Notes: generated by a model not told the origin, from the sequence alone. Counted from the first letter of the stretch, positions 1-46,450 are shown. The stretch: 46,450 bases of DNA from Candidatus Woesearchaeota archaeon (GCA_964601675.1 CAZROF010000003.1:1-46450); one strand, 5' to 3'. Translations and numbers: made by a program.

Positions 1-227
1 GCTGTGAAGTCCGAATAGGTTTTTCTTTCAACTATTGTATCATTTATAGAATAGTCTCCTATATCTAAGAGTTCGTGTTGGATGTTGGCTTTTTGTTCTA
101 TGAGGTTTGCTGTGATTAGGGATTGATTTTCTCGTTTGTCTATTATTATGGGGGTTTTTGGATTTGGGCAAGTTGATTCTTTTTTTGGAGAGGTTTTTGA
201 GAAGATGTTTTCTATTTGTTTTGTCAT
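1..227 (-). CDS. ERCC4/XPF-family nuclease, 5' part only (runs off window edge; not in ORF track)
   Basis: Manual translation from ATG 227: MTKQIENIFSK...IIIDKRE...LDIGDYSINDTIVERKTYSDFT. GDY and VERKxxxD are ERCC4 motifs. ATGA overlap with the helicase stop. Confidence 0.88.
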   Translation of the reverse strand, partial: MTKQIENIFSKTSPKKESTCPNPKTPIIIDKRENQSLITANLIEQKANIQHELLDIGDYSINDTIVERKTYSDFT

Positions 228-1768
228 AATAATGTGTGCTGAATTTCTGTAAATGGGCTTTCAAATTCTTTTTTTATTTGCTGAATTGCTGAGTGCATTT
301 CCTTTTCTTTATTTTGTGCTACATAGTGGAAGGTTTCGTCTAGGGTTTTTTTTGTGATTAGTATTTTTAGTTTTCCTTTTGATAATCGCGCTGTCCTCCC
401 TGCTCTTTGTATTTTTCTTATTGCTGAGGGTATTGGTTCGTAGAATATAACTTCTGAAACTTCTGGTATATCTAATCCTTCTTCTGCGATAGAGGTTGCA
501 ACTAATACATTTATTTCTCCTGATTTGAATTTTTCAATCATTGCTTTTTGTTCTTTTTGTTTTAGTCCTGTGGTTTTATCTCCCCCGTGATTTTTTATTG
601 CCTGCCCTACGAAATTATCTGCCTTTATGCTTGATATCTTGTTTAGGGTTTCTGAGATAGTTCTTACTGTTTCTCTGAATTGTGCAAATATTATTATTTT
701 AGAATTTGGGTCGGTTTGAAATTGAGTTTCTACTAGATTTTTTAGGACTTGTATTTTTGGATGTTCTTGATTCAATAATTGTGCTAGGGAGAATGCTTTT
801 GCGAATTCTGGGGATTTTGTAAGTCTTTCTACTCCGCGGGATTTTTTTTCTGCGGCTTGTTGGAATAGGTCTTTTAGATAGGCGATGAATGAGGAAACTG
901 TTTGAGTTTCTAGGAGTATTAGGGCGTGGGATATTTTTAGTGCGGTTGCTGTTGCTGACATTGCTAGCATTTTGTTCATATCTTTTTTCTTTTTGATTTC
1001 TTGTATAAGCCTTCCTTGAATTTTTAGCAACATGGTTCTTGAGGGGTAAGTGAAGAGTACTCGTCTGTGTTTTAATTCGGAGACTTTTTTGTTATAGATT
1101 ATTTCTAATAGAAGTTTTATTTCTAGGAAGTTTGCTGGGAATTCAACTTCTATTTTTTCAAATTCTAAATCTTGCAGGTATGGTTTAACATCTGGTGAAT
1201 TTCTGGTTCTTATTTCTACCGCCTTGACTCCTAAGTTATCACACACTTCTCTTATTGTTTTTTTGTCTCCCCCTGGGGAAGCTGTTAGTGCTAGGACTTT
1301 TGGATTTTGAGCTTGTATTTTGTAGCGTTGTGTGATTTTATTATAAGCGTAGTTTTTGAGGCAACGATGACATTCGTCTACTACTAAGAGTGAGACTTTC
1401 TTGAGGGAGTAGAGTTCTTTTCTGATGTCGTTTGCTATGCATTGCGGGGTTGAGAATATGAATTCAGCAGTTTCCCAGATTTCTTTTCTCTTTTTAGAGT
1501 TAGTTTTTCCTGTGAAAAGTTGCATATCTGCCCAATCTTCTGGGAGGTTTTTTTTGAAAGATTCGAAGTGTTGTTCTATTAATGGTTTTGTTGGGGCTAG
1601 TATTAGGATTTTTTGGAGGGGGTAGGCTTTGAATCGTTGAATTGTGAGCATTAGTGCTATGAGGGTTTTTCCTGTTCCGGTTGGGAGGATTACGAGGCAG
1701 TCTTTTTCTTTGCAGGTTTGGAATATTGTGGATTGGTATTCTCTGGGAGTTAGTTTTAATTCTTTCAT
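224..1768 (-). CDS. hef: Hef/FANCM-like SF2 helicase without fused nuclease
   Basis: PREYQ Q-motif, PTGTGKT, DECH, LTASPG, ATSIAEEGLDIP, IQRAGRTAR. Confidence 0.92.
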   Translation of the reverse strand: MKELKLTPREYQSTIFQTCKEKDCLVILPTGTGKTLIALMLTIQRFKAYPLQKILILAPTKPLIEQHFESFKKNLPEDWADMQLFTGKTNSKKRKEIWETAEFIFSTPQCIANDIRKELYSLKKVSLLVVDECHRCLKNYAYNKITQRYKIQAQNPKVLALTASPGGDKKTIREVCDNLGVKAVEIRTRNSPDVKPYLQDLEFEKIEVEFPANFLEIKLLLEIIYNKKVSELKHRRVLFTYPSRTMLLKIQGRLIQEIKKKKDMNKMLAMSATATALKISHALILLETQTVSSFIAYLKDLFQQAAEKKSRGVERLTKSPEFAKAFSLAQLLNQEHPKIQVLKNLVETQFQTDPNSKIIIFAQFRETVRTISETLNKISSIKADNFVGQAIKNHGGDKTTGLKQKEQKAMIEKFKSGEINVLVATSIAEEGLDIPEVSEVIFYEPIPSAIRKIQRAGRTARLSKGKLKILITKKTLDETFHYVAQNKEKEMHSAIQQIKKEFESPFTEIQHTLL

Positions 1769-1789
1769 TTTTGGGTGAGGTAAAATAGG

Positions 1790-1797
1790 TTTATAAA
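1790..1797 (-). promoter_or_regulatory. TATA box, probably leaderless transcript of hef
   Basis: TTTATAAA 22-29 nt upstream of the ATG at 1768. Confidence 0.55.
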
Positions 1798-1834
1798 TTT
1801 TGAAAGATTTTTTGAGTACTATAAAATTGTTGTT

Positions 1835-2776
1835 TTATTTAAGTTTTTTAATATCCTTTAATATTTTTTTGGTTTCTTTTATTGGGAAATCCATTATTTT
1901 TTCTATAGGAGTTTTACTTTTCTTCCTTTTTACTTTTCTTTTTATTTTCTCTGCATTATCAAAATATTTTTTAGTTTCAAGATATCCTGTTCGTATTATT
2001 TTTTTGTGATTTATTAATTTGAATGGATTAAATTTCTTAAGATTTGGTTCTATTAGAATTAATTTTTTAGTTTGGGAAATTTTTACTTTAGTTTGGTTTA
2101 GTATATGGTATCGTAAAGATCTTCTTATTATTTCGAATTTTGTTTTGACGTTTTTTATAAAGTTGTTTTTTGGGTTTTTGTAATAGTAATTTCCTCTTTT
2201 TTTGTTTAAAACATTTATTGCTAGTTTGATGTTCTTCCTTTTTGCTGCTTCAATTGGTAGATTTGAACTGACGCCTCCATCAATATATACTTCTCCTTTT
2301 ATTTTTTTTATGTGTAAGACTCCTGGTATAGCTATTGATGCGAGAATTGCATCGTATATTTTTATGTTGTCTTTTTTTGTGAATATTTTTTCTTCACCGT
2401 CTTTTAGTTTTGTTGCAACTATTTTTAATGATATTTTTGTGTCTTGAATTTTTTTATTTTGGAATAAATTTTTTAGTAATATTTTTGCTTTTTTATAATC
2501 AACTCTTCCTTGAAGGTATTTTATTTCGAAGAGATCATGGGTTCTTAAGTTTTTGAGTTTTTGTTGTATTGTTTCAGATGTGTTGCCGATTGAGTAGAGT
2601 GCACCAATTATACCTCCCATTGAGGTTCCGATTATTTCTGAAGGGTGGAGCTTGTTTTCTTCTAGAAATTTTATTGTTCCTATATGTGCTAATCCCAGAG
2701 AGGAGCCTCCTGATAAAATTAGTGAGAAGTTGTTTCTTTGAAGATTTCTTATCGTAAAAAGTTTTTGTTTTGACAT
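1835..2776 (-). CDS. Patatin-like phospholipase
   Basis: LSGGSSLG oxyanion motif, GTSMG nucleophile, DGG motif. Confidence 0.9.
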   Translation of the reverse strand: MSKQKLFTIRNLQRNNFSLILSGGSSLGLAHIGTIKFLEENKLHPSEIIGTSMGGIIGALYSIGNTSETIQQKLKNLRTHDLFEIKYLQGRVDYKKAKILLKNLFQNKKIQDTKISLKIVATKLKDGEEKIFTKKDNIKIYDAILASIAIPGVLHIKKIKGEVYIDGGVSSNLPIEAAKRKNIKLAINVLNKKRGNYYYKNPKNNFIKNVKTKFEIIRRSLRYHILNQTKVKISQTKKLILIEPNLKKFNPFKLINHKKIIRTGYLETKKYFDNAEKIKRKVKRKKSKTPIEKIMDFPIKETKKILKDIKKLK

Positions 2777-3390
2777 TATATAATTAAGCCCCAGCCCAGA
2801 ACTATTAGTGTTATTGTGAATATTGTTATCCAGAGGGCCCGGCTTGCGTAGAATATTTTCGATCCATCTAGTCTACCTATTGGGATTATATTCCATGCTA
2901 TAAAGTATATTGAAAGTTTTGCAAATAGTTCATATCCTGCGATATATCCTGCGATGGCAAATAATAGGTTTGCAATTAATCCCCAAACTGCAATCCATGC
3001 CATATGCCATTCTGTTACTTGAGTGAATCTATATAATCCGTGTCTTTTTGCGACTCTTTCTGCTTTTGCTTTGATATCAAATTCTAAAATTCCGAGCCAG
3101 AGTATTTGACCCTTTGTAAATAAAGCCAACAAGAGAGGTAGCCATATCATTGGAATCGGAGTTTTAAAATGCATATCTTTTCTAAATCCAAATTGATACC
3201 ATGTCCAAAATTTTGTTTTTACATCGGTTTCCAGATTGTATCCAACTATTTTTTTGGTTATTATATTTATCGAGATTATTATTAGGAAAGATAGAGCGCT
3301 TGTGTAAAATATAGTGGTGTCTTTGAATGAAACAGTTAGAGCTAAAATTATTGTCGCTAAAATTATTGTCGCTATTTCTTTTTTGTCCAT
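2776..3390 (-). CDS. M50/site-2-protease-like membrane protein lacking HExxH
   Basis: NIIPIGRLDG matches NxxPxxxLDG. The HExxH position reads NIITK. Multiple TM helices. Confidence 0.65.
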   Translation of the reverse strand: MDKKEIATIILATIILALTVSFKDTTIFYTSALSFLIIISINIITKKIVGYNLETDVKTKFWTWYQFGFRKDMHFKTPIPMIWLPLLLALFTKGQILWLGILEFDIKAKAERVAKRHGLYRFTQVTEWHMAWIAVWGLIANLLFAIAGYIAGYELFAKLSIYFIAWNIIPIGRLDGSKIFYASRALWITIFTITLIVLGWGLII

Positions 3391-3496
3391 AGAGGGATTA
3401 GTTTTGGTATTTTTATAAAGTTGTCGTTGTTTTTGTTTGTTATTTTGTATTTTAGAGTATAGAAATGTATTTAAATGGAATCGGAGTTGGTGTTTT

Positions 3497-3799
3497 ATGT
3501 TAAGGATAAAACGAATGAGCGATGTAATTGGGCGACGAGTTTATACTGATTCTGGGGATTTATTTGGTGTTGTTGAGGAGATGAACCTGATTGATAATAA
3601 AATTGATGGTTGGAGAATTGTTGTTTCTAGGGAATCTGGGATGATTGAGGTTTTAGGGGGAGCTAGAGGTATTATTGTTCCACATCAGTTTATTAAAGCG
3701 ATTGGAGATGTTATTATTATTAATAAGAATGCTGTTCCGATTAGACAGGAAGAGGAATCTTTTGGTGAGCTTGATGATTCTGAAGATTTAGAGATGTAA
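3497..3799 (+). CDS. PRC-barrel domain protein
   Basis: MSDVIGRRVYTDSGDLFGVV...IIVPHQFIKAIGDVIII. ATG 3497 preferred over the ORF-track start because a TATA-like TTTAAA lies upstream. Confidence 0.85.
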   Translation: MLRIKRMSDVIGRRVYTDSGDLFGVVEEMNLIDNKIDGWRIVVSRESGMIEVLGGARGIIVPHQFIKAIGDVIIINKNAVPIRQEEESFGELDDSEDLEM

Positions 3800-3845
3800 T
3801 TTTTGATGTGAGAATACATTTATAGTATTTATTATTGTCATTATT

Positions 3846-4119
3846 ATGAAGATTGTGGCGGATGTTGAGAGAAGGTATGTTTTTTGATTGCTGGGTTATT
3901 GATAGATTTTGGTGGATTATTCATTGTTAATGCTTTTGGTGGGGTTAGTTTTCTATTGTGTGGCATAATATAGGAGGGATTCGGGTTGATGATAGTTTAT
4001 GTCATGCCATAGGTGTTCATGGTTGTGGTGCTGATAATGCTCCAATTGCGGGTTCAGGAATTAAGGTTTCTGGAGATATTATATCTAACATAAACGCTTA
4101 TTTATGCAGAAAGAATTAA
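3846..4119 (+). pseudogene. Frameshifted remnant of a secreted/membrane-anchored protein
   Basis: Joining frames at two T-runs gives MKIVADVERRYVF/LIAGLLIDFGGLFIVNAFGGVS/SIVWHNIGG...CRKN*, a signal-peptide-like N-terminus. TATA-like TTTATA upstream. Confidence 0.45.
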
Positions 4120-4218
4120 TATTTTTTGAGATATATTTATTCTAATGTTTTTAGTTTAATCAATTTTTAAATTTTTATTTACAGTAATGTTTAAATAAGT
4201 TTGATTGTTTAGGTCAAT

Positions 4219-4704
4219 ATGATATTTGATAATCCAATCTTTACGGAGATGTTGTTGCCGTTTTTACTTGTATTTGTGGTAATTTTTGCTATTTTACAGA
4301 AGTCTAAAATTTTAGGAGAAGGGAAGACGCAAATTGATGCTATTGTTGGTATGGTTATTGGTTTGATTTTAATTGGTGTCCCGGGTCCTAGAGATATTCT
4401 TGTTAGTCTTATGCCTTGGATGTCTGTTGGTGTTGCTGTTGTTTTGGTGTTTTTAATTTTATATGGCTTTGTTGCTGGAGATATGTCTAAGGAAGAGAAT
4501 ATGCCTAAGTGGCTGAAATTTATCTTTATGGGAATTGCTGCTGTTTTTACTATTGGTGTTGTTTTATTTGTGAGTGGATTAGGTTCTAAGATTTGGGATT
4601 CGTTTGGGGGTAAAAGTGATATTTGGATGAATATTGTTATGATCGTTTTGGTTTTAGGGGCCATGGCTGTTGCCGTTTTTAGTGGGAAGAAGAAGTCCGA
4701 GTAG
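4219..4704 (+). CDS. Multi-pass membrane protein, paralog 1
   Basis: N-terminal LLPFLLVFVVIFAILQKSKILG motif shared with the next two genes. Confidence 0.8.
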   Translation: MIFDNPIFTEMLLPFLLVFVVIFAILQKSKILGEGKTQIDAIVGMVIGLILIGVPGPRDILVSLMPWMSVGVAVVLVFLILYGFVAGDMSKEENMPKWLKFIFMGIAAVFTIGVVLFVSGLGSKIWDSFGGKSDIWMNIVMIVLVLGAMAVAVFSGKKKSE

Positions 4705-4742
4705 GAAGAAAGATATATAAATAAGATTTGTTTGTATAAATT

Positions 4743-5261
4743 ATGGTTACGACTATCACTGAGGTTTTGAATATATGGAACCAGATGGGTGTGTTTTCTT
4801 ATGTGATTCCGTTTTTGTTAATTTTTGCGGTTGTGTTTGCCATTTTAAAGAAGACTAAGATTTTGGGGGATGACAACGATGGAATTTTGGCTATTATAGC
4901 GGTTGCTTTAGGTTTATTGTCGTTGCAATTTGATTTTGTTAGTGAATTTTATGCCGTTATTTTTCCTAGATTTGGTGTTGGGCTGAGTGTTTTTTTGGTT
5001 TTATTGATTTTTCTCGGTTTTTTTACTAAAGCAGATGATGATGATAGTTTAGGGATATTGGTGCCTTTTGGCTTTATTGTTGCTCTTGGAACTGTTATTT
5101 GGTCTTTTGGGTCTTGGGGTCAGTGGAATAATTATGGTGGTTTTGGTGGATGGTTTAGTGATAATTTTTGGGCTGTTCTGGTTTTAGGGGTTGTGATTGG
5201 ACTCATTGCTTATGTTATTAAAAGTGGTAAATCTAGGCTGCCAAGGGTGAATACTAAATGA
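4743..5261 (+). CDS. Multi-pass membrane protein, paralog 2
   Basis: VIPFLLIFAVVFAILKKTKILG motif; about 5 TM segments. Confidence 0.8.
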   Translation: MVTTITEVLNIWNQMGVFSYVIPFLLIFAVVFAILKKTKILGDDNDGILAIIAVALGLLSLQFDFVSEFYAVIFPRFGVGLSVFLVLLIFLGFFTKADDDDSLGILVPFGFIVALGTVIWSFGSWGQWNNYGGFGGWFSDNFWAVLVLGVVIGLIAYVIKSGKSRLPRVNTK

Positions 5262-5734
5262 TTGAGGCATCAACTTCTGCGATTGGATATTTTATGCCTA
5301 TTTTTTCTTTTTTATTAGTATTTATTGTTATACATGCTATTCTTGTTAAGACTAAGATTTTGGGAGATAGTCCTGCGGTGATGTTGTTTATTTCGTTTAT
5401 TCTTTCTAGTTTCTTTATTGTGGAGGCTAATTTGGTCGAATTCGTGCAATTTGGTTCTGCATGGTTTGGGGTTGTTGTAATTGGGTTGTTTTTTTTAATT
5501 GTGATATTAGCATTTATTCCAGGTATTGATTTGGCTAAATTTTTTGGGAAGAATAATTGGTTTGCATGGATTTTATTGGGTTTACTTGTTGCATTTTTTG
5601 TTATTAGTTCTGCTTATATTTTTAATTGGGTTTTAAACTGGGGTATAATTCGAAGTTGGTTTGACACGGATTGGTTTGGAATGGTTTTGTTGTTGGCTAT
5701 AGCTGGTGTAGTTTCTTGGAAGATTAAAGGCTGA
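5258..5734 (+). CDS. Multi-pass membrane protein, paralog 3
   Basis: IFSFLLVFIVIHAILVKTKILG motif; ATGA overlap with paralog 2. Confidence 0.8.
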   Translation: MIEASTSAIGYFMPIFSFLLVFIVIHAILVKTKILGDSPAVMLFISFILSSFFIVEANLVEFVQFGSAWFGVVVIGLFFLIVILAFIPGIDLAKFFGKNNWFAWILLGLLVAFFVISSAYIFNWVLNWGIIRSWFDTDWFGMVLLLAIAGVVSWKIKG

Positions 5735-5811
5735 TTTTCAGCTTTAGTTTTTTGGCAGAATTATTATGTACGCTATAAAAAAATTTATATTGTAAATTTA
5801 GTTGTTAAGAA

Positions 5812-6516
5812 TTAAGCCTTTCTCGGGTTTGAGGAATTATTTTCAGAAAGTTTTTTCATTTCGTTAACATTATCAATTAATGGATTCATTAATTTTGCAA
5901 CTGTTCCGTGGAGATTATCTAAGTCTTTGTGTACCATTGCATAGTTTTCTCCATATTCCCCAATTTTCCCCAAAATTGCTTGCTGGAGTTGTGCTATCGA
6001 ATTTTCTATTCTTTTGAGTCTATCATCTATATTATTAACTTGGTTTTGTATTTGGTTTTTGAATGATACAATGTCTCCGGTTTTTGCCTTATAATCTTCT
6101 AGTTTTTCAATTACGACTTGTTCTGCTATTTCGGATATTGTTTCGGTTCCGTATCCTTCTGATTGTGGATAGTAGTCTTGTTCTTGATATGCTTGAGGTT
6201 GTGGAGTATAATATTCTTGTGGGGGCTGTTCTTCGGTTTGTTGAGGTGGAGACTGAATTGGAACTTGAGGGGTGGGATTTTGTGGGGTTGACATTATTGA
6301 AGGTTGCATTGTTTGATTATTAGTTGTTGGTTGTTGGGTATTAGTTTCGGTAGCTGGAATTGGTTCTGGAGGTGAAACTGCATTTTTTATTTTGGCCTGG
6401 TTTAGGGCGTCATTTATTTCTGAAGGAGATATTCCTTCGTTTTGTAACTGTGTCACAATTTCGTCATCTGATTTTTCATTTTGTTGTAGTTGAATTATTC
6501 TATCGAGTGTGTCCAT
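5812..6516 (-). CDS. Hypothetical protein: small helical N-domain, P/Q/T-rich linker, C-terminal coiled coil
   Basis: 234-aa ORF with low-complexity linker and heptad pattern. Confidence 0.75.
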   Translation of the reverse strand: MDTLDRIIQLQQNEKSDDEIVTQLQNEGISPSEINDALNQAKIKNAVSPPEPIPATETNTQQPTTNNQTMQPSIMSTPQNPTPQVPIQSPPQQTEEQPPQEYYTPQPQAYQEQDYYPQSEGYGTETISEIAEQVVIEKLEDYKAKTGDIVSFKNQIQNQVNNIDDRLKRIENSIAQLQQAILGKIGEYGENYAMVHKDLDNLHGTVAKLMNPLIDNVNEMKKLSENNSSNPRKA

Positions 6517-6520
6517 TATA

Positions 6521-6901
6521 TTATTTAGATTTTATAGTATTTATTTCTTTGTTAATCATTTCTTCTATGTCTTTTTTTCTCATGAATTCTAGGGGTTGGA
6601 AATCTTTTAGCATTCTTTCTATTAGGGTTAATTCTTCTCGTTTTACAAATTTGTCGAATTCTGTTAAAAGTGCATTGGATGTTTTTTTAAGTTTTTCTAA
6701 ATCTTGTTGTATTTGGAGATTTTCTTGTTTAATATTTTTTATTTCTTCTCCTAATTCCTTTCTTATTGAAATTAAATTTTTTCCCAATAAAAGCACTCTT
6801 TCTCTTATTAATTTATTTCTTTCATCTGTGTCTTTGAGTCTTGTGTTAAAATCTGATAGAAGAAATTTTATTTGGGCGTCGGTGTCTTGTGGTGGTGTCA
6901 T
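6521..6901 (-). CDS. Hypothetical coiled-coil protein
   Basis: 126-aa charged helical ORF; TATA-like TTATAAA upstream; 4 nt from the next gene. Confidence 0.75.
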   Translation of the reverse strand: MTPPQDTDAQIKFLLSDFNTRLKDTDERNKLIRERVLLLGKNLISIRKELGEEIKNIKQENLQIQQDLEKLKKTSNALLTEFDKFVKREELTLIERMLKDFQPLEFMRKKDIEEMINKEINTIKSK

Positions 6902-6989
6902 GGTTGTGTTAGAGCGGGGAAGTTTATAATTGTTTAGGACACATATATTTTAATATACTTTTTGCTGTAATTTATTGAGGTGAATAAAG

Positions 6990-9275
6990 ATGATGTTTAA
7001 GAGTGAATCGGCGTTGTATTCTTATGAGATAGTTCGTGAGAGTGGGGAGAATGTATTATATATTAATTATTTGGGTGCGAGTATTGTTCCTTCAATTGGT
7101 GATTCTGCTGAGGTTATGGCACGAACTATTGGTGTTTTGAGGGAAGAATCTAGTATTATAAGGATTGTTTTTGTTCAACAGAGGAATTATTCTTATGATT
7201 TTTCCCAGGTTAAGATGTTACAGGAGATTGCGGGGTTGTCAGATTTTTTAATAAAACAGGAGAAAATTGTTAGTCCAGAAAGGTTAGGCGGGTTGGGGGA
7301 TGACTATAATGAGGCATACGTTTTTTTTAATAGGATTATTAATGAGTTATTGGTAAGTGATCCTATTTTGGCTTATAGGGAATTAAGAAGTAAATTATTT
7401 AGATTGAAGGCACAAAGTCGGAAGTCGGAAGTCGGAAGTCGGAAGTCGGAAGAGTATATTAGATTGCTTGAGAAGTTGGTTGATTGGTTTGAGGATTTGG
7501 ATTTAGTGAAGAAATTAAAGGGGTTTTTCGATTCTTATGTGAGGGGAGATCGTGCAATTTATGGTGAAGTTTTTCGTGCAGATATTATGCCTAATTTTAC
7601 ATTTACCCGGATGATTGCCAAGATTCCAAGTGATGCTGAGATTATAAAACAATATAGAATTGGTTCGGGTGAGATGAAAAGCTTGGTGAGTATTTTTAAG
7701 ATACCAAATAAAGCTAAATTGGTTTATCATTTATCTCCCCCAGAATATTTACTTCCTGAAGACCATCATATGTTATTGAATTTAGCACGAAATGTTTTGA
7801 TTGAGCATAGGCCTACTGCTGAAGAATTTTCAGATCCAGAGAGGACACGACAGGTTTTTTTTAATGTTGCTCGGGATTTGCTTAGTGATTTGGCTAGTAG
7901 TAAGAATGTGGTTTTGAGTTATGGGGATATGAAAAGTCTTGCGAGTATTTTAGTAAGGTATACTATTGGATTTGGTGTTTTGGAGGTTTTATTGCAAGAT
8001 AGTGATTTACAAGATATTATGGTTAATGCTCCTGTCGGTTTATCTAATATTTTTGTGAGGCATAATGAATTTGGGGAATGTGTTTCCAATTTAGTACCTT
8101 CAGTTGAGGATGCTGATTCGTGGGCTGCTAAATTTAGAATGACTTCTGGTAGGGCACTCGATGAAGCAAACCCTATTTTGGATACAAATTTGGAGTTGAA
8201 TGATGTGAGTGCGAGGGTTGCGATTATTCAGCAGCCACTTTCTGCTGGAGGACTTGCTTATACTTTAAGGAGACATAGGAGTAAGCCTTGGACCTTGCCG
8301 TTGTTTATTAAGAATGGGATGCTGGATTCTTTGGGTGCGGGGCTTCTTAGTTTTATGATTGATGGGGCTCGTACTATGTTGGTTGCTGGGACTCGGTCAA
8401 GTGGGAAGACTTCTTTACTCGGCAGTTTGCTTTTGGAGATTATGCCTAATAAGAGAATTATTACGGTGGAAGATACTTTAGAGCTTCCTGTGTCTAGTAT
8501 GCGAAAGCTGGATTATGATATTTTGTCTATGAAGGTTCGAAGTGCTTTGGGTCAGGAGAAGAGTGTGGAGGTTTCAGCTGAGGAGGGAATTCGGGCTTCT
8601 TTGCGTTTGGGGGACTCTAGTCTGATTGTTGGAGAAATTCGTTCTGGTGAAGCCAAGGCTTTATATGAGGCGATGAGAGTTGGGGCCTTAGCTAATGTTG
8701 TTGCGGGTACGATTCATGGTGCTAGTCCTTATGGAGTTTTTGACAGGGTTGTTAATGATTTAGGTGTTCCTGCTACTTCATTTAAGGCGACTGATTTGAT
8801 TATTGTTGCTAATCCAATTAAGAGTGCTGATGGATTGCATTCCTGGAGAAGAGTTTTATCTATTACGGAGGTTCGGAAACATTGGGAGAAGGATCCTTTG
8901 AAAGAAGGTGGTTTTGTTGATTTGATGAGGTATGATGTAAAGTTAGATAAAATTGTGCCAACTGATGATTTGATTAATGGGGATAGTGAGATAATGAAGG
9001 AGATTGCTTCTAACGTTAAGGGCTGGGCGGGGGATTGGGATGCGGTTTGGGATAATGTTGTTTTGAGATCGAATATTAAGCAAGAGATTGTGGATTTTGC
9101 TGAGAGGATGAATATGCCTGAAATTTTAGAGAGTGAATTTAGTGTGAAATCCAATAATGCATTTCATCAGATTAGTGATGAGGTAGTTGCGGATGTTGGG
9201 TTGCCTGTTTCGGATCAGGTTTTTCCAAAATGGAAAAGATGGTTAGAAAAAGAGAGTAAGAAGTTGGGGATTTGA
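6990..9275 (+). CDS. Type II/IV secretion (pilus assembly) ATPase, FlaI/TadA/CpaF family
   Basis: Walker A GTRSSGKT, ITVEDTLEL, Walker B LIVGEIR, GTIHG. Confidence 0.93.
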   Translation: MMFKSESALYSYEIVRESGENVLYINYLGASIVPSIGDSAEVMARTIGVLREESSIIRIVFVQQRNYSYDFSQVKMLQEIAGLSDFLIKQEKIVSPERLGGLGDDYNEAYVFFNRIINELLVSDPILAYRELRSKLFRLKAQSRKSEVGSRKSEEYIRLLEKLVDWFEDLDLVKKLKGFFDSYVRGDRAIYGEVFRADIMPNFTFTRMIAKIPSDAEIIKQYRIGSGEMKSLVSIFKIPNKAKLVYHLSPPEYLLPEDHHMLLNLARNVLIEHRPTAEEFSDPERTRQVFFNVARDLLSDLASSKNVVLSYGDMKSLASILVRYTIGFGVLEVLLQDSDLQDIMVNAPVGLSNIFVRHNEFGECVSNLVPSVEDADSWAAKFRMTSGRALDEANPILDTNLELNDVSARVAIIQQPLSAGGLAYTLRRHRSKPWTLPLFIKNGMLDSLGAGLLSFMIDGARTMLVAGTRSSGKTSLLGSLLLEIMPNKRIITVEDTLELPVSSMRKLDYDILSMKVRSALGQEKSVEVSAEEGIRASLRLGDSSLIVGEIRSGEAKALYEAMRVGALANVVAGTIHGASPYGVFDRVVNDLGVPATSFKATDLIIVANPIKSADGLHSWRRVLSITEVRKHWEKDPLKEGGFVDLMRYDVKLDKIVPTDDLINGDSEIMKEIASNVKGWAGDWDAVWDNVVLRSNIKQEIVDFAERMNMPEILESEFSVKSNNAFHQISDEVVADVGLPVSDQVFPKWKRWLEKESKKLGI
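7415..7452 (+). repeat. Heptamer tandem repeat (AAGTCGG)x5 + AAG within the ATPase CDS
   Basis: Read directly; encodes SRKSEVGSRKSE. Confidence 0.95.
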
Positions 9276-9408
9276 GTAATTTTAAAGAGGAGGTGTTATT
9301 GGGGTTTTTATGAGAAGGAGTAGAGCTTATATTTTTGCGATGTTTTTGTTTCGTTTTTATTAAATAAGGTTATGTTATAGTTTAAAAAGGCAATTTCAAT
9401 TGAATTTT

Positions 9409-10836
9409 ATGAAATTAAATAATAAGGTTGGACTGATTACTTATCCAGATTCTTTAGGTTCGAATCTTAAAGATTTAAATTTTGTTTTGGATAATTATAT
9501 TAAGGATGCTATTGGTGGTATTCATATTCTTCCTTTTTATCCTTCTTCGGCAGATAGAGGATTTTGTCCTTTGACGCACCTAGAGGTAGATTCTAAATTT
9601 GGAGACTGGAAAGATATTAAGAAGATTTCTTCTAAATATGATTTAATGGTAGATTTAATGGCGAATCATCTTTCTTCAGAATCTAAGTATTTTAAAGATT
9701 ATTTAAAAAAATGTGACAAGTCAAAATATAAAGATTTGTTTTTGTCGGCTAATGATGTTTTTAAAAAATTTGATACTAATTCTAGATTGACTAAAAAGAT
9801 TTATCTACGTAGGCTCTCTGCTCCTTTTTCAGAATATAGATTTAATGATGGCTCGGTTAAGAAGTTGTGGACCACATTTAGTTCTAGGCAAATTGATGTA
9901 AATTGGAATTCGGATATAACAAAAAAGATTATGTATCAATCTTCTGAGAAACTTGCAAGATATGGCGCTAAGGTTATAAGATTAGATGCTGTCGGATATA
10001 TTGCAAAAAAAGAGGGGACAAGTTGTTTTCTTTTGCCAAAAAGTTATGATATAATTGAAGACATTAGAGATAGCTTAAAAAAATACGATGTAAAAATGTT
10101 GCCAGAAGTTCATAGTCATTATAATTTTCAGAAAAAGATTGCGAAAAGAGAAGATTATACATATGATTTTGCTTTGCCATTGATGGTTCTTTATACATTG
10201 TTTGGTTCTAGTTCAAGACGCTTAAAAAAATGGATTAAAATTAGGCCTAATAATTGTTTTACTACCTTAGATACTCATGATGGACTTGGGGTTGTGGATG
10301 TTGAGGGCTTGCTGACTAAAAGGGAGTTGAATATGACGCTTTCTATGATATACAAACACGGCGGGAATTCTACCGCTAAGGCTTCTGGAAAAAATTCGGA
10401 GAATGTAGATATTTATCAAGTTAATACTACTTATTATTCGGCCTTGGGAAAAAACGATAAGGCTTATTTGTGTGCTAGGGTTATTCAGTTCTTTTTACCT
10501 GGTATTCCTCAGGTATATTATGTTGGACTTTTTGTTGGAAAAAATGATGTTAAGCTTTTGAATGAAACTAGAAATGGGAGAGATGTTAATAGGCATTATT
10601 ATAATATAAAAGAGATAGAAAAGAATATGCAAAGACCCGTTGTTAAAAGGTTGTTTGAATTGATGAAGTTTAGAAATGCTCATCCGGCATTTAATGGTAA
10701 GTTTAGATTACATATGTCTAGAGATAGTGTTTTGAAATTATCTTGGAGGAAGGGGGATGCTTTTTGTAAGTTGAGAGTTAATTTGAAGGATTATTCTTTT
10801 GATATTGAGGATTCTTTGAAGCAGAATAAGATTTGA
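9409..10836 (+). CDS. gtfA: Sucrose phosphorylase-like GH13_18 enzyme
   Basis: LITYPDSLG, IHILPFYPSSADRGF, RLDAVGY (nucleophile), PEVH (acid/base), LDTHDG, DIYQVN loop. Confidence 0.88.
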   Translation: MKLNNKVGLITYPDSLGSNLKDLNFVLDNYIKDAIGGIHILPFYPSSADRGFCPLTHLEVDSKFGDWKDIKKISSKYDLMVDLMANHLSSESKYFKDYLKKCDKSKYKDLFLSANDVFKKFDTNSRLTKKIYLRRLSAPFSEYRFNDGSVKKLWTTFSSRQIDVNWNSDITKKIMYQSSEKLARYGAKVIRLDAVGYIAKKEGTSCFLLPKSYDIIEDIRDSLKKYDVKMLPEVHSHYNFQKKIAKREDYTYDFALPLMVLYTLFGSSSRRLKKWIKIRPNNCFTTLDTHDGLGVVDVEGLLTKRELNMTLSMIYKHGGNSTAKASGKNSENVDIYQVNTTYYSALGKNDKAYLCARVIQFFLPGIPQVYYVGLFVGKNDVKLLNETRNGRDVNRHYYNIKEIEKNMQRPVVKRLFELMKFRNAHPAFNGKFRLHMSRDSVLKLSWRKGDAFCKLRVNLKDYSFDIEDSLKQNKI

Positions 10837-10854
10837 GAGTTTTATTTTTATTAG
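10827..10854. repeat. 28-bp perfect direct repeat, copy 1
   Basis: TAAGATTTGAGAGTTTTATTTTTATTAG, identical to 12912-12939. Confidence 0.92.
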
Positions 10855-10990
10855 TGGGATATTTTCCTTTAGTGTAGGACGTGGTGGGGCTCGACTTGTG
10901 GGGTATAGATGTTTTGATTTTGTAAAGATCTAAAAATGATTTTGTTTTAAGTTCGAAGCTGGGCAATATCGGTTTTGAAGAAGTGCTTGT

Positions 10991-11266
10991 TTAGTTTAGT
11001 CCGAATGATTCTGTGAAGTCTATGATTAGGTTATATTGATTAAGATAATCTTTTCCTTTTTGAATTATAGAATATGTTTTACCTTTTTTCTTTTTATTTT
11101 CCTTGATGAATTTTTTAGATATTAGTTCTTTTAGATATTCGTTCATCATTTGATGTGAAAGGTTTGATTTATAGAGTATGTGTGTTGGTTTGATTTCCCC
11201 CTTTTTTTTGTCTATTGTGAAAAGGATGTCTCTAATTATTTCGAGTCGGTCTCTCTTTTTTGTCAT
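10991..11266 (-). CDS. Winged helix-turn-helix transcription regulator
   Basis: KRDRLEIIRDIL...PTHILYKSNLS...YSIIQKGKDYL archaeal wHTH pattern. Confidence 0.85.
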   Translation of the reverse strand: MTKKRDRLEIIRDILFTIDKKKGEIKPTHILYKSNLSHQMMNEYLKELISKKFIKENKKKKGKTYSIIQKGKDYLNQYNLIIDFTESFGLN

Positions 11267-11925
11267 TTTTTTAGGACTAGTATGAAATTTAATAAAATAA
11301 GAAGGTATGCGATTAATTCTAGGAAGTGTCCAATAACATAATAAGTTCCATGATTGACGGAAACTAGGAAGTGAATGTTTCCGAATAGAAGGAATATAAA
11401 TGCTATTAGGATGAGAAGGGTTTTGGTTTGTTTGTTTTTGAGATAGTTTTTGAGATAGTGGATTGCGATAAATATCAATAGGATTGATGCCATTGCATAG
11501 AATATGTAGAGTTTATTTTCTGCTAAGATGATTGATGTGAGAGGTAGTATTAGGAGCAGGGCATATATTGTTTTATTTTTTATTTTTAGTGTCATATATG
11601 TTAAAGTTATTAATCCTATTAGGAAGAAAAACATATGGGAGTATGCGCCGATTATATTTAATGATTCGATGCTGTTAAGTTTCATTATATTGCAGATGTT
11701 TCTATTGAGGGTTGATAGAATTGAGAAATTAAGGAAGGATTGAAGAAAATAGTGTAGGGATATAAATATGAATGAGATTCCGAAGAGTTTTACTGATTGT
11801 TGTTGAGAGAGTTTATATATTTTGAATGCGAAGAGTCCAACTGCTAGTGTTATAATTGCAAAAATTAGCTCGAAAATCATTGCGTAATCAAAAAACCAGG
11901 CTGGGGTTATTAATATGTTTGCCAT
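11263..11925 (-). CDS. ~7-TM membrane protein, possible sensor coupled to the wHTH
   Basis: Seven hydrophobic segments with several His residues; ATGA overlap with wHTH. Confidence 0.7.
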   Translation of the reverse strand: MANILITPAWFFDYAMIFELIFAIITLAVGLFAFKIYKLSQQQSVKLFGISFIFISLHYFLQSFLNFSILSTLNRNICNIMKLNSIESLNIIGAYSHMFFFLIGLITLTYMTLKIKNKTIYALLLILPLTSIILAENKLYIFYAMASILLIFIAIHYLKNYLKNKQTKTLLILIAFIFLLFGNIHFLVSVNHGTYYVIGHFLELIAYLLILLNFILVLKK

Positions 11926-12034
11926 TTTTAGATGTAGATATTTTGGGGAAGTGTTTTGGCTTTTTAAGTGTTATGAAAGGGGTTCTTGATTTCCGTTTAA
12001 TAATTGTTTAATAAGGAGATATTTTGAAAGTATT

Positions 12035-12121
12035 ATGAAATATGAAATTTTCGAAAGAAAGTTCAGGAAACCATTAATCAAATTTTATTGTTTCAAAAAA
12101 TTTGAAAGGAGGAGTTTATGA
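12035..12121 (+). other. Leader uORF (28 aa) overlapping the next start, with a TTTCAAA-AAA-TTTGAAA inverted repeat
   Basis: MKYEIFERKFRKPLIKFYCFKKFERRSL*; TGA overlaps ATG 12118; AGGAGG before the ATG. Confidence 0.5.
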
Positions 12122-12921
12122 GTAAAAAGAATTCGGGCTAGGAAGTGCAGGAAAAATTGTGATTGTGATTGGATTTTTTATGTTGATTCTGTTTACGTAT
12201 AATGGTTTTCAGCTTGTTGGTGTTACTGTCGATGGCGACATGATGTCGTTGGTTGGTGCTAGTGATATAATACCTACTGAAATTTCTACGATTTATGAAA
12301 GTGAGTTGGGGATTTATGATGATGTTTCGGCTGCGAATTCACAAAAGGCTGATGCTACTATTTTAGTTATGAAAAATATTAATATATCGTTGATTTTGAA
12401 AGGAGTTGATTTGGATAGATATGTTCGTATTTTGAATAAGATGGGTTTTAAGACGGTTATGATTACGGGGGATAATGAGGTTACGGCTAAGGCGATTGCT
12501 GGACAGGTTGGGATTGGAGAGGTTTTGAGTGGAGTTATGCCAGAGGATAAATTGAGGAGGGTTCGTGAGTTGCAGAGAAGGGGAATGAATGCTTTTGTCG
12601 GGGATGGTGTTAAGGATGCCCTGCTTTGAAGGAGGCTAATGTGGGAATAGCCATGGGGGCTGGAACTGATATTGCTATTGAGGCTGGAGATATTGTTTTA
12701 GTGAAGGGTAGTTTGATGGGTTTGTTGAAGCGATTAATTTGTCTAATGCAACTTTTAAGAAGATTAAACAAAATTTATTTTGGGCGTTTGCTTATAATGT
12801 TGTTGCTATTCCCTTGGCGATTGGCGGGGTGTTGAATCCTGTTTTTGCGGAGATTGCTATGGCTTTGTCTTCAATAACTGTAGTCACTAATGCTAATTTA
12901 TTACGCATGGTTAAGATTTGA
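12118..12921 (+). pseudogene. Decayed Cu(I)-type P1B ATPase (CopA C-terminal part) fused to an unrelated membrane-anchored gene remnant
   Basis: MITGDN, VGDGV(K)[22 protein letters not shown] and AMALSS spread over three frames; no DKTGT, CPC or TGE. Confidence 0.88.
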
Positions 12922-12939
12922 GAGTTTTATTTTTATTAG
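12912..12939. repeat. 28-bp perfect direct repeat, copy 2
   Basis: Identical to 10827-10854. Confidence 0.92.
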
Positions 12940-12985
12940 GAGAAAGTTTAAGAGTATTGTTGTTTTGGTTTTATTGAGGTGATGG

Positions 12986-15148
12986 ATGGCAAATACTGAG
13001 GATATTCTGGATAAATATGGCGCGAAAATTGAGCGTCAGATGAAAGGGTTTAATGAGCAGTCTGATAAAAAGTTTGGTAAAAGTTATGGAAAATTTAAAG
13101 CGGAAATGGTGCCAGAGTTTTCGCAATATGAAAGATGGTGTAAGTCTGTGGGCAATATATTTAAGATTAAAGTTGGGGATAAGGATAAGAAGCGGATTGA
13201 TAATGCGATTGATATTGCTCATTTAAATATAACTGCCAGTGAGGTTGTTGTTTTTTCTACTATGTTGTTATTTTCTACGTTATTTGGAGGGATTGCTTTT
13301 TTTGTTGCCTTGTGGCTGTTGACTGGTGTTTTTTCTATGATGTTTTTATTTCTTGTTTTTTTGTCGGCGATTTTTTTATTTTTTTATTCCTCAAAAACTC
13401 CAGAACGATTGGCTATGCGTTGGCGACTGAATGCTTCTGCTGAGATGGTGCCAGCTATTTTATATATTGTGATTTATATGAAGCATACAAGTAATTTTGA
13501 AAAGGCTGTTGAGTTTGCAAGTCAACATTTGAGAGCACCATTAAGTTTGGATTTTCGAAAAATCTTTTGGGATGTTGAGATTGGGAAGTTTTCTACTATT
13601 AAGGAGTCTGTGGATAATTATTTATTAAGGTGGAAGGATTATAGTTTGGAGTTTGTTGAGGCGTTTCATTTGATTGAGTCTAGTTTGTATGAACCGGATT
13701 TTGCTCGTAGAATTGCTACTTTAGAGAAGAGTTTGCAAGTTATTCTGGATGGGGTTTATGACAAAATGTTAAAATATACCCATGAAGCTAAGGCCCCTTT
13801 AACTAATGTTTATATGTTGGGAATCGTTTTGCCGACTCTGGCTTTGGCTATTTTACCATTGGCTTCGACTATGCTTGGAGGTGCTATACGGTGGTATCAT
13901 GTGCTGTTAATTTTTAATGTATTGGTGCCGTTCATGGTTTTGATTTTAACTGAGAAGGTTATGATGAAACGACCTGGTGGTTATGGAGAGAGTGGGTTGT
14001 TGTCTAAAAATCCATTGTATAGTAAATATATGAGTAATGCTGGGTATTGGAAAGGAGTGGTTTTGGCATTCCCATTTTTTATTTTGGGCTTGATTCCGTT
14101 TTTATGGCGTTATACCGCTATTCCTGTTTGGCTTGGGACAACTCGGGATTATGCTTGGTCTCAATTAGGATTGGGTTTTTTGGGAGGGGGGGGCGTGTTT
14201 GGTATTTTGACTGATAGCGCTGGTGGTTTGAGTGGCCCGTTTGGTTCGGGGGCATTGTTGCTTAGTTTGTTTATTCCCGCTTCTATTGCTATTGTTTTTG
14301 TCGTAGGAGCTAAAATTCGGACGGAAGAAATTTTGATTACTAGGAATAAATATAAAGAAGTGGAGAAGGAGTTTGTTTCTTCTTTATTCCAATTGGGAAA
14401 TCGTATTGGAGATGGGAGTCCAGCAGAAATTGCTTTTGTTAAAGTTGCTGAAAGTGTGAAGGGTACTGCTACTGAGGGGTTTTTTAGGATTGTAAATGAA
14501 AACATTGGTTCTCTTGGAATGAGTCTTGATAGGGCGCTTTTTGATCCTAAACGTGGTGCTGTTGTTTTTTATCCTTCGCAATTGGTTGCTACTTCTATGA
14601 AGGTTTTGACTGAGTCTGTGAAGAAGGGTTTACAAGTTGCGGCTCGAAGTTTAATGTCAATTAGTGATTATATTAAAAATATTAAAAAAATTGATGATAG
14701 GTTGAATGATTTGTTGGCAGATATTATTTCAGATATGAAATCTAATATGACTTTTTTGGCTCCTTTGTTGTCTGGTATTATTGTCGGTTTGTCTGGGATG
14801 ATTACTACTATTCTTGGAGCTTTGAGTGAAATGTTTGCTTCTGGGTCATTGAGTGGTGGTGCTATTGGGGCGACCGGAGGGATTGAAGGGATTTTATCTA
14901 TTTTTGATGTTTCGAAAATGATTCCGACTTATTGGTTACAGATTATTGTCGGTGTTTATTTGATTGAGGTTGTTTTTATTTTGACTTCTACTTTGGTTAC
15001 TATTAAGAGTGGACGTGACCCTGTTGCTGTGACCTCGGAGACTGGAAAGAACTTGAAGGTTTCTATGGTTTTGTATTTAGTTGTCGCGGCAGGGGCTATT
15101 ATTGGGTTGACTATTATTGGAGCCGTTGCACTCGCTGGGCTTACATAG
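12986..15148 (+). CDS. Type IV pilus membrane platform protein (TadB/TadC/FlaJ-like, two T2SS-F-like domains)
   Basis: 720 aa, two cytoplasmic helical domains each followed by TM bundles; GAGGTGA RBS; pilus context. Confidence 0.82.
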   Translation: MANTEDILDKYGAKIERQMKGFNEQSDKKFGKSYGKFKAEMVPEFSQYERWCKSVGNIFKIKVGDKDKKRIDNAIDIAHLNITASEVVVFSTMLLFSTLFGGIAFFVALWLLTGVFSMMFLFLVFLSAIFLFFYSSKTPERLAMRWRLNASAEMVPAILYIVIYMKHTSNFEKAVEFASQHLRAPLSLDFRKIFWDVEIGKFSTIKESVDNYLLRWKDYSLEFVEAFHLIESSLYEPDFARRIATLEKSLQVILDGVYDKMLKYTHEAKAPLTNVYMLGIVLPTLALAILPLASTMLGGAIRWYHVLLIFNVLVPFMVLILTEKVMMKRPGGYGESGLLSKNPLYSKYMSNAGYWKGVVLAFPFFILGLIPFLWRYTAIPVWLGTTRDYAWSQLGLGFLGGGGVFGILTDSAGGLSGPFGSGALLLSLFIPASIAIVFVVGAKIRTEEILITRNKYKEVEKEFVSSLFQLGNRIGDGSPAEIAFVKVAESVKGTATEGFFRIVNENIGSLGMSLDRALFDPKRGAVVFYPSQLVATSMKVLTESVKKGLQVAARSLMSISDYIKNIKKIDDRLNDLLADIISDMKSNMTFLAPLLSGIIVGLSGMITTILGALSEMFASGSLSGGAIGATGGIEGILSIFDVSKMIPTYWLQIIVGVYLIEVVFILTSTLVTIKSGRDPVAVTSETGKNLKVSMVLYLVVAAGAIIGLTIIGAVALAGLT

Positions 15149-15225
15149 ATAATGGATTAGTTGTGTGTCTATGTGTTATTTCAGATATGAGGAAGTTTTA
15201 TAAATAAAAGATTATTATATATTGT

Positions 15226-15399
15226 ATGAAGAGGATGAATAAATCTGGGCAGATGGATTTACTGAATGTTATTTTTGGGCTTATTGTGATTTGTGGCGGA
15301 GTTATAATTTCTCTTGATATGGTGAATTTGGGGAGTTTGGTTACAAGCGTGGGGTTGATGCTTGAATTAGTTAAATTAGTTATTCAGAAGGGTTTATAG
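15226..15399 (+). CDS. Small pilin-like protein, 57 aa (not in ORF track)
   Basis: MKRMNKSG/QMDLLNVIFGLIVICGGV class III signal peptide; TATA TTTATAAA upstream. Confidence 0.7.
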   Translation: MKRMNKSGQMDLLNVIFGLIVICGGVIISLDMVNLGSLVTSVGLMLELVKLVIQKGL

Positions 15400-15400
15400 G

Positions 15401-15544
15401 ATGATAGAATCATATTTGGTAATAGGTATTATGATTGTTGTTATAAATTTATTGCCGATTTTGTTTAAGAAGTATAAATTGTTGGTTATAACTGGGGCAA
15501 TATCTGTTTTGCTTTCTATGTTATTATTGACGGGGGTGGCATAG
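15401..15544 (+). CDS. Small 2-TM protein, 47 aa (not in ORF track)
   Basis: MIESYLVIGIMIVVINLLPILFKKYKLLVITGAISVLLSMLLLTGVA*; fills the gap between neighbours exactly. Confidence 0.65.
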   Translation: MIESYLVIGIMIVVINLLPILFKKYKLLVITGAISVLLSMLLLTGVA

Positions 15545-15904
15545 ATGGTTAATAAAAAAGGACAGCAGATGACGCTTGGGACTATTATTGCGATTGTTTT
15601 GGGAATTGCTGTTCTGGTTTTTTTGATTTTTGGGTTTGCTAGTGGTTGGAATAATTTATGGAGTAAGGTTACTGCATATGGTGGGGGGGGGTCTAATGTT
15701 GACACAATTACTCAGGCTTGTGCTTTAGCTTGTAGTGGTGGAGTTAATGCTTATTGTGTTCAAGAAAGGACGGTAAATTATAATAGTAGTTATTGGGAAA
15801 AGGGTTCCTGTAAGGCTCTTGAAAATGGGACGGTAAAGATTCCTGTATGTTCTATGGGTTGTCCAGCTGGAAATTATCCGCTTAAATCTACTCCAAAAGC
15901 TTAG
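15545..15904 (+). CDS. Type IV pilin with Cys-rich head
   Basis: NKKG/QQMTLGTIIAIVLGIAVLVFLIFG; 6 Cys. Confidence 0.88.
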   Translation: MVNKKGQQMTLGTIIAIVLGIAVLVFLIFGFASGWNNLWSKVTAYGGGGSNVDTITQACALACSGGVNAYCVQERTVNYNSSYWEKGSCKALENGTVKIPVCSMGCPAGNYPLKSTPKA

Positions 15905-15970
15905 TTAAATTATTTTAGGAATGTTTATTAATTTAGTTTTTGTTTATTTTTATAGGTGATATAAGATAAT

Positions 15971-16108
15971 ATGGAAATGGAGGAGATTGTGAAGATTTTG
16001 ATTTTTGTTATTGTATTGATTATTATGGTTGGGGTATTTATTATGTTTAGTACTAAGGGTGGAGGACTGATTGAAGGGATTAAGAATATTTTGAGGTTTG
16101 GGGGGTGA
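15971..16108 (+). CDS. Short pilin-like protein, 45 aa, no basic leader (not in ORF track)
   Basis: MEMEEIVKILIFVIVLIIMVGVFIMF...GIKNILRFGG*; GGTGA RBS; in-frame stop just upstream. Confidence 0.65.
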   Translation: MEMEEIVKILIFVIVLIIMVGVFIMFSTKGGGLIEGIKNILRFGG

Positions 16109-17472
16109 AAAAAAGTTTTCCCTTTTTTGTCGAAATGAAAGATTATGGACTACGGGGTTTAGGTAAAGTTGGGGCTGTTAATTGGACTATTGGTAAGTTG
16201 TTAAATATTATTTTATTGGTATTGCTGTTGGTATTGGTTATTTATGGGGTGACTACTCATGGATTGAATCCGTTGATTAAGAATTTGGGGCAGAAGTTTG
16301 ATGATGCCGTTTTTATGTTGAAAGATGTTTCGTCTAGATTTGGGCTGGGAAATAGTCCTTATAATAATTGTTATGTTGCGAGTGTTGCTGGGATAGATGG
16401 AGGGCCTAAATTTTTAAAAGAATTGGGATTGGATTCTAATTCTGATGTGGTTATAAATTATGGGTGTGATAATGTTTGTAATATTAGTGGAGCTGATTTG
16501 GGAGAATACAGAGTTAAAGAGGGAGCTTTTGAAAGATTTGAAAAAGGGGAATGGGTGGAGTATGATCTTTCACCTAAAGAGATGTTTAAAGTAAAGTTTC
16601 GTTGGGAATTATATAATGGTGCTACTAATATTTTGGACGAGGGTCCTGTGAGAGAGATTTATAATAAAATGGTTACGAAGAGTTTTGTTTTATATGGTGA
16701 TGGGGTTGGGATAGGAAAAGATGTTTTTGCTATTTGGAGGAATGGAGTATGGGTTGTTCGAGAAGGCAATAAGGTGATATATAATGGAATTAGTGACGAT
16801 TATGCTTTGAGTTTATTTAAAAGTAGGGTAGATACAATGTATGATGACCATGTTTTTTTTAAGGAGAGTGCGCCAGAAATTAGAGGCGTTGAGAGTATAG
16901 GGGAAAATGTCCCTACTAAAGAATATATTGAGAAGGCTAGAAGTGGTTTTAAAGTGGAAGGAGTATGGAGGCCAATTAATGAATTAGTTGGAGGAACTAA
17001 TATAGAGCTTGACGATTCTGGTGAGCTTGATAGACTTAAAAGGGAATTTTCTAATATTAAGAAAGAGATGATTAAAGAATCGGTTTTGAGTGATGAAGAT
17101 GTATCTAATCTTAAATCTTTTGTTGATGGTAAAAGTTTTAATATTGATGAAGACAAATTTATTTTGGGAATTGAATGGTCTAAGCTCGGTTATGTTATTA
17201 GTATTAGTTCTGGGTCTAAAGAGAAGAGGTATGGATTGAGATTTAATGCTTATGAAAAATTAGTTAATGAAGCTGTTCATTTAAGAAATTATCCTCTGTC
17301 TTTAGTTTCTTCTCACACTTCTCTTGTTGGTTCTGGATTAAGGAAAGGTAGTTATGTAACTAGTTGGGTGGATGAAGGTGATGAATTAAATTATAAGATG
17401 CCTGAAGATTATTTTAAAAAAGGATATAGAGGATATTTAGTTGGTCAGTTTCTTAAATCAAAATGCAAATGA
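16105..17472 (+). CDS. Large pilin-like protein, possible adhesin
   Basis: GKVG/AVNWTIGKLLNIILLVLLLVLVIYG followed by a ~400-aa soluble domain. Confidence 0.75.
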   Translation: MKKSFPFFVEMKDYGLRGLGKVGAVNWTIGKLLNIILLVLLLVLVIYGVTTHGLNPLIKNLGQKFDDAVFMLKDVSSRFGLGNSPYNNCYVASVAGIDGGPKFLKELGLDSNSDVVINYGCDNVCNISGADLGEYRVKEGAFERFEKGEWVEYDLSPKEMFKVKFRWELYNGATNILDEGPVREIYNKMVTKSFVLYGDGVGIGKDVFAIWRNGVWVVREGNKVIYNGISDDYALSLFKSRVDTMYDDHVFFKESAPEIRGVESIGENVPTKEYIEKARSGFKVEGVWRPINELVGGTNIELDDSGELDRLKREFSNIKKEMIKESVLSDEDVSNLKSFVDGKSFNIDEDKFILGIEWSKLGYVISISSGSKEKRYGLRFNAYEKLVNEAVHLRNYPLSLVSSHTSLVGSGLRKGSYVTSWVDEGDELNYKMPEDYFKKGYRGYLVGQFLKSKCK

Positions 17473-17993
17473 ATAATAAAAAAGGGGATTTGTTAACTAA
17501 TGCTTCTTTTGAGGTGATTATTGGGGTTAGTGTAGTAATTTTAATTGTTGTTTTGGTTACGAAGCTTTTTGCTCCAGTTTATAGTGAGGCAGATAAGATT
17601 GCGGAGTCTTATTTTGAGCAGTTAAAAGAGAATATTGCTTTGGCTGATAATTCTAAGTCAGCTAGTTTTTACATATTAGACAATGGAGATGATGACTTAG
17701 ATTTTTATTTGGTTTATTTTGGGAATGCTTTGCAGCTTTCTTATGGTGAGGGTGTTTTATATAAGACTCTTGGTGTTGGAAGTAGAGATTTTTCTAGTTC
17801 TAAAAAATCAGGGAATAATATCATTTGTGTTTGTTATTGGCAGGATGAAAGAACTTTATGTAAGTATTGTGCTAATTTGGATTTACCTGTGATTAGGGGC
17901 ATGAAGGGTTTGGGTGGTTCTTGGATTATTAATGAAAGTAATAACATAGTTATAATTAAAAGTGGGGGAAAATATGTTTTTTCTATTAGATAA
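17463..17993 (+). CDS. Minor pilin
   Basis: NKKG/DLL + hydrophobic helix; CVC and CxxC. Confidence 0.8.
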   Translation: MQMNNKKGDLLTNASFEVIIGVSVVILIVVLVTKLFAPVYSEADKIAESYFEQLKENIALADNSKSASFYILDNGDDDLDFYLVYFGNALQLSYGEGVLYKTLGVGSRDFSSSKKSGNNIICVCYWQDERTLCKYCANLDLPVIRGMKGLGGSWIINESNNIVIIKSGGKYVFSIR

Positions 17994-18156
17994 AAGTAAT
18001 ATTAAAAATATTTCATTTGTTAATTTTGTGAACAAGGTGAATAAAAGAGGGCAGGCTCTTGCAGCGGATGAGGATTTGAAATGGATTATTTATATTGCGG
18101 TTTTGGCTGCGGCTATTTTTGGGGTTTGGCATATTGCTTCGAAGGTTTTTGGTTAG
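17962..18156 (+). CDS. Very short pilin (start uncertain)
   Basis: NKRG/QALAADEDLKWIIYIAVLAAAIFG. Confidence 0.7.
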   Translation: MGENMFFLLDKSNIKNISFVNFVNKVNKRGQALAADEDLKWIIYIAVLAAAIFGVWHIASKVFG

Positions 18157-18186
18157 GTTTATTAAGTTTATTTGGCTGGAGAGGTC

Positions 18187-19143
18187 ATGATGAATAAAAT
18201 TAATAAAAAAGGTGATTATAAATATACTATTATTTTTTCGTTGATATTGGGATTGATGGTTTTAAGTCTTAGTTTGTATTTTATTTTTAATGAGGTTTGG
18301 AGTAGTAATGCTGCAGATAGGGAGATTTGTCGGCAGAGTATTCAGTTGCGAAGTTTGTTGCCAGAGTCTCGGCTTGGTGGTTATGATTTTAAATCTTTTA
18401 AGAATGAATTTCCTCTGAAATGTAAAACAAATGTTAAGACTATTGACAAGGGAGATATTGATAATCATAATGCTGAGAAGATTATTGCTGAAAGTATGGC
18501 TGAATGTTGGTCTCTTTTTGATAAAGGGGATGCTAGTGCTTTTCCTTCGTCCATTTATACAGATGGGAGTATTATTGTAAGATCTACTTGTGTCCCGTGT
18601 GCTAGAATTCATTTTACGGATGAAGCAAAGAATTATATTAAGCAAAATAAAATAAAAATTAATATTCGAGATGCCTTAAATTTAAAGATGAGTCAAGGAT
18701 TTAGTTATTATTCTTATTTGAGAGATTCTGGTAAAAAGTTTTCAGCATTTAATTTTGCTGCTGCTAGAGAATTCAATTTATCTAAAAATAGATTTAGGGT
18801 TGATAAGGATGCTGCTGCTTCAGCCATTCTTCATAATAAATTGAATGGGTTAACGAGTTTCTCACCACACGGGTTTGATAAGGGGCATTATAATCCTTTA
18901 GAATTAAGCGATGTCTCTCTTCCTGAGATTTTTAATATATCTCGGGGGGATTTATTAATTAATTATGGAATTGTGACTACTTCTATAAAATTGGATATTG
19001 GAGATTATATTCCGTATCTGTTTTATTTTCAGCAAGGGGGTTTGAAGAATTCTCCTTTTGATGAGATAAAAAACAGGTTTTTTGATGGACCTTTAGGTTT
19101 TAATGCAAATTTTTGTGAATCTTGGGAGGGAATCCCCGCATAA
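18187..19143 (+). CDS. Minor pilin, Cys-containing
   Basis: NKKG/DYKYTIIFSLILGLMVL; GGAGAGG RBS before ATG 18187. Confidence 0.8.
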   Translation: MMNKINKKGDYKYTIIFSLILGLMVLSLSLYFIFNEVWSSNAADREICRQSIQLRSLLPESRLGGYDFKSFKNEFPLKCKTNVKTIDKGDIDNHNAEKIIAESMAECWSLFDKGDASAFPSSIYTDGSIIVRSTCVPCARIHFTDEAKNYIKQNKIKINIRDALNLKMSQGFSYYSYLRDSGKKFSAFNFAAAREFNLSKNRFRVDKDAAASAILHNKLNGLTSFSPHGFDKGHYNPLELSDVSLPEIFNISRGDLLINYGIVTTSIKLDIGDYIPYLFYFQQGGLKNSPFDEIKNRFFDGPLGFNANFCESWEGIPA

Positions 19144-19493
19144 TGAAAAAGAAGGGTTCAATTTTGAATAATTCTGTTATTAATATTATTTTAGTTGCGA
19201 TTATCTTTGCGGTTTTTTTGTTGGCTGTTAGTGGAAGAGTAAATTCGCGTGACGTTCATCAACAGGTTTTGGAAAAACAGTTGGCCTTGTTGATTGATTC
19301 TGCTGATGTGGGGATGAGTTTTGGGGTTACTAAGGTTAATTTGAAGGGATTAGTTGATAATATTGAGGTTCATGATGGCAGGGTTTTTGCTAAGGTTGAT
19401 GGGTTTCCCTCATTTAAGGGTTATCCTTATTTTTCTAGGCATAGTGTTAGTGTTAGTGACGAGGGTGATAAATTTGTGGTGTATATTAAATGA
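19143..19493 (+). CDS. Minor pilin
   Basis: MKKKG/SILNNSVINIILVAIIFAVF; TAATG coupling. Confidence 0.82.
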   Translation: MKKKGSILNNSVINIILVAIIFAVFLLAVSGRVNSRDVHQQVLEKQLALLIDSADVGMSFGVTKVNLKGLVDNIEVHDGRVFAKVDGFPSFKGYPYFSRHSVSVSDEGDKFVVYIK

Positions 19494-20035
19494 GAAATAA
19501 ACGAGGAGAGACAGGGGTAGGAGAGGGAATTCAAATGATTATTAAGATGCTTTTGCTTTCAGTTATTGCGTTGGGTGTGTTTTCGCTTTCGGCTCTTTTT
19601 TATGAGTATCATATTGATGTTAGGGATGCTGAGGCTCGTATTTTGGCTAGAGAGATGAGTGAATGTTTGGCTGGAAATGGGGTTTTGAATTTGGATGGAA
19701 TTGGGAGGGTTGATAGGGATGAGATTATGGTTTATTGCGGGTTTTCTAGCTCAGATAGATTTTATGTTGGTGTTGATGTAATGGATGACAAGGGCGAAAA
19801 GATTGAAAAATTAAAGCAGGGAGATAGCGGAGCACTTTGGGTTAGGGATTTATTTGGTAAAACTCATGAATTAACTGGGGCGGTTATTGCTGGGGATGCC
19901 GTTTCGACGGTTGATAAAATTATAAATTATAATCCTGGCTATTTTGTTTTTGAATATCCTGTGTTTGTTATAAATAATGGCAATAGGATTAAGGGAAAAG
20001 TTAAGATGGAGGTTTTAATCAAAAATGAAGATTAA
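19490..20035 (+). CDS. Minor pilin
   Basis: MRNKRG/ETGVGE + hydrophobic helix; ATGA coupling. Confidence 0.8.
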   Translation: MRNKRGETGVGEGIQMIIKMLLLSVIALGVFSLSALFYEYHIDVRDAEARILAREMSECLAGNGVLNLDGIGRVDRDEIMVYCGFSSSDRFYVGVDVMDDKGEKIEKLKQGDSGALWVRDLFGKTHELTGAVIAGDAVSTVDKIINYNPGYFVFEYPVFVINNGNRIKGKVKMEVLIKNED

Positions 20036-20315
20036 TTTTGGAAAGCGTGCTCAGTTAGGGGGCTTTTTAGCCATGTTTGCTGCTGCCATTGCCATTGCCA
20101 TTATTTTATTTTTTTATGTTTTTTATGGTATAGGATTAGCTAAGACTGTTTCGGATTTTAAGGGCGGAATGGTTATTTATAATGAGAGTCAGGTTGAGAT
20201 TGGAAACGTTTTCAATTACACTAATCGTTATGTTAATTTAACTAGAGTTAGGTTTTTGGTTGCAGGGAGAGAAAGTTTAGATGTCGCTTTACGGGAGAAT
20301 GGATATGGAGGGTAG
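20025..20315 (+). CDS. Minor pilin
   Basis: GKRA/QLGGFLAMFAAAIAIAIILFF. Confidence 0.8.
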   Translation: MKINFGKRAQLGGFLAMFAAAIAIAIILFFYVFYGIGLAKTVSDFKGGMVIYNESQVEIGNVFNYTNRYVNLTRVRFLVAGRESLDVALRENGYGG

Positions 20316-20916
20316 TTGTCAGATGTTAAAAGTTAGTTTTCATGGAGGAATGCGAAAAAGAGGTGGAAGCGGATTATTTTCATTATGGATGGTAATTATG
20401 ACCTTGTTTTTGTGTGGGGTATCTATTTCTTTATATAATGTTCAACAGGATAAGCTTGCGGTTTCTTTGGTCTCACCTTTGCCTGTTTTGGAACTTCGAG
20501 ATAATTTGACCATTTTTGAAATGAGAGAAAAAAGTTTAATAAGGAAGAGTCTAGAGAAAACTTCTTCCGAATTTGGGTCTGATGAGTTTGCTTCTGAATT
20601 TAGGAAGAATTTTCTTTCTGGTTTAACGAGTGATATGAAGAGTTTTTTATTGCGGAACGTAGTGGTAAATAAAGAGAGTTCGGATTTGTGGGATGATGCT
20701 CTTAAGGATTCTTTTTTTAAAAATGTTGTTTATCGTGAAATTAGAATGAGCGGAGGTAAATTGCGGTTTACTAGAGGGAAGGTTGATAAAAGTTTGTCTC
20801 TTAGTTCTGGAAGTTGGAGTAGTGTTAATTTTCCTATAGAATTTGGTTATGAGTTTAAGAGGGAATATTTAATTAGCAAGGTTGGAAGTAATTTTATTAT
20901 AGAGGAGAGTGATTGA
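20281..20916 (+). CDS. Minor pilin (true start probably downstream of the ORF-track start)
   Basis: MRKRG/GSGLFSLWMVIMTLFLCG. Confidence 0.75.
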   Translation: MSLYGRMDMEGSCQMLKVSFHGGMRKRGGSGLFSLWMVIMTLFLCGVSISLYNVQQDKLAVSLVSPLPVLELRDNLTIFEMREKSLIRKSLEKTSSEFGSDEFASEFRKNFLSGLTSDMKSFLLRNVVVNKESSDLWDDALKDSFFKNVVYREIRMSGGKLRFTRGKVDKSLSLSSGSWSSVNFPIEFGYEFKREYLISKVGSNFIIEESD

Positions 20917-21113
20917 TGGATTTTGGAGGAATTGATAAGCGTAAGACGAAGGGGGATTTGAAGAGGAAGCGACTTGCTCGGGGATATAAGCGTGGAGGAA
21001 AATTTCGGACTGCTAATGTTGAAGAAGAAAGTGGAGGGAAGAGGGATAAAATGGGTAAATTAATTGTTGAGAAAAAGGTTGGAATGGGTGGGCGAAAAAA
21101 GAGGAAGTTTTAA
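20913..21113 (+). CDS. Small Lys/Arg/Gly-rich hypothetical protein
   Basis: 66-aa basic ORF coupled to the upstream stop. Confidence 0.5.
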   Translation: MMDFGGIDKRKTKGDLKRKRLARGYKRGGKFRTANVEEESGGKRDKMGKLIVEKKVGMGGRKKRKF

Positions 21114-21137
21114 ATAAAATGATTGAGTTTTTAGTTT

Positions 21138-21245
21138 ATGAATAAAGAGGTTTTGAAGTGGTTAAATTATCTTGCTGTTAGTATTGGTCTAGTTGCCTTA
21201 GGGCTTCTGATTTATGGCATTATTAGAGCTTTGTTTATAGTTTGA
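21138..21245 (+). CDS. Small 1-TM protein, 35 aa (not in ORF track)
   Basis: MNKEVLKWLNYLAVSIGLVALGLLIYGIIRALFIV*; TGATG coupling to the next gene. Confidence 0.55.
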   Translation: MNKEVLKWLNYLAVSIGLVALGLLIYGIIRALFIV

Positions 21246-21427
21246 TGGATAGATATTTTTTAGATTGGCTGGGTAATATTATTAATTATTCTATTTTGTT
21301 GCTGATTTTTTTAAGAAGTTATAATGGTGGTTATTTTAGTGTTTTTGATATGTCGTTGTCTGCGGTGGGGCTTATAGCATCTATTTTTATTTTTATCGTC
21401 AATTTAATTAATCGGGAGAATGAATAG
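21245..21427 (+). CDS. Small 2-TM protein
   Basis: Hydrophobic ORF abutting the peptidase start. Confidence 0.6.
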   Translation: MDRYFLDWLGNIINYSILLLIFLRSYNGGYFSVFDMSLSAVGLIASIFIFIVNLINRENE

Positions 21428-22294
21428 ATGGAGCTGGGAACTCTCATAGATTCATTTAGATTATTGATTGGGGCAGACCCTTTTTTGTTTTGGTTATTCT
21501 TGGGAGGAATTATTGTTGCTGGCTTACAGGATTTGAGGCGGCGTGAAGTTGACAATTGGTTGAATTTATTTTTATTGGTTTCTGGTTTGACATATATTTT
21601 TTATGGTGCTATTTCGGCTGGAGATTTTGATGTGTTATTTCATGTTGGTTTTTTGATGGTTGTTATGTTTGGGATTATGAATTTATTTTATTATGGTAGG
21701 ATTTTTGCTGGGGGTGATGCGAAACTATTGTTTGCCATGGTGGCCTTTTTTGTTGGTGTTACGTTTTGGGAGTCTATGATTAATATTGGGACGTTTATCT
21801 TTTTTTTGATGGTTGCTGGTTCTATTTATGGCTGGTTCTATTCTTTTGTTTTATGGTGGAAAAATAGGGATAATGTCAATAAAGAAATAAAGAAATTGGC
21901 AAAGGGTAATTGGATGTTGGCTGCTGCGGGAGTTGTGGGTATTATTTTAATGTTGTTTGGTTTTCTTAATTTTTTGTTTTTTTTGATGGGTATTTTGATA
22001 TTTATTTTTCCTTTTTTATTTGTGTTTGCTAAAAGTTTAGAAAATGTTTCTATGGTTCGGGAAGTTTCTGGGATGGAGCTTCGGGAGGGAGATTGGTTGA
22101 TTGAAGATATTAAAATTAAAGGGAAGACTATTAAGGCCAATTGGGATGGTTTGAGTTTGAGAGATGTGGAGTTGTTGAAAGGGAAAAAAAAGGTTTTAAT
22201 TAAAGAGGGCTTGCCTTTTGTCCCAGCATTTTTGATTGCGTTTTTGGGTTATGTATTTTTGAGAAGTTGGTTTTTGGGATTATTTTTTAGATAA
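21428..22294 (+). CDS. Prepilin peptidase, A24 family (FlaK/PibD-like)
   Basis: QDLRRREV first Asp, GGDAKL second Asp, C-terminal LPFVPAF. Confidence 0.92.
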   Translation: MELGTLIDSFRLLIGADPFLFWLFLGGIIVAGLQDLRRREVDNWLNLFLLVSGLTYIFYGAISAGDFDVLFHVGFLMVVMFGIMNLFYYGRIFAGGDAKLLFAMVAFFVGVTFWESMINIGTFIFFLMVAGSIYGWFYSFVLWWKNRDNVNKEIKKLAKGNWMLAAAGVVGIILMLFGFLNFLFFLMGILIFIFPFLFVFAKSLENVSMVREVSGMELREGDWLIEDIKIKGKTIKANWDGLSLRDVELLKGKKKVLIKEGLPFVPAFLIAFLGYVFLRSWFLGLFFR

Positions 22295-22296
22295 TG

Positions 22297-22887
22297 CTAA
22301 GGGATTCTTGGAGGTAATATTGGGATTTCTTCTTGTGTTGGCTTTTCCTCTTCTTTTGGGGTTTCTATTTTTTGAACTTTTAGTATTTCTTCCTGAAGTG
22401 TTTTTAATTCTTCTTCTGAAGCTTGGTGTTTTTCTGTTTCATTCCCATAGATTGGGACGATTTCTAATAGAGCGTGGTCCATGATTTTTAGTTCATTGAT
22501 TTTTACTTCTTGAGGTGAGAATTTATCTTTTATTTTTCTTGCAACTTCTTGTGTGATTTTGTCTGCTGATTCTGGGACTTTATCTAGGTGTTCTTTTGGG
22601 ATAATTAGAGAGTGTCCTTTGCTTAGGGGGTTGAGTTCTAGGATTGCTATGTAGTCGGAGTCTTCGGCTATTTTGTAAGAGGGGGTTTGCTCGGAAGTTA
22701 TTGAACAAAATATACATTGTCCTCCAAGATGTTTTAGGTTGTTTTGTTTAATGAATGATTCTATTTGCTCTGTTGTCATTGAGTTGATTTGCTCTGAAAT
22801 TTGAGCTCTTTTTTCTTCTGGGAAGTTATCTAATTGAGTTAGGAGTTGTTTTTTTATTTTGGAGGCTTCTTCTTCTGTGATTGGCAT
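22297..22887 (-). CDS. HIT-family protein with degenerate histidine triad
   Basis: CIFC, LNPLSKGHSLIIPKEH; the triad position reads HALLEIVP. Confidence 0.8.
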   Translation of the reverse strand: MPITEEEASKIKKQLLTQLDNFPEEKRAQISEQINSMTTEQIESFIKQNNLKHLGGQCIFCSITSEQTPSYKIAEDSDYIAILELNPLSKGHSLIIPKEHLDKVPESADKITQEVARKIKDKFSPQEVKINELKIMDHALLEIVPIYGNETEKHQASEEELKTLQEEILKVQKIETPKEEEKPTQEEIPILPPRIP

Positions 22888-22929
22888 GATTATTTTAGGT
22901 TATGAGAAGTTATAAAGTTTTTTGAAGGT

Positions 22930-23205
22930 TTATCCGACCACTCTTCGGTAATCGATTAGTTCTACTGAGGATACGCCCTCTATTTCACTGAATGCTTTTT
23001 CTACTTCGTCGGATTCTTCATCTTCTGAAAGTGCTATTGTTACAATTAGGGCTTTTAATCCGAATGCTATGGGTTCTTCTTTTGCTTCATTAAAAACTCC
23101 AGATTCGAAAGATTCTGTTGCTTTTTTTAGATTTGATTTAAGTTGTTCCAAATCTGTTTCTAAACTTTCGGGCATTATCTTAAATTGCATTCCTGCTGTT
23201 GCCAT
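22930..23205 (-). CDS. ef1b: Translation elongation factor 1-beta
   Basis: KIMPES, EEPIAFGLKAL, IEGVSSVE. Confidence 0.95.
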   Translation of the reverse strand: MATAGMQFKIMPESLETDLEQLKSNLKKATESFESGVFNEAKEEPIAFGLKALIVTIALSEDEESDEVEKAFSEIEGVSSVELIDYRRVVG

Positions 23206-23287
23206 ATGCTTTTTCTTTTTAGAAAAAAGAAATTCTCTGGAAGTAGAAAAAATTACCTTCCAAAAATTCTTTTTGATTTAATTTCAT
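23206..23287 (-). repeat. MKLN leader element, copy A (uORF 23287-23219, 22 aa)
   Basis: ATGAAATTAAATCAA...TTTTCTACTTCCAGAGAATTTCTTTTTTCTAAAAA; similar to copies at 29723 and 42430. Confidence 0.85.
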
Positions 23288-23289
23288 TT

Positions 23290-23436
23290 TTATGGACCTT
23301 TATGTTCGCATTTTACGCATTTATATTCATTTGAGAGACTTCTGCATTTGTCGCAACGTAGTATTTCGTTATTACATTTTGGACATGGGAATTTTACAAT
23401 TTTTGTTGTTTCTTTTCCGCAGCTTGTACATTTCAT
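23290..23436 (-). CDS. Zinc-ribbon protein, DUF1610/HVO_2753-like
   Basis: Four CxxC (CTSC, CPKC, CDKC, CVKC) ending in GP; typical neighbour of ef1b. Confidence 0.88.
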   Translation of the reverse strand: MKCTSCGKETTKIVKFPCPKCNNEILRCDKCRSLSNEYKCVKCEHKGP

Positions 23437-23603
23437 AGTTAGATGTCTTGAAAATGGTTTATAAAACTTACGTTGCAAGTTTTATAATTAATATTTATTG
23501 GTTTATCAGTAGGTATTCTTGGGTAGAGTGTAAGTTTTTCTAGTTTTTTTGATGTAGACTTAATCTCAATAATACTTAAATAGTGAGTTGGTTTTTTTGA
23601 TGT

Positions 23604-24554
23604 ATGAAAAATTATGAGTTATTAATTGATCGTATTGCTAGGTCTGCTGGTCTCGATCGCGGTGATGTTGAAAGTAAGGTTGAGTCCAAGAAAGCTAAAT
23701 TGTCTGGGTTAATTTCTAAAGAGGGCGCTGCTCAGATTATTGCTGCGGAGTTAGGAATTAGTTTTGAAGATGAAGATTTGAAGATTTCTGAGCTGATGGG
23801 CGGATTAAGAAAGGTTAATGTTATTGGGAAGGTTATGAATCTTTTTCCTATTCATGAATTTGAGAAGAATGATAGGAAAGGGAAGGTTATGAATTTTATT
23901 TTGGCTGATGATAGTGGAAGCACTCGTGTGGTTTTATGGGATGTTAATCATATTGAAATGTTTGAGAATGATAGTATTAAAGTTGGAGATGTTGTTGAAA
24001 TTAAGAATGGGTCTACTCGGGATAATGAGGTTCATCTTTCTAGTTTTGGTGAGTTGAAAAAGAGTGAGATTGTTATGGATGAGGTTAAGGATGCTCCAGT
24101 TGGTGGGGTTGAAGTTAGTTTAAGTGATGTTCGACAGGGAATGAGTGTGAAGAATAGGGGTGTTGTTGTGCAGGTTTTTCAGCCTAGGTTTTATTCTGTT
24201 TGTCCTACTTGTAATAAGAAGGGAGTGTTGGGAGATGATGGAATTTTTAAGTGTGCTGAACATGGGATTGTGGAGAAGAAGGATCGTGCTATTTTGAATT
24301 TTGTTTTAGATGATGGTACTGATAGTATGAGGGTTGTTATGTTTAGTGATCAGATTAATACCTTAATTCCAGAAGAAGATTTGAAAGATGAAGAAAAGGC
24401 TACTGCTTTTAGGGATGATTTTTTAGGGACGGAGATTTATTTAAGTGGACGAGTGAATAGGAATAAACTATTTAATAATTTGGAGATTATTGTTAGTAGT
24501 ATTGAAAAGATTGACGTGGATAAGTTAATTGAAGAATTAGATAAGAAAAGCTAA
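23604..24554 (+). CDS. rpa: Replication protein A (OB folds plus Zn finger)
   Basis: LADDSGSTRVVLWD and LDDGTDSMRVV OB motifs; CPTC...CAEHG. Confidence 0.88.
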   Translation: MKNYELLIDRIARSAGLDRGDVESKVESKKAKLSGLISKEGAAQIIAAELGISFEDEDLKISELMGGLRKVNVIGKVMNLFPIHEFEKNDRKGKVMNFILADDSGSTRVVLWDVNHIEMFENDSIKVGDVVEIKNGSTRDNEVHLSSFGELKKSEIVMDEVKDAPVGGVEVSLSDVRQGMSVKNRGVVVQVFQPRFYSVCPTCNKKGVLGDDGIFKCAEHGIVEKKDRAILNFVLDDGTDSMRVVMFSDQINTLIPEEDLKDEEKATAFRDDFLGTEIYLSGRVNRNKLFNNLEIIVSSIEKIDVDKLIEELDKKS

Positions 24555-24847
24555 ATATTTATATAATCTTTATTCTAGGTGGTATTGTGAAGTTTGTGGT
24601 AAGGGGATATATTTATACTATAATTGGTTTGCTTGTGAGCTAAATATGATTAACTCTGTAATTCTTTGAGAATAGTGATTAAAAAATATCATTGTAGAAA
24701 ATGTAAATAGTAATAGAATTATTATGGTGGTTATCTTAATTCTTTTTCCCATTTGTTATTTGAGGAATGGGCTGTTTTCAAAGATTTTTGTGTTTCCGAC
24801 GATAATTTTTTTATAATTATCTTTATAACTCGAGTTTTATTTTATTT

Positions 24848-25303
24848 TTGATGTTATTCAGGACGCACATTGTGTTTGGATTTTTGGTATGGCTGATTTT
24901 AATATTTTTTGTTAAGGCACCTTTTTTTATTCTTCTATTTATTTTAATTGGGAGTATTTTTTTAGATATTGATTCAAGCAAGAGTAAAATAGGAAATAAG
25001 TTTTGGTTTCTATCTTGGTTTTTTAGACATCGGGGTTTTTTGCATAGTTTGGTTGGTTGTTTATTTTTGAGTTTAATTATTGGTATTTTAAATTTGTGGG
25101 CTGGTTTCGGATTTTTTTTAGGAGGTATTTCTCATTTATTTTTAGATTGTTTAACTAGGGGTGGAGTTCGTTTGTTTTGGCCGTTTTCTTGGAAGATTAG
25201 GGGATTTGTCAGAAGTGGGTCTTGGATTGAAGACATTTTATTCGTTATTGGGTTGTTTCTTATTATCGCAGTTGTTTTTGAAAAATGGTTTTGGATGATA
25301 TAA
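24848..25303 (+). CDS. Membrane metal-dependent hydrolase, YdjM/DUF457-like
   Basis: RTH, LDID, HRGFLHS, SHLFLD, G.RLFWP. Confidence 0.85.
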   Translation: MMLFRTHIVFGFLVWLILIFFVKAPFFILLFILIGSIFLDIDSSKSKIGNKFWFLSWFFRHRGFLHSLVGCLFLSLIIGILNLWAGFGFFLGGISHLFLDCLTRGGVRLFWPFSWKIRGFVRSGSWIEDILFVIGLFLIIAVVFEKWFWMI

Positions 25304-25335
25304 ATTCTTATAAAGGAGGACTAGCATTTTGATAT

Positions 25336-26337
25336 ATGGTTGATGAGGATAAGAAAAAAGTTAAGAAGGTTTCTAAGAAAAAAGATGATTCCCCAAAGTT
25401 AATTGATCTTCCTGGAGTTGGTCCTGGAGCTGTAGCAAAATTAGAAGCTGCTGGAATTTATGAATTAATGGGACTTGCTGTTTTGACTCCGGCTCAGTTA
25501 AGTGAGACTGCTGGCATGAGTGAGGCTGTTGCTCGTAAGGCTATTCAGGCTTCTCGTAAAATGATGGATATGGGTTTTATGGATGGGCTGGCTCATGAAG
25601 AAAAAAGGAAGGAATTGTTTCATATTACTACTGGATCTAAAAATGTAGATAATCTTCTGGGAGGAAAAGGTATTCAGACTAAGTCAATAACTGAGGCTTT
25701 TGGGGCTTTTGGCTCTGGTAAGACTCAATTGGCTTTGTCTTTAGCTGTTGGTGTTCAGTTGCCTATTGAGCAGGGTGGTGCGAATGGGAAATGTGTTTAT
25801 ATCGATACTGAGGGGACTTTTAGGCCAGAGAGAGTTAGACAATTTGCTGAGGGCATTGATGCCAACGCAGATAAGGTTTTGAAGAATATTTTGGTTGCTC
25901 GGGCCTTTAATAGTGATCATCAAATGTTATTGTTAGATAGAGTGGTGGATTTAATTAATGAGGGTGAGCCGATTCGTTTGATGATTATTGATTCTTTAAC
26001 GGCGCATTTTAGGGCAGAGTTTTCTGGTAGGGGACAATTGGCGGATAGACAGCAGAGATTGAATCGTTATTTACATAATTTAATGAAGGTTGCTGAACAA
26101 AGCAACATTGCAGTTTATGTTACTAATCAGGTTATGTCAGATCCTGCGCAATTGTTTGGAGATCCTACAAAAGCAATTGGTGGGAATATTGTTGGACATG
26201 CCTGTACTTATCGTATGTATTTGCGAAGAGGAAAAAAGGATTCCAGGGTTTGTAAGTTAATTGATAGCCCTGATTTGCCCGATAATGAGACGGTGTTTAT
26301 GATTGAGACGGGCGGATTGCGTGATATAGATCTTTAA
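25336..26337 (+). CDS. radA: DNA repair and recombination protein RadA
   Basis: LPGVGP HhH, GAFGSGKTQ, YIDTEGTFRPER, IIDSLTAHFR. Confidence 0.97.
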   Translation: MVDEDKKKVKKVSKKKDDSPKLIDLPGVGPGAVAKLEAAGIYELMGLAVLTPAQLSETAGMSEAVARKAIQASRKMMDMGFMDGLAHEEKRKELFHITTGSKNVDNLLGGKGIQTKSITEAFGAFGSGKTQLALSLAVGVQLPIEQGGANGKCVYIDTEGTFRPERVRQFAEGIDANADKVLKNILVARAFNSDHQMLLLDRVVDLINEGEPIRLMIIDSLTAHFRAEFSGRGQLADRQQRLNRYLHNLMKVAEQSNIAVYVTNQVMSDPAQLFGDPTKAIGGNIVGHACTYRMYLRRGKKDSRVCKLIDSPDLPDNETVFMIETGGLRDIDL

Positions 26338-26439
26338 TTTTAATTCTTAGCGGTTTGTGCGGCGTTGGAAGAACGCTTATGTGCGGGTGCACACTTGCGT
26401 GACTTTCCGCCTTGTCTAAACCTGCTAAGAATTAAAATT
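26336..26439. repeat. Bulged inverted-repeat element, copy 1 (after radA)
   Basis: 16-bp perfect IR AATTTTAATTCTTAGC/GCTAAGAATTAAAATT plus GGTTT/AAACC with one unpaired T. Confidence 0.85.
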
Positions 26440-26684
26440 GTTGGTGGTGGGGGTTGGGTGGTGCTTTGTGGCTGGGGGTGCTGTTATGCTCTTTTGGGTT
26501 TTAGTAGGGTTTGGTTAGTGATGCAATTTTTGGTTTTTGGTGGGTAGTTAGATTTTTAGGGTCTCAGGATTCTGGCTAAATATGAATTTTCCCCTGCAAT
26601 TTTTTTTATTAAATCTAACTTTATGATTGATTAATAATAGAAAACAATATAAATTCTATTAAATATTTTTAATTATAATATAAA

Positions 26685-27599
26685 ATGTTTAATCTAAAAA
26701 AATATATATTTAATAAGAAGGGAGTGGCTTCTGCTGTTATAGCAACTGCTTTATTATTCATAGCTGCAATTTTTATAATAATTGGTTTTGGTGTTTGGAT
26801 TTCTTCTTCTTATTCTGGCACAACTCAAAGAACTGCTCAAAATATAGTTTGTCCGACAAATTATTTATTTGTTTCAGGAAATCCTAGTTTAAGTATCGTG
26901 GATTTTTGTGTTATGAAATATGAGGCAAAAAATGTTGGTGGAGTAGCCACATCCCAAGCTACATTAAGTCCGTGGGCTAGTATTAATCAAACTGATGCAA
27001 GAATTGTTTGTTCCAAGTTAGGTGCAGGATATCATTTAATAACTGATCCTGAATGGATGACTATTGCTCGTGAAATTGAACAAGTCCCAAGTAATTGGAA
27101 TTCAAATGTTGTTGGAAGTGATTGGATTTATTCGGGTCATAATGATGGTGTTCCTAGTAATGCTTTAAACGCATCAATAAATGATAATGATGGCTATTAT
27201 GGAACTGGTAATACTGCATCAAGTAATCAAAGAAGAACTTTGACTTTATCCAATGGTGGAGTTATATGGGATTTCTCCGGCAATGTTGAAGAGTGGGATA
27301 ATAATACATTATTGGGTGCAGATGGTAGTTTGGGTGGTCAGTCCAATGTTTTTCATGAATGGACTTCAATTAGTGGTTATAATTATTTCAAATTATCAAA
27401 TTTGTTGTATAATTCCACTCAAGGTGTTGGTAAGGTTTATACTTACGATAGTGCTATTTGGTTTGTTAAAAATCATGCTTTTTTACGCGGGGGTTTTTGG
27501 GCTAATGGGGATATTGCTGGTGTCTTGGCTTTGTTTTTGGGGCATCCTCCATCGTTTTCGGCTTTAGATATTGGTTTTCGCTGTTCCTATATGCAATAA
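26685..27599 (+). CDS. Class III signal peptide + FGE-sulfatase/C-type-lectin-fold protein (DGR-target-like)
   Basis: NKKG/VASAVI; CPTNY, FCVMKYEA, LITDPEW, DFSGNVEEW, LRGGFW...IGFRC. Confidence 0.88.
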   Translation: MFNLKKYIFNKKGVASAVIATALLFIAAIFIIIGFGVWISSSYSGTTQRTAQNIVCPTNYLFVSGNPSLSIVDFCVMKYEAKNVGGVATSQATLSPWASINQTDARIVCSKLGAGYHLITDPEWMTIAREIEQVPSNWNSNVVGSDWIYSGHNDGVPSNALNASINDNDGYYGTGNTASSNQRRTLTLSNGGVIWDFSGNVEEWDNNTLLGADGSLGGQSNVFHEWTSISGYNYFKLSNLLYNSTQGVGKVYTYDSAIWFVKNHAFLRGGFWANGDIAGVLALFLGHPPSFSALDIGFRCSYMQ

Positions 27600-27778
27600 A
27601 CTTTAATGTGGATTGGTTGGGTGGTGCAACTTTTGGTTTTGGGGGTTTTTGTTGGTATTTTTATGAGGAGTTGTTTTAGAATTGAGGTGCGGGTTATGAA
27701 TGGAGATTATTATCTTATGATAATATATATTTTAATTTATATACATAAAATATAAATGATGATTTATTTCTTGTATAG

Positions 27779-28111
27779 ATGGAGATAGCGACATATACAG
27801 AAAAATATAACTTTGGAGAGGTTGGCGTTGGCTATATTAATGGAATATTCTCTAACAATAGTGATACCGAATTTTCTGTTAATTTTAAATATGGAAAAAA
27901 TAGGGATGATGAGTTTGTTCTGAATGTGGTTAATGGTAGTGATAATATAGATGTTGCTCGTGCGGGATTAGAGGGTTTTGCTAAGGGGCTTATGCTTTCT
28001 TCTAACAGGATGTATGTTTCTTTGAATGAAAATAATTGGCTTGAATATTTTCTCGAGAGTCCTCTTTTTCCTCGGCCTAGTCAGGAAGAGTTGAGGGATA
28101 GGGCTGTATAG
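27779..28111 (+). CDS. Hypothetical protein
   Basis: 110-aa ORF with TATAAA upstream. Confidence 0.6.
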   Translation: MEIATYTEKYNFGEVGVGYINGIFSNNSDTEFSVNFKYGKNRDDEFVLNVVNGSDNIDVARAGLEGFAKGLMLSSNRMYVSLNENNWLEYFLESPLFPRPSQEELRDRAV

Positions 28112-28202
28112 TGATTTGTTTTCTGTAAAATTTTATGAGTATAGGTTTTTAGGGTTGTTTTTATTTGAGTAGCTTTATTAAGGTTTGATGGTTGGACTTT
28201 TT

Positions 28203-28817
28203 ATGGGGTCGAATAAAACTTCCGATGAATTTAATTTTTTAGAGGCTGCTTTTGTTAAGCGAACGCAATTATTTAGAGATTGCACGAATTTCGTCGTCGG
28301 GAAAGGCAACCCTAGGGCGGATATTTTGTTTGTGGGAGAGGCTCCTGGTAAAAACGAGGACGAACAGGGGTTCCCGTTTGTTGGTGCGGCGGGAAAGAAT
28401 TTGGATAAGTTGCTTGAAAAAGTTGGGTTGAATTTGGATGATGTTTATATCGCCAACATATTGAAATGTAGGCCTCCCGAGAATAGGGATCCTTTGCCTG
28501 AGGAAATTAAGATACATACTCCGTGGTTATTGAAGCAAATTAAAGAGATGAAACCTAAGGTTGTTTGCTCCTTGGGTAATTATGCAACAAAGTTTTTTTT
28601 ATCTTCGGGGAAAGTAGATTTGATGAAAGGACAGCCTGGAATTACGCAGGTCCATGGCTCTGTTAAAGAGATTGAGATTGATGGAGTGAGTTTAAAATTA
28701 ATTCCTCTATTCCATCCAGCTGCAATTATCTATAATAGGACTAAATTAACACCCTTATGGGAAGCAGATATGGAGAAGGTTAAAAATGAGGTTAATTTTT
28801 TAAAAATTACAAGTTAG
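28203..28817 (+). CDS. udg: Uracil-DNA glycosylase, family 4
   Basis: GEAPG, PFVGAAG, NILKCRPPENR, FHPAA. Confidence 0.93.
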   Translation: MGSNKTSDEFNFLEAAFVKRTQLFRDCTNFVVGKGNPRADILFVGEAPGKNEDEQGFPFVGAAGKNLDKLLEKVGLNLDDVYIANILKCRPPENRDPLPEEIKIHTPWLLKQIKEMKPKVVCSLGNYATKFFLSSGKVDLMKGQPGITQVHGSVKEIEIDGVSLKLIPLFHPAAIIYNRTKLTPLWEADMEKVKNEVNFLKITS

Positions 28818-28851
28818 ATTAGGTGTCCCGGTTCTATTTTCAATAATCTAA

Positions 28852-28998
28852 TTATCTTCGTTTAAATGGGGCAGACCTTGGAGGAGCGTTTTTGATTTTT
28901 TGGAAGATGTAGCTTACTGATTTGGTTTTTTTAGAACACTTAATACATGTGTCTTTGAGTGTATAAATATTGCATTGGGAGCATTTTTTTAATTCCAT
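28852..28998 (-). CDS. nop10: Nop10-like zinc-ribbon protein
   Basis: KCSQCNIYTLKDTCIKC; canonical position after aIF2alpha; C-terminus divergent. Confidence 0.8.
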   Translation of the reverse strand: MELKKCSQCNIYTLKDTCIKCSKKTKSVSYIFQKIKNAPPRSAPFKRR

Positions 28999-29017
28999 GA
29001 GTTGTTTTGATTTAATT

Positions 29018-29722
29018 TCATTTGTCTTCGGTCGCAAAGAATTCGCAATTATTTTCTTTTGCCTTTCTTTCTAAGTCCTCTAATATATCATTCATTTCCT
29101 TTTTACCTGTCTTAAAATCTTCTACTGTTAGTTTTAGGAAAAATTTTCCTGCAGAGATGTAAGTCACTTTTATGTTATCATTTTTTAAATCGAAAATTTT
29201 TTTTATTCTTGTCAACCCATCATTTTCTAGACATTTTATTTTTATATTTTGCTTGAGTTGCTCATTTTTCCTTTTTTTATTTATTATTTTTTCTATTGTT
29301 TCTTGATTTTCTTTTGGAATATATTTTTGTATTAACTCTGGATTTGTTCTTGCTGATATTACAAATTCGTTTAAATTTGCATAGTCTTTTAATATTACTT
29401 CTGTGATTTTATGTTCTTTTTCTTTTAGAATCTGTTTAAATGCTACATTTATTGCTTGGGCATGTTTGAATTTTTGCATTACCTCTTTCTTTTCTTTTGA
29501 GTTTACTCTTCGAAGACTTAGATGCACATTGTCTCCTTCTATTTTTAGAATTTTACATACAATTTGCTTATTTGGCACAACATATTGACGCATTAATTTT
29601 ATTCTTCCTGCCGCAATTTCTGATGATATAATAGTTCCTTCTTGGCTATTTGGCATTTCTACGAATATGATTGTGTTTGTTATTTTCTTTACTTTACAAA
29701 GTATTAAATCACCTTCTTTCAT
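29018..29722 (-). CDS. eif2a: Translation initiation factor 2 alpha subunit
   Basis: N-terminal S1 domain (EGDLILCKV, ISSEIAAGRI, HLSLRRV); between S27e and Nop10. Confidence 0.88.
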   Translation of the reverse strand: MKEGDLILCKVKKITNTIIFVEMPNSQEGTIISSEIAAGRIKLMRQYVVPNKQIVCKILKIEGDNVHLSLRRVNSKEKKEVMQKFKHAQAINVAFKQILKEKEHKITEVILKDYANLNEFVISARTNPELIQKYIPKENQETIEKIINKKRKNEQLKQNIKIKCLENDGLTRIKKIFDLKNDNIKVTYISAGKFFLKLTVEDFKTGKKEMNDILEDLERKAKENNCEFFATEDK

Positions 29723-29802
29723 TGGTCCCCTTTTTTTAGAAAAAGAAATTTCTTAGAATTAGAAAATTTCTTTTTCAATTCTTTGCATTGATTTAATTTC
29801 AT
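29723..29802 (-). repeat. MKLN leader element, copy B (uORF 29802-29719, 27 aa, ATGA-coupled to eif2a)
   Basis: ATGAAATTAAATCAA...TTTTCTAATTCTAAGAAATTTCTTTTTCTAAAA. Confidence 0.85.
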
Positions 29803-29835
29803 TATTTTATTAAGATAGTTGTTTATTTAAATCTT

Positions 29836-30006
29836 TTATAAGACTTCTTCTACTTTCGCTCGTATTTTGGCCTTTCCAGATGAAGGTATAGCTAGGACTG
29901 CGTTGCATCCGAGACATCTAACTTTTGTGGAGGCTTTCCCGAAAATTGTCTGTGATTCCTTGCATTTAGAGCATTTCACTTTTATGAATTTTCCTTTTTG
30001 TTCCAT
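29836..30006 (-). CDS. rps27e: Ribosomal protein S27e, 56 aa (not in ORF track)
   Basis: MEQKGKFIKVKCSKCKESQTIFGKASTKVRCLGCNAVLAIPSSGKAKIRAKVEEVL*. Confidence 0.95.
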   Translation of the reverse strand: MEQKGKFIKVKCSKCKESQTIFGKASTKVRCLGCNAVLAIPSSGKAKIRAKVEEVL

Positions 30007-30131
30007 CTAATTTGATGAGGAGTTTGGTTTTTAAACTTTGGTATGGTGCCAGAATAGGGTTTGTTGCCTATGGGTATATATATATACTTTAGCATAATAT
30101 TATTTAAAAGTAGGTTCTAGTTTTTGGGGGT

Positions 30132-31715
30132 ATGCAAAGAAAATATATCGTAGTGACTGGTGGCGTTCTTTTTGGTTTAGGGAAGGGAATTGCCATGGCT
30201 AGTATAGGAAATATTTTATCGTCTTCTTATAAAGTTGTTCCAGTTAAATGTGATGGCTATTTGAATGTTGATCCTGGTACTATGAATCCCTTGGAACATG
30301 GAGAAGTTTTTGTTTTAGATGATGGGGGAGAGGTTGATATGGATTTTGGACATTATGAAAGATTTTTGGATGTGATTTGTAATGGTGACTGGAATTTGAC
30401 GATGGGGAGAGTTTTTGATGAGATTAGAAAGAAAGAAAGAAAGGGAGATTATTTGGGAAAAACTGTACAAATGATTCCGCATGTTTCCAATTTTATTAAA
30501 GATCATTTTTTGAAAGTTGGAAAGGAATCAGGCGCGGATGTTTTGTTGATTGAAGTTGGTGGAACTATTGGGGACATGGAAAATGAGTTATACCTTGACG
30601 CGATTAGGAGTTTGGCTAGAAAGGTTGGAAGAGAAAATATTTTATTTATACATCTAACTTATGTACCGATTCCACACGGGGTTGATGAACAAAAATCTAA
30701 ACCAACACAGCAAAGTGTGAATTTACTTAGGCAAAAGGGGATTAATCCTGATATTGTGATTGCTCGTTGTAGTGAGATGTTGACTAAAGGGACTCGAAGT
30801 AAGATTGCTAAATTTGGGAATTTGGATTTTGATAAAGTTCTTACCGGAGTTGATGTTGATGATGTATATAAAATTCCGCTTAGTTTTGAGGAGCAGGGAT
30901 TGTCTCAATTGATTGCTCGTCAATTGAATATGCCTATTAATGTTGATTTGAAAAAATGGAAAAGTTTAATTGATAAAAAAGAAGCTGCAACAAAAGAGGT
31001 TATCGTTGGTATTGCTGGAAAATATACATCATTAGAGGACTCTTATGCTAGTATTGTTGAAGCGCTAAAACACTGTGAGGCAAATTTGGGAGTTAAGATT
31101 AGGGTGAAGTGGATTGATACAGATGAAGGAAATCTTGATGTTTTAGATGAAGTTCATGGGGTTATTGTGCCTGGTGGATTTGGTTCTCGTGGAACTGAGG
31201 GGAAAATTGATGTTGTGAGATATTGCCGAAAAAATGGAGTCCCTTTTTTGGGAATTTGTTACGGGCTACAGATGGCCGTGATTGAATTTGCTCGAGATAT
31301 TTGCGGGCTAAAGGATGCTAATAGTACTGAAGTTGATAAGGGCTGCGAACACCCTGTTGTTGATATCATGGAAAGCCAAAAGAATATTGAGAATAAAGGT
31401 GGAACTATGAGACTTGGTGCTTATACTGCATATATCAAGGAGGGAACGAAGGTTTTTAATTTATATGGGGCTGATGAAGTTAGTGAGAGACACCGACACC
31501 GATTTGAAGTTAATCCTAAATATCATGAGACGCTGGAAAGAAAAGGTTTAATTTTGAGTGGAATTTCTCCGGATGGGACTTTAGTTGAGTTTATTGAGTT
31601 AAAGAATCATCCTTATTTTGTCGCTACACAGGCTCATCCTGAATTAAAGAGTTCTTTATTAAAACCGGCGCCATTATTCAAGGGATTTGTTTCGGCTTGT
31701 ATTAATAATTCTTAG
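30132..31715 (+). CDS. pyrG: CTP synthase
   Basis: DGYLNVDPGTM, KSKPTQ, VPGGFG, GICYG, ERHRHR, QAHPE. Confidence 0.97.
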   Translation: MQRKYIVVTGGVLFGLGKGIAMASIGNILSSSYKVVPVKCDGYLNVDPGTMNPLEHGEVFVLDDGGEVDMDFGHYERFLDVICNGDWNLTMGRVFDEIRKKERKGDYLGKTVQMIPHVSNFIKDHFLKVGKESGADVLLIEVGGTIGDMENELYLDAIRSLARKVGRENILFIHLTYVPIPHGVDEQKSKPTQQSVNLLRQKGINPDIVIARCSEMLTKGTRSKIAKFGNLDFDKVLTGVDVDDVYKIPLSFEEQGLSQLIARQLNMPINVDLKKWKSLIDKKEAATKEVIVGIAGKYTSLEDSYASIVEALKHCEANLGVKIRVKWIDTDEGNLDVLDEVHGVIVPGGFGSRGTEGKIDVVRYCRKNGVPFLGICYGLQMAVIEFARDICGLKDANSTEVDKGCEHPVVDIMESQKNIENKGGTMRLGAYTAYIKEGTKVFNLYGADEVSERHRHRFEVNPKYHETLERKGLILSGISPDGTLVEFIELKNHPYFVATQAHPELKSSLLKPAPLFKGFVSACINNS

Positions 31716-31770
31716 TGGTTTATATTTCGTTGGAAGAATATTTTGTCTAAACCTGTTAAGAATTAGAATT
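31706..31770. repeat. Bulged inverted-repeat element, copy 2 (overlaps pyrG stop)
   Basis: TAATTCTTAGTGGTTTA...CGTTGGAAGAA...TTGTCTAAACCTGTTAAGAATTA; homologous to 26336-26439. Confidence 0.85.
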
Positions 31771-31856
31771 GTTTGTGGGAATATTTTGTAGGTATGGTTT
31801 TAATTGTTGTAATTAAATGTATAAATGTTTTTATATATGTGATTGCTTTTGACTGT

Positions 31857-32327
31857 ATGGGGAAAGCTAAAAGTTTAGAGGTGTTAATTAGACTTTATGA
31901 TAATATGAAGGAGAGTTTTTCTGATATGTATCATGGGTTAAATAATTCTGATTATGATGATGGGCTGAGGGCGTCGTTGGCGGAGAGTGAGGTGCTTGGG
32001 CTGAAATGGGGCGATTTTTATATAGTGCATGAGGGTTTGGTTGAGGAGGACAAAAGAAAACATATTGAGAAGTTGAGAAAAGATGTATTGAGGGTTGATT
32101 TGATGCGTGGGGAAAATGATATTTCTATATATTTGGTTTCTTCTGGAGAGAGGATTAAATTTAATTCTAAGATGACAGTGGAGGAGTTTTACAGTAAACA
32201 GAAAGAGATAGAAGTTGCAAAAGTTGAGGAGGGGCAGATAGTTAAGGTGTTTCCAGAAGATAGGATTATTTGTCCGGATGATTTTTCTGAAGCTCAGAAC
32301 TATTTTAGTGGCAATTTGAGGTATTAA
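31857..32327 (+). CDS. Hypothetical protein
   Basis: Acidic soluble ORF; ATG 31857 preferred because of the upstream TATA-like tract. Confidence 0.6.
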   Translation: MGKAKSLEVLIRLYDNMKESFSDMYHGLNNSDYDDGLRASLAESEVLGLKWGDFYIVHEGLVEEDKRKHIEKLRKDVLRVDLMRGENDISIYLVSSGERIKFNSKMTVEEFYSKQKEIEVAKVEEGQIVKVFPEDRIICPDDFSEAQNYFSGNLRY

Positions 32328-32329
32328 GA

Positions 32330-33679
32330 TTATACTTTAACAATCTCAACTTCTAATTCTTTTTTCAAAGTGTCAATAAAAGAGGATTCTTTATTTCTTT
32401 CTATTAAACATCCTGCTGCAGAACAATGTCCTCCGACTTCTGCTGAGGTTTCTGGGTTTGCCTCTCTGAATGTTATTATAGTTTTTTCCAAAACTTCTTT
32501 TAGATTTCTTCCTTCGTGCCCTACTATTCTAGCTGAAACTTTTATTTTGTCTTTATTGTATGCCATTCCGATAAGGATTGTTCCTTCTTCGTATTTGGGA
32601 GAACTTGAAAGCATTGAGCAGATTGTTCCGACTATTGCATCTTTTATTTCGTTCTTGGCGTTTAGAATAACGAATCCTTTTCCTTTAATTTTGTCCATTT
32701 TTTCTGCAACTTTTAATCCTGAGACTAATTCTTGTTTGTATTTTGTGTAGATATCTAATGCCCGTGTTTTTGCGGATTCGCTTTCTAGGCAGTATGAGAT
32801 TGCAATGTCTGATCTCTTTAGTCTTGAGCATGCGTTGATTAGGGTTGAAATTTCTCGGACGTCTTCTTTTGTGTTGAAGAATTTTAGGATGTAGAGATTT
32901 CCTAAGATGTCTTCTGGTTTGTTATGTTGGGCTCGTCTTATCATTATTGCGGTTATTAGTTTTGACATTTCTTCGTCGGATAGTTCCATTAGGGTTTTTT
33001 CGTAAGGTATTCCGGTTTCTCTTAGGATTTCCATTGCTCCTGGACCGGAACCTGTAACTCCTGGGATATATGGGGAGGTTGACCATTCTAATGCTCGGCG
33101 TAGTGGTCTTGTTGAAGGATATATTGCTATACCTTTTTTTATTTTGAGATCTTGTGCTTCGTTGATTATTTGTTGATTTATTTTAGATAAGTTTGTTTCG
33201 TGACGATCTCCGATTAGTCCAATTATTGCTAAGGATGAAAGATCTTGATTGTCTGGGGAGATTGTTTTTGCGAATAGATAACAAATTCCTGCCCCTGTTG
33301 CCTTGTTCTTTTCTGGATTTAGGGTTAAATGCGGGTTGATTATTTTTGTGTTTTTGTTAACCTTATTTTTATCTAGTTCATGATGGTCTAATATAAATAC
33401 TGGTTGTTCTAAATCTTTGAAATGGTCTAAATTGGATGAGGCTAAGTCTGAAAATAGGAGAACTTCGTTTGGTTGTCTTGCTATTTCTTCCTTAAGGATA
33501 GAGTCTTCTAATCCTTTAACTATTCGTATCGAGAATTTCTTATCGAGTCTTGAGAATGTTTTCGCGAGGATTGCGGCTGAAGTTATGCCGTCGGTGTCGT
33601 GATGGGATATGATTCTTATTGGTTTGTTTTTTGAGAATTTGAGGAATTCTCTGGTAAAGGTATCAATCTCTTTTAGCAT
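32330..33679 (-). CDS. RecJ-like DHH phosphoesterase
   Basis: HHDTDG, FSDL, LDHH, GGH in the DHHA1 domain; syntenic with uS15. Confidence 0.9.
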   Translation of the reverse strand: MLKEIDTFTREFLKFSKNKPIRIISHHDTDGITSAAILAKTFSRLDKKFSIRIVKGLEDSILKEEIARQPNEVLLFSDLASSNLDHFKDLEQPVFILDHHELDKNKVNKNTKIINPHLTLNPEKNKATGAGICYLFAKTISPDNQDLSSLAIIGLIGDRHETNLSKINQQIINEAQDLKIKKGIAIYPSTRPLRRALEWSTSPYIPGVTGSGPGAMEILRETGIPYEKTLMELSDEEMSKLITAIMIRRAQHNKPEDILGNLYILKFFNTKEDVREISTLINACSRLKRSDIAISYCLESESAKTRALDIYTKYKQELVSGLKVAEKMDKIKGKGFVILNAKNEIKDAIVGTICSMLSSSPKYEEGTILIGMAYNKDKIKVSARIVGHEGRNLKEVLEKTIITFREANPETSAEVGGHCSAAGCLIERNKESSFIDTLKKELEVEIVKV

Positions 33680-33793
33680 ATACAAAGAAATTTTGTTCCC
33701 TTATAAAGATTTATGAGGTAAAATTTTTATTTTATATTAATTGTAGAGTGAAATATTTGGATTGTGATTAGATTAAATTAAAATGTTTTAGAT

Positions 33794-34156
33794 TTATTTC
33801 TTTTTCTTTCTATTCCTGATTGGGATTCCGAAGTATTTCTTGATGATATTTAATCTAGACTGTGCGTGTTGTAGTTTGTGTTTTGCACTTCGGTCTGTTA
33901 TGTTGTTTTTTAGATGCTCTTTTAATCCTGTTACTTTTTTTTCTGCATTTTCAAGATCTTCATTTCTTTCTATTCCTAGCTCTTGCATATATTCCTTTAA
34001 TTTTTTACCGAAGATTTTTGTTGTTGGAATTCCGTATTGGTCTCGTAGGATTATTCCGATTTGAGATGGTGCATATTTTTCTGAGAGTTCTAGAATTGTT
34101 TTTTTTAGTTCTGGTTCTTTCATTTTAACCCATGTTGGTTTTTTTAGCTCTGCCAT
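33794..34156 (-). CDS. rps15: Ribosomal protein S15 (uS15/S13e type)
   Basis: KPTWV, PSQIGIILRDQYGIP, HLKNNITDR. Confidence 0.93.
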   Translation of the reverse strand: MAELKKPTWVKMKEPELKKTILELSEKYAPSQIGIILRDQYGIPTTKIFGKKLKEYMQELGIERNEDLENAEKKVTGLKEHLKNNITDRSAKHKLQHAQSRLNIIKKYFGIPIRNRKKKK

Positions 34157-34419
34157 TGTAATTGATGTAAATTTGGGTTTTTAAAGTTAGTGGGTGAGGG
34201 GGCTGTGGATGATAATTAGTATTAATTGAGTACACTTTTAACTATATGATTCTGGTAAAATCGTTATAAAATTGACTTATAATCTATGACTAAAAAATAA
34301 GCAGGTCAAAATAAGTAGGGAATATTTTCTTATAAAGTTTGTGTCTTTTCGGTTTCAGGGTAGAGTTATTTTCATATATATTTCAGAAATTAATTAAAGG
34401 AGGGTTGGCTTGATTTTTT

Positions 34420-35313
34420 ATGAAGAAGTGGTGGCTGTGGTTGTTTGTGGTTGTTTTTTCATTTTTCATTTTTGGATTTTTGCATCATCTGGTCAATGAG
34501 GATAAGACAAAATTAGTTAGTCTTCCGAAGAATAATAGTATTGATAATGCCTCTGTTTCAGAGTTGCAGAGTGGTTTAAGTGCATCTGTTGCAGTAATAA
34601 ATCTCTCTCATCTTCCAGAGATTGTTCATCATAATTTTATTGAGTTGGATAAGATTTTTAAGATTTCGAAATTTCGTTCTGGATATGGGCACGATTTTAG
34701 TAGCGGGTTTAATGAAACTGGGGTGTGTAGGAGTATGAAGTATTATTTTATGATTAAAGGAATCGACGATGCGTTTTGGTCCAGATATCATGAGGGGAAG
34801 GTTTCGAAGGGGGATTGGCCTGTGGTGAGATATTTTGCTCCTGTTTCGGGAACTATCGTCGATATACGTTCTGCGGAGAATATGTTTAGGGATAGGGAGT
34901 ATCAGTTTATTTTGAAGTCCGATAAATGGCCTAATATTTTGTTTGGGTTTTTTCATGTTGTTCTTCAAAAGAATATTAGTTTGGGGAGTAAGGTTTATGG
35001 CGGGGAATTTTTGGGAGTGATTAGTCCGGGCAATGATGGAGAGATAGCCGTTACGGTTAATCCTAATTCGGATAATCAGCTCGTGTCCTTTTTTGAATTG
35101 GTTGACGATAGTGTGTTTTCTGAATATCGGAAGAGGGGTGTTGGTTCGAGAGAGGAGTTTATTATATCTGCGAGAGAACGGAATCAGAATCCTTTGATAT
35201 GTGGGGATGATTGGGAGAGGCGGTTTATTGGGAGTTCGGAAATACCTAATGATAAGAGTGCGTATGATTCGTGGTCTATGGGAGGGGATAATTGGGTATT
35301 TTTGAAAAATTGA
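34420..35313 (+). CDS. Membrane-anchored extracellular protein with M23-like/hybrid-fold segment
   Basis: N-terminal TM; FAPVSGTIV, FFHV, LGSKVYGGEFLG. Confidence 0.6.
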   Translation: MKKWWLWLFVVVFSFFIFGFLHHLVNEDKTKLVSLPKNNSIDNASVSELQSGLSASVAVINLSHLPEIVHHNFIELDKIFKISKFRSGYGHDFSSGFNETGVCRSMKYYFMIKGIDDAFWSRYHEGKVSKGDWPVVRYFAPVSGTIVDIRSAENMFRDREYQFILKSDKWPNILFGFFHVVLQKNISLGSKVYGGEFLGVISPGNDGEIAVTVNPNSDNQLVSFFELVDDSVFSEYRKRGVGSREEFIISARERNQNPLICGDDWERRFIGSSEIPNDKSAYDSWSMGGDNWVFLKN

Positions 35314-35688
35314 CTAACTATCCAAAAATATAAAAACTTTTTTAAAAATTCTCATATTGCAGCAATAAAAATTATAAAATCAAAGAATGGAGTCAGCAGA
35401 AAAGTTTCTGATTCATATTTTGTGTTAAATTTACTTAGTGCGGATGATAGCGATAAGGTTAGTTTAGTAATAAGTAATGCTGATAATTATGATGAAACAA
35501 CAAAAACAACAAGTGACAGGGTTTATTGCATTTATTTCCTGAAACTTTCTAGTTAGGAATTCTTGTTGGAGATACTGGCTCTTAAAAATCAGGGTTTTTA
35601 CCAGTAGGTGATTTGGTGATCTAAGGTTTAGGGTGGCATGATTTCTGAATTTACAATTCTTTATATAATGATATGCATGGTTTTTGTT

Positions 35689-36141
35689 ATGGTAAATAAT
35701 GTTTTGATTAAGGCTTCTGGGGATGTTGTTGAGAAAGAAGGTATTTTGGATTTTATTAGAGACAAGGCACGAGATAATTATGTTGTTGTTATTTGTGGTG
35801 CTGGTACGAAAATTGGAGAGGTGCTTAGGAGGAAGGGATATGACACAAAGTTTGATTTTCATGGTCGTATAACTGAAACTTTTGAAGAGAGGGTGATTGT
35901 CCGGAATGTTTTAGAGCGGGAACAAAAAAAGTTGCAAGATGGACTTGTTGGTACAGGGGCAAATGTCGTGATACCTATAATTGAGATGGCTTCTATTTTA
36001 TGTCATATAAATGGGGATATGTATGTTAAAGCTGGGTATTTGGGATTTGACGAGATTTATGTTTTTACTTTGAATGACAGGGTTGAAGGGAAGAAGAAGA
36101 TTTTTGAGGGTTTTGATAAGGTTGAAATTGTCGGGGTTTAA
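35689..36141 (+). CDS. Short amino-acid-kinase-like protein
   Basis: VLIKASG, VVICGAGT and INGD resemble AAK motifs (KxGG, HGGG, NAD); only 150 aa. Confidence 0.55.
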   Translation: MVNNVLIKASGDVVEKEGILDFIRDKARDNYVVVICGAGTKIGEVLRRKGYDTKFDFHGRITETFEERVIVRNVLEREQKKLQDGLVGTGANVVIPIIEMASILCHINGDMYVKAGYLGFDEIYVFTLNDRVEGKKKIFEGFDKVEIVGV

Positions 36142-36226
36142 GTGCGATTTTTATTTCATAAAAAATTGTGCATTCTTTGATTTTGTATTTTTTATGAAGT
36201 TTTTGAACTAGAATTTGAATAAAGAA

Positions 36227-36299
36227 TAGCCCCGCGCGGATTCGAACCGCGGTCGCTGGGATCAAAACCCAGAATCCTTGACCACTAGACTACGGGACT
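36227..36299 (-). tRNA. tRNA-Gln (UUG)
   Basis: AGTCCCG acceptor stem (A1-U72), CTGGG-TTTTGAT-CCCAG anticodon arm, GGTTCGAATCC T-arm; no intron, CCA not encoded. Confidence 0.97.
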
Positions 36300-36391
36300 A
36301 GTGAATTTATGAGATGGGAGGGATTTTTAAGTTTTAGTGTTTGGTTTTAGTGTGACTTAATTTTAAATAGATAGATATTGTAATTTCTTTT

Positions 36392-37264
36392 ATGGTATCT
36401 AGCGAGTTTTTTGTGGAGTTTAGTGTGTTATTTTTGTATATTTTTTCTTTTTATATTGCTTATAAAATTAAGAAGCTGGATTTTCTTATATATGCTACAA
36501 TTTTTTCGTTTTTTTTTGAAATTTTAAATGTGTTGAGTTTTTTACAGAATAGTTTTGGATATATTTATTCTAGTGGGTTTTTGATGTATGTATTTAATGT
36601 TCCACTTTTTATCATTTTGGCTTGGGGTATTTTATTTTTGGGTGCTTATTTGGTTTCTTTGAGGCTTCGTATGTCTAAGATTTCTCGTGTTTTATTCATT
36701 CCCGTTTTCATCACTTTAGTAGATTTTGTGATTGAGGGTGTTAGTGTAAATTTGGGATATTGGGTTTGGTTGGGGGCGGAAGGTGGCAGGGAACTTTTTT
36801 CGTCGATTGTTGCTTCTAATTTTGTTGGGTGGCTAGGGGTTAGTCTTGGGTTTATTTTGTGTTATGAGTATTTAGAAAGGAAATGGCTGAGTATGTTTTT
36901 GGGTTATTTGGTGTTTATGTTTTTAGAGTTTGCTTTTTTTAGTTTAAATTGGGTTTTGGGTTTTGTTGGGAACGAGGAATATATGTCATTGGGTGTTATT
37001 TTATTTTGTTTTATAGCTTCATGGTTTTATTTTTATCATAAGAATAAGATATTGAATAGAAATAAGAAAGATTTTAAGGTTGATTTTGGGCATGCAAAAT
37101 ATATTGTTTTTATGAGGGGTTTTTTTTATCTTTTTGCTTTATTTTATTTTTTTTGGGATAAATATTATTCAGATTTAGTTTATACTATTGTATTAGTTTT
37201 TGTGGTTTTTATGGAAATGTATTTTTTTCTGAGATTCAATGGGTTTATTAAGAAGAAGGTGTAG
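36392..37264 (+). CDS. DUF422/CruF-like membrane protein
   Basis: VPLFIILAW, DFVIE...LGYWVW, SNFVGW. Confidence 0.65.
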   Translation: MVSSEFFVEFSVLFLYIFSFYIAYKIKKLDFLIYATIFSFFFEILNVLSFLQNSFGYIYSSGFLMYVFNVPLFIILAWGILFLGAYLVSLRLRMSKISRVLFIPVFITLVDFVIEGVSVNLGYWVWLGAEGGRELFSSIVASNFVGWLGVSLGFILCYEYLERKWLSMFLGYLVFMFLEFAFFSLNWVLGFVGNEEYMSLGVILFCFIASWFYFYHKNKILNRNKKDFKVDFGHAKYIVFMRGFFYLFALFYFFWDKYYSDLVYTIVLVFVVFMEMYFFLRFNGFIKKKV

Positions 37265-37371
37265 TTAGTGTTGACTTAGTTTTAAAGGGCATTTTGTTTT
37301 GGTCTATTATAGAATTTAAAAATATTAAAATTCCCTATAAATTTATAAATTAGATTGGGTCTTTATTTTAT

Positions 37372-38289
37372 ATGGTTATAAAGAGGCAGATTTTTTTTAG
37401 TGTGATTGTAGGTTTGTTTTTAATTAGTTGTGTTTCTGCTGTATTTTCTACTAGTACTTATAATTTAAATGAGGGAGATAATTCGAATGCTCATTTTCTA
37501 GTCCATACTTTGAAATATGGTCCTTTTCCTGTAAGCCCGGGAAATTGGTTTGATGTTTGGGTTAAGGTGCAAAATGTTGGACAAGAGGATGCTAAAAATG
37601 CCACATTTAGGTTTATTCCTAGCTATCCTTTTTCTTCAAATGATAAAGTTGTTAGGTCTTTTGGATTGGTTAGCGGAACGATATCTGCTTATGCAGAAAG
37701 ACAACCTGGAGAAAACCAGAGTAATTCAAATCAAGTTTTATTAAAATTCCATGTTTTTGTAAATAATAACGCTATTGAGGGAGTGTATAATTTGAAACTG
37801 GAGAGTTCTGTTAAGGGGGATAGTGGAACTAAGTTTATGTATGATCTTCCAATTTCTGTGGAGAAATCTGAGGTTGATTTTGACACTACTTTGCAGGATT
37901 CGAGGAATATTGGAACATCTTTTACAATTACTAATACAGGGACTAAATCAGCTAGTAGTATAATTGTGAAAATAAATGAGAGTGAGTGGAATTTGTTTGG
38001 AGATAAGTCATTTAATGTTGGGAAGTTGAATAATGGGGAAACAACGAGGTTTGTGGTTCAGGGGGTTCCATCGTCTTCAAATATTAAATTAAATATTAGT
38101 TATACAGATATTTCTGGAGTAAGAAGAGCTTTGATTAATGACATTCCTGTTTCTAGGAAGGGGCATGTGTTGATAAAGTCTCCAGAGGATCCTTCTTATA
38201 AAAAATGGCTGTTTGGATTGGCTGGAATTTTTATTGGTATTGGTATTTTAGGGATATCAAGAAAGATTCATAATAAGAAGAGGACGTAA
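37372..38289 (+). CDS. COG1361-type S-layer-domain protein
   Basis: Signal peptide, PFPVSPG...VKVQNVG Ig-like repeats, NTG motif, C-terminal TM anchor. Confidence 0.75.
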   Translation: MVIKRQIFFSVIVGLFLISCVSAVFSTSTYNLNEGDNSNAHFLVHTLKYGPFPVSPGNWFDVWVKVQNVGQEDAKNATFRFIPSYPFSSNDKVVRSFGLVSGTISAYAERQPGENQSNSNQVLLKFHVFVNNNAIEGVYNLKLESSVKGDSGTKFMYDLPISVEKSEVDFDTTLQDSRNIGTSFTITNTGTKSASSIIVKINESEWNLFGDKSFNVGKLNNGETTRFVVQGVPSSSNIKLNISYTDISGVRRALINDIPVSRKGHVLIKSPEDPSYKKWLFGLAGIFIGIGILGISRKIHNKKRT

Positions 38290-38304
38290 GTAATTTTAGA
38301 TAAT

Positions 38305-38952
38305 ATGCAGAATAATAAACAAACAAAGAGGCAGCGTATTGTTGATAAAATTTATCATGAAGTTGCAATTTCAATAATAGTAACATTGTTTTTTGCGATC
38401 CTTGTGGGCGGAATTGTTTATTATCAAGTTAATCAGGGGCGGATTTATATAGAAAATGCAGAAATAAGTGCTCCTGTGATTTTATTAAAACCTCAAAATT
38501 TTGGGGTGTTGGATCATGTCTTTGTTAGAGCAGGAGATAGTGTTTCTATAAATGATGTTGTGGCAAAGGTTGATGGAGAGTCGATAAAAGCTGGAACAGA
38601 AGGAATAATTAGTTTTGCTAATAATGTCCCAGGTCAGTATGTTTCTCCTCAGGATACAATCGTTAAGATGTTTAATCCTGCAGAGTTAAGAATTATTGGT
38701 CGTGTTGAAGAAGATAAGGGTTTGGTTGAGATTAAGCCAGGTCAAAGAGTTGTTTTTACCGTTGATGCATTTGATTCAAAAGAATATGCGGGTATTGTTG
38801 AATCAGTAAGCCCAATTGCAAGACAGTCAGACATTGTATTTAGTATTTCTGATAAAAGGGAAGAAAAGCAATTTGATGTTAATGTGAAATTTATAGCTGG
38901 CTATCCTGAACTTAAAAATGGTATGTCTGCAAAAATGTGGATATATAAGTAA
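38305..38952 (+). CDS. Short HlyD/EmrA-like adaptor protein lacking the alpha-hairpin
   Basis: N-terminal TM, lipoyl halves VFVRAGDSV and IKAGTEGII nearly adjacent, IKPGQRV, LKNGMSA. Confidence 0.82.
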   Translation: MQNNKQTKRQRIVDKIYHEVAISIIVTLFFAILVGGIVYYQVNQGRIYIENAEISAPVILLKPQNFGVLDHVFVRAGDSVSINDVVAKVDGESIKAGTEGIISFANNVPGQYVSPQDTIVKMFNPAELRIIGRVEEDKGLVEIKPGQRVVFTVDAFDSKEYAGIVESVSPIARQSDIVFSISDKREEKQFDVNVKFIAGYPELKNGMSAKMWIYK

Positions 38953-38954
38953 AG

Positions 38955-40421
38955 ATGGACAGTGAGGAATCAAGGGCTGGGCTATGGGTACTTGTTACGG
39001 TTATTATTGGGACGTTACTTGGAAGTTTGGATAGAACTGTTGTTAATCTTGCGCTTCCAGATATGATGAATCATTTTAGTATTTCGGTTTCTAGTGCTGG
39101 TTGGATTGCTACGGCCTATATTCTTGCTAATGCAATATTTGTTCCGGTCTGGGGAAAGCTAGGGGATATTATTGGTAGAAAGAAAGTTTATATTTCAGGA
39201 TTTATTATATTTATTGGAAGCTCCTTGTTTGCGGGACTTGCTTGGAATTTTAGTTCATTGATATTTTTTAGGGTTGTTCAGGCTTTGGCTGTTTCTGCGG
39301 ATTATCCTACTGCAATGGCAATTCTCGCTACTACGTTTAGTGGAAGGTCTAGAAAGAAAGCTATGGGAATTTGGTCTGCAAGTATGGCTTTAGGGGCAGT
39401 TCTCGGCCCATTAATTGGTGGACCATTGATAGATAATTTTGGATGGCGTTCTATATTTCTTGTTAATGTACCTTTGGGGATTATAGGAATTTTAATGGCA
39501 TATAAATTTATAGAAGAATCAAATATTAAAAAGCAAAAAGTTAATTTCGATATTTTTGGGGCTATGGTATTAGCTGTTGCTCTTTTTGCGATTGTGTTGG
39601 TATTGGATAAGGGTCTTTCTTGGGGGTGGATTTCTTTGAAAAGTATTTTGTCTTATTTTGTAGCAATTTGTTTTCTTATTTTATTTTATTTTATTGAGAA
39701 AGCTCATAAAGATCCTATCGTTAATTTAAATCTTTTTAAGAATAGGACTTTTGTGATGGTGATTATTAATACTTTTGCGATATTTATGGCATTAATGGGG
39801 AGTCTTTTTTTGATTCCTTTATTCGCACAAAATTTTTTAGGATATTCTTCTACACAAGCGGGTTATTTGTTTTTACCTATGGCGATTGTTCTTATATTTG
39901 CAGCTCCTTTGGGTGCTAAGTTGGGGAAAAGATTATCTTCTGGTAGGATTATAGCTATAGGAACTTTTATCGCTGCGGGTGGGGTGTTTTTATTTTCATT
40001 TCTTGATCTTCGTTCTACGGCACTTAATTTAATTATTCCTTTTTCAATTATGGCTTTTGGTTTAGGTTTAGGAATGTCTCATCGACCGAGTTTGATAGTA
40101 TCTTTAGCTCCTAAAGATGAGATAGGGTCCGCTTCATCATTGTTTGTTTTGTTTAGAAATATGGCTGGAGCGTTTGGGGTTGCATTTTTTGCTACGATTT
40201 TGTCAAGTAGTATGAAAGATAATGTTTTGAATTTGTCTAGGTATACAATTGTTAATTCTAAAGATCCCGCAGTTTATCAAAAAGTAATGTCATTAATAAT
40301 TCTTAAGGCGCAGGTTCTTTCTTATGCTGAAGTTTTTATTGTTGCATCGGTTTTGATTTTTATTGGGGGCATAGTCGCGTTATTTATTGATAACAAAAGA
40401 GTTAGAGATAAATCTTCATGA
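38955..40421 (+). CDS. DHA2 (EmrB/QacA) MFS efflux transporter
   Basis: LDRTVVNLALP, WGKLGDIIGRKK, LGPLIGG, WRSIFLVNVPLG; about 14 TM. Confidence 0.93.
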   Translation: MDSEESRAGLWVLVTVIIGTLLGSLDRTVVNLALPDMMNHFSISVSSAGWIATAYILANAIFVPVWGKLGDIIGRKKVYISGFIIFIGSSLFAGLAWNFSSLIFFRVVQALAVSADYPTAMAILATTFSGRSRKKAMGIWSASMALGAVLGPLIGGPLIDNFGWRSIFLVNVPLGIIGILMAYKFIEESNIKKQKVNFDIFGAMVLAVALFAIVLVLDKGLSWGWISLKSILSYFVAICFLILFYFIEKAHKDPIVNLNLFKNRTFVMVIINTFAIFMALMGSLFLIPLFAQNFLGYSSTQAGYLFLPMAIVLIFAAPLGAKLGKRLSSGRIIAIGTFIAAGGVFLFSFLDLRSTALNLIIPFSIMAFGLGLGMSHRPSLIVSLAPKDEIGSASSLFVLFRNMAGAFGVAFFATILSSSMKDNVLNLSRYTIVNSKDPAVYQKVMSLIILKAQVLSYAEVFIVASVLIFIGGIVALFIDNKRVRDKSS

Positions 40422-40423
40422 TG

Positions 40424-41032
40424 TTAGTGTTTTTTGTATCTTCCACGTTTTTCTACTATAATTAATCGTTCTAGGATTTTTTTTGAATCTTCCCAGTTGT
40501 AGCCTTTTTCAAAATTTTTGGATAGGTTTTCATATATAAGGAAGTGTTTTGCCTTTAGGGCTTGTTTTATTAGGTGGATATCTACTGCTTTGTCTTCTAT
40601 TTTTGTTGAGATATAAGATAGTCCAAAATCAATTAGGAATATTTTTGAATTTGATAAGATGATGTTGGATGTTGTTAGGTCTGCATGGATTATGTTGTTT
40701 TTGTGAAGTTTTGCCACTTGTCTTCCTATTTTTTGCATTGTGGAAAATTGTTTGGATTCTGGGTAGGAGTTTAGGGTTTGGGAGAGGCGGTCGCCTTTGA
40801 TGTATTCCATTGAGAGGTTGAATTTTTCTGTGTGTAGAAGTTTTGGGACGTTAATTCTTGCTTTTGCTGCTTTAGTTAGGATTTTTGCTTCGGCCCTGGT
40901 TCGGCGGGTTCTTATTTGTTTGTCTAGCTGGGGGTGGCGGTAAGATTTTGGGAGGCGGTTTTTGTGGATGGTGTTATCTTTGGTTAGGTAGATTTTTGCT
41001 TCGGCGCCTTGTTGGATTAAATTTTGTTTCAT
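40424..41032 (-). CDS. bud32: KEOPS complex kinase Bud32
   Basis: QGAEA, PKSYRHPQLD, HADLTTSN, IDFGL, EDKAVD, RGRY. Confidence 0.93.
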   Translation of the reverse strand: MKQNLIQQGAEAKIYLTKDNTIHKNRLPKSYRHPQLDKQIRTRRTRAEAKILTKAAKARINVPKLLHTEKFNLSMEYIKGDRLSQTLNSYPESKQFSTMQKIGRQVAKLHKNNIIHADLTTSNIILSNSKIFLIDFGLSYISTKIEDKAVDIHLIKQALKAKHFLIYENLSKNFEKGYNWEDSKKILERLIIVEKRGRYKKH

Positions 41033-41034
41033 GA

Positions 41035-42429
41035 TTAAATTCTCATCTTCCCACTAAACTTCTTAGCCATCTTCTGCATCATCTTGGGGTCAATGTTTCC
41101 CTCAGCCATACCTGATTGCATTCCCATCATTTCTTTTAGCATCTTATATTGTTTTAGAAGTTCTCGGATTTCTGTGGTGGTAGTCCCAGAACCTTTTGCA
41201 ATTCTTGCTATTCTACTTGTTTGTTTTTCTAAGATTTCGGGGTTTTCAATTTCTTCTTCTGTCATTGAGGAGATTGCACATTTCCAGTTTTTCATTTTGA
41301 CTTCTTGTTTTGCTAGTGCTTCTTTTGGGACTTTTGCGGCGGACATCCCTGGTATCATTCCTATTAGTTTGTCCATGGAGCCCATTTTGTTCATTTGCTC
41401 TAGTTGTGAGTATAAATCTAGGAGTGTGAATTTTCCTTTTTTTAGTCTGTCTTCGATTCTTTTAGTTTGAGATTCGTCTGTTGCTGATTTTACATGTTCT
41501 AGTAGAGCTTGTAGGTCTCCCATTCCGAGTAGTCTTTGGATGAACGATTCTGGGTTGAAGGTTTCTATTTCGTGGAGTTGTTCTCCGACACCGATGAAGT
41601 AGACTGGGGAGGAAGTTTCTGCGCAAGCTGTTAGGGCACCACCTGCTTTTGAGGTTCCATCCATCCTTGTTATGATTACGCCGTCAATTGAGAGTGCTTT
41701 TTGGAATTCCAAGCTTTGAGTTTTTGCGGTTTGTCCTACGTCAGCAGGCATTACGAGGATTCTGTAGTCTGGTTTTAGGGTTTTGTTTAGGGTTTTAATT
41801 TCTTTGGTTAGTTCTTCGTTTAGTCCGTCTCGTCCGGCTGTGTCAATTAAAACTAGGTCATATTTTTCTAGCTCTTTTTTGTGTTTCTTTATTATTTCTA
41901 GAGATCTTTTTGTATGGTTAAGTTTTTTGTTTTTTTCTTTGTCTTCTGGGGATTCTATGAATGAATGAAGTTTTGCTTTGTCGGCCATTTGTTGGAGCTG
42001 TTCCATTGCGGCTGGTCTTTGTGTATCTAGTCCTAGGAGCGCTACTTTTTTCCCTCTTTTTGCGTAATAGAATCCTAATTTTGCAATTGTTGTGGTTTTA
42101 CCTGCTCCGTAAAGACCTAGGAACATAATGCTTGCCTGTTTTGGCAATTTTAGTTCTTTGGCTTCTCCACCTAGAATTAGTGAGATTTCATCGTGGATTA
42201 GGGTTATTAGTTGCTCTTTTTTGTCTACGGATTGGATTGTTTCATCGTAGGCGATTTTTTTGATTTTTTGTGTTAGGGCGAATACTAGTTCTATATTGAT
42301 GTCTGCTTCAATTAGGGATTTTTGGATGTCTTTGATGACTGCATCTATTAGTTTCTTATCTAGGAAGATTGCGTTGCTGATTTTTTTTATTCCGGATTTT
42401 AGGGTGCTGCCTAGTTTTTCTAGTACCAT
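41035..42429 (-). CDS. srp54: Signal recognition particle protein SRP54
   Basis: GLYGAGKTT, DTAGR, TRMDG, Met-rich M domain with RIAKGSG; start MVLEKLG. Confidence 0.96.
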   Translation of the reverse strand: MVLEKLGSTLKSGIKKISNAIFLDKKLIDAVIKDIQKSLIEADINIELVFALTQKIKKIAYDETIQSVDKKEQLITLIHDEISLILGGEAKELKLPKQASIMFLGLYGAGKTTTIAKLGFYYAKRGKKVALLGLDTQRPAAMEQLQQMADKAKLHSFIESPEDKEKNKKLNHTKRSLEIIKKHKKELEKYDLVLIDTAGRDGLNEELTKEIKTLNKTLKPDYRILVMPADVGQTAKTQSLEFQKALSIDGVIITRMDGTSKAGGALTACAETSSPVYFIGVGEQLHEIETFNPESFIQRLLGMGDLQALLEHVKSATDESQTKRIEDRLKKGKFTLLDLYSQLEQMNKMGSMDKLIGMIPGMSAAKVPKEALAKQEVKMKNWKCAISSMTEEEIENPEILEKQTSRIARIAKGSGTTTTEIRELLKQYKMLKEMMGMQSGMAEGNIDPKMMQKMAKKFSGKMRI

Positions 42430-42511
42430 TGATTTCTTTCTTTTAGAAAAAGAAATTTCTCGCAAGTAGAAAACTTATATTGAGAAATACTGTTTCTTTG
42501 TTTAATTTCAT
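42430..42511 (-). repeat. MKLN leader element, copy C (uORF 42511-42443, 22 aa)
   Basis: ATGAAATTAAACAAA...TTTTCTACTTGCGAGAAATTTCTTTTTCTAAAA. Confidence 0.85.
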
Positions 42512-42533
42512 TAATTAAGGAGGTTCGTGAGGT

Positions 42534-42541
42534 TTTTTATA
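42534..42541 (-). promoter_or_regulatory. TATA box upstream of leader element C
   Basis: TATAAAAA 23-30 nt upstream of the uORF ATG at 42511. Confidence 0.55.
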
Positions 42542-42629
42542 TCTTTGTTTGCTATGTGTGTGTAGATTTGTGTTGTTTCTAGTCTTATGTGCCCTGATAA
42601 TTTTTGAATATGTCTGATGTTATATAAAA

Positions 42630-42953
42630 TAATGTTCGAGACTTAATCGAAAAACTTAAAAATATTTATCAATAATATAATGGACGGGTATGATTACAGT
42701 ACTTGGATTAGTAGCAGCAACTTGTACCATTATTTCATATTTACCACAAGCAATAAAAACTATAAAAACCAAACATACCAAAGGTCTATCGTTAGGTATG
42801 TATACAGTATTAACAACAGGTGTTTTTATATGGTTTTTATATGGGATTTTGATTAAAAATTTGCCAGTTATTCTTTCAAATGGAATATCACTAATTTTTA
42901 CTGCTACAATATTATTTCTAATCATTAAATATAAATAAATGTCTCGAACATTA
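42630..42953. repeat. 13-bp inverted repeats flanking the SemiSWEET gene
   Basis: TAATGTTCGAGAC (42630-42642) and GTCTCGAACATTA (42941-42953). Confidence 0.85.
42690..42938 (+). CDS. SemiSWEET (PQ-loop) sugar transporter
   Basis: 82 aa, YLPQAIK, GLSLGM, WFLYG, PVILSN. Confidence 0.92.
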   Translation: MITVLGLVAATCTIISYLPQAIKTIKTKHTKGLSLGMYTVLTTGVFIWFLYGILIKNLPVILSNGISLIFTATILFLIIKYK

Positions 42954-42998
42954 ATCAGAGGGACGTTGCGCTTAAAATTCTTTCAGAATTTTATCCTC

Positions 42999-43055
42999 GT
43001 ATAACAAGGGCTATACGGCTCGGGGCTCGGCTCGGACTTCACCCAAATCTTTCTC
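42999..43055 (+). repeat. attC-like repeat 1 (right end not recognisable)
   Basis: GTATAACAAGGG...CTCGGCTC...CTTCACCCAAATCTTTCTC. Confidence 0.55.
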
Positions 43056-43109
43056 CCACTGACCTCAAGAAGCAAATTATTTATAAAGAATTTATATTAC
43101 AGTTATGTT

Positions 43110-44411
43110 ATGCAAAAATTAAAACTTGACAAAGGACAGTTTATAATTTTTTTATTATCTCTACTTCCAATTATATTCTGGATTTTTACTCCTAAGCTTG
43201 ACTTGTTCTTTAGTAATTTGCAAACTGGGCTTGTTGGTTTTGGTGAAATATTTGGGTTGGTTGGCATGGTGCTATTTTCGCTTAACATAATATTAGCGAC
43301 AAGATTACCAATTATTGAAAAACTATTTGGCGGCTTAAGCAATATTTACAAAAAACATGATTTCTTAGGTCAGTTGGCCTTTGTTCTATTGCTTTTCCAT
43401 CCATTGCTTTTGCTTCCAAGATATGCTTCAAATATTAAAGGAGTATTTTCTTTTTTGTTCTTTAGTGATTTATGGGCCCGAAACTTCGGGATTTTTGCTT
43501 TATGGATAATGTTATTGCTCATTGTTTTAACGTTATACCTGAGACCAAAATATAATATTTGGAAAATAACGCATAAGTTTTTCGGTGCCGCTCTTTTTTT
43601 CGGTGCTTTACATGTTTATTTTATTCCGGGATATGTTATGAATAATTTGTTATTAAAAGGTTATGTATTATTCATCGCAGTGTTGGCAATATTAGCGTTT
43701 CTTTATAAAAGTGTTTTTGGAAGATTCTTTGTAAAAAAATATACTTATTTTGTAAAGAAAATAAAAAAATTAGATGATGATATTATTGAGATAACATTAA
43801 AGCCAGAGAATAAACATTTGATGTTTAGACCAGGACAGTTTATCTTTATTTCGTTTAAGCAAAAGGGTTTATCTTCAGAGAGTCATCCTTTTTCAATCAC
43901 CTCATCACCAAAGGAAGAATTATTAAAAATAAGTGTGAAAAAACTTGGTGATTACACAACAGAACTATATTCAAGGCTTAAGGAAGGTTCTGCGGCTGAA
44001 ATCGAAGGTCCATTTGGGTCATTCTCCTATCTTAACACTGAAAATAAAAATCAGGTTTGGATAGCGGGGGGAATAGGAATTACTCCTTTCTTAAGTTCCA
44101 TCAAAGATTTGAGAGACAAAAATAATTATTCAATCAATCTTTTTTATTGTGTTAAAAATAAAAGGGAAGCTATTTATTTGAATCTTCTTGAAGAAGAAAG
44201 CAAGAAAAATCCGCAAATTAACATAATCCCAGTTTATTCTGAAAAAAAAGGTCACATTAGTATAGAATATTTGCAAAATCATTTAAAGAATTTTGTTAGT
44301 AATGATTTTTTTATTTGCACACCGCCAAGTATGATTAAAAAATTAAAAATAGATTTAATAAATTCGGGAATAAATAAAAGAAAAATTTATTCGGAGGAAT
44401 TTAATTTTTAA
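43110..44411 (+). CDS. Ferric-reductase-like TM domain fused to FAD/NAD(P)H-binding (FNR) domain
   Basis: Heme-type His pairs in TM helices, FRPGQF, HPFSITS, EGPFG, IAGGIGITPF, EEF C-terminus. Confidence 0.92.
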   Translation: MQKLKLDKGQFIIFLLSLLPIIFWIFTPKLDLFFSNLQTGLVGFGEIFGLVGMVLFSLNIILATRLPIIEKLFGGLSNIYKKHDFLGQLAFVLLLFHPLLLLPRYASNIKGVFSFLFFSDLWARNFGIFALWIMLLLIVLTLYLRPKYNIWKITHKFFGAALFFGALHVYFIPGYVMNNLLLKGYVLFIAVLAILAFLYKSVFGRFFVKKYTYFVKKIKKLDDDIIEITLKPENKHLMFRPGQFIFISFKQKGLSSESHPFSITSSPKEELLKISVKKLGDYTTELYSRLKEGSAAEIEGPFGSFSYLNTENKNQVWIAGGIGITPFLSSIKDLRDKNNYSINLFYCVKNKREAIYLNLLEEESKKNPQINIIPVYSEKKGHISIEYLQNHLKNFVSNDFFICTPPSMIKKLKIDLINSGINKRKIYSEEFNF

Positions 44412-44412
44412 G

Positions 44413-45144
44413 ATGGGCGTCATGAAAAAAATAACTTTAGCATCAATGATGATTTTCGTGACTATCTTAATAGTTTCTTCTATAGGTAGTTATTACATGC
44501 ATAACAATATATCGAACAATGATAATATTATGAAAATCGTCCAGACGACACCCACTAAGATTATACAAAATGAGGCCCTAAATAATATTACATCGCTAAG
44601 CACCAAGGATTATATTAATTCGCCGGGTATAGATATTGATTCTCTAGTAACAAACTTAACTAAACCAAAACTTGGGACATTTACTATGGAAGAAGTTTCA
44701 AAACATAATTCAAGAAATGATTGTTATTTAGTAATTAATAACAATGTATATGATGTTTCATCTTATATCGGTTATCATCCTGGGGGCTCAAAGACAATAA
44801 CTTCTCATTGTGGGAAAGAAGTAACAGGAATATTCGCAAGCATACATTCAAATAGAGCATGGGATTTATTAAAAAAATATAAAATAGGGGTATTAATATC
44901 AACCAACATTCGGGCTCCACAGTCTGAAATATTATCTGCAATATATAAAGGATTACAAAAAGCAAACCCAACAGCTGAAATTATTAATGTAAAACAAAAA
45001 AAGGGTTTATACATAGCAAAAATAATTAAGTATAATAAGTTATTTGAAGTTCACATAAATAATAAAGGATTGATAACTAATGAAGAAATTGAAGACGAGG
45101 AACAAAACTGGTCTTTATGGGAAAACGATAAAGATGATGATTAA
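44413..45144 (+). CDS. Membrane-anchored cytochrome b5-like heme protein with PepSY-like tail
   Basis: FTMEEVSKHN, VYDVS, HPGG, second His in IHS. Confidence 0.88.
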   Translation: MGVMKKITLASMMIFVTILIVSSIGSYYMHNNISNNDNIMKIVQTTPTKIIQNEALNNITSLSTKDYINSPGIDIDSLVTNLTKPKLGTFTMEEVSKHNSRNDCYLVINNNVYDVSSYIGYHPGGSKTITSHCGKEVTGIFASIHSNRAWDLLKKYKIGVLISTNIRAPQSEILSAIYKGLQKANPTAEIINVKQKKGLYIAKIIKYNKLFEVHINNKGLITNEEIEDEEQNWSLWENDKDDD

Positions 45145-45248
45145 ATGTTGAAAAAAGACATTATGCCAGAAAATATATTTAACGACTTGCTTTCGGCTTT
45201 TCCTACTTCGTTTGCCGGGATGTTGTATTAAAATCTAACTCTTTTGGG

Positions 45249-45341
45249 ACATAATAAGGGTCATGGGGTTCTAGAAACTTACAGCTTCTTCACCCAAATT
45301 TTTCTCTTCGAGAAAAACTTCGCATAATTTCGATGTCAGTT
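45249..45341 (+). repeat. attC-like repeat 2 (degenerate)
   Basis: ACATAATAAGGG...CTTCACCCAAATTTTTCTC-TTC-GAGAAAAACTTCGCATAA...GTCAGTT. Confidence 0.55.
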
Positions 45342-45381
45342 TCAATAAAAAAATCGGCTAAATATAGAAAGGGACAAAAAC

Positions 45382-45699
45382 TTATTTTCCTTGTAAGGCT
45401 GTTAGAACTTCATTACAAAATCCCTCAGTATTTTGAATGCTACTTCTTACTTCATTACTTGGTCCAGGATTTTGTCTTAAAATTGGAAATCCTGCATTTT
45501 GTGGAGTATGTTGCCACTTTGCTTGTTGAGATGCCTGATATCTTAGTTGAGTCACAGCTTCAATAGCTTTTTCCACAGGCATACCATTAATAGCTCCTAC
45601 CAGAAGATTCATATCCATTACTGCATACTCCATTCTTTGCATAGTTCCTGGAGATTTGTACAAACCACACTCACCCATCATACTCCACTTGGTTTCCAT
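45382..45699 (-). CDS. Hypothetical protein
   Basis: 105-aa ATG ORF with a TTTATAAA box further upstream. Confidence 0.55.
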   Translation of the reverse strand: METKWSMMGECGLYKSPGTMQRMEYAVMDMNLLVGAINGMPVEKAIEAVTQLRYQASQQAKWQHTPQNAGFPILRQNPGPSNEVRSSIQNTEGFCNEVLTALQGK

Positions 45700-45887
45700 G
45701 AATTTTGTATACCATATTAACTAGAAAGTAATAATAATTTTTATAAATCTTTCTATTCTTTTAGTTTTTGCCCTTAATTCTTTTAATTAATGGCACCTTG
45801 CACTTGATATGCCGATTTTTTTACTTTGAACTTACTCCGCTACGCTTCGTGCCAAACTGCGCTTTTTTTTCTTTCAGTCGTCGGAAC

Positions 45888-45987
45888 ACATAACAAGGGA
45901 TATTTGATTCGAGACTCGGCTCACCCCTCACTCAAATTTTTCTTCTACTTCGTTCCATAAAAACTCGTATATACTAAAAGATTATAA
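45888..45987 (+). repeat. attC-like repeat 3 (degenerate)
   Basis: ACATAACAAGGG...CTCGGCTC...CTCACTCAAATTTTTCT...CTCGTATATAC...ATTATAA. Confidence 0.55.
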
Positions 45988-46010
45988 ATTTGATTTTTTA
46001 GAGATATATT

Positions 46011-46442
46011 ATGACGAAAGAAAGACATCAAAATATTCCGGCTTCTTATTTAACCTTATTCAAAGATAATAAGATTTTACTTTTAAGACGTTTTAACACG
46101 GGATATGAAGACGGGAATTATTCAATGGTTGCTGGTCATGTAGATCCATGTGAAACTTTTACTCAATGTATAATCAGAGAAGCCGAAGAAGAAGCAGGAA
46201 TATTATTGAAACCTGAAGATTTGGAAGTAGTTCATATAGTGCACAGAAAATTTGGTACTGCTGAAAACAATGAAAGAGTTGATGTCTTTTTTATTGCTAA
46301 AAAATGGGATGGTAAAATTACAAACAAAGAACCTCATAAATGCGATGATTTATCTTGGTTTGAATTGGATAATATTCCTGAAAATGTAATCCCATATATT
46401 AATCCTGGAACGAGAAATCCACTTCTTTTAAGTTGTGGATGA
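46011..46442 (+). CDS. NUDIX hydrolase (C-terminus possibly replaced)
   Basis: Nudix box GHVDPCETFTQCIIREAEEEAG; EPHKCDDLSWF. Confidence 0.9.
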   Translation: MTKERHQNIPASYLTLFKDNKILLLRRFNTGYEDGNYSMVAGHVDPCETFTQCIIREAEEEAGILLKPEDLEVVHIVHRKFGTAENNERVDVFFIAKKWDGKITNKEPHKCDDLSWFELDNIPENVIPYINPGTRNPLLLSCG

Positions 46443-46450
46443 GAGTGTGG

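Follow-up and report, generated by a model that had tools for sequence, protein, structure and literature searches.

What are the three related sequences of around 80 nt that lie in the window, the whole 46,450-nucleotide stretch of archaeal DNA analysed here, each ending directly before the start codon of a gene? The initial annotation offered two answers: a dedicated leader controlling translation and secretion genes, or selfish DNA that aims at start codons and brings an ATG of its own. Comparison of these sequences with their relatives in other genomes suggests that they are probably copies of a small non-autonomous mobile element at start codons, serving as a portable cassette of an upstream open reading frame (uORF) with re-initiation.

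All three copies lie on the minus strand. Copy A (23206..23287) runs from a head ATG at 23287-23285 to the last base before the ATG (23205) of the EF-1-beta gene (22930..23205, minus strand; Pfam EF1_GNE, E = 7.1e-18), placing the two ATG codons 82 nt apart. Copy B (29723..29802) extends from 29802-29800 to the base preceding the eIF2-alpha ATG (29722), a spacing of 80 nt; the gene (29018..29722, minus strand) matches Pfam EIF_2_alpha above cut-off with E = 3.6e-07. Copy C (42430..42511) extends from 42511-42509 to the base preceding the ATG (42429) of SRP54 (41035..42429, minus strand; Pfam SRP54, SRP_SPB and SRP54_N), and the spacing is again 82 nt. The copies share the head ATGAAATTAAA, an internal TTTTCTA and the tail (A)TTTCTTTTT(T)CTAAAA, with one additional T in copy A. 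Each head ATG opens a short ORF. Those of copies A and C have 22 codons and stop 13 nt upstream of EF-1-beta and SRP54 respectively, and that of copy B has 27 codons and ends in ATGA, overlapping the eIF2-alpha start. Direct reading of the sequence thus confirmed the positions, spacings, common segments and short ORFs given in the initial annotation, and the Pfam matches confirmed its gene assignments.

The copies belong to a family of non-coding elements about 80-87 bp in length. An nhmmer profile made from six copies was run on the 939,765-bp genome (G000). The six profile copies gave E = 1e-14 to 1e-18, two additional copies gave 2.6e-12 and 5.7e-09, and the next-best match was at 0.13. A covariance model likewise gave eight matches in this genome, with E = 2e-15 to 3e-11. 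The genome therefore has eight family copies, whose resemblance is far beyond chance. The genomes compared are incomplete MAGs throughout. Among other genomes of the same genus the family is present in 17 of 36, with 1-24 copies each, and the remaining 19 gave no match; none matched among 24 genomes representing eight further families of the same order. Within the species-genome collection, 28 stretches contain an exact 19-nt core, and every one of them comes from a MAG titled Pacearchaeota, Woesearchaeota, Nanoarchaeota or plain 'archaeon'. The element thus appears to be confined to one Pacearchaeota-type (DPANN) genus. The earlier statement that it has no named family agrees with Rfam 15, where a search of the whole window at the gathering threshold matched tRNA alone, and a search of the three element loci with E up to 10 gave a single weak, unrelated match outside the element. 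Tandem copies are arranged head-to-tail with one ATGG junction in common, and nested copies are also present. Because the copies in this genome are 12-20% diverged from their nearest relatives, they are old. Elsewhere two copies at non-orthologous loci of different species (L008 and L134) differ by 1.2% (98.8% identical). Their host proteins are far more diverged, and their eIF2-alpha proteins are 65-68% identical to that of this genome.

Many target genes are concerned with information processing: EF-1-beta, eIF2-alpha, SRP54, RpoP, L11, S3Ae, L44e, S27ae, Spt4, Spt5, FttA, TruD and a Trp/Tyr-tRNA synthetase. Targets of other kinds include genes for a VIT-like membrane protein, a secreted protein, glutamate dehydrogenase, a YbjQ protein, ScpA and a metallopeptidase. 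The set varies from genome to genome. About three-quarters of copies end exactly at the ATG of the gene. The remaining quarter or so of family matches are not at start codons, and these carry other 5' modules. Solo 3' modules are accompanied by different short hairpins on the 5' side, and no neighboring gene recurs among them. L145 and L143 have the same 3' module with a different 5' hairpin and lie just downstream of the stop codons of co-oriented genes. A second repeat family of this genome (145-170 bp) also has its 3' module in common with the element.

Orthologous loci that contain or lack the element can be compared directly, and such a comparison at SRP54, eIF2-alpha and EF-1-beta reveals precise filled and empty sites. 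At filled sites the first ATG of the element occupies the place of the relatives' own gene ATG. SRP54 has a readable gene start at 25 loci. Two are filled (G000 and G027), 22 have a TATA box and ~20 nt directly upstream of ATGGTA, and one has an unrelated insert. In G001 the SRP54 promoter sequence is in common with that of G000, and the gene ATG lies at the position of the G000 head ATG (L052 compared with L046). The SRP54 protein of the filled G027 is 72% identical to that of G000, while identity to G000 rises to 87-88% for those of the empty genomes G024, G014 and G061; G000 and G027 are thus not nearest relatives. Four of 29 eIF2-alpha loci are filled, and at EF-1-beta copy A is the only filled site among 29 loci in the genus. 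Copy A lies between EF-1-beta and a gene for an HVO_2753-like zinc-finger protein (23290..23478, minus strand), whose TAA stop ends 2 nt upstream of the head ATG. In relatives the EF-1-beta ATG comes 0 to ~20 nt after the stop of the zinc-finger gene. An empty version of the copy C site was found in a contig of run X1 (depth 4.3), in which 42509 is joined to 42404 with 22 letters between, giving a single ATG. It differs at about 4 of the 22 letters, and so comes from a related organism and not from the same population.

Where then does transcription begin? The profile of 843 genes of this genome has AA at −33/−32 and TTTAWAAA at −29..−22, and contains no Shine-Dalgarno signal. Genes in this genome therefore appear to be mostly leaderless, with a TATA box at −29..−22, and on that basis the promoter should now serve the head ATG of the element. 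Scored against the promoter profile, head ATGs have a median of 3.4 with 13 of 29 above the random 95th percentile, and the element-borne gene ATGs have a median of −0.1 with 0 of 29 above it. Upstream of copy B a TATA-like box TTTAAATA (29824..29831, minus strand) is located −29..−22 from the head ATG, where the position-weight score is 6.1, compared with −1.6 at the gene ATG. The ribosomal protein S27e gene (29836..30006, minus strand) lies upstream of this promoter, which is the one that serves eIF2-alpha directly in relatives. At copy C the box ATATAAAA (42535..42542, minus strand) is −31..−24 from the head ATG, and is orthologous to the G001 SRP54 promoter, where the gene ATG comes directly after. 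The earlier suggestion that the TATA box of copy C is placed for a transcript starting at the uORF ATG is thus borne out, and probably generalizes to the family. Copies internal to operons have a GGTGA- or GGAGG-like sequence upstream of the head ATG.

Two hairpins with compensatory changes are present across the family, H1 close to the 5' end and H3 directly before the gene. The usual form of H1 is CAAAAC-GNA-GTTTTG; that of copy A (23261..23275, minus strand) reads CAAAAA-GAA-TTTTTG, a compensated variant. H3 of copy A (23212..23232, minus strand) is TTTCTTTTT-TCT-AAAAAGAAA, with the TAA stop of the short ORF in its loop, and that of copy C (42437..42455, minus strand) is TTTCTTTT-TCT-AAAAGAAA, corresponding to the inverted repeat I4 (8 nt, 100% complementary). 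The H3 region of copy B (29727..29748, minus strand) is degenerate and can pair only if the loop is shifted and G-U pairs are allowed; of the six H3 cells that are not Watson-Crick, two come from this copy, and one of these two is a G-T wobble. Overall 95.4% of hairpin cells are paired (99.1% in H3), and changes on both sides are found at five of six H1 pairs and three of nine H3 pairs. Cells changed on both sides number 34, compared with 6.2 in shuffles, and none of 500 shuffles reached 34. Compensatory support therefore exists, but for H1 and H3; the mid-element hairpins proposed in the initial annotation are not conserved. Folding-energy z-scores are mostly unremarkable, −0.3 to −1.6 in seven of eight copies and −3.7 in one. 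Within H1, sense-strand G-T wobbles exceed A-C mismatches by 7 to 1. Since wobbles are in such excess, selection appears to act on the RNA or sense strand, rather than through simple single-strand recognition of the antisense. H3 contains a run of 4-8 T. A run of T6-7 in this position should reduce transcription of the gene, a cost that our model does not explain.

The short ORF ends at −18 to +4 of the gene start in 29 of 36 parsed copies, and in none of the 36 is it fused in frame to the gene. Comparison of the short ORFs of the copies revealed no conserved leader peptide, because the copies read the same DNA in different frames: identical nucleotides read FFY..ISF in some and FLLARNFFF in others. 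Compensated H1 variants also alter the peptide.

The element is restricted to one strand. In G000 the third-position skew is A>T, from +0.29 to +0.80, for each of the eight downstream genes, a class that comprises only 275 of 780 genes (35%). In G030 the skew was measured for contigs bearing 21 copies, every one of which is on the C-rich strand, and all 11 scored target genes have AT3 > 0.4, where 27 of 126 sampled ORFs exceed 0.25. Every placeable copy is therefore on the C/A-rich strand of an extremely strand-asymmetric genome, and an orientation bias of the inserts relative to the skew-defined strand is present in both G000 and G030. The compositional skew is likely to be a marker of the replication strands.

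No terminal inverted repeats bound the element: its inverted repeats are all internal hairpins, and no hairpin links both ends. Most copies have ATG at both ends, which could represent a 3-bp duplication, or be part of the element or of the target. Longer matches between the ends, such as CAATGGAA or ATGAAA, are found in single copies only. No transposase or other mobilizing gene was found tied to the element or following its copy number, and no parent autonomous element with the same ends was seen.

Under the preferred reading, a mobile element at start codons, a copy would insert exactly at the start codon of a gene and in its orientation, with an ATG at either end. The original start would thereby become that of the short upstream ORF, and the gene would take its ATG from the 3' end of the element. 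The old promoter, or within operons the old ribosome-binding site, would now serve the head ATG as first codon of the short ORF. The mRNA would be leaderless, beginning at the head AUG, and ribosomes would translate the ORF of ~22-29 codons, terminate either in the H3 loop or at the ATG of the gene itself (ATGA or TAATG), and then re-initiate on the gene. Insertion would in this way be tolerated, and start codons would be survival sites for copies in a tightly packed genome. Because all placeable copies lie on the C/A-rich strand, movement is likely to be strand specific, possibly via single-stranded DNA.

A non-mobile, conserved cis-regulatory 5' leader, in which selection maintains a structured RNA and leader peptide on a regulon of genes for translation, transcription and secretion, would account for the many information-processing targets, the covarying hairpins, the sense-strand wobbles of H1 and the closing of most short ORFs close to the gene start. 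Yet the element is missing at 23 of 25 SRP54, 25 of 29 eIF2-alpha and 28 of 29 EF-1-beta loci and has no match in over half of the genus genomes examined. It also precedes unrelated genes, from glutamate dehydrogenase to the metallopeptidase, is almost identical at unrelated loci of different species, occurs in tandem and nested copies, and has a peptide frame that varies. We consider this reading improbable, and a non-mobile regulon is largely refuted. The dedicated leader of the initial annotation is not supported as a conserved regulon, given that most orthologues lack the element and targets differ; its selfish alternative fits the precise filled and empty sites, the patchy spread within the genus (0-24 copies) and the tandem and nested copies. 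The T run of H3 raises a further explanation, that the element is a small RNA gene present in many copies, or a portable terminator/attenuator module, in which H3 and the T run end an RNA of ~65 nt starting at the head, its position before genes being secondary. The L145 and L143 variants just past stop codons and the 3' module of the 145-170-bp family agree with this. Against it, the element extends 16 nt past the T run to end exactly at the gene ATG in most copies, has no Rfam match, and offers a conserved single-stranded core with no complementary target elsewhere in this genome; moreover TTTTTCTAAAA palindromes show no general tendency to lie at gene ends. This seems to us very improbable.

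More serious is the possibility of a palindrome-associated element like IS200/IS605 or REP/BIME (Y1/RAYT), moved as single-stranded DNA by a Y1 HUH transposase in trans, inserting beside 5'-CAT on the lagging-strand template, with selection keeping only inserts at start codons. IS200/IS605 elements insert into the lagging-strand template. The likenesses are hairpins close to the ends with neither terminal inverted repeats nor a long duplication, a short fixed motif beside the insertion, orientation with the replication strand, and head-to-tail tandem arrays with a common ATG(G) junction. Genes for Y1 transposase (PF01797) are present in 12 of 49 genus genomes, but in only 3 of 17 element-positive genomes, so that none tracks the element. 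Neither G000 nor any of the four genomes with most copies (G030, G010, G024 and G026) yielded one, although these are MAGs of 83-89% completeness, in which absence is unproven. The TnpB zinc-ribbon is above cut-off in only 6 of 49 genomes, and no copy-rich genome is among these. When the element profile was compared by nhmmer with four Y1 and four TnpB loci the best E was 1.5, and the flanks of the resident Y1 insertion sequences differ from the ends of the element. In addition H1 and H3 are unlike each other, where the two ends of IS608-type elements resemble one another, and the H1 wobbles suggest that the RNA or sense strand is under constraint, which is not the strand that a lagging-strand template would expose. 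We therefore regard movement by Y1 as rather unlikely.

A stronger form of the preferred reading is that the mobile element actively targets start codons, as opposed to being seen there through a mere selection filter, in a replication-strand-specific manner with no known transposase, and that its RNA structure and leaderless short ORF form a self-contained, expression-restoring 'start-codon cassette'. We advance this only tentatively. Active targeting would accommodate the repeated independent hits at the first codons of SRP54 and eIF2-alpha, as well as the hits at starts within operons and the constraint that H1 shows on its sense strand, but these observations do not amount to proof.

How does the element compare with other known systems? 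The MITE-like elements of bacteria and archaea, such as Correia/NEMIS of Neisseria, RUP/BOX of Streptococcus and ERIC, are small and non-autonomous. Our element has the classical MITE traits of being short, non-coding and multi-copy, and present or absent between relatives; as with MITEs in the broad sense (about 80-150 bp) it is foldable, presumably co-transcribed with its neighbors, patchy among close relatives, and found in tandem and nested copies. Unlike MITEs it lacks terminal inverted repeats and a TA-type duplication, keeps one orientation with respect to the gene, and lies on one compositional strand and exactly on the start codon rather than loosely intergenic. The Rickettsia palindromic elements are also selfish, short palindromic DNA that persists in expressed genes in an expression-compatible form. 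Being inserted in frame within ORFs, they become a translated segment of the host protein, whereas the present element is at the first codon and would be read as a separate short ORF closing before or on the gene start. A stop within a few nt of the main start is familiar from the leader peptides of bacterial attenuators, eukaryotic uORFs and coupled genes of archaeal operons; the differences here are that a mobile insertion would make the arrangement at many unrelated genes, and that translation would begin at a leaderless 5'-terminal AUG. By analogy only, the recurrence of independent insertions at a single position set exactly by the promoter recalls Ty3, a eukaryotic LTR retrotransposon guided by transcription factors to Pol III start sites. 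The element has no link to a reverse transcriptase, however, and some inserts are at operon-internal start codons and not at start sites.

Gene callers will misplace promoters or starts at element loci, or call spurious ORFs of 22-29 codons. Small mobile elements are usually described as loosely intergenic, in contrast to this family that is found repeatedly on the first codon, in archaea with scarce spare DNA and mostly leaderless mRNAs. The loci would provide a natural set of leaderless uORFs paired with main ORFs for studies of archaeal re-initiation, and would point to a strand-specific insertion process in DPANN archaea. Were active homing to the first codon true, the family would represent a new class of mobile element in prokaryotes, defined by that homing. 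If our reading is correct, selfish DNA may persist in an extremely compact genome by bringing along a start codon and a short ORF from which ribosomes pass to the gene.

The window is contig C3 of the genome under study (G000; 939,765 bp in 58 contigs, 34% G+C). The three minus-strand copies of the element reported in the initial annotation, A, B and C, lie at the positions given there, with head ATGs (the first ATG of each element) at 23287, 29802 and 42511. The distances from the head ATG to the gene ATG are likewise 82, 80 and 82 nt, the genes are identified by Pfam as EF-1-beta, eIF2-alpha and SRP54, and the short ORFs opened by the head ATGs read as before. Aligned, the copies have a mean column identity of 75%, with near-identical 5' and 3' blocks. 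An nhmmer profile made from six copies finds eight in G000 (E = 1e-18 to 6e-09; next match 0.13), and the covariance model that had been proposed as a check returns the same eight (E = 2e-15 to 3e-11). The further copies precede genes for a VIT-like membrane protein (Pfam match below the cut-off), an S4-domain protein and an RpoP-type zinc ribbon (both by Pfam), and two proteins lacking a Pfam family, one of which has a signal-like N-terminus. A match to an Rfam family had been set beforehand as counting against the proposal, and none was found for the element.

We compared these gene starts with their orthologs in other genomes of the same Pacearchaeota-type (DPANN) genus, where a site may be filled by the element or empty. 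Thirty-one SRP54 loci were examined, and the start is readable in 25. The element is present in two of these, G000 and G027. In 22 of the 25 the site is empty, with a TATA box and ~20 nt directly 5' of ATGGTA, and in one (G021) an unrelated insert lies at the start. The promoter sequence in G001 is the same as that of G000, and its gene ATG is found at the place of the G000 head ATG, so that the two differ by one ATG plus 79 bp. The SRP54 protein of G000 is 72% identical to that of G027, compared with 87-88% for those of the empty G024, G014 and G061. Since G000 and G027 are not each other's nearest relatives, two independent insertions at one codon would be the economical reading of these sequences. 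For eIF2-alpha, four of the 29 readable loci are filled (G000, G030, G065 and G063), and G061, G024 and G014, which are nearer to G000, are empty. EF-1-beta is filled in G000 alone among 29 readable loci. In most relatives its ATG falls 0 to ~20 nt after the stop codon of an HVO_2753-like zinc-finger gene, so that copy A, whose head ATG is 2 nt after that stop, occupies a start codon with almost no space after the preceding gene. An empty SRP54 site with a single ATG is also seen in a contig of depth 4.3, from what is likely the source sample, in which 22 letters connect 42509 with 42404. About four of the 22 differ from the window, and the contig is thus from a related organism rather than the same population.

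Other features of these loci were observed. The HVO_2753-like zinc finger (23290-23478, minus strand) and EF-1-beta are neighbors in the window and in the majority of the 29 related loci read, as are S27e (29836-30006, minus strand) and eIF2-alpha; in both G000 pairs the element lies between the partners. Other members of the genus carry unrelated short inserts of ~30-110 nt ahead of the start codons of these three genes, downstream of the promoter or of the preceding stop codon (loci L119, L120, L125 and L135 for eIF2-alpha; L165, L169, L172, L173 and L179 for EF-1-beta; L058 for SRP54), and two of the inserts hold tandem 7-mers. Such sequences make the start-codon region look like a general site of insertion across the genus. 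In two members (G063, C28:214163-217282; G065, C18:1911-5027) the SRP54 match is split: residues 1-112 and about 100-463 align separately, at a distance of 1.7-2.7 kb, and a single open frame of 1041-1061 codons contains both. Judged by sequence this looks like an intein-type insertion.

We examined start signals using our own crude gene call of 998 genes, profiling the 843 that are 80 codons or longer. The profile has AA at -33/-32 and TTTAWAAA at -29 to -22, and no Shine-Dalgarno signal is seen in these 843 starts. We take this to be the signature of mostly leaderless mRNAs. A TATA-like box has that spacing to the element's head ATG rather than to the gene ATG: the box of copy B, TTTAAATA, is exactly at -29 to -22, and that of copy C, ATATAAAA, at -31 to -24. 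On scoring with a position-weight matrix derived from the G000 genes themselves, 29 head starts have a median of 3.4, with 13 of them above the 95th percentile of random sequence. The 29 gene ATGs inside the element have a median of -0.1 and none exceeds that percentile; an internal promoter that would serve the gene from inside the element was rejected on these scores. Copies within operons have a GGTGA-, GGAGG- or GAGGT-like sequence a few bases upstream of the head start codon. Together with the head promoter scores, these motifs indicate that the former start signal of the gene now serves the first codon of the element.

The short ORF was followed in 36 parsed copies. The head codon is ATG in 27, GTG in two, ATA in six and TTG in one, some of the ATA and TTG heads being degenerate or mis-parsed. 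The stop codon lies within -18 to +4 of the gene start in 29 of the 36. In 13 copies it is a TAA in the loop of H3 (the hairpin just before the gene), 13 nt from the gene, and in four it is at -12 to -18; the ORF overlaps the gene start as ATGA in nine and as TAATG in three. In none of the 36 does the ORF run in frame into the gene. Most 82-nt copies stand before ATGG, and those whose length sets the ORF in the second frame are mostly before genes starting ATGA or have a TAATG tail. This hints that copy length is linked to the first letters of the gene, with orthologous copies counted repeatedly. Since different copies read the same DNA in different frames, the peptide itself is not conserved. 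Translation of the short ORF followed by re-initiation would be a plausible route to expression of the host gene.

Three candidate helices were tested for covariation in 51 distinct aligned copies against 500 shuffles. H1, the hairpin near the 5' end (CAAAAC-GNA-GTTTTG), has changes on both sides in five of six pairs, its variants including CAGAGC/GCTCTG, CAATGC/GCATTG and CAAAAA/TTTTTG. H3 (TTTCTTTTT-TCT-AAAAAGAAA), which holds a T-run, is paired in 99.1% of cells, with changes on both sides in three of nine pairs, including ten UA-to-CG cells. H2 (AAGT/ACTT) was dropped: none of its pairs shows a change on both sides, and one pair is unpaired in 12 cells. Over the whole structure there are 34 cells with changes on both sides against 6.2 in the shuffles, and 0/500 shuffles reach 34. 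G-T wobbles outnumber A-C mismatches by 7 to 1 in H1, and the ratio in H3 is 2 to 3; although the numbers are small, the H1 value tends to favor constraint acting on the RNA or sense strand. The central hairpins of the initial annotation do not hold across the family, and an RNAalifold helix (TGGAAAA/TTTTCTA) was rejected for the same reason. Thermodynamic support is weak, with folding energy z-scores of -0.3 to -1.6 for seven of eight copies. The element has no terminal inverted repeats.

Of the 36 further genomes of the genus that were scanned, 17 match the element model, the richest being G030 (24 copies), G010 (12), G024 (9) and G026 (9). Outside the genus, 24 genomes sampled from eight other families of the order gave no match. 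An exact 19-nt core was found in 28 stretches of a species-genome collection, all MAGs titled Pacearchaeota, Woesearchaeota, Nanoarchaeota or 'archaeon'. Targets named by Pfam include L11, S3Ae, S27ae, L44e, Trp/Tyr-tRNA synthetase, TruD and an RNA-methyltransferase-like protein (translation and ribosome), Spt5, Spt4, FttA and RpoP (transcription), and FtsZ, ScpA, two GTPases, glutamate dehydrogenase, YbjQ, an HTH protein and a metallopeptidase (cell division, chromosome and others). Information-processing genes are the majority, not all, in this raw tally of named targets. At one locus (L006; G030, C16:37613-40713) FtsZ, Spt5 and L11 are consecutive, with the element at each start codon within 3 kb.

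Copies at non-orthologous loci can be closely similar. One in G002 (L008) and one before eIF2-alpha in G065 (L134) differ by 1.2%, as do copies at two separate G030 loci, and for 18 of 47 copies the nearest neighbor is in the same genome. The G000 copies are old, being 12-20% from their nearest relatives. G030 has head-to-tail tandem copies with one common ATGG junction. Solo 3' modules also occur, with different 5' hairpins; they are placed after genes and have no neighboring gene in common. We looked for a mobilizing gene. Twelve of 49 genomes of the genus have a member of the Y1 transposase family, which was not found in G000 or the four copy-richest genomes; the TnpB zinc ribbon is above its cut-off in six of 49, none of them copy-rich. 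Neither tracks the element and the flanks of both are unlike it, so both were rejected. Carriage by viruses was considered on the basis of a single 19-nt core match among viral contigs. The match is inside unrelated sequence and due to chance, and the model has no match there. Removal of the element from the mRNA as a bulge-helix-bulge intron or self-cleaving ribozyme was rejected by eye, because the head and tail are direct repeats without complementarity, no upstream exon exists for pairing in a leaderless message, and no Rfam ribozyme matches. A target in trans for the conserved core TCTACTTGCGAGAAATTTC was likewise rejected, its reverse complement being found only in the copies themselves.

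Several copies contain a nested insert of ~33 nt, between the middle block and H3 or within the H3 loop (L020 in G001; L036:3972-4091 in G030; L041:867-968 in G010; L042:904-1009 in G026; L137 in G063). It has two small hairpins, GCCTC..GAGG then ACC..GGGTG, and could represent another mobile or expansion segment, smaller still than the element. A second G000 repeat family of 145-170 bp lies outside the window (C13:1461-1603; C22:14052-14192; C22:13731-13899; C19:10039-10203). It opens with a GC-rich segment and AATTTGCATTAAATA, ends in a T-run/TCT/A-run hairpin module of the same kind as a variant of the element, and adjoins gene 3' ends, not start codons. A perfect palindrome, CTTC-T-run-CT-A-run-GAAG, is present in four copies (C4:7966; C2:49557; C40:45; C40:5183), each behind C-T6-GC(C), and no Rfam family was found beside the three sites checked. 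Three of the four are close to the end of a contig, so the repeat may interrupt the assembly.

The strand asymmetry of the genome is extreme. The plus strand of the whole window (1-46450) has a GC skew of +0.35 and an AT skew of -0.19. Third-codon GC skew is ~+0.7 in plus-strand genes and ~-0.5 in minus-strand genes, and its sign flips with gene strand on other G000 contigs also. G030 is similar, with a contig-strand GC skew of 0.2-0.44. We infer that the skew marks replication strands. All eight G000 genes downstream of the element have a third-position A>T skew, of +0.29 to +0.80, a class that comprises just 275 of 780 genes (35%); the majority 'G/T-rich' class (467 of 780) includes none of the eight. 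In G030 all 21 copies on the skew-sampled contigs lie on the C-rich strand, and the 11 scored target genes all have AT3 > 0.4, where 27 of 126 sampled ORFs exceed 0.25.

The element recalls single-strand (HUH) transposition in its hairpins, lack of inverted ends, strand restriction and tandems, a resemblance and not membership. A full-text literature search, judged by titles and abstract openings, gave no paper on such a start-codon element. On the sequence evidence, we consider the copies to form a new family of small, mobile DNA elements persisting at start codons.
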